Source of the DNA: Catajapyx aquilonaris
Taxonomy: Eukaryota
NCBI GenBank assembly: GCA_000934665.2
Contig: KZ538242.1
Location: 62,001-93,567, forward strand
Length of the DNA stretch: 31,567 nt
Direction: 5' to 3'
In this document: positions 1 through 31,567 of the stretch, in pieces
Numbering within the stretch: position 1 is the first letter of the stretch
Layout: every line of letters begins with the position of its first letter
Made by a program: the position numbers and the translations under genes
Notes under the pieces: model-generated
The model's input: only the letters and a program-made list of their open reading frames with translations
Told to the model about the DNA's origin: nothing
Database searches by the model: none

Positions 1-187
1 ATTCTTGCAGTTTTTACCAGAAAAAAAAACATGTAAAAGTCATTCCCCATTGAAGACATGAATTTGTACTATTTTTAAAGTTTGTGCTGATGAGAGTCAT
101 TCAGATAATGTTATTTTGATATGTAGTTGACTTACATCCATGAGTTGATGTTGCTGTCTCAGGCAGGATTTCTTTTCTTTTTTAAAA

Positions 188-252
188 TAATTGTGGGGTA
201 GTGCTTCTGACCCCTTCGGTATACAAGCACTTTGACCCTTTATTTATTTTTT
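188..252 (-). mobile_element. Retroposon 3'-end remnant related to 8654-8891
   Basis: ggggtagtgctt..gacc..ggtat..agcac..gaccctttatttatt matches 8680-8730. Confidence 0.55.
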
Positions 253-785
253 ACTGATCGGTCATATAATACCGACGTTACTTTTCATACTAAAACTGTG
301 GAATTAATGTGTAAGCAATTAATTGAGTGACCATTACTGCCCTACACTTTCAAGTGCAAGGACTGGATCCTTTGCTTGCAGTGTGAACAATTGAAATATA
401 ATATTATATCTGACAGTGAGTACCATCATTCTAGGATTAGCTATACCCACCTAATTGTTTGATAAGGAAATTTTTTTGCCATTCCAGTGTAGCTTAATTA
501 AATTTAAAAAAATAACTATTCATGAGTTTATTCCTGCCACACATATACATTGAAGGTCAGAGAGAGAGTGACTGACTGTGATTGGCACACTTCATTGATA
601 TGAAAATTTGCAAAAAAAAAAAAAAATCAATAAAAATATTCCATAAAAATTTCAGTGTCACTTGGGTCAATCGTTAAATTATGTCACACACTGGGTTATT
701 AATGAACATTAATAAATTCAGAGAATTTTAAATATCTGGTGCAGCATTTCTAGTGGTTCTGTTTCCAACGCTGAACACACCGGTC

Positions 786-860
786 GGAAGGCACCCTGCG
801 AACTGTTTTTCAGTCGGCGATAGGAACACGCCCTCTGGAACCCTATCCAAGATGGCGACT
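786..860 (+). promoter_or_regulatory. Gene 1 core promoter with YY1/Pho-type motif
   Basis: GGAAGGCACC..GAACTGTT, then CAAGATGGCG at 848-857; paralogous blocks precede the other genes. Confidence 0.6.
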
Positions 861-1016
861 GTCTTTTACCGTTAGAAGCACGTTCCTTTGAAGATTTCCT
901 TCCATTTCCCCCTCCTTTTGGACCCCACTTCCTTCCCCTGTCCATCTCCCTTCTGATCCAGCATCATCTGGACCATATCATCCGAACATCTGAGGACTCT
1001 TAGAGGAGCACAAGCC

Positions 1017-3704
1017 ATGTCTCCAGTCACCCTGGAGTCTCTGATGGAAGTGTCTCTTGGCAACAGGAGGCTTCTGGAAGGGTTGATGTCACGAATGGAC
1101 TGGTGCCAGGAGGCCATCGGGAGGGTGGAGGGGTGGATGAAGAAGGAGAAGAAGCGTGGAAGGGAAGGTACGCATGAAGGAGGAACAAGGGTGCGCATCA
1201 GGAATTAATGCGTCTTGCATTCCAGAAGATGCTTCAGGCCAGCTGCTTCCCACCGAGTTTGTTTCCGTCAACATTGGACATGCAGGCAGCGAGTCATTGC
1301 CTGCGTCGTATAATGCTGAAAAAGAAATAAAAGTGGAGGAAGAGGATTGGGGAGTGGAGCAGGTGAGCGCATGAAGGATCACGCACTGATATACTAAAAA
1401 TTGAAAGCACCTGTAACTTAGTCAATTGAATAAAAAGCTTGTTCTTATATTTTTTAGGAGAGCTGTTATAGAGACTTGGAAGCAGAGACAGACAGAAACA
1501 GCTGTGAAATTACTGGAAATGTTAATTCAGAAGGTGGATATTCAGCAAGTATGACAAATTCTTTCCCACATGCATGTTAGAAGGTTTTCAGGACTATTCG
1601 ACATGAAGCCATGCTTTAATATGTGCCAATTGCGGTGTTGTTAATAATTCACCTAATAAGTTTCACATAAGCTGAGCATGAACCTTGACCTCAAAGTTGG
1701 GAAGTATCATTTGGACCAAGTAGGAATGCAGTAACCAAACACTCTTCAAGGGACTGCCCAAAAGTATGCGGGAAAATTGATCAAGGGACCGGAAAAAAGG
1801 GACGTTAAAAAAAGCACTAAATGCGGTAGCGTTATATCAAGGTTTTACTGTATATCGTCAGATGTGGTCAGCACACTTTCGAGTTAATCAGTGGATCTCC
1901 CCTCGGAGTCAAACTAGATGTACAGTCGCCGACATATTGATTGAATCACTTGCGAGCATCATTGCTCTGAATATCCAGGATAACGTTAGAAATCGGCTCG
2001 CAAGTGATTCAATCAATATGTCGGCGACTGTACAGTACTTACACACCTGACCCCCTTTGTGTGCCATCTGACTCAGCCATTTTCATTTGCAGGTGGAGCA
2101 GCTTCCTCACCTGATCTTCCAGTCAATGAAGAAGTCCATCCCCATGTGATTCAAGGATTGCACTTGCTTCACGAGGGAACAATGAAGCAAGAGATGCACA
2201 CTGAGAGTGAATTACGGAGCCAGGTATGGTCATTACTTCATTGCACAGTATTCGTATATTCTAAAAGTGATTTTTAAAAATGATAAGGGGCAAGCTGTTT
2301 CAATTAGGGGCAAGCCATATGTTAATGAAGGCATTAAATAATTTTTCATGTTTTATCAATGAATTTTTTTTTCAGTTTGTTACACTTTTGGAGATATGTT
2401 GTTGAAATTACCTAGAATGCGCCCAAAATTGTTCACATTATTATCCTATGATATATTAAATTCATTTATGACATGCTTGAGAGATAAATAAGTGCACATT
2501 GTTTCCATGAAAAACCGCAGTTGGAAAAAAATTATAATTGCGGAATTAGTACAGAATTGGTTATGAAAATGCGTCTATTGTGGTTACCTCCACACATTTA
2601 TTTGGAAGAAGTGCCTCCTTTTTTTTATGGGAAGAGTAATCTCCATTGATTTGTCATTATTCTTCAGGCCTCTACTTCTGCAAGCTGGAAGAACTCTCAG
2701 TCCATCAAAGTTGAGGCATTTCCATTAGAGGCGAGTGTTTCACATTAAAAAGATAAGGAAGCAGTTTCCTGGAAGTGGTCTGAATAGAACTGATGAGAAC
2801 AAAGAGAAGGAATTGATTGACTACAAGTCTTACTGAATGTTGCAGGTTGATGGAGCGGAAAATGAGGAAGTCAGTGATGTGAATGACTCCAGTGATGAAC
2901 ATGCCCCATCTGCTCAATCGGCTGATGATCCTGGTTGTGGCTCAAGTCGGATAACAAACCAAAAGCGGCAAAGGAAGGTACGCTTGTTTTAGTGTTAAGT
3001 TAATCAATGCCAAATCTAATTGCAGGAATTGCATTTTTTTTTTTGCACAACTTTAACACCTGCTTTACTTTTGAATTTTTTTGTAGCGCAAGAAACTACT
3101 GCAGCCAACTGAAACAGATGGTCCAAACAACACTGATCGGAACTGTGGGATTTCTTGTGCTTTGGAAATGGTTAAAGGAAAGAAATGGCATCAGTGTGAT
3201 CAATGCTCGTATAAGACTCAAGACACTGCAAACTTCAACAGGCATAAAGTTGTTCACGGAAGTGACCAAAAGCCTTTTGGTTGCGATGCATGTGAAAAGC
3301 GATTTAAGTCAAACCACGCCATGAAATTGCATTATAAGGCTGTCCATCTTGGTGTTACACCTTTTACTTGTGAAGTGTGCGATAAAAAGTTCCGTGGGAA
3401 GAGGAATTTGGAGGAGCACATGATGATCCACGCTGGCAAGAAGCAGCATTCATGTCAAGTGTGCAAAAAAACTTTTACGCTAGCCCGACATTTGAATTAT
3501 CACATGCAACTTCACACCGGAGAAAGAGAGTTACACTCTTGCTCCGTTTGTGGCAAAGGGTTCGGGTCCAAATCCGAAGTGGTCATACATATGAGGGTCC
3601 ACACTGGCGAGAAGCCCTATTGTTGCGACATTTGCCAGAAGAAGTATGCTAATCGCACTACCTTCCTTCGTCACAAGAAAATCCACACGGGACAAGGAAC
3701 CTGA
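1017..3704 (+). CDS. Gene 1: conserved N-terminal helical domain plus 6x C2H2 zinc-finger protein (about 440 aa, 7 exons)
   Basis: Exons 1017-1167, 1226-1362, 1458-1548, 2093-2223, 2668-2730 (GC donor), 2846-2977 and 3087-3704 join in frame (phases 1,0,1,0,0,0). The last exon has six C-x2-C-x12-H-x3/4-H fingers with TGEKP-like linkers. AATAAA at 3782. Confidence 0.88.
1729..1850. mobile_element. Degenerate pogo/Tigger-like MITE remnant
   Basis: Right end cgttatatcaaggttttactg-TA resembles a Tigger-type TIR; the left end (cagtaacc) is decayed. Confidence 0.4.
1923..2030. mobile_element. Tc1/mariner-type MITE (108 bp) in gene 1 intron 3
   Basis: Perfect 35-bp TIR cagtcgccgacatattgattgaatcacttgcgagc; TA on both flanks. 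Confidence 0.85.
3087..3704 (+). CDS. Gene 1 terminal exon, six C2H2 zinc fingers
   Basis: Acceptor ttttttgtag at 3086 is in frame with ORF 3162-3704 (HQCDQC...HKKIH). Confidence 0.92.
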   Translation, partial: RKKLLQPTETDGPNNTDRNCGISCALEMVKGKKWHQCDQCSYKTQDTANFNRHKVVHGSDQKPFGCDACEKRFKSNHAMKLHYKAVHLGVTPFTCEVCDKKFRGKRNLEEHMMIHAGKKQHSCQVCKKTFTLARHLNYHMQLHTGERELHSCSVCGKGFGSKSEVVIHMRVHTGEKPYCCDICQKKYANRTTFLRHKKIHTGQGT

Positions 3705-3707
3705 GGT

Positions 3708-4815
3708 ATCGTATGATTCAACTAAGATTCTCCTGAATTGCGCTGAACACGCTGTACAATATTTGGTAATAATTTTACAACAATAAATCAATAATTATGA
3801 CCCTGAAAAATGACACCAGTGGGAACGTACCCGACGTTTTGAATAGATTCTGAAGCGGCGACAGCAACACACCCTTAAGGAATTCCAAGATGGCGGCCGT
3901 GCAATGCATTTAGAAGCCTGCTGATTAACTTTCCATCGCATTTCCAGCTAGTTTGGTCCCCCTTCCTGCACTTTCCAACTCGCTTCTGGTTTAGCCTCAT
4001 CTGGTCTTCCCTTACCAACATCAGAATCAGGACTGAGGACTCTAGACTTGAAGCAATGGCTGCTCCAGTCACCCTGGAGTTTCTGATGGAAGTGTCTCTA
4101 GGCAACAGGAGGCTTCTGGAAGGGTTGATGTCACGGATGGACTGGTGCCAGGAGGCCATCGGGAGGGTGGAGGGGTGGATGAAGGAAAGTGGTAAGCAAG
4201 ATGAGGTTGGAAGGTTCCGCAAGATCTGCTATATAATAATCCAATTTTTCACGGCAACAGGAGCTAATTGACATACTTGTTTGCATGAGATTTAATTTCT
4301 TATTCAATTTCAGATGTCGCTTCAAGAAAGTTGCATCCCAGAGAGTTTGTAGCTGTCGACATTCAGGATAGAAGCGGTCGGATGTCGGACGGTAATATCA
4401 AAGTGGAACCGGAGGTTTGGGCACCAGAGCAGGTGATTAAAGCTGGAGTAATTGTGTACAATGGATGCTACACAGAAACTACTGCACTTGCATAATTTTA
4501 CTGTTCTGGAACGCAATGCATAAGTCAATTTTAAATAACTTGGAGCAATGTTTCGTTATGTGCCGTACCATCTAATGATTTCAATTGAAAATTGTAAGAT
4601 TGTGTCAGTTCAAAACTTTCACAAGTAGCTTAGTTGATCAATTTCTGGTTTTTCAATTTTTTGTCTCTTATTTTACAGGACACATTGAATGATGACCTGG
4701 AAGCGGAAACGGCTAAAAACATCAGTGAACTTTCAACCTTCATGAGTTGTGCATGTGCAGAAGTTGACAGTTTGGCTAGTGCAAGTAAGATTTAATGGAA
4801 AACGCAATGATTACA
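3708..4815 (+). repeat. Recent segmental duplication, matches about 6143-7230
   Basis: Promoter, exons 1-3 and introns are nearly identical by eye between genes 2 and 3. Confidence 0.9.
3821..3897 (+). promoter_or_regulatory. Gene 2 core promoter with YY1/Pho-type motif
   Basis: GGAACGTACCC, then CAAGATGGCGGC at 3886-3897. Confidence 0.6.
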
Positions 4816-6041
4816 GTTGAAAGGAGCTTGAGTAGTGCAGCCTTGCAATGAATATTTATGCATCCCATGTGATACTGGACATTGCAAATGCAGTAGAACC
4901 CCAATTATCCGACTCCTCGGTTTATCCGACCGTCCTGCTCCAGCAATAAATGTATGGTATCTCATCAAACACTAATGCAGGCCTACTGACAGTACTAAGC
5001 ATTTGTTTTGTACTGTATTGCCTTAACATTTTAAACAGTAGAGTGTGTATGTAAAAGATAAATGCTTCCCTAATTGTAAAAGATAAATACTTCGCTATTG
5101 TTTAGAAAACCGTATTATTGTACGAGTATAATGTCATTCTTTCAAATATTTTTTGTTGTTTCATAAAACTTTCCTTTGCTTCTCGGATTATCCGACCTTC
5201 TCGGTCATCCGACGATGCCCCAATCCCGTGGGTGACACATAATCGGGGTTCTACTCTACAGTACCATATTTGACGGCGTATAAGACACTTTTCCCCCCCA
5301 AAAAATGGTCCAAAAAAATCGTATTTCAGAAGTTGCTTCAGGCCAGTCCCTTCCCACCGAGATTGTTTTTGTCAACACTGGAGATGAACGCAACGAGTCA
5401 ATGCCTGCGTGTGACATTGAAACGGAAATAAAAGTGGAGGAAGAGGACTGGGGGGCAGACAAGGTGAGGACAAGGCACATAGGCTGATAGACTTTAAAAA
5501 TCAAAAGGTGCCAGTAACCTTGTTAGTCAATCGAATTAAATGTGTTGTTATTTTTTAGGTCAGATGTTATAGAGACTTGGAGGCAGAGACAGCCAAGAAC
5601 ATCAGTGAAATTGTTGAAATTGTCGGCAGTGTCGATTCAGCAGGTAGGGCACTTTCTTTATTGTGTCACTTGCATGTTAGAAGGTGTGCAGGCTAACTGG
5701 AAATGAAACCATGCTTTAATAAGTGCAACAAAAGTGTCATGAAGTACATGCAGTTTTGATTCCAAGTAGCTATGTACCAAATGAAGGGAGATGAAGAAAG
5801 AGAGCTGGAAGAAGCATGTGCATCAAGGAGGAAAGTCGTGCCCAGTCCCAGCCAACAGAAGAAGTGTATAAGAAGCCAAATGCACCTTCCCAAGATGATG
5901 AAAGACAAAAATGCCAGCCGCTGCCGAAAGAAAGGGTGCAAGGGGCGGTCTAGGGTGCAGTGTGATTGTTGCCACTTGTATTTTTGTGTTGTTTCGGAGC
6001 GCAACTGTTTTAAAGCATATCATTTATCCCTCTGTAAGTAA
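4056..6041 (+). CDS. Gene 2: chimeric family member ending in a piggyBac transposase C-terminal cysteine-rich domain (about 283 aa, 6 exons)
   Basis: Exons 4056-4191, 4314-4432, 4679-4784 (near-copies of gene 3 exons 1-3), 5330-5463, 5559-5643 (paralogs of gene 1 exons 2-3) and 5770(or 5767)-6041 all join in frame without stops. AATAAA at 6079. Confidence 0.65.
4891..5256. mobile_element. pogo/Tigger-like MITE in gene 2 intron 3
   Basis: TIRs cagtagaaccccaattat / ataatcggggttctactc; internal ttatccgac repeats at both ends; TA on the right flank. Confidence 0.75.
5770..6041 (+). CDS. piggyBac/PGBD-type transposase C-terminal Cys-rich (zinc-binding) domain exon
   Basis: HLP...RCRKKGCKGRSRVQCDCCHLYFCVVSERNCFKAYH gives C-x4-C-x7-C-x2-C-x4-C-x6-C-x4-H with the RNCF motif typical of PGBD C-termini. 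No DDD catalytic core is present. Tandem AAG/TAG acceptors both give phase 1. Confidence 0.75.
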
Positions 6042-6243
6042 TGTGTGTTTTTTTTGATATTATTTTGTTAGAGAGGTAAATAAATTTATTTTATTTTCTG
6101 CTTATGTTGTACTTTGCTGCTAGTATTGCAATCAGTATTGGCATCATATGATTCAACTAATATTAATTTCTGATTGCCCTGTGCAATTTGGTAATCATTT
6201 TATTATAATAATCAATAATATGACCCTGAAAAATGACACCAGT

Positions 6244-6320
6244 AGGAACGTACCCGACGTTTTGAATAGATTTTGAAGCGGCGACAGCAACACACCCTTA
6301 AGGAATTCCAAGATGGCGGC
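6244..6320 (+). promoter_or_regulatory. Gene 3 core promoter with YY1/Pho-type motif
   Basis: GGAACGTACCC, then CAAGATGGCGGC at 6309-6320. Confidence 0.6.
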
Positions 6321-6480
6321 CGTGCAATGCCTTTAGAAGCCTGTTGATCAACTTTCCCTCACATTTCAAGCTAGTTTGGTCCCCCTTCCTGCACTTTCCA
6401 ACTCGCTTCTGGTTTAGCCTCATCTGGTCTTCCCTTACCAACATCAGAATCCGGACTGAGGACTCCAGAGGCTTGAAGAA

Positions 6481-8297
6481 ATGGCTGCTCCAGTCACCCT
6501 GGAGTCTCTGATGGAAGTGTCTCTAGGCAACAGGAGGCTTCTGGAAGGATTGATGTCACGAATGGACTGGTGTCAGGAGGCCATCGGGAGGGTGGAGGGG
6601 TGGATGAAGAAAAGTGGTAAGCAAGATGAGGTTGGAAGGTTCCGCAAGATCTGCTATAATAATCCTATTTTTCACAGCAACAGGAGCTAATTGACATACT
6701 TGTTTGCATGAGATTTAATTTCTTATTCAATTTCAGATGTAGCTTCAAGCAAGTTGTATCCCAGAGAGTTTGTAGCTGTCGACATTCAGGATAGAAGCGG
6801 TCAGATGTCGGACGGTAATATCAAAGTGGAACCTGAGGATTGGGAGCCGGAGCAGGTGATTAAAGCTGGAGTAATTGTGTACAATGGATGCTACACAAAA
6901 ACTTGCGTAATTTTGCTGTTCTGCAACGCAATGCATAAGTCAATTTTTAAATAACTTGGAGCAATGTTTCGTTATGTGCCGTACCATCTAATGATTACAA
7001 TTGAAAATTGTAAGATTGTGACAGTTCATAACTTTCACAAGTGGCTAAGTTGATCAATTTCTGGTTTTTCAATTTTTTGGTCTCTTATTTTACAGGACAC
7101 ATTGAATGATGACATGGAAGCGGAAACGGCTAAAAACATCAGTGAAATTTCAACCTTCATGAGTTGTGCACGTGCAGAAGTTGACAGTTTGGCTAGTGCA
7201 AGTAAGATGATGGAAAATGCAATGATTACAGCAATGTGGTATTAAAGTATTGCATCCCTCTTCAGGTGAGGAATCTTCCACACACATCCATAGTGCAATC
7301 GAGTCTGAGCAAATGCCTCCGCACTCTTCACATATTCAGAAACCTGAACTCGGAGATGGTATAAAACCTGAGGTATAACGAAGACCTCCTATTATGATTG
7401 CAAACTGGAAAATATCCAACCAATTTTCAGAATAATGATGCCCAACCAAGCGCATTAGAGGACAAACGCATCCCATCGGATCACATGCAAGATGACTCTG
7501 ATGAAGTCACGAATGGGAGTGGAAAAAGACGCAGGAAAGAAAAGGTATGCTTGTTAATTTTACAGTCAGGTTTCACTACATCAGCTTTTCTATCTCCAAC
7601 TGGTGAAGAATTTTCTGTTCGATCAACCTGTGAGCATCTGGTTACGTTCTTGTTGCGTTAAAGTGGAATTATTTTCTAGGGAAGGCCCAAAGTGCAGGCA
7701 ACAGACCAACAGAATGATGACCAAGAGGCTTCTAGTAGCATGGACAAGGAGGAAACTGTACAGATGAAGAGGAATGAGAAAGGCATGTTCCAGTGCAGCA
7801 TATGTTCGTACCAGTCGTACCACATTTCGACAATCAAGAGGCATGAAACGACCCACAACAACGAGAAGCCCTACTGTTGCAGCATTTGTGAAAAAAAGTT
7901 TTCCTTGAAGAGTGCGTTCATGCGGCATTTCCGTACCGTCCATCTCGATAATAAGCCTTTCTCTTGCGACATATGCAACAAGAAATTTGCCAGGCGGGAC
8001 AGAATGGAGGAGCACAGGAGGATTCACACTGGCGAGAGGCCACATGCATGCAAAGTGTGCAACAAAACCTACGTTTCGCTAAATCACTTGAAGATTCACA
8101 TGATTACGCATAAGGATAAGACAGACGCACACACTTGCACCCATTGCGGCAGAGCATTTCAAGCCAAACGTGACATGGTTGTCCACATGAGGACGCACAC
8201 AGGTGAGAAGCCCTTCTGTTGTGACATATGCCAGAAAAGGTTCACTCGCCGTAATATAATGAATCATCACAGGAGACGCCAGCACGCAGGAGAATGA
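6481..8297 (+). CDS. Gene 3: N-terminal helical domain plus 6x C2H2 zinc-finger protein (about 399 aa, 6 exons)
   Basis: Exons 6481-6616, 6737-6855, 7096-7201, 7266-7372, 7431-7544 and 7680-8297 are in frame with canonical GT-AG introns; six fingers in the last exon. Confidence 0.9.
7680..8297 (+). CDS. Gene 3 terminal exon, six C2H2 zinc fingers
   Basis: Acceptor attttctag at 7679 is in frame with ORF 7692-8297. Confidence 0.92.
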   Translation, partial: GRPKVQATDQQNDDQEASSSMDKEETVQMKRNEKGMFQCSICSYQSYHISTIKRHETTHNNEKPYCCSICEKKFSLKSAFMRHFRTVHLDNKPFSCDICNKKFARRDRMEEHRRIHTGERPHACKVCNKTYVSLNHLKIHMITHKDKTDAHTCTHCGRAFQAKRDMVVHMRTHTGEKPFCCDICQKRFTRRNIMNHHRRRQHAGE

Positions 8298-8343
8298 CCG
8301 TAATGCAAAGCATGCAACAAAAATTAAATTCTCTCATATTGTA

Positions 8344-8431
8344 CTATGGGCGCCAAAAGAATTGACCGGAGTTGATGGGCATATAGCGCCATTTACCCAT
8401 CAACTCCGGTCAATTCTTTTGGCGCCCATAG
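8344..8431. mobile_element. Palindromic TA-flanked MITE (88 bp) just 3' of gene 3
   Basis: Perfect 36-bp inverted repeat ctatgggcgccaaaagaattgaccggagttgatggg; near-palindromic centre; TA on both flanks. Confidence 0.8.
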
Positions 8432-8653
8432 TACATAACATAATTGGAAGTTCAGAAGTCATGTTCCTTTCGCCATGTCCTTCGCCATCTGTTAACTTGT
8501 GTTTGCTTACTGGATTACTTCCAAGTAATTGACATTAACTTTGCGTAGCAATGTTCATGTCCTCTTGTACTGTATGTATACGTAGGTACAGCCCATCCTC
8601 CCGCACTTGCTTCCAGTGAGTGTATGCCTGAGGGTTACACACTTTAGTTAGTA

Positions 8654-8891
8654 TAATATAATAATATATAATAATAATTCGGGGTAGTGCTTGACCTCAT
8701 CTGAGGTATGCAGCACGGACCTTTATTTATTATGTCAAGTACATTTGGAGCCTTTATACGTAACGCCCGGGCCCACGGGCAGGATCACAGGAGGGGATGT
8801 GCAAGGTGCAGTGCAATGTCTTAAACGTGGCCATTTTTAGTGAACTCCCCTGGGTGGTTTAGTCTGTGGAAATACCACCCGAGACGAAGCC
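8654..8891 (-). mobile_element. 5'-truncated non-LTR retroposon (SINE or LINE 3' end)
   Basis: 14-bp direct repeat cactttagttagta at 8640-8653 and 8892-8905; (TTA)n-like tail on the minus strand; terminal stem-loop also found at about 190-250. Confidence 0.8.
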
Positions 8892-9370
8892 CACTTTAGT
8901 TAGTAATTAAGAATAATAAGGTGTAGCAATGGAAAAGTCGAATGATTTTTTATCTTCGTGCTATCTCGGTTAAGATGTGTTGTTGGATGATGTAAATGAT
9001 AATGAGCAAGCTCATTTAATTATTTTTTAATTAGGACATTTTCATATGTTTGCATTAATGAGAATTTGGGTTTTCATCAACTAAGCAAATCGTTTTGTTC
9101 CCACTTGAATAAAAGGAAGTGTTCTATAATAACTGTGGCAACGACCTTAATAATTAATATGTGCCCTAATTGCCCAATTATGATCAATTTTTTTATCAAT
9201 TCAATATCTTATCAACGTGCTCTGCGATACACCGCAATAAAATCAATGGATGTGATGATGAGAAAAACTGTTTAAAAAAATTAAGTTTATAATATATGCA
9301 TAAAATTAATATTTTAATAGTAACAGTGTATTTAAATTTATTAAAAATTGCGACCTTGAATACCATCAGT

Positions 9371-9440
9371 AGGAACGTACCCTTCGAACAGTTTCGTGAT
9401 GGCGGTGGGAACACACCCGCAGGAATTCCAAGATGGCGGC
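9371..9440 (+). promoter_or_regulatory. Gene 4 core promoter with YY1/Pho-type motif
   Basis: GGAACGTACCC..GAACAGTT, then CAAGATGGCGGC at 9429-9440. Confidence 0.6.
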
Positions 9441-9598
9441 TGTCCATTTCCTTCTGAAACTTTTCCTTTGAAGATTTCCTTCCATTTCCACAAATTTCCA
9501 CCTCCTTTGGACCCCCTTCCTTTCCATTTTTCCGTCTCGCTTCTGATCCAGCATCATCTGGACCATATCATTCGAACAGGTCTCTAGGTTCTGAAGCA

Positions 9599-11505
9599 AT
9601 GTCTCCGGTAACTCTGGAGTCTCTGATGGAAGTCTCTCTAGGCAACAGGAGGCTTCTGGAATTGTTGGTCTCCAGGATGGACTGGTGTCAGGAGGCCATC
9701 GGAAGGATGGAGGGGTGGATGAAGCAGCATGGATGGGAACAGCCAGAAGGTGAGGTTCCGCAAGACTAGCGGAAATGTAAAAAATGGACATGCTGCGGAA
9801 CGGTGTGTAAATCTTGTCAATTTCAGATGCTGCATCAAGCATGAGCCTTCCCGAAGAAGTAAACCCTACCTGCCTTGATGGTGAAAGTGGCAGTCCAATG
9901 CCTGCATGTTATATCAAAGTGGAAAAAGAGGAGATTGATTCAGAGCAGGTGAAAATAAAATCTTTAGCAATTACGTACATTCTGTCCAAAGCATGCAAAG
10001 GTCCAGGCTGAACGTGACTTTGACAACATTGCACAAGATGTGGAAACCTCGACTATGTTACGGAATTTCTTAACGTATCCAATTTTTTCCCCCCCAGGAG
10101 ACGTGGAATCCTGCCTTGGAAGCAGAAATGAGCGGAAACATCAGCCTTTTAAGCCATGCAGATGAGGCAGTTGGGAATTTAGCAAACGCAAGTAAGGTTA
10201 CATCACTTGCGCAATTCTACGAAAGTCATTTGAGTCCATGGAGACAGCTAATACGAATAGAACCATAATATTTAGATGGTAGCAATGTTTATGGCTTTCA
10301 ATTCAAGTTTTTCTTTTGTCGTGTCTCAATAGGCAAGGAAGAATCCTTTGTACCTTCGCATAGTGAAAGCCGGCATCAGGAGGTCTTTGCGCTCTCATCA
10401 CATCAAGAGGGAGCTTTCCTCCAGGAAGATGAACTCATGGACAGTACAAACTTCCAGGTACGAGAAAACTACACCTTTTATTTCCATTTCAATGTGACTG
10501 TTTGCCAATCTACTTTCAGCAGGGTGAGATTGACGTGTCCGAAACAGAAGACGCCCCAGCTGATCATACGCACACTGAATCTGGTGACGGCATGCTTGGG
10601 AGAGGAAATCAAAATAAACCAGGGAAGGTATACATGCCAATCTTTTGCATGAAATATGATTCATCAAAATAATGTCGTAAGTCTTGTCATAACCATAGTT
10701 ACTAATAATTAACTATGGTTATGACAAGACTTACGAGTTAATTATATTAGTAACTATGGTTACTACCAGTTACGGCAAAAATTTGACTGACGACATTTGA
10801 TGAATCCACCACCAGTATATTAAAAATAAAAATAATTATTGTTCAGGAATTTTGCAACTTTTGCTCTGGTGTTTTAGTAATTTTTTGCACAACATTTGGC
10901 AACAATGCCTGCACTTTGCAGTTCAACATTTTGCCCTTATTTTGCATTCATCAAGCCTGTACGGTGCTTTGTATTTTTTTTTTGTATCCCTTTTGAAGCA
11001 AATTCGGACTTTAGAAGAGCGTCTGCACCTCATACGAGAAGTGGAGACCAACCCGTGGGAGAAGCTGACTGACATATCCAAGCGACTAGGCCTTCCATCA
11101 TCAACGCTACGTTCAATCATGGCAAGGAAAAGGGAGACCAAGCAGCAGGCAGAAAAGTGCGGCTCATCCGCCACGAAAAGGAAGAACAGCAAGCAGTCGA
11201 CTTACGGCGCGTTGGAAAGGGTCCTCTTTCCCTGGTATCAGCAGGCCCTCGCATCAGGCATTCCCGTCAACGGCAACATGGTGCGGGAAAAAGCGCTGGA
11301 AATAGCCGCAACAATGGGGATACACAATTTTTCTGCATCAAACGGGTGGATCTGCCGGTTCAAGCATCGTCACGGACTCATGTCTTATAAGTCGGGCGCG
11401 GACAGTGCTGCGGTGGACGTTGAACCGCCGGACTGTTCAGACTCCCTTCAATTGCAAGGAGAAACTTATTCCAGATGGAAATGTACCGAGGAGGAACCTA
11501 ATTAA
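9599..11505 (+). CDS. Gene 4: N-terminal helical domain fused to a pogo/Tigger (CENP-B-type) transposase DNA-binding domain (about 368 aa, 6 exons)
   Basis: Exons 9599-9749, 9827-9948, 10098-10191, 10333-10457, 10520-10627 and 10999-11505 are in frame. The last exon encodes a psq-like HTH (TLEERLHLIREVE...ISKRLGLPSSTLRSI) plus a CENP-B HTH (LERVLFPWYQQ...IPVNGNMVREKALEIA...FSASNGWICRFKHRHGL). AATAAA near 11545. Confidence 0.85.
10658..10806. repeat. Nested inverted repeat or fold-back MITE in gene 4 last intron
   Basis: Perfect 27-bp arms at 10675-10701 and 10710-10736; inverted copy of the centre at 10737-10762; outer arms gattcatcaaa..atgtcgt / acgacatttgatgaatc. Confidence 0.75.
10999..11505 (+). 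CDS. Gene 4 terminal exon: CENP-B/Tigger-type double helix-turn-helix, no DDE domain
   Basis: Phase-0 acceptor cccttttgaag at 10998; motifs as above; the ORF stops before any catalytic domain. Confidence 0.88.
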   Translation, partial: QIRTLEERLHLIREVETNPWEKLTDISKRLGLPSSTLRSIMARKRETKQQAEKCGSSATKRKNSKQSTYGALERVLFPWYQQALASGIPVNGNMVREKALEIAATMGIHNFSASNGWICRFKHRHGLMSYKSGADSAAVDVEPPDCSDSLQLQGETYSRWKCTEEEPN

Positions 11506-11583
11506 TATTGTAAGTTTTGTACCTCTTTTTTTTTCTCTCTCTTCAATAAAATTTTAAACAGCCCGCCTTCTAATAACACCCGT

Positions 11584-11650
11584 AGGAACGTACCCTCTGA
11601 ACAGTTCCAGCCGCGGATAGCAACACGCCCTTTTGGACAAAATGGCGACT
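11584..11650 (+). promoter_or_regulatory. Gene 5 core promoter with YY1/Pho-type motif
   Basis: GGAACGTACCC..GAACAGTT, then CAAAATGGCG at 11638-11647. Confidence 0.6.
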
Positions 11651-11791
11651 GATCACTCACACGACAGTTGATCTGAAGATTTCCTTTTACATTTTCCATC
11701 CCCTTTTCCTGCAGTTCCAACTCCAAGCATTTGATCAGCATCATCTGGACCAGCATTTCAACATCCAACTGGACCCAAAGGTGCAAAAGCC

Positions 11792-13600
11792 ATGGTCACC
11801 CTGGAGTCTCTGATGGAAGTGTCTCTCGGCAACAGGAGGATTCTGGAATGTTTGATGTCCCGCATGGACTGGTGTCAGGAGGCCATAGGAAGGATGGAGG
11901 GGTGGATGAAGAGCAGGGAAGGTACGCAAGGTACGGAAGGTACGCAGGATGGAAGTGGCGAGCCGATGCCTGCAGATGATATCAAAGTGGAAACGGAGGA
12001 GTGGGAGTCGGAGCAGGTGAGAAAAGTACCATCACTCATAATGTATGTACTATTTCAAATGTGTCTTTTTCACGTATTGTTTGTCAGGTGACGTGGAATC
12101 CTGACTTGGAAGCAGAAACAGCGAAAAACATCAGGGAAATTTCCACTCTCTTAAATTGCGCAGACGCAGCAGATTGCAGTTCGGCGAACACAAGTATGGA
12201 ACTTCAATTATTATAATTGCATTTAGAGCGTACCACCACATGAATAAGAAAGCTTTTGAGACGACAGCTAGACGTTCAATTGCGATATTTTTGTGGAAGG
12301 AAATAAAACATTTGATGTTGTTACAGGTAAGCAAGAGCCGTCCACATCGTTGCAGAGTGAAAACCATTCGGAAGAAATTCTTGGACTTTCCGTGCACCAT
12401 GAAGCAGCCTTTCTTCAGGAATCTGAACTCGGTGGCAATGTGAAGTTGGAGGTAGGGAACAAAATGCGTATGTCATGTTCATCGATCGCAATTTGAGATC
12501 TTTCCCGATTAACTTTCAGAAGGATGATACCCAGCCTTGTAGCTCCTACGAAGAATATGTCCCAGCTGATCAAATGCAAGAAGGCTCGAATGATGGCACA
12601 CACACGAGAAGGAAGAGAAACAGGCCGGGAAAGGTATGTTTGTCGTGCACATTGAATGAGAGGTTCGTAATCATGTAATCATTGTAACGAGAATAATCCA
12701 AGAAAGAAGTCACGGTTGCATAATTAATTTTTGGTCATTATGAGATATTTTAAGCGGGTATTTCAGTTCTCAGGCGTAAATATTTCCCCCTGTTTAGTAC
12801 CATTTAGTTCCGCTTTCAAGAAGTTGTTGCTGCTCCGAGCAATGCGTCTAGTTTGATAAAAAATTATTAGATCAGGTAATTGAAACAAAGCAGTAAAAGC
12901 AGCATTGCTTACTTCCCTGATAGATGATAGATCTAGTCGAAATTGGCCGTGGAGTATTCATACATTTTTTTTTTTTCAGGACAAGATCAGTGTGCAAGCA
13001 ACTGGAAGCGATCAACAGTATGACGACCATGGAGCCTCGGCTGACATGGATATGGGAAACAGTCAAGAGCCGCAGAAAAATAAGAAAGGCATGTACCAGT
13101 GCAGCATTTGTTCATATCAGACTTACCACATTTCGACGTTAGCCAAGCATAAAACTTCTCACAGCAAGGAAAAGCCGTACCGATGCAGTGTTTGCGAAAA
13201 GCGATTTACCATAAAGCATGCGTTCATACGGCACTTTCAGGCTGTGCATCTCGAGGATAAGCCTTATTCTTGCGACATATGTCAAAAGGGATTTATTAGG
13301 AGGGACAGACTGGAGCAGCACAGAGGAATTCACACAGGCGAAAGGCCGCATTCATGTCAAGTGTGCAACAAATCCTTCACTTCACATACCTATTTGAAGA
13401 CTCACATGGTTACTCACAGCAACGAGAGAAAGTTGTTTACCTGCTCAAGTTGTGACAAATTCTTCCAGTCGAAACATGCCTTGGTTTTACATATGAGGAG
13501 TCACACAGGGGAAAAGCCGTATGGCTGTGACATATGCCAGAAAACGTTTGCTCGACGCGGTGTAATGATTCGCCACAGGAAAAGCCACACTGGAGAATAA
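11792..13600 (+). CDS. Gene 5: N-terminal helical domain plus 6x C2H2 zinc-finger protein (about 396 aa, 5 exons), close paralog of gene 3
   Basis: Exons 11792-12016 (fused exons 1+2), 12088-12193, 12327-12451, 12520-12633 and 12980-13600 are in frame; fingers are collinear with gene 3 ([16 protein letters not shown]). Confidence 0.9.
12980..13600 (+). CDS. Gene 5 terminal exon, six C2H2 zinc fingers
   Basis: Acceptor poly-T cag at 12979 is in frame with ORF 12905-13600. Confidence 0.92.
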
Positions 13601-13886
13601 CCATAAACCATGATGTATGCCACACAGGGGATTAAAACGTAATGAGAAAAATTATGTCATGTAATATGAAGCAGAGTCAAGTCATTTTTATGGGTATTTT
13701 CTACTCTCATGTGGGTTTTCTTTAGGTTCTGCCATTTCTTTCCACTCGCACTCTGTTAAACCCGGCGGGATTATGTTCATTTCCTCTCGTATATTTCTCC
13801 TCCTCTGTACCTCATGGCTTCCCACGTTGCCAAAACGTTGTGACAAGTTGGTTGCAGAGAGAAGTGTATTACTGTGTCAGTTTTGT

Positions 13887-13999
13887 CAGACATTGGCAGC
13901 CGCGGCCCTGGCCAACTTCCATGAAGTTGGCCCGTGGCCTGGCCGTGGCGTTGCTAGGGGGCCCGTAGGTGTGAACCGTCGCGGCCGCGGCCAAGCCTG
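13887..13999. mobile_element. GC-rich degenerate MITE-like element (hAT-like CAG...CTG ends)
   Basis: cagacattggcagccgcggc versus gcggccgcggccaagcctg; sharp GC rise; no target-site duplication seen. Confidence 0.35.
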
Positions 14000-14709
14000 T
14001 CCCGTCTGCACGGCCCCATTAATTACTTGAGAGACCATGCCCATTTCATGTCACGGCAAGCTCTTAACAATAAGAAAATCAGTTGGCCTTGCGTGGCTGT
14101 CATGTGGGAGCCCAAGTCAATTGCTTCTTTTTTGACAATGACTTTGGGGATTCGCGATTGTCTGCTCTCTTCACCACAGGTTTCGACAAAACCATAGCAG
14201 AGCATGTAAATAGGTGTGAATTGTCAATTTACAGTGTGTGTTTGAATGTCATGCTTCGGCATAGGCCAAATTTTATTATTGCGGTGGGTTGTGTGTCACT
14301 GGAAAAAGGTGTGGGTTTTTTTTTTGTGTGTATATTATGATCGCAACTTGTGGCACAGGCCTTCCACGGCTGTTTTTTTGATAATTTAAAACAGTCATGA
14401 GCATGTATTGCCGACTTAATAAAAGGAGAGATAAATCCATGTATTGGCACAGATTATTACATAATTTACATGGCATTGCCAAATCCTAAACCACATCCTA
14501 TTTATTCCAATGCAAAATAATGATTATATAGTTGCATTGTCACATACGTGAAGCTATCAAAATTTAAGAAAGCAGACATCATACGCCTTTGTATTGTTGA
14601 AAGTAGGAGGCGATGGTCCAGCTACTATAGACAGTGTACATATTTCTCGGGGAAATACTTTTAAGGGATATGAAGTGATTGTGAATTGACATTCCGTTCA
14701 TCACGCCAG

Positions 14710-15167
14710 AGAGGAAGAGGAATGACTTGACCTTGGCCGACAAAGTAAAGGTCATCCAGATGCTCGACTTTCGTCCGAAGATGTCCCAGGCTGAAATCGC
14801 AAAGAAGTTCGGCTGCTCCCAGTCGCAAGTGTGCAGAGCCCACAAGAACAGGGAGGCCATCATGCAGCAGTGGGGCACAAATGGGAATCCAAACCGCAAG
14901 AGGAAGCGAGAGGGCAAGGATGGAGAAGTTGGAGACGCTCTTCTTCAGTGGTTTATGGAAACTGGAGGAAAGTCTGTACATTTGACTGGTCCCGTATTGA
15001 TGGAAAAGGCCAGATCCTTAGCAGTCAGCCTAGGCGATCCGGATTTCAAACCAAGCGAAGGCTGGCTGAGCAGGTGGAAGGAGCGGAACAATCTTGTGTT
15101 CAGAAGAGTACATGGTGCCAGAAAAGACTGTGGGACCTTCTCATCTGGGATTGACTCTGCCAGATAA
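14710..15167 (+). CDS. Orphan CENP-B/Tigger-type double-HTH exon, probably an alternative terminal exon
   Basis: Encodes xRKRNDLTLADKVKVI...SQAEIAKKFGCSQSQVCR...LLQWF...LTGPVLMEKARSLA...FKPSEGWLSRWKERNNL. There is an in-frame TGA at about 14682 with no ATG before the domain. Acceptor ttccgttcatcacgccag at 14709 (phase 1). AATAAA at about 15363. No DDE domain. Confidence 0.78.
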
Positions 15168-15727
15168 AGCCGCAGGTACCTGTTGGACATTTTTCACATT
15201 TAATATACGGAAAATATTTGAGGTGGTGTCCAGATTTTTCTAGTCAGCCGAAGCTGCATCGTCCAGCATCAGCTCATAAATCCTATGTACCTGTTTATGT
15301 TGTGAAAGTGAAAATCTCATTTAAAAATGTTCCAGTATTAATAATGTAAACATTTATTAGTGAATAAATAATAAATCTTTCCAGTTGACATTTTCTTTTG
15401 AGCTCTAATAAATGGTTCAACAGGACATGGGCAGGACGCGGAAAATAATCTGACGTGTCACTGAAGCTCAAAAATAATCGTTACATTCATATTAATTTTT
15501 AATAACCAAAGGTGATTCCCACGTTTAAGAAAAATCAATACTTTCCAGTGCTACCAACAGAAGCGAGTGCGCCATTACAGTTTATGAACCGCAAAAAGAG
15601 TTAAACGACTAGTTAAATATAATAGTCCGCATCATGCTGAAGCCGCATATGTTTTAAATGAGCATATAATTAATTAATATCAATATTTGAACCCGTAAAT
15701 GTCACAACCGAATTATATGGCAGCGAT

Positions 15728-15790
15728 GGGAACGCACCATCAGAACAGTTCGTGTGGCAGCCGCACGAATGCGATTCAAAGATGGCGTCC
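15728..15790 (+). promoter_or_regulatory. Gene 6 core promoter with YY1/Pho-type motif
   Basis: GGAACGCACC..GAACAGTT, then AAGATGGCG ending at 15787. Confidence 0.6.
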
Positions 15791-15902
15791 CTTTGAGCGT
15801 CGGTCGCGTCTGTTTTGACCTAGTTTTCCATCCCGACGCCCGCCGACGCTTGTTTGGGGCACCTTTTTTGGTTTCAAACGACGCTCCAGGTACATCAGAA
15901 CC

Positions 15903-18900
15903 ATGCTGAACATTCGAACCATGAAGTCCGTGAGTAGCGTAGGAGTTCAGGCCACATCTCCAGTGGATTTGGAGATGCTGATGGACACATGCTTGTCCAA
16001 CAAGTGTCTTCTGGAAGGGGTGGTGTCACAGCTGGGAGAGTGGAAGGAGGTCATGCGGGTTCTGGGCGAATGGGTACGGCAAGCACAGGGTGAGTCACAT
16101 TGCGAGGGGTCATCATTGCGACTTGATTGGGGTTGCTTTTCTTTATTAGCTGCTGAAGATGGTCCTGGAAGACACTCTGATGTTGGCGGGCCAGAGTGCA
16201 CAACCAACACCGAAGTGCACGTGAAGGTGGAACAGACGGATGAGTTGGAAGCGGGGCTGGACGCAGGAAGTTCGGTAAGGTTGCCTACTAGAGAGCCACG
16301 CGCTCATGGCTGGACACGCCAACTGGAAATGCTCCACATATGTTATTGATACTGTCGTAAGTTCATTCGATGGCAAATTAGATTAATGACCATAAAGGCG
16401 CATACGCACAGGCCGTCGACGAGAACTGAAACCAAAACCGTCGACGGCTTGTGTGAATGGGCCTTAAGGGAAGAAGTAAAATCACTATCAGCAGCGCTTA
16501 TGTTGTCAAAAAAATTATACCATCAGAAAAAATTATGATATGAACACACATAATTAGTAGATATTAGGACTTTCCTTTATATTTTTACAGGTAACAGAGT
16601 TTCAGTCCATCGGAGCTCAGACTGACATGAGAGAAACTGCATCTCTCGCAAGCCATGAAGAAGAATATGCAGTAGCTGGCACTATGTCAAACGCAGGTAT
16701 GTTATTTACGTGTTTATAGGTGGAGATCGTGATTGTTGATGATAATCGAGTGCTCAAAGCTGGAAGTTGCAGTGTCACGATTGGTGGCAGGCTATTGTTT
16801 CAGCGAAACATTGACCCCAATGTGAAGGTGTCGATTGGTATACAGCCGCACTTACATGTGAGCGATTAGATTGGCGACGTTGCAGCGATGTCACCAATTG
16901 TTTGGGGCGAAAATTCTCGGTGATGGCATCGCCAGTCAAATTGCTCACATTTAAACGCGGATTAAGGTGTCATTGTATTGGGTTCAATTGATTTTCACAG
17001 AGAGATAAATACATTTTGATAAAGCAGCACCTTTTATTTCCTAGTCGATTACACATTATTTGTGCATATTTATGTGTAAAGGTAAATATATAGCAATTTT
17101 CTCTCTACAGGTGGAGGCGAAGCCCTTAATTTGTCCTGTGAGAGAGTTGCCCATGGGGATGAGCCTGATGAACTTGCCGCATTACCTGAGCGAACAATTC
17201 AGCCAGAACTTGGAAGACGATTAAACATCAGGGTGAATGTAATATTCTATTTTTTTATATGGTTGGCAGCTGATGTAACATTGGATTTAATCTTTAGTAG
17301 TACACTTACTGCATTACTCTGCAAATAGTGGCATGAATATATGAAACATGGTTGAGCAGGAGAGTGGTAATTATTTTAATAAGAAGTTAGTGTCAATTGT
17401 AATATGGAAAACCAAGTGAACATGGAGTACTGCAATCACTGCGTAATGCATGGTGCACCAAAATTACATGTTCAGCAGCTTACAAATTATGCAAAATTTT
17501 GATACGTATGTATAAAACTATGTGCATGTTTCCAACAGGCAACTAGCCCCTTCCATGGCCTAGCCAGCTGCTCAAACGTAATAGTGAAGCAGAGGAAGAA
17601 AAGTACTGTGAGTATTCATACGGGGGACATACAGACCATCGTTCTGAATTGATGGAATAATTTTTATTCAGTGGCTCCTTTTCTCATGCTGGATATTACA
17701 GGTCTCTGCTGCTGGAACCTCAAACGACTGTGGACCAGCTGAAGCGAATGGAGCATCTGCCGAAACGGGCAGCCCAGCAGGCATACCAAAGAGACGTTTC
17801 TCTATGAGACAAAGAGTTGTGGTGAGTGATGGGTGGCCACAAAAGTGATCCGTTCCTTATTCTATGCAAAGCAGCACATTTTGTGGTAATTTTGAAATTC
17901 GCACATCTTTTTTTTTCGGTAAATCTATCATTACTGGAGTTGGATTCAGATGAACTTTCACCTGTCTTCTGTTACCCCCCAGATGACCGCTTCTGCAATC
18001 TCGGTTCAAAGCGAACCAGCAAATGGTGAAAGAGGCGTCGCTGCAGCATCGACTGCTTCATGTGACATTCCCAGTTCGTCATCGAGAAGGGTCGTGAGAA
18101 GGCACACACTGCCTGTAAGTAAATTGATGAATCTCGCTAACTGGAAGTGCCAGCAATGAAACATATAGACGGAGGATTTGCGCCCACATTTGGCCCCTTG
18201 TGAATGGGGGGGAAAAAATGCATTCCTAGTAATTATATGGAAAGTTAGGCCAATCTTGGCATTTAATTAATAAATACACCTACAATAAAGAGGAATTCAA
18301 GATAATATGGATTTATACCAAACACATAAGCAATAATTTTCTTCCCACCTTTTTCCAGGGCAGCAACAAGCCAGAAGCAACTGAAGGCAACACTCGGACC
18401 ACCTATTTCTTTCGCAACAAGGAGAGTGTTACGCCATCTGGATCGGGCACTGGAGAAAGCAAGAAGCTGGAAGAACCCAACAAGATGCACCAGGGAAAGC
18501 TTAACCATACTGAAAATAAGTCGCACCATGCAAGTCATCAACTGAAACGCGGGGGCTATTCTTGCAATTCTTGCAAAATTAAGTTTACAAGGAAGGATAA
18601 CTTATACAGACACTACGACTCCATCCATAAGGGTCTGAAGCCTCTCTCCTGTGACACGTGCGGTAAGAAATTTTTGGAAAAAAGCGGATTGGAGGATCAT
18701 AGGAGGACTCACACTGGCGAGAGGCCTCATACATGCAAGGTGTGCGAAAAGACCTTCACTACCAGAAGTAACTGGAGGGAACACATGCGCATTCATGCAG
18801 CTAAAAGAAAATTATACACATGCTCGATTTGCAAGAAAGTTTACACACACAAAGCCAGCTTCATTGCACATGGGAGGAAACATACTGGCGAGAAGCCATT

Positions 18901-19063
18901 CTGTTGCGAAGTATGTCAGAAGAAGTTTAGGGATGCCAGGTTCTTGCATAAGCACAGGAGAATCCACACGGGGCAGAAACCATATGCTTGCACCATATGC
19001 AACCAAAAATTTGCTCAGTCGCACAGTAGGAAGCGCCACATGAGAGTTCACGAAGGCACGTAA
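15903..19063 (+). CDS. Gene 6: divergent family member, N-terminal helical domain plus 6x C2H2 zinc fingers (about 521 aa, 8 exons)
   Basis: Exons 15903-16089, 16150-16274, 16591-16696, 17111-17232, 17539-17607, 17702-17821, 17983-18114 and 18359-19063 are in frame. The N-terminus SPVDLEMLMDTCLSNKCLLEGVVSQLGEWKEVMRVLGEW aligns with the family motif. Exon 3 is again 106 nt. Confidence 0.88.
16396..16464. mobile_element. PIF/Harbinger-type MITE (69 bp) in gene 6 intron 2
   Basis: TAA on both flanks; imperfect TIRs aggcgcatacgcacaggccgtcgacg / cgtcgacggcttgtgtgaatgggcct. Confidence 0.7.
16844..16962. mobile_element. Degenerate Harbinger-like MITE in gene 6 intron 3
   Basis: Imperfect inverted arms of about 33 bp: ccgcacttacatgtgagcgattagattggcga / tcgccagtcaaattgctcacatttaaacgcgg. 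Confidence 0.55.
18359..19063 (+). CDS. Gene 6 terminal exon, six C2H2 zinc fingers
   Basis: Acceptor ctttttccag at 18358 is in frame with ORF 18485-19063. Confidence 0.92.
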   Translation, partial: GSNKPEATEGNTRTTYFFRNKESVTPSGSGTGESKKLEEPNKMHQGKLNHTENKSHHASHQLKRGGYSCNSCKIKFTRKDNLYRHYDSIHKGLKPLSCDTCGKKFLEKSGLEDHRRTHTGERPHTCKVCEKTFTTRSNWREHMRIHAAKRKLYTCSICKKVYTHKASFIAHGRKHTGEKPFCCEVCQKKFRDARFLHKHRRIHTGQKPYACTICNQKFAQSHSRKRHMRVHEGT

Positions 19064-20319
19064 AAAGCATGACGACAGTTTCTGTACCGGAAGCTCATTT
19101 AAAGGAGCAGATGATCGACCTTCGACTTACAGTCCCATATTTATTGAGAGTAACTTGGACTACTATTATTTGCACCAAGTACAACATAAAATTAAAATGT
19201 GTAATGACATCTCAAAAGGAAGAACTGTTTGGTCAGTACGATTTTTATGTACGAAAAATCAACATTGCTCTATAACTGTGATGTTTAGCCACCGTGTGAT
19301 ACACTGTCAATTTTAAAGATTTTTGAGACATGCATTTTGCAGATATTATGTCACACACTCTCACCAGCAACTATTCCGTCCGTTCTAAGTCCCCATATCG
19401 CCTTTCATGCCAAAATTTATTGGCAAAATGTTGTGACTGTACTGTATGTGTATACTGCATTAATTAGATTTTCTTACTATGTATTGTGATTTCCAATTGT
19501 ATTTTTTAAGAGTCAGCTAGTCATATGATATCAAAAAATTTCGCAAAGGTTGTTAAATGCATTTAATTCGATTTTCTTGCAATGTACTGTGTGGTTTCTG
19601 ATATTGTATTTTTAAGTAAGCTAGTCATGTGATCAAAAAAATTGCACCGATTTTTCCACAGTTTTGTTAAATGTGTGAAGTCACAACCCACCGAAGACAG
19701 TCGAGTGTGAAGTCACTGTGTTATTAGCTTAGTTTGAGTAAAATTTATGCTAATTACAACTCACCCCTGTAATGGTGCCTTAAAAATGTTTTAGTGCCAT
19801 ACATGACAACGTGGGTTTTCTAATGTTAAGTCACAGCCAATGCTTCAGGTTAATTGCAGGAGTGAGTGGTATTTAGGATTCGTCTTTATTGATAAAGATG
19901 TGAGCTCATTTATGAGACATACGGCGTATTCATGAGTTTTTTTGGGGGGTGCTCTTTGATGTAGCTACCTGGATTCGAGTTACTTAATTATGGAAAAAAA
20001 AAATTGCAGTGAAAATAAATCGCGAGGTTAGGTGTCGAAATTGTGCATTCTTCCATTCCATCTCGATAATGACATGTGAAGTATGTCCTTCAAAATTGTG
20101 AATCCATGTAGTTGTGATGGTGTGCAGGGCACTTCTTTTCTCCAACTCCAAAATTTCCCAAATTACTGGTTTTCGAAGTGGGCGGGGATCAGCAGCGGGA
20201 GGGGGAGAAGGGATGAGGGAGACTCCACTGCTAAACTGCTTTCAGAGGCCAGACATGTAGCAGAAGGAGCAGTCGTATTGAAATAGAAGAGACGGCTACT
20301 GCCCATGTAACGCAGCTCT

Positions 20320-23300
20320 ATGGCGGCCTTGAAGGAATGGGCCAGGGGTAGCAGGTGTGGAGCTGAACAGGGTGAGTTTTTAGGGGATGTAAACACACCT
20401 ATATGTGACATGTAAATGAGAGAATCAATTGACTGGAATGTGGTTTTCCTCTTCAGTTGCAGTTGCAGACTGTCCTTCTGAAGCCCTCACTGCAGTCAAA
20501 GCCGAAGGGGAAAGTATAGATTTCATGCCGGCAGGCAGCGTCAAAGTTATTGAATCGGTCCAGTGCAAGACGGAGGAGATCACAGTGGAGGATGAAGGCC
20601 CATATGGAATTGATAGTTTGGTGGGGATGACATTGCACATTTATAGGGTCAGAAGGTCAAATGAAATGGCAGGATCAAAAATGAAAGGGGTGGGAAATGT
20701 TGATGTTGCAAATGGGGTCGTATCTTTGAAACGATTTGTGCATTACATAACTATGTGTGCACAGAGTATTACAAAATTTGTGGTGATTCAAAATCACTTG
20801 CATCATCTGAAGTCACAGTTTTCCCTTTGATAATAATGGTAGTTATAGGGATGAAGAGTCACATGAACACATCACAGCTTGCATCACAGTTTTCTTGATA
20901 TTGCTGTTTAAAGACACGTTTACATGTGAGAGATTTGATCAGCGAACAGCGATGTTGCAGTGATGACATCTCTGAACACAAGTAACGATAGATGTAACCA
21001 TATATTTTTAGCCCTAAACAATTAGTCTCATCGCTGATCAAATCGCTTGCATGTTAATGCAGCTTAAGATTGATATTAAATGTTGTTAGTTGGACAGTAA
21101 CATGTTTCCCCCTTGTCATGGCAGAGTCAAGACTTGGAAGCCAACGAAGCCAAAATATCCAGAAACATCAGTGAAATTGCTGCTCTCTTGAGTGGTTCAG
21201 ACATAGAAGATGCCTGTTTGGCAAATGCAGGTATGATTATGATGTTTATTCATATGTTAATGAAGGCTTCTGTTTTAATGAGTGCAGAATTAAAATCTCT
21301 GAACTAGAAGTGGGGGAATAGGTGGCAGAAATCTTCAGCAGAATATCGATCCTAATGGTTTAATGTTGCAGCATAGTAGTGTGACCTGAGCGGCTAGGAA
21401 CACACACAAAACAGAAGTCAGTGGGTACGGTTAAAGACAGACAGTTTATTCGGTTTCAGTAGGTCACCAAAATATGGAGGAAGAAGGATAGCAGGGTTAG
21501 GGAAGGTAGTCGGGAGTGACCAGTCATCCAGGATACTCTCCTAGAGAATGGCCTAGAGGCCCCTGCGTTGCGTGCTTAAATAGTGGTGCAAACGCAATGC
21601 GAGATGGGAACAGCAGACTGGTGACATCACGTGACCAGTCGGGGTGCAAGTACATTGAGCACAAAATAATGGGACCATGTACAAAAGACATGTCCAAAAT
21701 AAAATGGTCACAGTAGTAGCCTACTGTACAGGCAGCTAAATATTTTTCTTGTATATTAGAACAAGAGTAAATAAAACTTGCAAATTCCTGCATTCTTTAC
21801 TTGAAGGTTTCTGGAACTGCATTTCTTTGTGGCCTCCACTTTTATTTATTCTTTAAATTATTTGAAGACGTACTGTGCTATGCCATTGCATTTTCACAGG
21901 TGGAGAAGCAGCCTCCACATCTGGAAATCCTCAAGAATCTCGCGGACTCTCCACACTTGATGGAGGAAACGCTGAGGAGGAAGAAGACCTTGGAAGCACA
22001 GACAGTACTATAGTATGTGATATATTATTTTTGTTTCAAATTGATAATATCAAGAAGGGTGGGGAATCTGTTGGATGGCAGTCGATATTGCGGTGGTGAG
22101 CTGCAGATTTTAATCATGTTCATTTCATTAATTGTTAGTGTTAACAAATAGCATGTGGTGGCATGCGAACATGTTCCTGGAGGCCTGCAAGCCAAAGATT
22201 GAAGATTTCTCAGATCTAGGCCCTCCCCATCACATTCTCATGATGCACCTCTGAGCTGCAATGTTATTCTGTGTCGTAGGTCGCTACTTCTGAAGACTCA
22301 GACAACCCTAAACCAGGTGAGGGTGACAGCGTTCCATCCGCATCAGCTGACCCATCAATTGCACAAGCAAGCAGTCCAAGCAGGAGGAGGAGGACGACGA
22401 AGAAACAAGTTCTTGTAAGTAACATTCTGACAGAAAAGGGGAGCAATGTCTTATCCACTTGTAATGAGCACATTTTCTGGAAACACCGAGAATCTTCCAT
22501 GATTCTTTAAATATTAAAATTAGTACTCTGTTACACAGTATTTTCTCAGTAATTTGCAATAATGTCACAGAATTATTGACAGGTAGCAGTACCAAATTTG
22601 TAACCTTTCCCAAAGATACTTAAACATCGCTTTTGCTTACAACCAACCAGAAAATTTATTGTAGGTTTTTAGTTATTTACAACACTTGAGTAGCATTTTA
22701 AATGCTCTATGATCTGGTGAAGTCCATTTAGTCCTGCAGATTCATAATCGAAGTCAGGAATTTCTGTCTTCACTAGGGTTGCCGGATGTCTGGTTTTGAG
22801 CCAAACAGTCCGCCATTTGAGCGATTTTGTCCGGTAGAATATTTGAGGAAATACACTTTTTCAATGCCTACGCAAAGCCTTCTGCATTCCACATGCTTAT
22901 AGTGCACACTACTGCATACTGATTAATGAAACTATCCATAAAATGCGAAATTAGCGCACCGGAAAATTATGCAGGACCAAAATCAAATCCATATTATTAT
23001 CATCTGCCGTCTCCTTATTGCCAAATACGCCTGGAATGTTATTTACATACAATAATTATTAACAATTTGTTAAGAAGTTAAGCAGTGAAGAATATTAATG
23101 AGTGTAATATATTAGGCATTCTTGGCCACTGATTTCACATATTTCAGGCTCCGGTGCACAAGGACTTGGCTGATTCGAGTGACTCTGATCACTCAAAAGA
23201 GAATGGTTGTGCTGCCTTGATGAGGCGGAGGAAGAAGGGAAAAGGAAAGGTTTGTATTGCTAAATGACTGACCATTTCTGACCCTCTTCAGGGCATTGGT

Positions 23301-24388
23301 AGGACTCAATGAATCTTCCTACATTACTTTGGGAGGATTCAACTGTTATACCTACTAATATTTGCCATTACACTAAAAGAAGCTATTAAAAAGTAAGCTG
23401 GTTATGGGGAAAAAATTGATGACTATTTGTGACAATGCAATGGGAACACTTCAAATCTTGTTGGTTTGTGTAATGAAAAATTGTGCCTTGATGATTTCAG
23501 ATTATTCAGATTTCCTATCCTAGATGTACCTGAGCTGCAATATGATTCTATGTCGTAGGTCGCTGATTCTGAAGTTCCAGACAACAACCCTAAACCAGGT
23601 GAGGGTGACACCCTTCCATCAGCATCAGCTGGCCCATCAATTGCACAAGCAAGCAGTACAAGCACGAGGTGGAGGACGTGGGAGAAACAACTTCTTGTAA
23701 GTAATATTCTGGCAGAAAATAAGGAGAGCATTTTCTTATCCACTTGTAATGAGCAGATTTTCTGGCAACACTGAGAATCTTGCATGATTCTTGACCCATC
23801 CATGGGAAGGTGCAGTGTCGGTGGGGAGTTTCTGACCCGCACCTAGGGATTGTCTCGCAATCTGACCCCCTGGGGGACTGCACAGGACCCCCAACATAAA
23901 GACAACATACTTGCACCAGTGTCCCCTCCTCGCAAATCCCTATCCTGACATGGCACAGCTAAAATCATATTGGATAAATAAAGCAGTGAATGTCATATTG
24001 GGTTTCATGTAATTTTTTATTCGATTGGATTTTAAAAGACTAAGTTGTTTTTGACGGCGTATTTTATTTGTAGTAATGGTGAATTATTTTTTTGAAGGAA
24101 AACTGTGTAATGCAAGCAGCTGGAAAAAATACTTCAACGAGATTACCCGCTGGATACTTTCATGAGGATGGTACAATGTCAGATGTGGGCATGACAAGAA
24201 ATCTGACACCAAGGGAGACGACAAATCACCGGATTCGAGAAAGATTGACTGGTCAGGTGAAACTTACATCTGATGATAGGGAGTGGTGGGATCAGCTAAA
24301 CGAAAAATTAGCTGCGCTAGCAGCTAATCCTCCAACTGAAGACATTGAGTGCCCTAAGTCGCACATGCTAAGCAGTTGGACAGTTTAG
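20320..24388 (+). pseudogene. Gene 7: rearranged duplicate of gene 8 (5'-damaged, zinc-finger exon absent); pseudogene or truncated gene
   Basis: Exons 20320-20371, 20457-20620, 21125-21230, 21900-22012, 22280-22414, 23148-23249, duplicated exon 23559-23696 and candidate last exon 24098-24388 are in frame. In-frame TAA at 20308 lies upstream of MAALKEWARG. No YY1-type promoter motif seen. Homology with gene 8 ends at about 23370, just before the zinc-finger exon. Confidence 0.6.
21380..21712 (-). mobile_element. Solo LTR (333 bp), Gypsy-like
   Basis: TGTGACC...GGTCACA termini; 4-bp GTAG duplication; minus-strand TATTTAAG and AATAAA in LTR order; absent from the homologous intron of gene 8. 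Confidence 0.82.
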
Positions 24389-24724
24389 TGGAAGATACCA
24401 CTAATGCTAACGTTTATGAGATGAATTTAGCCTTTTGAGGCTCTACTACCCTTTTAAAATAAAACACAGTTCAATAATTAGTCTAATTTTAACTAATCTA
24501 CCACCAATGCTTTCCGTAGCCACCGAAAGATTCCACCCCACGCACACCCTATCACTTCGGATTTTGCCCCCTGTGTTTAACAGGGTTACCTTACCTCAGA
24601 GGAAGGGCACGGACATTTTTGGTGCATCACCAGTGGATGGGGACTGGCAAGGTGGTCTCCAACGGGATGCTCAGACCATATACCCATTCCACCTGCCCGT
24701 ATCTTTTTAGATCCTCCTAAGCTA

Positions 24725-24877
24725 GGGCCAGTTTCACTGCGGAAGTTATAGAATTTATTTTAGAACCTCTGTTATAACAAGAGACGCCATTGCTGACAAC
24801 AAGTAAACTTATTGATTTTCTTTGGATTTTCTGAGATGAAACTGGGATTTATAACATAATCCATATGAAACTGGCCC
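24725..24877. mobile_element. Harbinger-like MITE (copy 1)
   Basis: gggccagtttca...tgaaactggccc termini; homologous copy at 31032-31173 with shared downstream flank. Confidence 0.7.
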
Positions 24878-25023
24878 TATAGCCCTTTTCGGCTACTGAC
24901 AGGTATACGTCTATAAGTGGGTAATGTCTCCTCCTTTTTGTGTTTGGAATAGTGAAAGATGGCAGGAGATTGTGGAGATGATTAATGGGATTTTGAATGA
25001 TTACGATCATGATTGGAGACAAC

Positions 25024-25095
25024 AGCCCCTTAATTAAGACCGAATAGGTCAGTAAAGGGTAAATAAATTAAATAAATAAATAATAAAATAAAAAG
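25024..25095 (+). mobile_element. 72-bp retroposon 3'-end insertion
   Basis: 10-bp duplication tggagacaac (25014-25023, 25096-25105); stem-loop plus (TAAA)n tail; empty site in the paralogous region at about 31316. Confidence 0.85.
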
Positions 25096-25577
25096 TGGAG
25101 ACAACTGCACAACTTTGTTGTCAGAGTTGCTACCTCCTTGGCCTCTGTATAGTACAATAGAGATTGCGGGTAGAAGTTTTGGCCCACTGCTACATAGTTA
25201 CTGCTAACTTAGCAGTACCAGTGTTGGCATGATTGTATTGGCAACAGGGGAAAAGTGGGAGCCTTCTTAAGGACCAGGAGAAAGGTCTCTGCCATCTTCA
25301 AGGTGTGATGGACACTGCGGAGACCACGTACGCACGTCACTCGCTTTGAAATCGGTTATGAAATAAAAATTTTAAAAAGGCTGACAACTACTCAAGCATG
25401 TCTCCATTGTCCAACTTCATATTGTGGAGACGTTAAAGAAAAGAATGAAAATTAAGACAGACTTGAATCTGGTTTTTTTGTAAAGTGAATCAAACAATCG
25501 ACTAAGCGCTATCTGCGATATTAGTTCTTTACAGTCGCTTACCGGCTGGACTGACAGCTACGCTATTTTTTCCCGAT

Positions 25578-25590
25578 CCAAGATGGCGCC
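25578..25590 (+). promoter_or_regulatory. YY1/Pho-type motif upstream of gene 8
   Basis: CCAAGATGGCGCC about 190 nt upstream of ATG 25770, a spacing similar to the paralogs. Confidence 0.55.
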
Positions 25591-25769
25591 TTCGTCTTGC
25601 TGAAATTGAGCTTCTTTTTGAGAGAATTTACTCTTTTTTGGATCGGGTTGAGTTCGGGTTGAGAGTAGAGCCGGGTCGGATCGAAGCAGAGGGTCTGCCC
25701 TTCGTGCCCAGAGGACTAGAGGAACGAGCCCTGCCCCCCCAAGTGGACCCCCAGTCGAGGAAGAAGGAG

Positions 25770-28700
25770 ATGTCCCCCACCGAGGAGAACCCTCCCCTCC
25801 TGGAGGCCCGCCTGGAAGGGATCGTGTCCCGACTGGTCTCCCTGGAGGAGGACATGGCTGCCCTGAAGGAGTGGGCCAGGGGCTGCAGGAGGTGTGGGGC
25901 TGGACGGGGTGGGTTGCTAGGGGGGACCACCCTTAGAATGATGTAAACACTCTCTGGGATGTGCTTCTTTCTCCTCTTCAGCTGCAGGCCAAGGCCATCC
26001 AGGCCACCCTCCTCCTGAAGGCCTCTCTCCTTCAGGCGGGGCTGGTGGAGACTCGGTCGCTGCTGTGGGGAGCATCAAGACAGAGTGGGGCCAGTGCAAG
26101 GAGGAGGAGGAGGTCACGGTGGAGGAGGAAGGCCCGCAAGGAATTATTGGCGGTTGGGTGAGGATGAGATTGCATGTTGGTGAGGTCAGGAGGTCAAATG
26201 AAATGGCAGGATCAAAAATGAAAGGGGTGTGAAATGTGATGCTGCAAATGGGGTTGTATTTCTGAAACTATTTGTGTATTACATAACTAGGTGTACACAG
26301 AGTATTAGAAAATTTGTCGTGATTCAAAATCACATGCATCATCTGAAGTCACACTTTTGCTCTTTGATAATAATGGTTTTAGGGATGGAGAGTCACATGA
26401 ACACATCACAGTTCTCTTGAAATTTCTGTTTAAAGCCATGATTACATGGTAGCGATTTGATCAGCGATGTTGCAGCAATGACATGACTGAGCAAAAGAAA
26501 CAATAGAGGTAACAATATATATTCGCCCCAAACAATTGGTTACATTGCTCACCGCTCTCATGTAAACGCAGCTTAAAGCTGATATGAAATATTGTTAGTT
26601 GGACCGTAACATGTTTCCCCCTTGTCATGGCAGAGTCAAGACTTGGAAGCCAACGAAGCCAGAATATCCAGAAACATCAGTGAAATTGCTGCTCTCTTGA
26701 GTGGTTCAGACACTGACAATGGCAGCTGGGCAAATGCAGGTATGATTACGATCCTTATTCATATATTAATGAAGGCCTTGGTCGTAGACTGTGCAGATTT
26801 TTAATCTAAGTAGAAGTGGGGCGATGGGTGACAGAAAACTTCAGCAGAACATTAGTCCGATTGTTTTAAAGTTGCAGCATAATTGTACTCTACAGTGTTG
26901 CACATTAATCGAGTCATACTGCTAGTGACATTTTCTGAAGCGGCAGAAGAACGAATCGAAGATATGGAACTAGCAAGCCGTGCGATCAAGATTCGTTCTT
27001 CTGCCGCTTCGGAAAGTGTCGCTAGCAGTATGACTCGATTAATGTCCAACACTGTACAACCAACAGGTATTGTGTGCATTACATTGGAGCTGTCCATCCG
27101 TCTAGCAGGGGGCCAGGCACGTGAAGGTCTCCCAATATCAAAATTAATACTATCAATCTCCACTCACAAGGGAACGGTACTTGTTGGAAGTTGAGTAGCC
27201 CTATGCAACTGGACATAGGGAAATCATCCATTTGGTTAATTCGAAAAGTGAAGTCCATTGTGGCTGAGATGCAAGAGTTTATGAGATAATGGCTTCTTAA
27301 GTTACCTATTGCAGCTGACACGGTGGTGGTATTTCCCAGGATAGGTAGTTCTGGTATAGAAAATATCTATCATCTATCAGTCAAATGGACTGTGTTGACC
27401 GCAACACTGCAACCTCTTCAATGCCATTTACCAGCCCCCTGCATCTCATACGATACTGTAGTGTAATATAAAAGTCTCCGTCCGCGGCACTGGCGCATCC
27501 CCACAGGGATCTTCTGGTTCGGGCGGACACTCGCTGACGCCTTAACCAATCCGAACCATTCTTTCCACTGCATCTGGGTCCGGAGGGCATTCGCAGATCG
27601 CCAGTCAGCCAAGCGAACCGCAAGATACCTGTGGGGCCATGCCAGCGCCAAATTTTAGGCTTGGGGAGACTTTTATATTAAACAACCGTCACCACAGGGC
27701 TAGATATTTTCTGCATTCTTTACGTGAAAGTTACTGGAACTGCATTGCATTGTGGCCTTTACTTTTAATTATTCTTTAAATTATTTGAAGTAGTACAGTA
27801 CTGTTCCATTGCATTTTCACAGGTAGAGAAGCAGCCTCCGCATCTGGAAATCCTCAACAAGAATGTCACAGACTCTCCACACTTGATGGAGGAAACTCTG
27901 AGCAAGATGAAGGACTCGGAAGCAGAGAAATTACTTTAATACATGTGTGAAATATTATTTTTGTTTCAAATGGATAATATCAAGTAGAGTGGGGAGTCTG
28001 TTGGATGGCAGTGGATATTGCGGTAGTCAGCTGCAGGTTTTAATCATGTTCATTTCATTCATTGTTAGTGTTAACAAATAACGTGATGGCATGTGAACAT
28101 GTTCCTGCAAGCCATATACAGTATTGAAGATTTCTCAGATCTAGGCCCTCTCTATCACATTATCAGGATGCATTTATGGATGCACCTCAGGATGCACCTC
28201 TGAGCTGCAATATTATTCTATGTCATAGGTCGCTGCTTCTGAAGTCTCATACAACCCTGAACCAGAGGAGGGTGATAGCCTTCCTCCCCCATCAGCTGAC
28301 CCATCAATTGCTCAAGCAAGCGGTCCAAGCAGGAGGATGAGGACGAGGAGGAAACAAGTTCTCGTAAGTAACATTCTGGCAGAAAAGGGGTGCATTTTCT
28401 TGTCCACTTGTAATGACCACATTTTCTGGCAACACTGGGAATCTTGCATGCTTCTTTAAATATTAAAATAAGTACTCTGTTATACAGAATTATCTCGGTA
28501 ATTTGCAATAATGTCACAGAATTATTGACAGGTAGTAATGTCAAATTTGTACACCTTTCCCAAGATTCTGTGCAATTAGCTCACCAGAAAGTTATGCAGG
28601 ACCAAAATAAAATCAGTAATTATATCCTGCCGTCTCCTTCTTCTTGATGTTATTCACATACAATAATTATTATCAATTTGTTAAGAAGTTAAGCAGTGAA

Positions 28701-29553
28701 GAATTAATGAGTGTAATTAGGCATTCTTGACCACTGATTTCACATATATCAGGCTCCTGATCACAAGGACACAGATGACAGTGGGCAGTCCCTGGCTGAT
28801 TCGAGTGATTCTGGGGATGAGCATATACCTCCAAGTCGCTCAAAAGGAAATGGCCATGCAGCCTTGAAGAGGAAGAGAAAGAAGCGAAATGGAAAGGTAG
28901 GTATTGCTAAATGACTGACCTTTTCTCACCCTCTTCACTTCAGGGCATTGGCAGAACTCAAGGAATCTTCATACATTACTTTGGGGGAATTCAACCGTTC
29001 TACATACTAATATTTGCCATTGCCTGATAAGCCATATCCGTGCAGTGATTGTGATAAGAGGTATATTACAAAGTGGGGGTTACAAAGGCATTGCAAGGAT
29101 GTCCATCTTGGTGTTAAGCCTTACTCATGTGACATGTGTGATAGGAAATTTCCTAGGAAGTCTCACATGGTTGTTCACAGGAGGAGTCACACAGGAGAAA
29201 GGCCATTCCAGTGTGAATGGTGCGAAAAATGTTTTTCTTCAAGTTCTCATTACCACGTTCATGTTCGGGGTCACAAGGGATTGAAACCATTTCATTGCAC
29301 CATTTGTGGCAAAAGATTTTTTCGGTCAGCACACTTCCACCGGCACATGTTAATTCACTCAGGTGAGAAGCCTTTTGAATGTACCACTTGTGGGAAAAGA
29401 TTTGGTCGGTCAGAAGTCTTACACCAGCACATGTTAATTCACTCAGGTGAGAAGCCTTTGGAATGTAGCACTTGTAGGAAAAGATTTAGTCGGTTAGGAG
29501 ACTTACACCGGCACATGTTAATTCACTCAGGTGAGAAGCCGTTTAACTCTTAA
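25770..29553 (+). CDS. Gene 8: N-terminal coiled coil plus 6x C2H2 zinc fingers (about 447 aa, 7 exons); seventh finger cut off by a transposon
   Basis: Exons 25770-25908, 25982-26157, 26634-26739, 27823-27944 (weak donor), 28229-28363, 28753-28896 and 29032-29553. A TACTAAT branch point at about 29005 precedes the AAG acceptor at 29031, giving ...RNGK|PYPCSDC. Confidence 0.75.
26893..27054. mobile_element. Tc1/mariner-type MITE (162 bp) in gene 8 intron 3
   Basis: Near-perfect TIRs of about 65 bp, cagtgttg...gaacgaatc; TA on both flanks. Confidence 0.85.
27464..27680. mobile_element. Unclassified MITE with bipartite inverted repeats
   Basis: taatataaaagtctcc / ggagacttttatatta outer arms plus inner imperfect arms ccccacagggatcttctggttcg / cgaaccgcaagatacctgtgggg. 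Confidence 0.65.
29032..29553 (+). CDS. Gene 8 terminal exon, six C2H2 zinc fingers
   Basis: ORF 29014-29553; the stop codon is supplied by the inserted element. Confidence 0.9.
   Translation, partial: PYPCSDCDKRYITKWGLQRHCKDVHLGVKPYSCDMCDRKFPRKSHMVVHRRSHTGERPFQCEWCEKCFSSSSHYHVHVRGHKGLKPFHCTICGKRFFRSAHFHRHMLIHSGEKPFECTTCGKRFGRSEVLHQHMLIHSGEKPLECSTCRKRFSRLGDLHRHMLIHSGEKPFNS
29290..29541 (+). repeat. 84-bp tandem repeat (three recently duplicated zinc fingers)
   Basis: cacatgttaattcactcaggtgagaagcc is repeated exactly three times at 84-bp spacing. Confidence 0.9.
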
Positions 29554-30320
29554 CTAGTAAGGTGGGGTCATTTTTGACCCCAAGCTTGCGGAAATTAGCA
29601 CTGTCAAATAACTGGTTAATCAAGAGCCAAAAGCTTCCAGGTATTCCTTGATCACATCTTTGTTTATGTGTTAATAACCTTTAAATTTTTCAAAAAAATT
29701 TAATAGCGGTCCAAAAACGGCTATAACAAAGGTGATGTGCGGCTGGGGTCAAAAATGACCCCACCTTACTAGTTACGTTTGGATTCCTCATTGTTCTTGG
29801 ATTCATGCCTGCCAGTGAAAAGCTTCTATTTTTTTTGCGTCAAACGGTGGCATGGCATGTACTAATGGCAAACCTGTCATAGATGATGCAATAATAATAA
29901 AAATTTGTAAATTGTTTCACATATGGGTTTGGCCTGCGCTCTCTATACTTATACAATGTCATATAGCCGTTATTTTGAAAGTATGACTTGTATGGCATTT
30001 AATGTAGAGGACCTATCATCATCATTTGGGGCTTTATATAGAGAAAGCGTATTTATGAATTGTTAGCATTGGCGGCTGCTACTGAGGTATCTTTAATTAT
30101 AAGCAGTTGACGTCTATTTGCATAGCTATCACACTTAGTAACGTGACCTATAAGTTTCTTTTATTACCTACTCATCGTACATAATGTAAACTTAATTTAC
30201 ATGGCTTTAAATTTTAAATTTTATGAATTCGAGATCAAATATAATTCAATTACCACGTGGGGTCAAAAATGACCCCACCTTACCAGTTGCGTTGCTCGAG
30301 TTCAGCTTACTAGTTAAGGG
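29547..30320. mobile_element. Non-autonomous piggyBac-type DNA transposon (774 bp)
   Basis: TTAA duplicated at 29543-29546 and 30321-30324. TIRs ctcttaactagtaag / cttactagttaaggg (1 mismatch). Subterminal GGGGTCA-(A/T)n-TGACCCC palindromes at about 29564, 29745 and 30259. No ORF. Confidence 0.92.
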
Positions 30321-30394
30321 TTAAATGCAATTTTTGTGGCAAACAGTTCAAGAACAAAGGAAACATGTGGAGACATGCCAAACAAAAGCATTAG
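30321..30394 (+). pseudogene. Detached seventh zinc finger of gene 8
   Basis: Removing 29547-30324 restores GEKP-FKCNFCGKQFKNKGNMWRHAKQKH-TAG in frame. Confidence 0.88.
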
Positions 30395-31031
30395 GCAAGT
30401 CATTCAACTGTATATGATAAGAAAGGAAATGTTTATTTTTATCTACCCAGGTCACCTCACACTTCAGTGGAATGCTTGTATGCTTCTCATACTGGGTCAT
30501 CAGCTTAAGGCAGTGCAGTAGTAAAAATGCAGTAGGGGCATTTTTGTAGGAACGTTATTTTTTGTGGTGAAACGCGACGTTAACACGGGAAAACATGAAA
30601 TAGGTACCCAGCTCAAAGAGTTGGCCTTTACAATGATTCCAAACTCGACATGATCACATTGAAATTGTGGATATCCCTTCACAGAAACTTGTTCGATTTT
30701 CACACGATTTCGTCTGCCATGTTAATCAAATGGACTTTTTGGTGCCGCCACTTTCCGCGAACTTCAACTGGCTGTAAAGGTCACTTCTAGGCCTAAAATG
30801 GAAAAAAAAAAAATACAAATTAGGCACCCTGCGCGAGATCATGTCCTAATTTTTGGTGCAATTTCTGTGTCGATTGAACCATTTTTGCTGCCATACGGCC
30901 ACAGAAATGTAGACATGTCGAATCCCCATAAGCTGCCTATGCACATGCACGTTTGTTTAGGTCATCGCCAAGGGCTCGCATGGTTACTGTATTTTTCTGG
31001 TACTGCGCTGCCTTAAAGGCAGATTCATGTA

Positions 31032-31173
31032 GGGCCAGTTTCATGAGCAGGTTATAATTTATTTTAGAACCTAGGTTATAACAAGAGGTGCCATTATTGA
31101 TGACAACTGAATGTATTGATTTTCCGAGAAGAAACTCGGATTTATAATATAACCTGCTTTGTGAAACTGGCCT
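31032..31173. mobile_element. Harbinger-like MITE (copy 2)
   Basis: gggccagtttca...tgaaactggcct; paralog of 24725-24877. Confidence 0.7.
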
Positions 31174-31567
31174 TAGCCTTCTTTGGCTACTGATGGGTAC
31201 TTCTATTAATAAGTGGGTAATGTCTCCTCCTTTTTGTGTTGGGAATATATGTGAAAGATAGCACAGTAGATTGTGGAAGGAATTTAGTGGCATCTGGAAT
31301 GATGACGATCATGATTGGAGACAACTTACTGCACAACTTTGTTGTCAGAGTTGCTACCTCATTGGCCTCTGTGGTAGTACAATAGGGATTGGGTGGAATT
31401 TCGTGCCAAATGCTCGTTGCTGCTAACTTAGCAGTACCAGTGCTGGCAAAAATCTAGCAGTAGGGTAACTAGCAGTGGGATTAAAATTCCACTCACTGTC
31501 TGTATATTTGAAGAAGACTGAAAATTCAAAGTGCTGTAAAGACTAAACCCCCCCCCCCCCATTATTG

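Follow-up and report, generated by a model that had tools for sequence, protein, structure and literature searches.

Eight paralogous genes, g1 to g8, lie in tandem on the plus strand over about 30 kb of a Catajapyx aquilonaris window, the window being the whole stretch of 31,567 nucleotides that was analysed (Table 1). They were identified by self-blastn and by tblastn with exon peptides. The exon-1 peptides of g1–g5 show pairwise identities of 81–91%. In tblastn, exon 1 of g6 matches those of g1–g5 at E ~1e-6 to 1e-7, exon 1 of g8 matches that of g6 at E ~7e-4, and exon 3 of g3 matches those of g7 and g8 at E 0.003–0.009. Because these exon-3 and exon-1 matches are weak, g7 and g8 are remote members of the family. 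Open GT-AG models without interruption were obtained for all eight genes, with 4–6 exons before the last one. Intron phases of 1,0,1,0,0 are common to g1, g3, g4 and g8 (1,0,1,0,0,0 in the g8 model), and exons 1 and 2 are fused in g5 and g6.

The homology extends into the promoter region, where about 240 bp upstream are alignable among g1–g5. The motif AAGATGGCG occurs six times on the plus strand of the window against 0.17 expected, a number reached in 0/100 shuffles, and these sites are located upstream of g1, g2, g3, g4, g6 and g8. A variant, AAAATGGCG, takes its place in g5, and g7 is without a promoter motif, so that a promoter-like motif and an exon 1 of their own are present in 7/8 units. 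The original prediction of eight same-strand paralogs with a common promoter where retained, 5' exons and intron phases is thus borne out by self-blastn, tblastn and the GT-AG models. Several high-copy repeats and MITEs lie within the window, and its CpG o/e of 0.60 does not discriminate between an invertebrate and another origin.

Table 1 Features of the tandem gene family, in window positions
Feature	Position	Strand	Evidence	Remarks
Exon 1 starts, g1–g4	g1 1017; g2 4056; g3 6481; g4 9599	+	self-blastn, tblastn	
Exon 1 starts, g5–g8	g5 11792; g6 15903/15951; g7 20320; g8 25770	+	self-blastn, tblastn	
g1 promoter/5'UTR block	777-1016	+	self-blastn, alignment	AAGATGGCG at 849-857
Homologous promoter blocks	g2 3856-4055; g3 6271-6480; g4 9369-9598; g5 11576-11791	+	self-blastn, alignment	
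N-terminal module core, g1	1026-1142	+	AlphaFold2, dN/dS	39 codons
Same N-terminal core, g2–g5	starts 4068, 6493, 9608, 11795	+		
Acidic exon 2, g1	1228-1362	+		I-K-V-E motif at end, then acidic residues
g1	1017-1167, 1226-1362, 1458-1548, 2093-2223, 2668-2730, 2846-2977, 3087-3704	+	model	7 exons; six C2H2 fingers in last
g2	4056-4191, 4314-4432, 4679-4784, 5330-5463, 5559-5643, 5767-6041	+	model	
g2 last exon, Cys/His-rich ORF	5767-6041	+		phase-1 acceptor; stop at 6041; poly(A) signal +38
g3	6481-6613, 6737-6855, 7096-7201, 7266-7372, 7431-7544, 7680-8297	+	model	six C2H2 fingers in last
g4	9599-9749, 9827-9948, 10098-10191, 10333-10457, 10520-10627, 10999-11505	+	model	phases 1,0,1,0,0
g4 last exon, pogo/Tigger-type DNA-binding domain	10999-11505	+	Pfam	CENP-B_N + HTH_Tnp_Tc5
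g5	11792-12016, 12088-12193, 12327-12451, 12520-12633, 12980-13600	+	model, Pfam	first = exons 1+2 fused; six C2H2 fingers
Spare double-HTH exon, pogo-type, unattached	14718-15167 (ORF 14685-15167)	+	Pfam, tblastn	between g5 and g6
g6	15903-16274, 16591-16696, 17111-17232, 17539-17607, 17702-17821, 17983-18114, 18359-19063	+		7 exons; six C2H2 fingers
g7	20320-24388	+	alignment to g8, open model	
g8	25770-25908, 25982-26157, 26634-26739, 27823-27944, 28229-28363, 28753-28896, 29032-29553	+	Pfam	six C2H2 fingers

The last exons differ. As predicted, g1, g3, g5, g6 and g8 end in C2H2 arrays: Pfam C2H2 domains (zf-C2H2 / zf-H2C2_2) were found in 5/5 of these exons at E 1e-19 to 1e-37, each exon coding for six fingers, and g2, g4 and g7 are without a finger exon. 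Every last exon is followed by a poly(A) signal of its own, AATAAA and ATTAAA both being accepted in the scan. The units are tightly spaced: after the stops of g1, g2 and g4, the promoter motif or exon 1 that follows begins 136–269 bp further on. The usual family start codon reads ACA in g6, where an in-frame ATG is located 17 codons upstream. Exon 1 of g7 is reduced to its last third (20320-20371); exons 2–6 are kept with in-frame indels in the alignment to g8, and a phase-0 acceptor leads into a 96-codon ORF (24098-24388), which matches no family in Pfam and further searches. The ending described earlier as an unknown ORF therefore exists, in phase, and matches nothing. The genes form a tandem family whose front end is constant and whose last exon is exchangeable.

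The last exon of g4 codes for a complete CENP-B-type double HTH. Pfam assigns CENP-B_N (E 4e-6) and HTH_Tnp_Tc5 (E 2.6e-18) to it, and it matches the DNA-binding domain of human CENP-B (1HLV) at E 2.5e-27. It is 57–65% identical to the transposases P0002 and P0003, both of which carry DDE_1 (PF03184), over their residues 1–143, with 65% and 58% as the values for the two in one comparison. The alignment runs from transposase residue 1–3 to residue 143 with the acceptor AG inside the third codon, so that the exon opens at residue 3–4 of a pogo transposase and ends just past the DNA-binding domain. No DDE remnant was found downstream, tblastn with P0002/P0003 returning residues 1–143 only. The donor at 10627 and the acceptor at 10999, both of phase 0, join a separate exon in frame to give an open 368-codon model, with a poly(A) signal 40 nt after the stop. 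The pogo/Tigger CENP-B-type assignment thus stands, and the exon is truly derived from a pogo transposase. The identity of 57–65% to DDE-bearing transposases suggests a younger event than the domesticated pogo modules.

The spare CENP-B-type exon between g5 and g6, also present as predicted, gives CENP-B_N at E 5.8e-11 and HTH_Tnp_Tc5 at E 4.7e-12 and is likewise of transposase origin, matching P0003 over residues 7–137 (tblastn). It has a phase-1 acceptor no more than about 4 codons from the point where transposase homology begins, a stop at 15167 and poly(A) signals at +196 to +240, and it is without 5' exons of its own. Because it is only 25% identical to the g4 exon, the two are separate captures. 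Both pogo frames are open across the entire DNA-binding domain and close about 20–26 codons beyond it (about 20 in the spare exon). An intact pogo/Tigger element was rejected, since no DDE_1 domain is present and no terminal inverted repeats were found flanking the pogo-derived exons. The two pieces are domain relics rather than elements.

The Cys/His-rich last exon of g2 is a separate exon, and the phase-1 donors joined to 5767 yield open, in-frame models. It has no Pfam match at E<=0.01, and PF13842, the piggyBac Cys-rich domain, does not match even at E<=10; the only weak match is to another family, Transp_Tc5_C (E 0.016, 16 bits against a cut-off of 27.4). Word-indexed protein and PDB searches returned no relative and no match, respectively. 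In the language-model Atlas feature search, PGBD4-named and PF13842-bearing clusters came first at 0.94–0.96, with PF13842 in 14–29% of the members of those top clusters. Because HMM, word-index and PDB matches are absent, a transposon origin rests on this language-model lead. The Cys/His-rich exon had been correctly noted, its piggyBac label gaining no HMM support; the piece may be piggyBac-derived. The acceptors are in phase as predicted (g4 phase 0, g2 phase 1, spare phase 1), with a stop and an AATAAA or ATTAAA signal behind (g4 +40, g2 +38, spare +196). That the transposase pieces keep only the DNA-binding part is true of the g4 and spare exons and doubtful for the g2 exon. Upstream of it, g2 carries a second exon-2/3 pair (5330-5463 and 5559-5643), and its middle exons stay in frame in each combination tried. 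The g2/g3 duplicate is recent; 0/12 gaps fall in exons, which points to constraint, but the substitutions since duplication show none, with differences at 17/361 exon positions versus 12/388 intron positions, the exons differing more. g2 may be a patchwork, in which a recent copy of the promoter and exons 1–3 was placed ahead of an older headless unit.

The front module consists of a helix, an acidic exon and a basic exon. Its N-terminal core is predicted by AlphaFold2 on the paralog alignment to be a single long alpha-helix (residues 4–43, pLDDT 91–97). The motif [IV]K[VT]E is found at the aligned exon-2 position in 7/7 models, and this psi-K-x-E motif presumably fits the SUMO-acceptor consensus. 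The penultimate exon is basic and common to the family. The dN/dS of the exon-1 core is 0.00–0.19 in 10/10 pairs of g1–g5, every g2 or g4 pair included, and 0.09–0.19 for g2 and g4. Omega of the N-terminal region is 0.36 for g4–g5 (184 codons), comparable to 0.40 for g3–g5, and the middle exons are under weak constraint (omega 0.3–0.7). The amphipathic helix of about 40 residues would probably serve as a protein–protein or effector-recruiting surface; the acidic stretch with its psi-K-x-E motif would follow, and the short basic patch closing the penultimate exon is probably a nuclear localisation signal.

No Pfam family was found at E<=0.01 in any of 33 non-terminal exon translations scanned singly or in any of six N-terminal or unknown ORFs. 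Membership of the KRAB-, SCAN-, BTB- and ZAD-ZNF families was rejected on these scans, the front exons being without any Pfam match, and the expectation that the effector scaffold differs from known ones holds for these 33 exons and 6 ORFs. A front-module profile of about 45 informative positions gave zero matches among 1.84 billion proteins, a library seemingly without this organism's own proteome, and close species could therefore have relatives of the module. Orthologues of the cluster genes were not returned by the protein searches.

The last intron of g3 is spliced: run X5, the kind of which is not on record, contains a GT..AG joint 7542->7678 (cut +2) that equals the predicted intron 7545-7679 and is missing from the DNA run X1. 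A second X5 contig lies on 5765-6002 with no difference and continues upstream into 11 letters that disagree with the genome there, as expected from a splice of the exon ending in AG (5559-5643) to the g2 Cys-rich exon. Each of these two splice hints is one contig. Of the spliced reads anticipated into transposase-derived exons, a hint was thus obtained for g2, where the contig breaks at the acceptor, and no junction into the g4 last exon or the spare exon is among the X5 matches listed. We infer that the g2 and g4 fusions are spliced as well. Other X5 contigs lie past the g5 stop, at 13638-13912 and 13934-14336. X1 contigs cover 5573-6303, from the Cys-rich exon to the g3 promoter, and 10696-11824, from the g4 last exon to g5, with no difference.

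To our knowledge, transposase capture by zinc-finger genes has been systematically documented for tetrapods only, mainly for KRAB genes. The mechanism is host–transposase fusion, already known from tetrapod KRAB-ZNF genes; the new part is a scaffold of no known family. According to the available part of the source, transposase exons in tetrapods are captured by splicing, in most cases at an acceptor directly 5' of the transposase ORF, and the majority of the captured domains bind DNA (bioRxiv 10.1101/2020.05.07.082677). As in the KRAB–transposase fusions described there by Cosby et al., for example KRABINER in ZNF112, the transposase DNA-binding domain occupies its own 3' exon, which is in frame with the effector exons of a ZNF gene and has its acceptor where the transposase ORF begins; the catalytic part can be dispensed with, and the parent family is a tandem ZNF cluster. 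Of the criteria that Cosby et al. apply to such fusion genes, a separate exon in frame with host exons is found in g4 and g2, and RNA evidence for each junction is at hand in part, namely for the last intron of g3 and as the hint at the g2 acceptor. In contrast to those fusions, the front here has no KRAB and consists of an orphan single helix and an acidic K-x-E exon; 30 kb contain two or three captures, which stem from two superfamilies, and the finger exon of g4 is gone rather than retained as an alternative.

Other known systems share single features with the locus, as far as the available parts of the sources describe them. Like FiNZ-ZNF of cyprinid fish (Wells et al., PMC10547256), the family is a tandemly expanded ZNF subfamily defined by a lineage-restricted, glutamate-rich N-terminal sequence that belongs to no known family. 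However, FiNZ is described as 28 residues, coded by one exon that immediately precedes the single finger exon, and FiNZ-ZNF membership was rejected by architecture on that description, the present genes having 4–6 exons ahead of the last and a helix of some 40 residues. The available passages on FiNZ mention no transposase-ended members. As in the domesticated pogo/Tigger modules of CENP-B and of Drosophila CG4570 and cag (PMC13548663), the bipartite HTH alone is kept, but the g4 module is the last exon of a ZNF-family member, not a free-standing gene. As in the piggyBac-derived host genes PGBD1-4 and CSB-PGBD3 (PMC8086355, PMC5861402), a C-terminal Cys/His-rich zinc module would be reused in g2; unlike them, g2 would keep the small Cys-rich end alone, without the transposase core, and the PF13842 HMM test failed. 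The g2 layout, an upstream His and then Cys/His ligands, also resembles a variant class of piggyBac Cys-rich domains, and the solved member of this class is reported to bind a histone tail and not to bind DNA in vitro (PMC8086355).

We consider it rather probable that these genes code for nuclear DNA-binding regulators, form a tandem family restricted to one lineage and captured transposase-derived last exons. Each gene would have its own promoter block, and the DNA-binding domain would be coded wholly by the last exon. Because the phases at the upstream exon ends are fixed, an insert can replace the six-finger exon if it brings a phase 0/1 acceptor, an open frame and a poly(A) signal. Such a replacement would have occurred at least twice, a pogo/Tigger transposon supplying the bipartite CENP-B-type domain of g4 and a Cys-rich, probably piggyBac-derived piece supplying the end of g2; the spare exon may be a further capture or the relic of one. 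The route would be that of the tetrapod KRAB–transposase fusions, here on an unnamed front module. The products would act in the nucleus as regulators and would bind cognate transposon sequences. We are more tentative about a stronger form, in which the helix and SUMO-type acidic exon would constitute a new effector module that serves as a docking platform for three DNA-binding classes (C2H2 arrays, two unrelated pogo HTH and a piggyBac zinc module), and members that end in a transposase piece would bind the termini of the transposon families they came from, to silence or rewire them, as an independent counterpart of KRAB outside the known scaffolds; this is possible, at clearly less than even chances.

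A less probable rival is a young zinc-finger cluster of the ordinary type, some copies of which had their finger exon destroyed or displaced by transposon insertion and deletion; g2, g4, g7 and the spare exon would be dead or dying, and their open frames leftovers instead of selected fusions. The state of g7, which has lost the promoter motif, two thirds of exon 1 and the finger exon, is consistent with such decay, as are the altered g6 start codon, the headless spare exon, g2/g3 exons that diverged no slower than introns, and X5 matches listed without a junction into the g4 exon. However, both pogo frames are open over the whole domain, each preceded by an acceptor a few codons from the transposase start and followed by a poly(A) signal, and splice sites and phases are all intact. 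The exon-1 cores of g2 and g4 are conserved, the N-terminal region of g4 is constrained like that of finger-bearing paralogs, and an X5 contig match ends at the g2 acceptor.

The BTB loci lola and mod(mdg4) of Drosophila have one promoter and join a constant N-terminal module, by alternative or trans-splicing, to any of many DNA-binding last exons. A partly complex locus of this kind is improbable; front exons would then splice also to last exons further downstream, and neighbours would use the spare exon, and perhaps the ends of g2 and g7, as alternative 3' ends. The close packing of the units would suit it, the spare exon, with its phase-1 acceptor, could be joined to exon 1 or exon 3 of any unit upstream of it, the donors of these exons being of phase 1, the two exon-2/3 pairs of g2 combine freely in frame, and X5 contigs extend past the g5 stop. 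Against it, a single 5' exon set for many 3' exons is not what is found: unlike lola and mod(mdg4), the family arose by tandem duplication, 7/8 units carry a promoter and exon 1 themselves, each last exon has its own poly(A) signal, and no inter-unit joint is among the X5 matches listed. Misassembly at the repeats and MITEs of the window, joining transposon-derived pieces to the family, is very improbable, the X1 contigs spanning both joints without difference; since X1 may be the source sample of the assembly, these contigs are not independent support for it.

If the fusions are relics that are not expressed, what remains is a young ZNF cluster of the ordinary type, strewn with transposon remnants. 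If they are working genes, a second scaffold with the same behaviour would support gene architecture, namely effector exons of fixed phase followed by a single DNA-binding exon, as the decisive property rather than any particular effector domain. The locus is then a compact natural experiment, in which close paralogs differ essentially in the DNA-binding exon only, and the partners of the orphan helix-plus-K-x-E module could point to a so far unknown way of controlling transcription.

The eight paralogous units of the cluster (g1 to g8), whose front exons are constant and whose last exon varies, are best read as host–transposase fusion on a zinc-finger scaffold, in which transposase DNA-binding exons would have been joined to the front exons of a zinc-finger family via an acceptor near the start of the transposase open reading frame (ORF). 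Self-comparison and tblastn with exon peptides place all eight units on the + strand of the window, which is eukaryotic DNA with a CpG observed/expected ratio of 0.60, a value that does not discriminate between a vertebrate and an invertebrate source. The exon-1 peptides of g1 to g5 share 81–91% identity, and that of g6 matches them at E values of about 1e-6 to 1e-7. The exon-1 peptide of g8 matches that of g6 at an E value of about 7e-4, and g3 is connected to g7 and g8 through exon 3 at E values of 0.003–0.009, so that g7 and g8 are remote yet real family members. GT–AG combinations around the conserved blocks, with an uninterrupted frame required to each last-exon stop, gave open models for 8 of 8 units. 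The intron phases are 1,0,1,0,0 in g1, g3 and g4, with one additional phase-0 exon in g1. The same phases are obtained for g8 with a better donor (26157) and acceptor (26634), and this 1,0,1 model replaced a first g8 model with phases 1,1,1. Exons 1 and 2 are fused in g5 and g6. Where the other members have the family start ATG, g6 reads ACA (15951–15956), and an in-frame ATG at 15903, 17 codons further upstream, keeps the frame open. The same-strand paralogs, common 5′ exons and common intron phases of the original prediction are thus borne out.

The promoter is also common to the units where it is retained, as had been claimed. About 240 bp 5′ of the start codon can be aligned among g1 to g5. 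The motif AAGATGGCG occurs six times in the window, on the + strand only, upstream of g1, g2, g3, g4, g6 and g8; 0.17 occurrences are expected, and six were reached in 0 of 100 shuffles. A one-base variant is found in g5, and no copy lies upstream of g7. A second conserved block (about columns 20–45 of the upstream alignment) is common to g1 to g5. This block and AAGATGGCG, a putative YY1-like site, may be promoter elements that the units share. The window gave no match in scans for Rfam families and tRNAs.

Positions of the principal features of the cluster, counted within the window
Feature	Position	Strand	Content or basis
Exon 1 start, g1	1017	+	Self-comparison, tblastn
Exon 1 start, g2	4056	+	Self-comparison, tblastn
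Exon 1 start, g3	6481	+	Self-comparison, tblastn
Exon 1 start, g4	9599	+	Self-comparison, tblastn
Exon 1 start, g5	11792	+	Self-comparison, tblastn
Exon 1 start, g6	15903/15951	+	Self-comparison, tblastn
Exon 1 start, g7	20320	+	Self-comparison, tblastn
Exon 1 start, g8	25770	+	Self-comparison, tblastn
AAGATGGCG sites	849–857, 3887–3895, 6310–6318, 9430–9438, 15779–15787, 25580–25588	+	About 170–190 bp before the start codon
g2 last exon	5767–6041	+	Cys/His-rich frame, phase-1 acceptor, poly(A) signal at +38
g4 last exon	10999–11505	+	CENP-B_N and HTH_Tnp_Tc5 (Pfam)
Spare exon, between g5 and g6	14718–15167	+	Same two Pfam families as the g4 exon
g7 unknown ORF	24098–24388	+	96 codons, open via a phase-0 acceptor

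AlphaFold2 run on the seven-sequence alignment of exon-1 peptides predicts that the peptide of exon 1 forms a single helix over residues 4–43 (block pLDDT of 91–97), and the 39-codon core of this exon has a dN/dS of 0.00–0.19 in every one of the 10 pairs formed by g1 to g5. Exon 2 encodes an acidic stretch, in which [I/V]-K-[V/T]-E occupies one and the same alignment position in all seven modelled proteins. This motif fits the psi-K-x-E SUMO-acceptor consensus and may serve as a SUMO acceptor. Exon 3 contains a conserved D-L-E-A-E/N...N-I-S-E stretch, and the penultimate exon of g1, g3, g5 and g8 ends in a basic run, which probably acts as a nuclear localisation signal. Acidic residues make up 13–21% of the N-terminal regions. 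Pfam matches at E ≤ 0.01 were found for 0 of 33 non-terminal exon translations and 0 of 6 N-terminal or unknown ORFs, and the N-terminal pieces had no meaningful match in NCBIfam. The exon-1 profile, which has only about 45 informative positions, had 0 matches at E ≤ 0.001 among 1,835,955,588 representative proteins, and none of its 265 pattern matches in a metagenome contig scan was confirmed. Nothing scored among longer proteins in a word-indexed search with exon 1, and a language-model atlas search with the N-terminal module gave no family-bearing match, the best score (0.91) falling on an unnamed cluster. Because the profile is short and the organism's own proteins are absent from the results of the word-indexed and profile searches, this blank rules out widespread close relatives of the front module but not relatives in unannotated sister species. 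Of the claim of a putative invertebrate equivalent built on a different effector scaffold, the second part stands in that the front part matches neither KRAB nor any Pfam family.

The last exons of g1, g3, g5, g6 and g8 each encode six C2H2 fingers, in agreement with the arrays first proposed for these genes. The finger recognition positions differ among the paralogs; at these positions g3 and g5 agree in fingers 1–3 and differ in fingers 4–6. In g8, an 84-bp finger unit has recently been triplicated in tandem within the exon to give the last three fingers (29283–29544), with 82–87% identity.

Two proteins encoded in assembled public reads share 65% and 58% identity with the last exon of g4. 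Because both also carry a DDE_1 endonuclease domain, these relatives are pogo/Tigger transposases. The CENP-B-type double helix-turn-helix (HTH) claimed for g4 is confirmed. The alignment runs from transposase residue 1–3 to 143 and stops just before the catalytic domain. The acceptor AG, preceded by a long T-rich tract, falls within the codon that corresponds to residue 3 of the transposase. The frame ends 26 codons past the homology, with a poly(A) signal 40 nt after the stop, and tblastn with the relatives detected no DDE remnant downstream. The exon also matches the solved DNA-binding domain of human CENP-B (residues 9–130, E of 2.5e-27). The spare exon, likewise of the predicted CENP-B type, has no 5′ exons of its own. 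With no more than 25% identity to the g4 exon, it represents a separate capture. Its acceptor is in phase 1, about four codons ahead of the transposase homology, and its frame ends about 20 codons past the domain. No inverted repeats plausible as transposon ends were found around the captured exons.

A piggyBac Cys-rich domain had been assigned to g2. The acceptor of its Cys-rich exon has two in-phase AGs, 3 nt apart. Pfam gave no match at E ≤ 0.01 and only Transp_Tc5_C (0.016) at E ≤ 10, NCBIfam gave nothing meaningful, a PDB sequence search gave no match, and a word-indexed search found no relatives among longer proteins. The profile methods thus do not confirm the assignment. A language-model search placed clusters named PiggyBac-derived protein 4 or bearing PF13842 first (0.94–0.96), PF13842 being carried by 14–29% of the members of those clusters. 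By the rating of the search tool itself, the piggyBac origin is a lead. An AlphaFold2 model made without an alignment was unusable (mean pLDDT of 44.9). The Cys/His order of the exon, namely an upstream His, then Cys in pairs and singly, and a His at the end, fits the variant arrangement of PiggyMac and human PGBD2-4 as given in PMC8086355. The solved domain of that variant class bound a histone tail and not DNA, so that the claim that the captured pieces keep only the DNA-binding part, which holds for g4, is unsafe for g2. As a whole, g2 is an apparent patchwork, in which a recent copy of the promoter and exons 1–3 is followed by an exon-2/3 pair of older date and by the Cys-rich exon.

g7 has lost the promoter motif and the finger exon, and of exon 1 the first two thirds are gone as well; exons 2–6 are retained and differ from those of g8 only by in-frame indels. 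The unknown ORF proposed as its ending exists in phase and matches no family in Pfam, NCBIfam or the PDB sequence search. The ORF lies on 1.35 kb of g7 sequence that takes the place of about 2 kb of g8, the part with the finger exon. Exon 5 and its flanks are present in an additional copy 3′ of exon 6 (23530–23792; 84–87% identical to 22251–22507 and 28200–28456), which keeps the phase and introduces no stop when included. The g7/g8 duplication unit takes in downstream flanks (24723–25229 versus 31030–31448, 77–83% identical).

The predicted last intron of g3 (7545–7679) corresponds to a GT..AG joint (7542->7678) in sequencing run X5, and a cut at +2 fits equally. Because this joint, seen in one 452-letter contig, is present in X5 and in no contig of the DNA run X1, X5 is treated as cDNA-like, its readings being confined to the cluster parts covered by its contigs. 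A 249-letter X5 contig matches 5765–6002 in g2 with no difference, and its other 11 letters, which would lie upstream of 5765, do not fit the genome. A match starting two bases before the g2 exon is indirectly in line with splicing from the AG-ending exon 5559–5643. The g3-joint and g2-acceptor hints come from one X5 contig each, and the X5 matches listed include no splice joint leading into either the g4 exon or the spare exon. All splice sites and phases are intact in g2 and g4, and their exon-1 cores are as constrained (dN/dS) as those of the finger-bearing paralogs. The N-terminal omega is 0.36 for g4–g5 over 184 codons versus 0.40 for g3–g5. The corresponding whole N-terminal dN/dS for g2–g3 was rejected as meaningless, the second exon-2/3 pair of g2 being aligned to non-homologous g3 exons. 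The recent g2/g3 duplicate (3705–4816 versus 6140–7231) differs at 17 of 361 exon, 12 of 388 intron and 24 of 339 upstream positions. Because the exons differ no less than the introns, substitutions since the duplication show no sign of constraint; 0 of 12 gaps fall inside exons. Other X5 contigs (13638–13912 and 13934–14336) lie past the g5 stop and first poly(A) signal, towards the spare exon, and could reflect a long 3′UTR, read-through or repeat-derived sequence. Depth in DNA is raised over 13855–14521.

Cosby et al. described 94 independent fusions in tetrapods; according to that preprint, transposase domains are always on separate exons, an acceptor just 5′ of the transposase ORF served for capture in 8 of the 9 cases that were examined, 76.5% of the captured domains are DNA-binding domains, and KRAB is the commonest host partner (bioRxiv 10.1101/2020.05.07.082677). 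The g4 and spare exons match the tetrapod pattern closely. However, the host module here is neither KRAB nor any Pfam family, one 30-kb cluster brings together two or three captures that derive from two superfamilies, and the finger exon of g4 has been replaced rather than retained as an alternative. According to three further papers, FiNZ of cyprinids is a lineage-restricted orphan N-terminal ZNF module (PMC10547256), Tc1/mariner-type transposases are co-opted in Drosophila as a DNA-binding module only (PMC13548663), and multicopy families repeatedly take up transposon domains (PMC12062965). No description of such a cluster was found in the literature searched, subscription journals lying outside its scope, and supplementary tables could list similar cases. 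Overall, the observation behind the original prediction stands and so does part of its interpretation (a constant front, an exchangeable last exon and a pogo origin), but not piggyBac by profile methods.

Several repeats lie inside the cluster. In g2, the intron that separates exon 3 from the second exon-2/3 pair contains a non-autonomous element of about 365 bp (4892–5255), whose 17-nt terminal inverted repeats are 94% complementary. Its repeat ends look Tigger/pogo-like, which would make it a candidate target of the pogo-derived domains. The very high-copy repeat at 8519–9185 has no Rfam or tRNA match, and its summed contig depth in X1 is about 49,600 versus about 30–40 in single-copy bins. 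Three short palindromic MITE-like elements, with arms of 39, 48 and 34 nt that are 91–100% complementary, lie in a g1 intron (1919–2034), 3′ of g3 (8340–8435) and in g4, in the intron that immediately precedes the captured exon (10668–10769). The last of these has many variant copies in the DNA contigs (joints at 10715–10790).

Follow-up and report, generated by a model that had tools for sequence, protein, structure and literature searches.

The action of the largest animal transcription factor families is decided by lineage-specific N-terminal heads such as KRAB, ZAD, SCAN and FiNZ. Each newly found head has opened a separate case of transposon policing or chromatin organisation by genomes. 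KRAB acts by docking on TRIM28, and SCAN arose by capture of the capsid domain of a Gag protein. SCAN, ZAD and BTB are globular modules of 80 to 120 residues, and ZAD requires four zinc-binding cysteines. The available text of one report describes lineage-specific tandem expansions of the ZAD-ZNFs (PMC7913770). KRAB is also described, in excerpts of two further reports, on the domesticated pogo transposase POGK (PMC9688978, PMC7386202). FiNZ, from the FiNZ-ZNF genes of cyprinids, appears in the accessible part of its description as a Glu-enriched sequence of 28 aa, encoded immediately before the one exon that holds the fingers (Wells et al. 2023, PMC10547256).

Here we describe a tandem family of seven genes that share a head of another kind. 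The window is the whole stretch of Catajapyx aquilonaris DNA that was analysed, 31,567 nucleotides in length. On the sequence evidence the head is a genuine N-terminal module, so far undescribed and restricted to a lineage. Its core has five near-identical copies (genes 1-5) and two diverged copies (genes 6 and 8). The preliminary description had put the domain at about 42 aa; the conserved N-terminal block is real, but its core measures 39 aa. The first coding exons and one remnant are the following.

1017..1167, + strand: first coding exon of gene 1, with an ATG start, 151 nt and then a phase-1 GT donor; core 1026-1142
4056..4191, + strand: first coding exon of gene 2; core 4068-4184; phase-1 donor
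6481..6616, + strand: first coding exon of gene 3; core 6493-6609; phase-1 donor
9599..9749, + strand: first coding exon of gene 4; core 9608-9724; its junction to exon 2 (9827) is present in a contig of run X5
11792..12016, + strand: first coding exon of gene 5; core 11795-11911; without intron 1, reading through into the equivalent of exon 2
15921..16089, + strand: first coding exon of gene 6; diverged core 15963-16073
25770..25908, + strand: first coding exon of gene 8; most diverged core, 25812-25874
20320..20372 (about), + strand: remnant of gene 7, with just the last codons of the head exon left

Gene 6 has ACA at the homologous start-codon position and in-frame ATGs at 15903 and 15921. 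A YY1-like motif, AARATGGCG, lies upstream of each first exon; for the gene 7 remnant neither this upstream motif nor a finger exon was found. The motif sites are listed here.

849..857, + strand: YY1-like motif AARATGGCG upstream of gene 1
3887, 6310, 9430, 11639, 15779 and 25580, + strand: the other six sites, one per first exon

These seven matches, all on the + strand, are the only ones in the window, where 0.42 would be expected, and none of 100 shuffles reached seven. Each core lies 142-190 nt downstream of its motif.

The predicted gene models are open in all seven cases, and every intron in them is GT-AG. Each gene has 5-8 coding exons, of which three to six acidic linker exons stand between the head and the fingers. 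The intron that follows the head exon is in phase 1 in six of the seven genes. The last exons are of three kinds.

3087..3704, + strand: last exon of gene 1, six C2H2 fingers
7680-8297, + strand: last exon of gene 3, six C2H2 fingers
12980-13600, + strand: last exon of gene 5, six C2H2 fingers
18359-19063, + strand: last exon of gene 6, six C2H2 fingers
29032-29553, + strand: last exon of gene 8, six C2H2 fingers
10999..11505, + strand: last exon of gene 4, CENP-B_N and HTH_Tnp_Tc5 (pogo-type DNA-binding domain)
5767..6041, + strand: last exon of gene 2, Cys-rich (8 Cys, 2 His within some 40 residues)

The head is thus joined to a C2H2 array in five genes, to a pogo-type HTH in gene 4 and to a Cys-rich exon in gene 2, and this attachment to three kinds of last exon is a new finding here. 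It replaces the earlier assumption that genes 1-5 all carry zinc fingers: genes 2 and 4 have none, and five six-finger arrays serve seven first exons. The last exon of gene 4 is in frame with its head through four linker exons, and both of its domains score above the Pfam gathering cut-offs (HTH_Tnp_Tc5 66.2 bits, cut-off 22.2; CENP-B_N 26.8 bits, cut-off 21.2). A solo HTH exon at 14710-15167 might be an alternative 3' end. For the Cys-rich exon of gene 2 no family is supported: it matches only Transp_Tc5_C, and that below threshold (16 bits, cut-off 27.4). A word-index search with this Cys-rich exon returned 11 candidates, none of which scored, and its AlphaFold2 model, made without an alignment, has a pLDDT of 44.9, too low for use. 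The finger exon of gene 5 matched 1232 of 1320 candidates at E<=1e-10 when compared with longer proteins. Among the 120 matches listed are generic poly-zinc-finger proteins at an identity of at most 48%, with no orthologue that has an annotated head.

Contigs of a second public run, X5, agree with the junction of exons 1 and 2. One contig of run X5 passes from the core through the last 25 letters of gene 4 exon 1 into the first 5 letters of its exon 2, exactly as modelled, and another X5 contig joins a core like that of gene 1 to exon 2. In X5 the predicted exons 1 and 2 are covered, and the intron and upstream region are absent. These spliced contigs are RNA-like; the kind of run is not on record, so their RNA nature is unproven. 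Runs X1 and X5 also contain exon-1 tails that are absent from the window, which indicates that the family exceeds it.

The near-invariance of the block in genes 1-5, noticed in the preliminary description, is borne out at the DNA level. Core DNA identity is 88-97% in nine pairs among genes 1-5, the recent duplicates 2 and 3 being left out as a pair, and in the same nine pairs identity is 58-74% over the aligned region upstream and 39-52% over that downstream. Conservation among these genes ends less than 30 nt from either edge of the core, the ungapped identity of the flanking 30 nt being 0.36 and 0.33. The border of the conserved block is the end of the helix described below and lies inside the exon. 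Linker exons and fingers diverge strongly, as had been said: dN is 0.38-0.76 in the linker exons and 0.27-0.51 in the finger exons of genes 1, 3 and 5, against 0-0.06 in the core. The head is also recognisable in genes 6 and 8, as claimed. Seven columns (L6, E7, L20, E21, S25, E32 and W40) are invariant in all seven copies, and the pattern L-E-G-h-h-S...E...W is kept in genes 6 and 8 despite the divergence of their DNA.

Homogenisation of exon 1 by gene conversion had been put forward as another explanation of this conservation. In its strict form the core would owe its uniformity purely to concerted evolution, by short conversion tracts among tandem neighbours, and the peptide would have no special function. 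Comparison of synonymous divergence between exon 1 and the other exons had been proposed as a check, and dS is indeed lower in the core (0.12-0.51) than in the linker exons (0.79-1.77) and finger exons (1.26-1.95) of the same gene pairs, a difference of 2.5 to 10 times. Identity at fourfold sites is 67/92 in the core, 60/105 in the linkers and 32/71 in the finger exons. The nearest relative of gene 1 is gene 4 in the upstream region (74%) but genes 2 and 3 in the core (97%). From the lower dS, the fourfold identity and this one switch of grouping it follows that part of the uniformity is concerted evolution and not constraint. Yet the lower dS does not fully explain the conservation. Conversion alone is insufficient because dN/dS in the core is about 0.1, synonymous changes exceeding replacements about tenfold per site; because the 18 variable core columns fall 5, 2 and 11 on the three codon positions (third-position excess, p=0.014); and because the motif survives in genes 6 and 8. 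Gene 6 has 65-72 of 117 core bases in common with genes 1-5, and at 56-62% of core bases or fewer both diverged copies are too distant for conversion, but the amino-acid pattern and the intron phase are still kept in them, as is the promoter motif. Moreover, a block that stops at the helix end inside the exon has no plausible tract border common to all pairs. Judged by these substitution patterns, the core is conserved mainly through selection on the protein; gene conversion contributes and does not explain everything. A purely concerted origin of the uniformity we regard as unlikely. Seven genes in 30 kb make a compact case in which purifying selection and gene conversion can be told apart as causes of the conservation of a short exon.

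The shape of the head was predicted with AlphaFold2 from a 7-row alignment of the paralogues. The model is one long helix, residues 6-49 (about 44 residues), with a mean pLDDT of 94.1. An a/d heptad runs unbroken from L6 to M41 (L6, L9, S13, N16, L20, L23, M27, C30, I34, V37, M41), and in the best register 67% of the a/d positions over the seven copies are strongly hydrophobic. The prediction therefore has the continuous helix and the hydrophobic a/d positions of a coiled coil. This is consistent with the earlier proposal of a coiled coil, which may oligomerise. A homodimer prediction with two copies of the 50-residue head gave scores of 0.06 and 0.07, where the mark is 0.32, and is evidence in neither direction. 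Exposed positions of the head are conserved as strongly as core positions. On the model, the head may be a coiled-coil helix that serves in pairing or in the docking of a cofactor, and the architecture of the genes suggests an effector role.

The preliminary description had called the domain unassigned, and it stays so in Pfam, the PDB and a library of representative proteins. None of four exon-1 peptides has a Pfam family match at E<=10, KRAB, SCAN, BTB, zf-AD and DUF3669 included. A head profile run against 1,835,955,588 representative proteins, whose named sources suggest that NCBI and UniRef proteins of fish and tetrapods are among them, gave no credible match and no zinc-finger protein. 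Two matches from that library were judged spurious, being internally repetitive proteins in which 10 and 7 stretches matched a 16-position part of the profile. A word-index search of the head against longer proteins returned five candidates, none scored. In the ESM Atlas the best feature score was 0.85, to unnamed clusters, and recognition was below a useful level. The sole metagenome locus returned was set aside as a chance resemblance of 23 residues inside a bacterial ORF of 211 aa. The literature found on comparable described heads, available in part, consists of FiNZ, ZAD and KRAB papers (PMC10547256, PMC11603059).

A profile search of the PDB gave no credible relative of the head. The only sequence that it reached is 6ytu_A, a 35-residue Arc coiled-coil peptide (whole-sequence E = 0.044), and this match bears on a different account of origin, which derives the helix by capture from a coiled coil at the N-terminus of an Arc-like Ty3/gypsy Gag protein. 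The peptide was matched twice through E-x2-h-x2-L-E-x-W, but the two stretches have E-values of 4.5 and 35. Short helices rich in Glu, Leu and Trp match one another by composition, the 1.84 billion proteins searched yielded neither a Gag nor an Arc protein, and Pfam gave no Arc or Gag match. We consider such a capture improbable. Still less probable is a nucleotide-level element (for example a structured RNA, a regulatory site or a promoter module that came from a transposon) in place of a protein domain: the reduced synonymous divergence of the core and the partly conserved promoter-proximal region with its fixed motif would suit it, but substitutions follow codons, the exon has an ordinary RNA fold (z = -1.52, 17 of 200 shuffles equally stable), Rfam has no match in the window, and genes 6 and 8 keep the amino-acid pattern while their DNA has diverged.

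The explanation we favour, and think rather probable, is that the head is a selectively maintained amphipathic-helix module of 39-45 residues that defines a lineage-restricted tandem family of DNA-binding proteins with a shared output. The helix would pair through its a/d core and would show an invariant exposed stripe (E7, E21, S25, E32, W40) to a common partner. Many different DNA-binding domains could in this way gain one output, as they do with KRAB, FiNZ, SCAN or ZAD elsewhere, and gene conversion among neighbours would raise the DNA uniformity of genes 1-5. With its absence of a detectable relative, the strong selection on it and its presence on zinc-finger and transposase-derived domains alike, the head may offer a direct handle on the cofactor used in this lineage. 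A broader proposal is more tentative, and we put it forward as a possibility against which the balance currently lies. The helix could be this lineage's own equivalent of KRAB, a new pairing and corepressor-docking module exon-shuffled onto three or more DNA-binding exons of unrelated kinds, one of them from the DNA-binding end of a domesticated pogo transposase, and the family could form a repressor toolkit with one output, its helix perhaps descended from a Gag (Arc-like) coiled coil.

Against the described systems the head can be placed as follows. It might be a diverged member of a known zinc-finger-associated domain (FiNZ, fish KRAB-like, KRAB A-box, SCAN or DUF3669) that sequence searches missed, since it has the same architecture of a short N-terminal exon common to DNA-binding genes that lie in tandem and evolve fast, and since FiNZ, in the available text of PMC10547256, shares its shortness, its helical form and its absence from Pfam. 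The empty Pfam and protein-library results given above, and the differences from FiNZ set out below, make such membership very doubtful. SCAN (PF02023), ZAD (PF07776) and BTB (PF00651) sit at the N-terminus of zinc-finger proteins and bring about their pairing, as the head may do. The preliminary description had seen neither the C4 pattern of ZAD nor a resemblance to BTB, KRAB or SCAN. This holds: SCAN, BTB and DUF3669 (PF12417) have no Pfam match here, and the head is one predicted helix of about 44 residues, not a globular domain of at least 80; the core in genes 1-5 has one Cys, where ZAD has two zinc-binding Cys pairs. The head resembles a leucine zipper in its unbroken 3-4 hydrophobic spacing, its five heptads and the polar residue Asn at one of the core positions. 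It differs in that it is not preceded by a basic region, in that DNA binding falls to a separate C-terminal domain, and in that its exposed positions are as conserved as its core; its pairing is a proposal.

FiNZ, as far as its description is available, is like the head in being a short N-terminal sequence on its own exon, in a tandem and fast-evolving zinc-finger family, with no similarity to known domains and with a proposed role as the effector end. The Pfam and 1.84-billion-protein searches yielded no sequence link between the two, and they are set apart here by description and not by alignment. By that description FiNZ has 28 residues enriched in Glu, and the head core has 39 residues with 5 Glu. 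The finger exon follows the FiNZ exon directly and is single, whereas three to six linker exons intervene here in genes of 5-8 coding exons. The heptad helix and the fixing of each array at six fingers are further differences. The KRAB A-box (PF01352) differs from the head in that Pfam finds no match to it at E<=10 and in that the head is modelled as a single continuous helix. Like the head, it has about 40-45 residues, occupies a separate 5' exon and is near-invariant among paralogues with diverging DNA-binding exons. The presence of KRAB on POGK, as the available excerpts describe it, parallels that of the gene 4 head on a pogo-type domain.

The window (31,567 bases, G+C 36-50%) holds a eukaryotic gene cluster, g1 to g8, with all genes on the + strand and arranged head-to-tail. 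The first coding exon encodes an N-terminal helix (the head), which is near-identical in g1-g5 and diverged in g6 and g8; g7 is a remnant. The head is real and apparently undescribed, and it marks out a family of DNA-binding proteins restricted to one lineage. The conserved first-exon domain of the preliminary description does recur, with the copies now located by coordinate, although its core measures 39 aa, not 42. Seven columns (L6, E7, L20, E21, S25, E32 and W40) are unchanged in all seven heads.

Head copies and upstream motifs
1017-1167, + strand: first coding exon of g1 (151 nt, ATG start, GT donor at the end)
4068-4184, + strand: head core copy (39 aa), repeat of the g1 core
6493-6609, + strand: head core copy (39 aa), repeat of the g1 core
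9608-9724, + strand: head core copy (39 aa), repeat of the g1 core
11795-11911, + strand: head core copy (39 aa), repeat of the g1 core
15963-16073, + strand: diverged head core of g6, by sequence comparison
25812-25874, + strand: diverged head core of g8, by sequence comparison
about 20320-20372, + strand: g7, a shortened eighth head copy keeping the final codons alone
849-857, 3887-3895, 6310-6318, 9430-9438, 11639-11647, 15779-15787 and 25580-25588, + strand: AARATGGCG motifs, by pattern match

Every one of the seven heads opens a gene. The AARATGGCG pattern, a YY1-like motif, occurs seven times in the window and always on the + strand, against 0.42 occurrences expected by chance and a count matched by none of 100 shuffles. 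Each of the seven start codons is preceded by one motif at a near-constant distance of 142-190 nt, and none is found elsewhere in the window. More conserved blocks are present upstream of the motif in g1-g5. The exon models are predictions, drawn from the sequence by eye and then verified by coordinate. None of the seven is interrupted between ATG and stop, all introns are GT-AG, and the predicted products are 419 (g1), 284 (g2; 211 without a duplicated exon pair), 399 (g3), 368 (g4), 396 (g5), 515 (g6) and 447 aa (g8). Six genes have a phase-1 intron behind the head exon, and exon 3 is 106 nt long in five of the seven.

The sole outside support for these models comes from contigs of two public sequencing runs, X1 (DNA) and X5 (from another study, its kind not on record), aligned to window 900-1300. 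X5 spans predicted exons 1 and 2, leaving the intron and the upstream region uncovered. One of its contigs, 275 letters long, contains the core followed by a 30-letter loose end, in which the 25 letters that close g4 exon 1 meet the 5 that open g4 exon 2; this reproduces the modelled g4 junction 9749|9827 exactly. A second contig passes over the intron from a g1-like core to exon 2. Both junctions are absent among the X1 rows listed, and the two X5 contigs look like RNA, though this falls short of proof. Exon-1 tails unlike any window copy occur in both runs, so the head family is larger than this window.

Several genes depart from the common structure. The g5 head continues directly into the exon-2 equivalent with no intron there; three tandem 9-nt units behind it (11913-11945, + strand) each carry a phase-1 GT donor and the frame stays open, an arrangement suggestive of a lost intron or of alternative donors. 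In g6 (15903-15962, + strand) the codon homologous to the g1-g5 start is ACA, and two ATGs in the same frame are found 11 and 17 codons before it, hence the predicted protein has an N-terminal extension. The second linker-exon pair of g2 (5330-5643, + strand; linker exons lie between the head and the last exon) has 74.5% DNA identity to the g1 exon 2-3 region, 1219-1626. It keeps the frame whether included or skipped, and may be the leftover middle part of a lost gene or an exon duplication. The body of g8 is segmentally duplicated (20557-23369 and 26088-29021, 76-85% identity); the upstream copy, g7, is missing the bulk of its head exon and has neither the promoter motif nor any finger exon. 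Two MITE-like short palindromic inverted repeats were seen by eye inside introns at about 1915-2035 and about 10660-10740.

The head is joined to last exons of three different kinds. There are seven heads versus five finger arrays in the window, and the 31 C2H2 motif matches, all on the + strand, amount to five arrays of six fingers, in the last exons of g1, g3, g5, g6 and g8, plus one lone finger.

C2H2 motif matches
3195-3690, 7794-8290, 13100-13590, 18563-19050 and 29041-29530, + strand: six-finger arrays
30326, + strand: lone finger

One finger per array has H-x4-H spacing: it is finger two for g1, g3 and g5, and finger one for g6 and g8. In g4, four acidic linker exons precede a last exon above the Pfam cut-offs for CENP-B_N and HTH_Tnp_Tc5, which by its sequence corresponds to the DNA-binding end of pogo/Tc5 transposases; no DDE part follows. 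The 92-codon last exon of g2 has 8 Cys and 2 His. Its sole Pfam match, Transp_Tc5_C, is sub-threshold (16 bits, cut-off 27.4), a word-index search found no relatives, and its predicted fold (pLDDT 44.9) is unusable. A solitary second CENP-B_N and HTH_Tnp_Tc5 ORF at 14685-15167 (+ strand), just 25% identical to that of g4, stops as soon as the DNA-binding part is complete. An AG in front of it is, by eye, a potential phase-1 acceptor. The ORF may serve g5 as an alternative last exon, or it may be what is left of a transposon.

Exon-1 homogenisation by gene conversion had been offered as an alternative explanation of the conservation, to be judged by synonymous divergence.

Nei-Gojobori estimates by segment
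Core, g1-g5: dN 0-0.06, dS 0.08-0.51
Linker exons: dN 0.38-0.76, dS 0.79-1.77
Finger exons of g1/g3/g5: dN 0.27-0.51, dS 1.26-1.95

Synonymous divergence is also low in the core, and where residues are identical their fourfold sites match in 67/92 core, 60/105 linker and 32/71 finger-exon comparisons (pairs are non-independent and linker alignments uncertain). The g1 upstream region is nearest to g4 (74% versus 62% to g2/g3) and its core is nearest to g2/g3 (97.4% versus 88%), a shift that fits a short conversion tract. The g2/g3 pair is uninformative on conversion because these are recent duplicates (92.7% identity over 1.1 kb). The conserved block stops within 30 nt on either side, its 3' border falling inside the exon. 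The core replacement rate is about tenfold below that of other segments. Conversion as the sole cause is opposed by a dN/dS of about 0.1 within the core, the excess of third codon positions among variable columns (11/18, p = 0.014) and the pattern retained in g6 and g8, which are too diverged for conversion. Our reading of these comparisons is that purifying selection on the protein is the chief cause, to which gene conversion among g1-g5 adds. Conservation due to RNA structure finds no support (exon fold z = -1.52, no Rfam match).

Four head peptides were compared with Pfam, and no family was hit at E<=10. A seven-head profile run against all 1,835,955,588 representative proteins gave two matches at E<=0.001, both judged spurious, since each is an internally repetitive protein to which a 16-position part of the profile aligned many times over. 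Nothing usable came from a word-index search against longer proteins or an ESM Atlas look-up, and the only metagenome locus found in the scan was a chance match within a bacterial ORF. A PDB profile search reached one chain, 6ytu_A, a 35-residue Arc coiled-coil peptide (E = 0.044; single stretches 4.5 and 35), which gives at most a hint that the origin may be Gag-type.

AlphaFold2, given the seven-row alignment, predicts a single unbroken helix over residues 6-49 (mean pLDDT 94.1). The best heptad register runs without a break, with L6, L9, S13, N16, L20, L23, M27, C30, I34, V37 and M41 at a/d. Two of the invariant residues, L6 and L20, take core positions; E7, E21, S25, E32 and W40 are predicted to be exposed, hinting at a face for partner binding besides any pairing seam. 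What the analysis shows is how the copies are built, that the gene models are intact, the selection, the lack of relatives in the databases searched and the three kinds of last exon; that the head pairs, binds a partner and represses is inferred.

One head on unrelated DNA-binding exons is how a portable effector or pairing module would be expected to look. A known parallel is human POGK, given in the excerpt of PMC9688978 as a pogo transposase with KRAB. We somewhat favor a shared role in coiled-coil pairing and cofactor docking, comparable to that of KRAB, FiNZ, ZAD or SCAN. The arrays in the window have a constant six fingers, whereas finger numbers vary in KRAB-ZNF or FiNZ-ZNF clusters. 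FiNZ is the nearest published concept, described in the excerpt of PMC10547256 as 28 aa long, Glu-enriched, specific to cyprinids and having just one finger exon behind it; set against that description rather than by alignment, the head differs in length, composition and gene structure.

Follow-up and report, generated by a model that had tools for sequence, protein, structure and literature searches.

Capture of transposase sequence by zinc-finger genes is documented mainly in tetrapod KRAB genes, and usually much of the transposase was taken. Here we describe a gene of Catajapyx aquilonaris, gene 2, which lies at 4056..6041 of the stretch of 31,567 nucleotides analysed in this study (hereafter the window). 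Gene 2 shows the structure of a host-transposase fusion: a separate exon, read in frame with the host exons, encodes the transposase domain, and its acceptor comes from the transposon. For such fusions in tetrapods, the consulted part of the study by Cosby et al. (bioRxiv 10.1101/2020.05.07.082677) describes loss of the parental transcript over time. As outlined in the available accounts of KRABINER, a transposon in a zinc-finger gene provides a splice acceptor and a DNA-binding domain behind host N-terminal exons, and gene 2 resembles it in this respect. However, in KRABINER a KRAB domain is followed by the full-length transposase of a mariner element, whereas gene 2 has about 90 C-terminal residues, with the AG inside the transposase frame. 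It also differs from KRABINER in that its N-terminal module has no database relatives, its array is of an invertebrate type and its function is putative.

A piggyBac-derived last exon is also found in CSB-PGBD3, which, in the sections of PMC3459987 consulted, keeps the whole transposase and the element, while in gene 2 the catalytic core and the element ends are gone. The targets reported there for CSB-PGBD3 are the ~140-bp MER85 elements, in which a palindrome lies 3 bp internal to the terminal repeat. The Cys-rich domain of piggyBac transposases has been studied in three cases that bear on gene 2. The T. ni piggyBac domain binds DNA in isolation (PMC5861402). The piggyBat domain (9C0F) binds a palindrome as a pair, and the pairing occurs via the transposase dimer (PMC11707139); the last exon of gene 2 is like this domain in its His-first arrangement, a putative cross-brace, and its basic character, but the dimer is absent in gene 2. 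The PiggyMac domain (6ZOP) has the same ligand arrangement but is acidic (pI 5.48), unlike the basic domain of gene 2, and binds histone H3 and not DNA; its authors consider the substrate not predictable from the fold (PMC8086355).

The host family can be compared with the cyprinid FiNZ-ZNF genes (PMC10547256), which are likewise restricted to one lineage, bear fingers and start with a short, conserved exon that matches no known family. The likeness is one of kind; the lineage is a different one, and the consulted part of that article describes no transposase exon. A survey of transposon-derived factors (PMC10027918) lists CENPB-type domains and, by a count of the term, never mentions piggyBac. 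At the level of titles and abstract openings, supplements aside, the literature yielded no array of this sort that had taken up just the Cys-rich domain, although the fusion table of Cosby et al. might hold a case with the C-terminus alone. As judged from its sequence, gene 2 is a variant of the known kind of transposase capture, with a putative function.

The zinc-finger gene array and the anatomy of gene 2

The window forms the final 31.6 kb of contig C433 in a genome of 285.6 Mb. Its introns and C2H2 arrays, together with Atlas neighbours that come mostly from arthropods, point to an arthropod. A scan of this contig revealed 21 tandem copies of the family N-terminal exon, and at least 50 matches to it were found genome-wide. 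The unit on C433 consists of the N-terminal exon, an acidic IKVE exon, a DLEAET exon and usually a C2H2 exon. The N-terminal module matched no Pfam family, and a word-index protein search among longer proteins, which carries little weight as evidence, returned no relatives. A profile search gave four matches, none of which was retained as a relative: three were low-complexity repeats and were discarded, and the fourth was a protein of 4745 aa matched in 20 short stretches. On this basis the module appears to be without a credible relative. A homodimer prediction for it scored 0.07 and was counted neither way.

Several departures from the regular unit were seen in the family. A second member with IKVE and DLEAET twice lies at C433:58743-61900, and the acceptor AG of its second IKVE copy is apparently gone. 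On C3166 (L039:5247-9717), the N-IKVE-DLE unit occurs four times in tandem with no finger exon between the units. Apart from these, 20200-24000 and 25770-28900 of the window constitute a diverged duplicate gene pair with 84-91% identity, and a third partial copy lies near 23580.

Gene 2 was modelled on the forward strand, like genes 1, 3 and 4, as six GT-AG exons in a single open frame encoding 284 aa (acceptor 5767) or 283 aa (acceptor 5770). Exon 1 (4056..4191) encodes the N-terminal module of ~45 aa, and exons 2 (4314..4432) and 3 (4679..4784) encode an acidic IKVE module and a DLEAET module, both of the gene 3 type. Exon 4 (5330..5463), whose acceptor is modest (91st percentile of AGs), comes from an older member of the family and encodes IKVE a second time, and exon 5 (5559..5643), with a strong acceptor, encodes a second DLEAET module. 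The first-pass annotation had noted both the double occurrence of these modules and a NAGNAG acceptor at the last exon, and both were found. Exon 6 (5767..6041) is a piggyBac C-terminus reached via a cryptic acceptor, and the tandem acceptor AAG/TAG at its start has both AGs in frame. These acceptors, at 5767 and 5770, score weakly: they stand at the 75th-78th percentile of all AGs, where the weakest 3 of 21 real acceptors also fall. A strongly scoring AG at 5681 was rejected as a competitor, as it lies out of frame, is also present in the introns of paralogs and would make the intron 37 nt long. The likely poly(A) signal is the AATAAA at 6079..6084, the sole A(A/T)TAAA within 6041-6240. The IKVE+DLE pair is a phase 1-1 cassette, and skipping of exons 2-3 is likewise in frame. 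The in-frame junction of exons 3 and 4 is therefore automatic and was not taken as evidence.

Three of the five sequencing runs listed were compared with the window: X1 and X2, which are DNA from one sample and possibly the source of the assembly, and X5, from another sample and another study. The DNA is continuous across the last exon, as 5573-6303 was found as a single 731-nt contig in X1 and in X2 with no differences. The behaviour of two contigs suggests that X5 is spliced RNA. One of them, record 21, starts two bases before the gene 3 acceptor at 7680 and has 103 letters left over. In the bin 7398-7758 the observed X5 depth was 2.84, and the expected depth is 2.84 if spliced and 1.25 if unspliced. 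Because the observed value is reproduced only with the leftover letters on the upstream exon, X5 behaves as spliced RNA. The other contig, record 20, covers 5765-6002 with no differences and has 11 leftover letters at its left; records 8 and 13 served to check the orientation. With CAG at the end of exon 5 and AAG at that of the intron, a 5643/5767 splice fits the start at 5765 exactly, and splicing at 5770 instead would add one mismatch.

Splicing at 5767 is strongly suggested by these data, with a putative partner exon for the 11-letter overhang. As both acceptors are weak, it is the RNA contig that carries the case for the splicing of exon 6. Of the two junctions that the first-pass annotation had singled out for reads, the one at the last exon has an X5 contig that breaks at the 5767 acceptor, but 4784/5330 was not seen among the contigs listed. 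X5 cover is absent on 4149-4870 and likewise on 6315-7397 of gene 3, and was not counted as evidence. We infer the exon 3/4 splice, the protein, its DNA binding and targets, and any benefit that it may bring.

The two halves of gene 2 have different ages. The stretch 3705-4816 matches 6140-7231 at 92.7%, and exons 1-3 are confirmed to be a young copy of those of gene 3 (6481..8297; last exon C2H2, 7680-8297, with an X5 contig at the 7680 acceptor). Promoter and introns together differ at 21/622 positions (11/264, 2/120 and 8/238), and the introns are 2-3% diverged. The 11/264 mismatches are those of the promoter and 5' leader of gene 2 (3791..4055), a copy of 6215-6480 of gene 3. The first 75 aligned bases, where 6140-6214 faces the tail of gene 1, have 13/75 mismatches (17% vs 21/622; p=1e-5). 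Because divergence rises in these bases, the young copy of the 5' half of gene 3 begins near 3790. Intron 3 contains a MITE-like multicopy insert (4885..5259) on the older side of the join, with at least 43 other matches, of which the longest are 68-77% identical (40 of the 489 candidates were scored). As these values indicate an old repeat, the join was placed between 4816, the approximate end of the young copy, and 4885. The gene had been proposed to be newborn, which applies to the 5' join alone; the piggyBac piece has no near copy, has lost its ends and is possibly much older. A short piece at 5260-5322, which may resemble a pogo/Tigger end, abuts the exon 4 acceptor, of whose original sequence only ~8 nt remain.

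Exons 4-5 had been described as older paralogs of gene 1 exons 2-3. They are indeed family paralogs, but gene 1 is not especially close (31st of 35 by identity). It is also not their sister in a poorly supported tree, and was rejected as their specific source. The tree comprised 36 genes with both pieces, after seven exon-4 matches lacking a nearby exon-5 match had been dropped; in it exons 4-5 stand on their own terminal branch of ~0.10, and inner support is weak. The sequence downstream of gene 2 does match the 3' flank of gene 1, as claimed: the match, at 6140-6240, is the sole one among ten contig stretches. Its first part, 6140..6214, is what remains of a 3' UTR of the gene 1 type, and the AATAAA is gone from it. 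The 3' UTR of gene 1 itself (3705..3801, AATAAA at 3782, X5 contig 3508-3801) is the older paralog of this tail, from which the tail is 17% diverged. Because this stretch is an older 3' UTR relic, it marks where a finger exon once ended, near 6140-6214, in support of the view that the piggyBac piece sits in a former finger-exon slot. At the gene 1 acceptor 2846, an X5 contig (2733-2951) crosses unspliced, which may reflect intron retention or a longer exon.

The last exon and its Cys-rich domain

The identification of the last exon as a piggyBac C-terminus was confirmed by its alignment with a remnant on C3389 that bears PF13843 (E 8.5e-9) and has 63% DNA identity to 5723-5956. Other relatives of exon 6 carry PF13843 with E values of 6.6e-12 and 3e-9. 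A DNA search of the genome with exon 6 returned one match, which was exon 6 itself, and at the protein level there were 33 other genomic matches, the best of them 50-53% identical. The C3389 alignment runs from 5723-5727 on, and the paralogous similarity of intron 5 stops at 5726. The start of the piggyBac piece (5723..5766) is now intronic and has a TGA in the transposase frame. Acceptor 5767 is a cryptic AG ~40 nt inside this piece, i.e., it is supplied by the transposon; the transposase frame is interrupted by a stop within the 13 codons that precede the acceptor, while the 91 codons that follow are free of stops. The catalytic core and the terminal repeats with TTAA are missing, and an intact piggyBac element was rejected. 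No terminal-end pattern of piggyBac was found within 900 nt downstream of the captured piece.

The Cys-rich core of exon 6 (5883..6023; pI 9.6) has the pattern H-x12-C-x4-C-x7-C-x2-C-x4-C-x6-C-x4-H, with eight putative Zn ligands. All of these are intact (H39, C52, C57, C65, C68, C73, C80 and H85), and an upstream His is followed by seven Cys/His. By the definition given in the consulted part of PMC8086355, this pattern assigns the domain to the piggyBat/PiggyMac (His-first) type. The T. ni piggyBac type was rejected because the pattern differs from the CxxC-CxxC-CxxH-CxxC motif. A predicted model of exon 6 had a pLDDT of 87-92 over residues 41-80, and fold searches with this model placed piggyBat 9C0F (510-570) first in both cases, with modest scores (Z 4.7, rmsd 2.6, 52 aligned residues, 21% identity; Foldseek E 0.17). 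The Z score of 4.7 lies within 1 Z of C1 domains, and PiggyMac reached Z 2.8.

The Pfam search that had been proposed as a check did not return zf-Tnp_2 (PF13842); the sole match was Transp_Tc5_C at E 0.016, below the cut-off. In the two nearest Atlas clusters (score 0.94-0.95), PF13842 occurs in 14% and 29% of the members. The PDB gave no matches by sequence, either for exon 6 or for a 10-sequence profile, and a word-index protein search with exon 6 among longer proteins also gave none, the latter being weak evidence. The premise that the Cys-rich domain binds terminal repeats holds for T. ni piggyBac and piggyBat but fails for PiggyMac, which is His-first and shows no DNA binding. The basic pI of 9.6 favours DNA as the putative partner of the exon 6 domain.

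Other captured pieces and candidate targets

Sixteen of the 21 genes on C433 have a finger exon and five do not. Four of the five finger-less genes end in a transposase DNA-binding-type piece, in sense and in frame, a count that is partly circular because three of the queries were derived from those genes. None of the 16 finger-bearing genes has a transposase piece ahead of the finger exon. The four captured pieces on C433 are three piggyBac tails and one pogo helix-turn-helix (HTH). The latter is the last exon (10999..11505) of gene 4, which starts at 9599; here a pogo/CENP-B HTH stands in place of fingers, with PF03221 and PF04218 above the cut-off, the model is in frame and X5 contigs lie on 11143-11534. 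A four-exon family gene at C433:28226-29770 (L019:6226-7770) has an in-frame Cys-rich end of the T. ni piggyBac type, and its exon at C433:29426 carries CxxC-CxxC-CxxH-CxxC, with no Pfam match and Atlas scores of 0.92-0.93.

The third piggyBac tail, the end of the gene at C433:36822, is of the piggyBat type and 46% identical to exon 6, and has kept the right end and the TTAA. It belongs to one 5'-truncated piggyBac insertion found at the same site in three paralogs (C433:36822-39657; C3658:20486-14300, reverse strand; C2250:25900-30800). The Cys-rich frame is open only in the C433:36822 copy, which has no finger exon, and is broken in the two paralogs that retain the finger exon (intact in one, broken in the other). 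These three copies hint that the frame may be kept where the finger exon is lost. A second pogo/CENP-B HTH frame lies at 14685-15167 of the window, behind the finger exon of gene 5 and ahead of gene 6. When the 141 non-host frames of at least 72 aa in the first 82 kb of C433 were scanned against Pfam, excluding frames that overlap host exons, the scan found transposase families in four of them (two above the cut-off) and no further captured piece.

A TTAA-flanked, multicopy, non-coding element of 780 bp at 29545..30324 had been proposed as the target of gene 2. This element lies at the very end of the C2H2 exon 29011-29553 and has dozens of copies (~87-96%). The proposal was not borne out, as the element has no significant sequence in common with the captured piece and its ends differ from those of domain-class elements. 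Right ends are retained in 5 of the 14 flanks of the exon 6 domain class (three separate insertions), all of them of the form AGGAGG-TTAA, and the palindrome of the 29545-30324 element occurs in none of these ends. The AGGAGG-TTAA-type end has 180 occurrences in the genome (control, 0), largely in elements of ~130 bp. These piggyBac MITEs have CCTCCTGAGACC-type ends and, three bases internal to the terminal repeat, a palindrome of 18 bp (10 short ones were examined), a layout like that of MER85 as given in the consulted part of PMC3459987. As a near-identical palindrome is present in the shared insertion on C2250 and on C3658, the ~130-bp elements suit the gene at C433:36822. For exon 6, the ends of the donor family were not found in the assembly, hence no cognate target can be named. 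No transposase of the 29545-30324 family was found in four distant relatives, and four longer elements of the other end class contain no intact transposase.

Origin of gene 2 and competing readings

The chimeric nature of gene 2 holds, and the first-pass observation as a whole is partly confirmed and its interpretation partly supported. With a probability of about 0.55, we consider gene 2 to be an expressed host-transposase fusion formed in two steps, which likely recognises short palindromes lying within the termini of its own class of piggyBac elements. In the first step, a piggyBac element would have inserted into a member of the zinc-finger array. Deletions would then have removed the catalytic core, the element ends and the downstream host exons, including the fingers, and splicing would have adopted the cryptic AG in the transposase frame, giving a terminal exon that encodes the Cys-rich domain and is followed by a separate poly(A) signal. 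In the second, recent step, the promoter and first exon would have been replaced by a copy of the gene 3 promoter and exons 1-3, either by conversion or by an unequal exchange, with its end point in intron 3 and a doubling of the acidic linker. We infer that the first step preceded the second. The product would start with the family N-terminal module, continue in a long acidic linker and close with a single basic zinc module of the piggyBat type. Most likely, it would correspond to its finger-bearing siblings with the address label swapped, bringing along whatever the N-terminal module recruits.

Alternatively, gene 2 may be transcribed debris, i.e., a decaying finger-less member spliced into a piggyBac remnant at whichever usable AG lies closest, with any protein lacking a selected role. 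We regard this as doubtful but worth weighing seriously. The weak acceptors at 5767/5770 and the existence of truncated and broken members in the array agree with it, as does the finding that pN between exons 1-3 and gene 3 (10/285) equals the divergence of the introns (10/358; p=0.65), while the excess of pS (7/75) has a p value of no less than 0.06. The genome also has many open Cys-rich remnants, since 22 of the 33 other exon 6 matches have no stop inside, and six of nine aligned relatives retain all eight ligands. The chance that a neutral exon 6 would keep its frame and ligands is 21% at 3% divergence, but it falls to 0.5% at 10%. The branch of exons 4-5 is ~0.10 long, although that branch does not date the insertion. 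Debris is also harder to reconcile with the presence, in four of the five finger-less genes, of a transposase piece in the vacated last-exon slot, in sense and in frame.

An improbable reading is that gene 2 yields a shorter transcript in which exon 1 is joined to exon 4, as in the layout of the older gene, and/or that its domain reads histone tails, so that the product would be a chromatin adaptor or a dominant-negative sink that ties up the partners of the family. The exon 1 to exon 4 junction would be in frame, no RNA was seen over exons 2-3 among the X5 contigs listed, and the His/Cys arrangement is that of PiggyMac. However, the splice sites of exons 2-3 are intact, like those of gene 3, the exon 6 domain is basic where PiggyMac is acidic (pI 9.6 vs 5.48), and each of the fold searches ranked piggyBat ahead of PiggyMac (Z 4.7 vs 2.8).

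An assembly artefact, in which exons 1-3 are a gene 3 allele misjoined in tandem across the intron 3 repeat, is very improbable: although no contig among those listed from X1, X2 and X5 bridges 4816-5330, and X1 and X2 share one sample that may underlie the assembly, the depth over exons 1-3 is close to that of single-copy sequence in either copy (29 and 44 on 4510-4870, 25 and 22 on 6676-7036; unique contigs, 21-39), a 318-nt contig fits the gene 2 copy with one difference, the 731-nt contig recurs in X1 and X2, and the longest matches of the intron 3 repeat are at most 77% alike.

Beyond the two-step fusion proposed for gene 2, we suggest tentatively that the array as a whole could be an invertebrate miniature of KRAB-transposase capture, in which a lineage-specific N-terminal effector is repeatedly re-addressed by swaps of fingers for bare transposase recognition domains and the products silence or mark the ends of donor families and their MITEs. 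If this is true, three unrelated piggyBac tails, covering both fold types, and one pogo HTH would have been captured within 45 kb. The trio of paralogs around C433:36822 would preserve the path from intronic insertion to finger loss, with the ~130-bp palindrome MITEs as ready targets. Repeated replacement of finger arrays by bare Cys-rich domains would further mean that capture is general and that a 50-residue module is sufficient. The array would thereby supply, as natural and isolated domains, the two piggyBac folds, the His-first type among them, on which the question of DNA or histone binding could be tested directly.

Follow-up and report, generated by a model that had tools for sequence, protein, structure and literature searches.

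A putative host-transposase fusion gene in a tandem array of zinc-finger genes of Catajapyx aquilonaris

The window, a stretch of 31,567 nucleotides from contig KZ538242.1 of Catajapyx aquilonaris, contains a tandem array of zinc-finger-family genes. Gene 4 of this array occupies positions 9599-11505 and lies, with all of its features described below, on the forward strand. Its six exons are bounded by GT donors and AG acceptors throughout, and a single open frame of 368 codons runs across them to a TAA stop at 11503-11505. Upstream, a promoter block (9369-9441) holds the conserved motifs GTAGGAACGTACCC..GAACAGTT..CCAAGATGGCGGC. This motif set is repeated 5' of genes 2, 3, 4, 5 and 6 (3822/3888, 6242/6311, 9369/9431, 11582/11640 and 15729/15780, respectively), and in blastn the region 9340-9727 showed 72-78% identity to other array units. 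Exon 1 (9599-9749) provides the ATG and the N-terminal domain of the family, predicted as one long helix. It is followed by exon 2 (9827-9948), an acidic linker placed by the gene model and by collinearity, exon 3 (10098-10191), which is collinear with 12085-12134 in gene 5 and with 7093-7206 in gene 3, exon 4 (10333-10457), likewise placed by collinearity, and exon 5 (10520-10627), which ends at an intact donor (GGGAAG/gtatac). Both gene 5 (11795-12633) and gene 3 (6487-7544) can be aligned collinearly with exons 1-5 as a whole. Exon 5 ends in ..NKPGK in gene 4 and in ..NRPGK in gene 5, in phase 0 in both, and the terminal basic stretch of the paralogues is weakened to GNQNKPGK in gene 4.

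Intron 5 (10628-10998) contains a palindromic MITE at about 10656-10810, followed by a T-rich tract ahead of the acceptor. The MITE comprises the inverted repeats I1, I2 and I5; the bin has a depth of 476 in the DNA run X1, and beyond the MITE edge at 10810 six X1 contigs diverge. No homology was found between this intron and introns 5 of the paralogues. Introns and flanks can no longer be aligned among the paralogues, and when intron 5 and the 3' flank were compared with the paralogues to map deletion or insertion breakpoints, the scores lay inside the shuffled range. The terminal coding exon, exon 6 (10999-11505), consists of 168 codons plus the TAA. The AATAAA at 11545-11550 is the sole gene 4 polyadenylation signal between 10628 and the next promoter, and no exon besides exon 6 was found in this interval. 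The gene 5 promoter motif begins at 11582, 77 nt beyond the gene 4 stop, and the gene 4 unit is the shortest of the array. The original prediction had proposed collinearity of exons 1-5 with gene 5 up to phase 0 KPGK and RPGK ends, an intact frame, and an AATAAA with the next promoter about 80 nt past the stop; gene model and alignment bear out the collinearity, and the open codons and distances given here agree with the remainder. A search of the whole window against Rfam returned no family, and a bacterial promoter and terminator scan, a type of scan inapplicable to a eukaryote, returned nothing.

The acceptor at 10998 had been predicted to open into a psq and CENP-B helix-turn-helix pair. 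Indeed, Pfam places CENP-B_N (E 2.4e-6, 27.5 bits, cut-off 21.2) and HTH_Tnp_Tc5 (E 1.5e-18, 66.9 bits, cut-off 22.2) in the exon that starts at 10999, both models scoring above their gathering score. The first helix-turn-helix, of the CENP-B_N/psq type, spans 11008-11139 (exon 6 residues 4-47) and aligns with CENP-B residues 9-51; its modelled pLDDT is above 90. The second, HTH_Tnp_Tc5, spans 11209-11385 (residues 71-129), and a predicted disordered tail follows at 11428-11502 (residues 144-168, pLDDT 42-56). In a sequence comparison, PDB entry 1HLV matched residues 4-125 against its residues 9-130 (E 2.5e-27). The AlphaFold model of exon 6 has a pLDDT above 90 across residues 1-130, and its top fold match was the same entry, CENP-B(1-129) on DNA, with a TM score of 0.82, an rmsd of 2.3 over 124 columns and 42% identity. 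A representative protein search gave 4634 matches, of the pogo type throughout. No exact or near-exact entry was found in the protein searches; the best matches were transposon pieces or transposases with 62-65% identity. A metagenome scan with a single-protein query gave no match, and a narrower alignment, A3, succeeded.

Comparison with transposase relatives is consistent with an origin from the N-terminal part of such a protein. Exon 6 is 65% and 58% identical to the DDE-bearing transposases P0003 and P0004, respectively, and starts at their residue 4. Over the binding part, its mean identity to eight transposase relatives is 0.59, and the relatives share 0.63 among themselves. In an alignment of 38 sequences, 12 columns are invariant or nearly so, and exon 6 agrees with every one of them; of the 24 consensus residues in columns conserved to at least 80%, it has 21 (rank 26 of 38). 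Homology to the transposases ends at the tail, just ahead of the first catalytic Asp. Identity to the eight relatives falls to 0.17 in the tail, compared with 0.57 among the relatives themselves, a value that cannot separate decayed transposase from unrelated sequence beyond a breakpoint and was left unused as evidence of differential selection. By sequence and predicted fold, exon 6 is the half of a pogo transposase that binds DNA. This assignment is made at the level of the pogo superfamily, CENP-B-like; the narrower Tigger label of the original prediction is putative.

The start of the exon coincides with a feature of the transposons themselves. In relatives that carry a DDE domain and open with MAKQIRT, residue 4 corresponds to the first residue of exon 6. 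We compared 23 related transposon loci, namely those among 58 fetched whose match begins at residue 1. Since an AG immediately precedes the homologous codon in 22 of these 23 loci, with a T-rich tract upstream, the splice acceptor of exon 6 was supplied by the transposon, as in KRABINER (see below). No in-frame ATG is present in exon 6 ahead of residue 41, nor in the upstream open frame from 10804, so that the whole binding domain can be translated through splicing only.

The remaining parts of a transposon were not recovered. No DDE segment was found within the whole window in tblastn searches with six transposases, whose matches were confined to 10990-11439 and 14718-15164 (query residues 1-154), and no inverted-repeat pair flanks exon 6. 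The six frames of 9300-11700 contain no C2H2 motif, compared with six in the gene 5 unit, and tblastn of three finger exons against the gene 4 region reached an E value of 4.1 at best. Exon 6 lies within one 1129-nt X1 DNA contig (10696-11824) with zero differences at a depth of 33, against an X1 baseline of about 29-37. Because it is held by this one contig at this depth and without differences, exon 6 is single copy at a likeness of at least 95%. The original prediction that neither a DDE domain nor TIRs are present and that the zinc-finger exon has been lost, not just skipped, is upheld by these searches, and one half of its counter-case, an exon inside a multicopy intact transposon, is contradicted by the single contig at baseline depth. 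An intact or autonomous pogo transposon at this position is ruled out by the absent DDE_1, the absent flanking TIRs and the single-copy depth.

The host-derived part of gene 4 shows signs of constraint. Exon 1 is 82-89% identical at the amino-acid level to genes 1, 2, 3 and 5, with dN/dS values against the paralogues of 0.10-0.19. Gene-4-specific changes in the N-terminal core comprise five synonymous and two non-synonymous substitutions (binomial p 0.007 against a neutral expectation of 78%). AlphaFold predicts a helix over residues 6-43 of exon 1 with a pLDDT of 92.5. Pfam assigned no family to the N-terminal exons at E values up to 10, and hence no KRAB domain was found. Likewise, the N-terminal exon gave no match against 5.8 billion proteins (lengths set to 'longer') and no informative cluster in an Atlas search. 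A homodimer prediction with the N-terminal 50 residues scored 0.07, which weighs neither for nor against dimerisation.

Contigs of the runs X5 and X1 were compared over 3700-16000. Among the runs listed, none was on record as RNA; X5 was taken as cDNA-like, since all five intron-sized GT..AG skips appear in X5 and none in the DNA run X1. The joints of intron 1 (9749/9827) and intron 4 (10457/10520) are present in X5 contigs, both with GT..AG ends. The donors of genes 3 and 5 that are homologous to the exon 5 donor join zinc-finger exons in X5 (7544/7680 and 12633/12980). Depth over the exon 6 bin 11098-11508 is 5.9, and by bin-depth arithmetic the X5 cover of 10999-11097 is indistinguishable from MITE-derived contigs. 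The junction 10627/10999 was absent among the 15 of 16 joints listed for X5. Furthermore, the sole X5 contig over exon 2 lacks two bases at 9883 (depth 2.9 of 2.9), a gap seen in 0 of 33.9 in the X1 DNA run, which is of another sample. If real, the gap ends the frame after 86 residues with a stop at codon 87; it may stem from an error in a contig of low depth, from a null allele or from a closely related paralogue. Because 10627/10999 is unseen among the joints listed for the RNA-like run and the gap in the exon 2 contig would end the frame, a spliced messenger joining exons 5 and 6, and above all a functional one, is something we infer. The original reading of a host-transposase fusion therefore stands in its structural part, with host exons and a pogo-type exon in one frame, and is left without its junction among the X5 joints listed.

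We consider it moderately probable that gene 4 is a host-transposase fusion formed within a tandem array of lineage-specific zinc-finger genes, and that it encodes a DNA-binding regulator. According to this model, a pogo-superfamily transposon would have inserted 3' of exon 5 in the orientation of the gene, and the phase 0 donor of exon 5 would have found its acceptor in the AG that lies behind the T-rich tract, at codon 3 in the transposase frame. Later deletions would have removed the transposon start codon, its ends and DDE half, and the zinc-finger exon of the gene itself. The predicted product is a 368-residue protein consisting of the N-terminal helix, presumably an effector or partner-binding module, the acidic linker and a CENP-B-type double helix-turn-helix. 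Such a protein would most likely be a sequence-specific DNA-binding regulator that recognises terminal repeats in cognate pogo-type elements and MITEs instead of zinc-finger targets. We infer the exon 5-exon 6 junction, and with it translation, the DNA target and the regulatory effect of the protein.

A different outcome of the same kind of event, which we regard as somewhat unlikely, is that gene 4 is a crippled array member: insertion and deletion would have cost it the zinc-finger exon, and the chimeric frame, perhaps spliced, would be an unselected by-product on the way to a pseudogene. The shortest unit of the array with the next promoter 77 nt past its stop is also compatible with a member crippled by deletion, and the truncation at codon 87 in the only RNA contig over exon 2 points the same way. 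Protein searches provided no orthologue or second copy in which constraint on exon 6 could be seen, identity beyond exon 6 residue 143 drops to the tail value, and array members are highly variable, as is gene 2 with its missing zinc-finger exon, duplicated exons and MITE. Yet all five upstream exons have kept their frame and canonical splice sites, the substitutions specific to gene 4 in the N-terminal core are skewed toward synonymous ones, and the promoter block is conserved in a setting of randomised introns. Moreover, the captured piece matches the DNA-binding module exactly, with 168 open codons and every invariant column kept. That precisely this module survives while the transposon start codon, ends and DDE part are all lost argues against a very recent event that has not yet had time to decay.

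It is very unlikely that exon 6 lies outside the gene 4 messenger altogether, as a dead intergenic transposon fragment covered by read-through or by transcription of its own, next to an in-frame acceptor that arose by coincidence. In favour of such a fragment, the 10627/10999 joint is missing among the X5 joints listed, and a second pogo ORF in the array (14685-15167) is intergenic, so that fragments of this sort do occur here. However, the phase 0 fit, the strong T-rich tract and an AG placed exactly at the start of homology speak for splicing, the fragment itself lacks a start codon, and from 10628 to the next promoter gene 4 has no alternative exon or polyadenylation signal to use. Transcription and splicing of gene 4 are also seen further upstream, and RNA-like contigs lie over the exon 6 region.

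The fusion reading places gene 4 beside known systems. It is established for tetrapods that new transcription factors can arise when a host effector captures a transposase binding domain, and KRABINER is the best worked example. KRABINER is a ZNF112-mariner fusion of vespertilionid bats, in which the effector exons reach the transposase by splicing to an acceptor already present where its frame begins; the fusion product joins the effector to the transposase binding domain and binds terminal repeats of the family that are dispersed as MITEs (Cosby et al., bioRxiv 10.1101/2020.05.07.082677). On that description, both genes belong to a tandem zinc-finger family and hold a transposon within their last intron or beyond it. 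They differ in the transposon, mariner in KRABINER and pogo in gene 4, and in the N-terminal domain, which in gene 4 is a domain other than KRAB, without a Pfam family or a homologue in the databases. In contrast to KRABINER, gene 4 has lost the parental zinc-finger exon, which excludes the fusion as an alternative isoform, and the catalytic half has disappeared as well. Its junction and function are putative.

POGK, in which a KRAB effector is joined to a pogo DNA-binding domain including HTH_Tnp_Tc5, offers a second comparison, and like POGZ it shares with gene 4 the recruitment of a pogo-superfamily transposase into a host gene (Gao et al., 2020, PMC7386202). According to that article, all 12 vertebrate pogo-derived genes, POGK and POGZ among them, retain the DDE domain and have Ka/Ks support; gene 4 differs in holding the first ~143 residues only, with two helix-turn-helix motifs, and such support is theirs alone. 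CENP-B (1HLV) has the same fold of two helix-turn-helix motifs as exon 6. Unlike gene 4, it has no N-terminal host exons, and it still contains a degenerate transposase core as well as a dimerisation domain at the C terminus. The parental family of gene 4 resembles KRAB-ZNF and FiNZ-ZNF genes, as outlined by Wells et al. (2023, PMC10547256), in its lineage-restricted N-terminal exon, linkers, one terminal C2H2 exon and tandem arrays. Its N-terminal helix matches neither KRAB nor FiNZ, and gene 4 itself is fingerless. Within gene 4, the transposase-derived domain sits on an exon separate from the host exons, and exons 1-5 are collinear with the non-transposon paralogues.

By its sequence, gene 4 would add to the known host-transposase fusions a further one of the KRABINER and POGK type, with a putative function. 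A literature search on host-transposase fusion and pogo returned no fusion like it, and protein searches returned no orthologue or paralogue of the fusion. Gene 4 would extend the capture route to an N-terminal domain without homologues and to a pogo fragment that is confined to DNA binding, at a stage in which the parental zinc-finger exon is already lost; neighbouring paralogues possibly represent earlier or parallel stages. If junction and binding hold, the locus would be a compact natural system for the swap of a DNA-recognition module in a tandem zinc-finger family, and it could show whether the product polices MITEs with cognate ends. If they fail, gene 4 is an ordinary decaying array member.

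Apart from exon 6, two further transposase-like binding ORFs are present in the array. One is a Cys-rich ORF in gene 2 (5760-6041), a piggyBac/Tc5-type C-terminal module for which a PDB sequence search gave no match; gene 2 also lacks the zinc-finger exon, and the putative acceptor for this ORF is near 5766/5769. The other is the intergenic pogo binding-domain ORF at 14685-15167, past the zinc-finger exon of gene 5, which is 25% identical to exon 6. We regard it as doubtful that the array is a hot spot of DNA-binding-domain swapping, in which three members (genes 2, 4 and 5) within about 12 kb independently acquired transposase modules in gene orientation. Were this true, the capture process would be visible side by side at successive stages, and the N-terminal helix would be a portable effector repeatedly re-aimed at transposon ends. 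A MITE inside gene 2 (4891-5256, no strand assigned) has pogo-type ends, CAGTAGAACCCC.., similar to the TA/CAGTGGAACCTCGAT termini carried by three full-length relatives of the exon 6 source family, and elements of its type are candidate targets of the captured binding domain. A solo end lies at 1816-1852. X1 covers the gene 2 MITE to a depth of about 326, where the baseline is about 33.

Gene 4 (9599-11505) is a real chimeric gene structure, and the original prediction had described it correctly. Its six exons (9599-9749, 9827-9948, 10098-10191, 10333-10457, 10520-10627 and 10999-11505, plus strand) have GT donors and AG acceptors throughout, and the joined frame contains 368 open codons followed by TAA at 11503-11505; the predicted exon model was exact. 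The gene belongs to a head-to-tail array within the 31.6-kb eukaryotic window. Genes of this array have in common a promoter block (GTAGGAACGTACCC .. GAACAGTT .. CCAAGATGGCGGC; motifs recurring at 3822/3888, 6242/6311, 9369/9431, 11582/11640 and 15729/15780), a first exon (six copies found) that codes for a conserved N-terminal segment, and short, acidic middle exons. Genes 1, 3, 5 and 6 carry one terminal C2H2 exon each (3087-3704, 7680-8297, 12884-13600 and 18233-19063). Farther array members with a divergent N-terminal helix (..EEDMAALKEWARG..) were seen at 20163-20500 and 25770-25886, and the promoter motif AAGATGGCG recurs at 25581 in one of them.

The predicted collinearity of gene 4 exons 1-5 with gene 5 (11795-12633) was confirmed and extends to gene 3 (6487-7544). 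The phase-0 end of exon 5 was confirmed as well for gene 4 (..NKPGK) and gene 5 (..NRPGK) and is shared by gene 3 (..RRKEK). The zinc-finger exon, which was said to be gone, is indeed missing: six-frame translation of 9300-11700 revealed no C2H2 motif, compared to six in the gene 5 unit, and tblastn of three finger exons against the gene 4 unit gave a chance-level match only (E 4.1). The AATAAA (11545) and the closely following promoter (block from 11582, 77 nt behind the stop) were likewise found. Intron 5 harbors a palindromic MITE (10656-10810; 34-nt arms, 91% complementary), whose ends are common to many contigs of the DNA sequencing run X1, with differing interiors.

The 168 residues of exon 6 exceeded the gathering scores of two Pfam models, CENP-B_N (E 2.4e-6) and HTH_Tnp_Tc5 (E 1.5e-18), and aligned to residues 9-130 of human CENP-B (PDB 1HLV, E 2.5e-27). 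An AlphaFold model based on 38 sequences reached pLDDT >90 at residues 1-130 and had a disordered tail; its sole significant fold match was CENP-B(1-129) on DNA (TM 0.82; rmsd 2.3 over 124 columns, 42% identity). Among 5.8 billion proteins searched, the closest were DDE_1-bearing pogo transposases (P0003, 65% identity; P0004, 58%), and four transposon fragments matched at 56-65% identity. Exhaustive search of 1.84 billion representatives yielded 4634 matches at E <=0.001, 14 of them at <=1e-30, the top single-stretch matches showing ~50-55% identity. Homology extends from transposase residue 1-4 to about residue 143. Beyond it, exon 6 is 0.17 identical to eight relatives that share 0.57 among themselves, a fall that reflects a breakpoint there or, alternatively, the decay of a remnant without use.

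The absence of a DDE domain and of TIRs was borne out, with no DDE segment across the whole window and no inverted-repeat pair around exon 6. In X1, exon 6 lies on a single 1129-nt contig (10696-11824) with 0 differences from the window. Since its depth of 33 equals that of unique neighbors (29-37), exon 6 is single copy at a likeness of at least 95%. Residence in a multicopy intact transposon, one half of the outcome that the original prediction had named as contrary to it, was thus not found, nor was a young multicopy element; lacking a DDE domain, terminal repeats and further copies at this likeness, gene 4 is not an intact transposon.

We also traced the origin of the exon 6 acceptor. Transposase relatives start with MAKQIRTLEERL.., while exon 6 starts with QIRTLEERL..; the acceptor AG thus closes a Lys codon, at transposase frame position 3. 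Among 58 metagenome loci encoding relatives, we inspected the 23 with a match from query residue 1. AG directly precedes the homologous codon in 22 of these (..aagaag/CAAGTG..), and the lone exception has an indel at the AG site. We therefore conclude that the acceptor is a feature of the transposon lineage. Most inspected loci have a start codon 18 nt upstream and a long T-rich tract ahead of it. Acceptors derived from the transposon are described by Cosby et al. for eight of nine examined fusions, including the bat fusion KRABINER (bioRxiv 10.1101/2020.05.07.082677). The transposase's own ATG is gone in gene 4: the upstream open frame from 10804 contains no in-frame ATG, and neither does exon 6 before residue 41. 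Consequently, the whole binding domain is translatable only via splicing to the upstream exons.

Besides four DNA runs of one sample, we found X5, a run from a different study and of unknown kind, and aligned X5 and X1 to 3700-16000. All five GT..AG intron-sized skips occurred in X5 and none in X1, hence X5 behaves as cDNA. Its joints lie in gene 3 (7544/7680), gene 4 (9749/9827 and 10457/10520) and gene 5 (12451/12520 and 12633/12980), showing that gene 4 is transcribed and spliced. Donors homologous to 10627 lead to the zinc-finger exon in genes 3 and 5. The joint 10627/10999 was absent among the 15 joints listed out of 16; X5 also covers 11098-11508 (bin depth 5.9), and cover of 10999-11097 is ambiguous from bin depths.

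Damage to gene 4 simply by deletion would also explain the compactness of the unit. Protein searches revealed no orthologue of the fusion. Exon 2 is covered by a lone X5 contig, which is 2 bases short at 9883 (depth 2.9 of 2.9), a gap absent in X1 (0 of 33.9) that would put a stop after 86 residues. A difference in a single contig at depth <5 may be an error; alternatively, the gap could mark a null allele carried by another individual, or the contig could stem from a close paralogue. Over 39 codons of the N-terminal core, dN/dS of gene 4 against genes 1, 2, 3 and 5 is 0.10-0.19 (dS 0.33-0.51). Gene-4-only changes in this core, counted by simple parsimony in a small sample, comprise five synonymous and two non-synonymous ones (binomial p 0.007 against a neutral 78% non-synonymous). 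Paralogue introns and 3' flanks aligned within the shuffled range, and conservation of promoter and first exon therefore indicates constraint or local gene conversion. In the 38-sequence alignment, exon 6 retains 12/12 columns that are invariant or nearly so, but ranks only 26th of 38 at columns conserved in at least 80% of sequences (21 of 24 retained); its binding part is 0.59 identical to transposases, which share 0.63 among themselves. Taken together, gene 4 is probably a genuine spliced fusion gene; that the fusion is functional is less likely than that.

Gene 4 shows three of five listed features of host-transposase fusions. Its nearest precedent is KRABINER, and its architecture is reminiscent of POGK, where KRAB is joined to pogo; gene 4 itself did not qualify as a KRAB fusion. 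While the DDE domain is reported as retained in 12 of 12 vertebrate pogo-derived genes covered in PMC7386202, gene 4 retains the binding module only. The N-terminal segment is predicted as a single long helix (residues 6-43, pLDDT 92.5); it matched no Pfam family, and searching the protein collection yielded no relative. It occupies the same position and gene architecture as described for KRAB and FiNZ in zinc-finger families (PMC10547256), and we infer that it acts as an effector or binds a partner. Its fusion to a binding domain of the CENP-B type would yield a protein aimed at sequences recognized by the transposase clade, namely the clade's own ends. The three full-length relatives examined for ends, out of the 58 loci, have 25-26-nt ends (TA followed by CAGTGGAACCTCGATCTATCGTT) spaced 2.07-2.14 kb. 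Ends resembling these, proposed earlier as candidate targets, were found at a 366-bp MITE (4891-5256; CAGTAGAACCCCAATTAT and GAGTAGAACCCCGATTAT; X1 depth ~10x baseline in this region) and a solo end (1816-1852, minus strand), which supports that proposal by resemblance only; the relatives belong to other organisms. The 12-letter end pattern has three matches in the window against 0.87 expected, a number reached in 6/100 shuffles.

Two further transposase-like binding ORFs lie within the array. Gene 2 (3822-6241) also lacks a C2H2 exon (no motif in six frames). A Cys-rich ORF at the end of its unit (5760-6041; C..C...C..C....CF..YH) has as closest Atlas clusters 'PiggyBac transposable element-derived protein 4' / zf-Tnp_2 (scores 0.94-0.96); Pfam gave sub-threshold Transp_Tc5_C alone (E 0.016) and PDB no sequence match. 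This ORF may be a second capture of a transposase module. As to its frame link with the upstream exons, exon 5559-5643 ends in phase 1 and the acceptors 5766/5769 are phase 0. A polyadenylation-like AAATAAA follows near 6079. Gene 2 (stretches 4314-4784 and 5330-5643) also contains a second exon-2-like/exon-3-like set, located 3' of the 366-bp MITE, with tblastn matches at 4676-4789 and 5329-5451; this part of the unit is duplicated internally. A second pogo ORF (14685-15167, plus strand; CENP-B_N E 5.8e-11, HTH_Tnp_Tc5 E 4.7e-12) lies between the zinc-finger exon of gene 5 and the promoter of gene 6 and shares no more than 25% identity with exon 6. It has no ATG, ends abruptly right behind the binding domain and shows the lowest consensus retention of 38; X5 depth is 0.7-0.9, and none of the joints listed falls here. 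This ORF may be a dead fragment, or gene 5 may use it as an alternative last exon.

The stretch separating genes 3 and 4 contains a very high-copy repeat (8632-9042), which reaches a summed X1 depth of ~80,500 (baseline ~33) and an X5 depth of ~1,200. The repeat matched no Rfam family; it is probably SINE-like or a satellite. The sequence immediately before it (8344-8434) reads as a perfect-looking palindrome.
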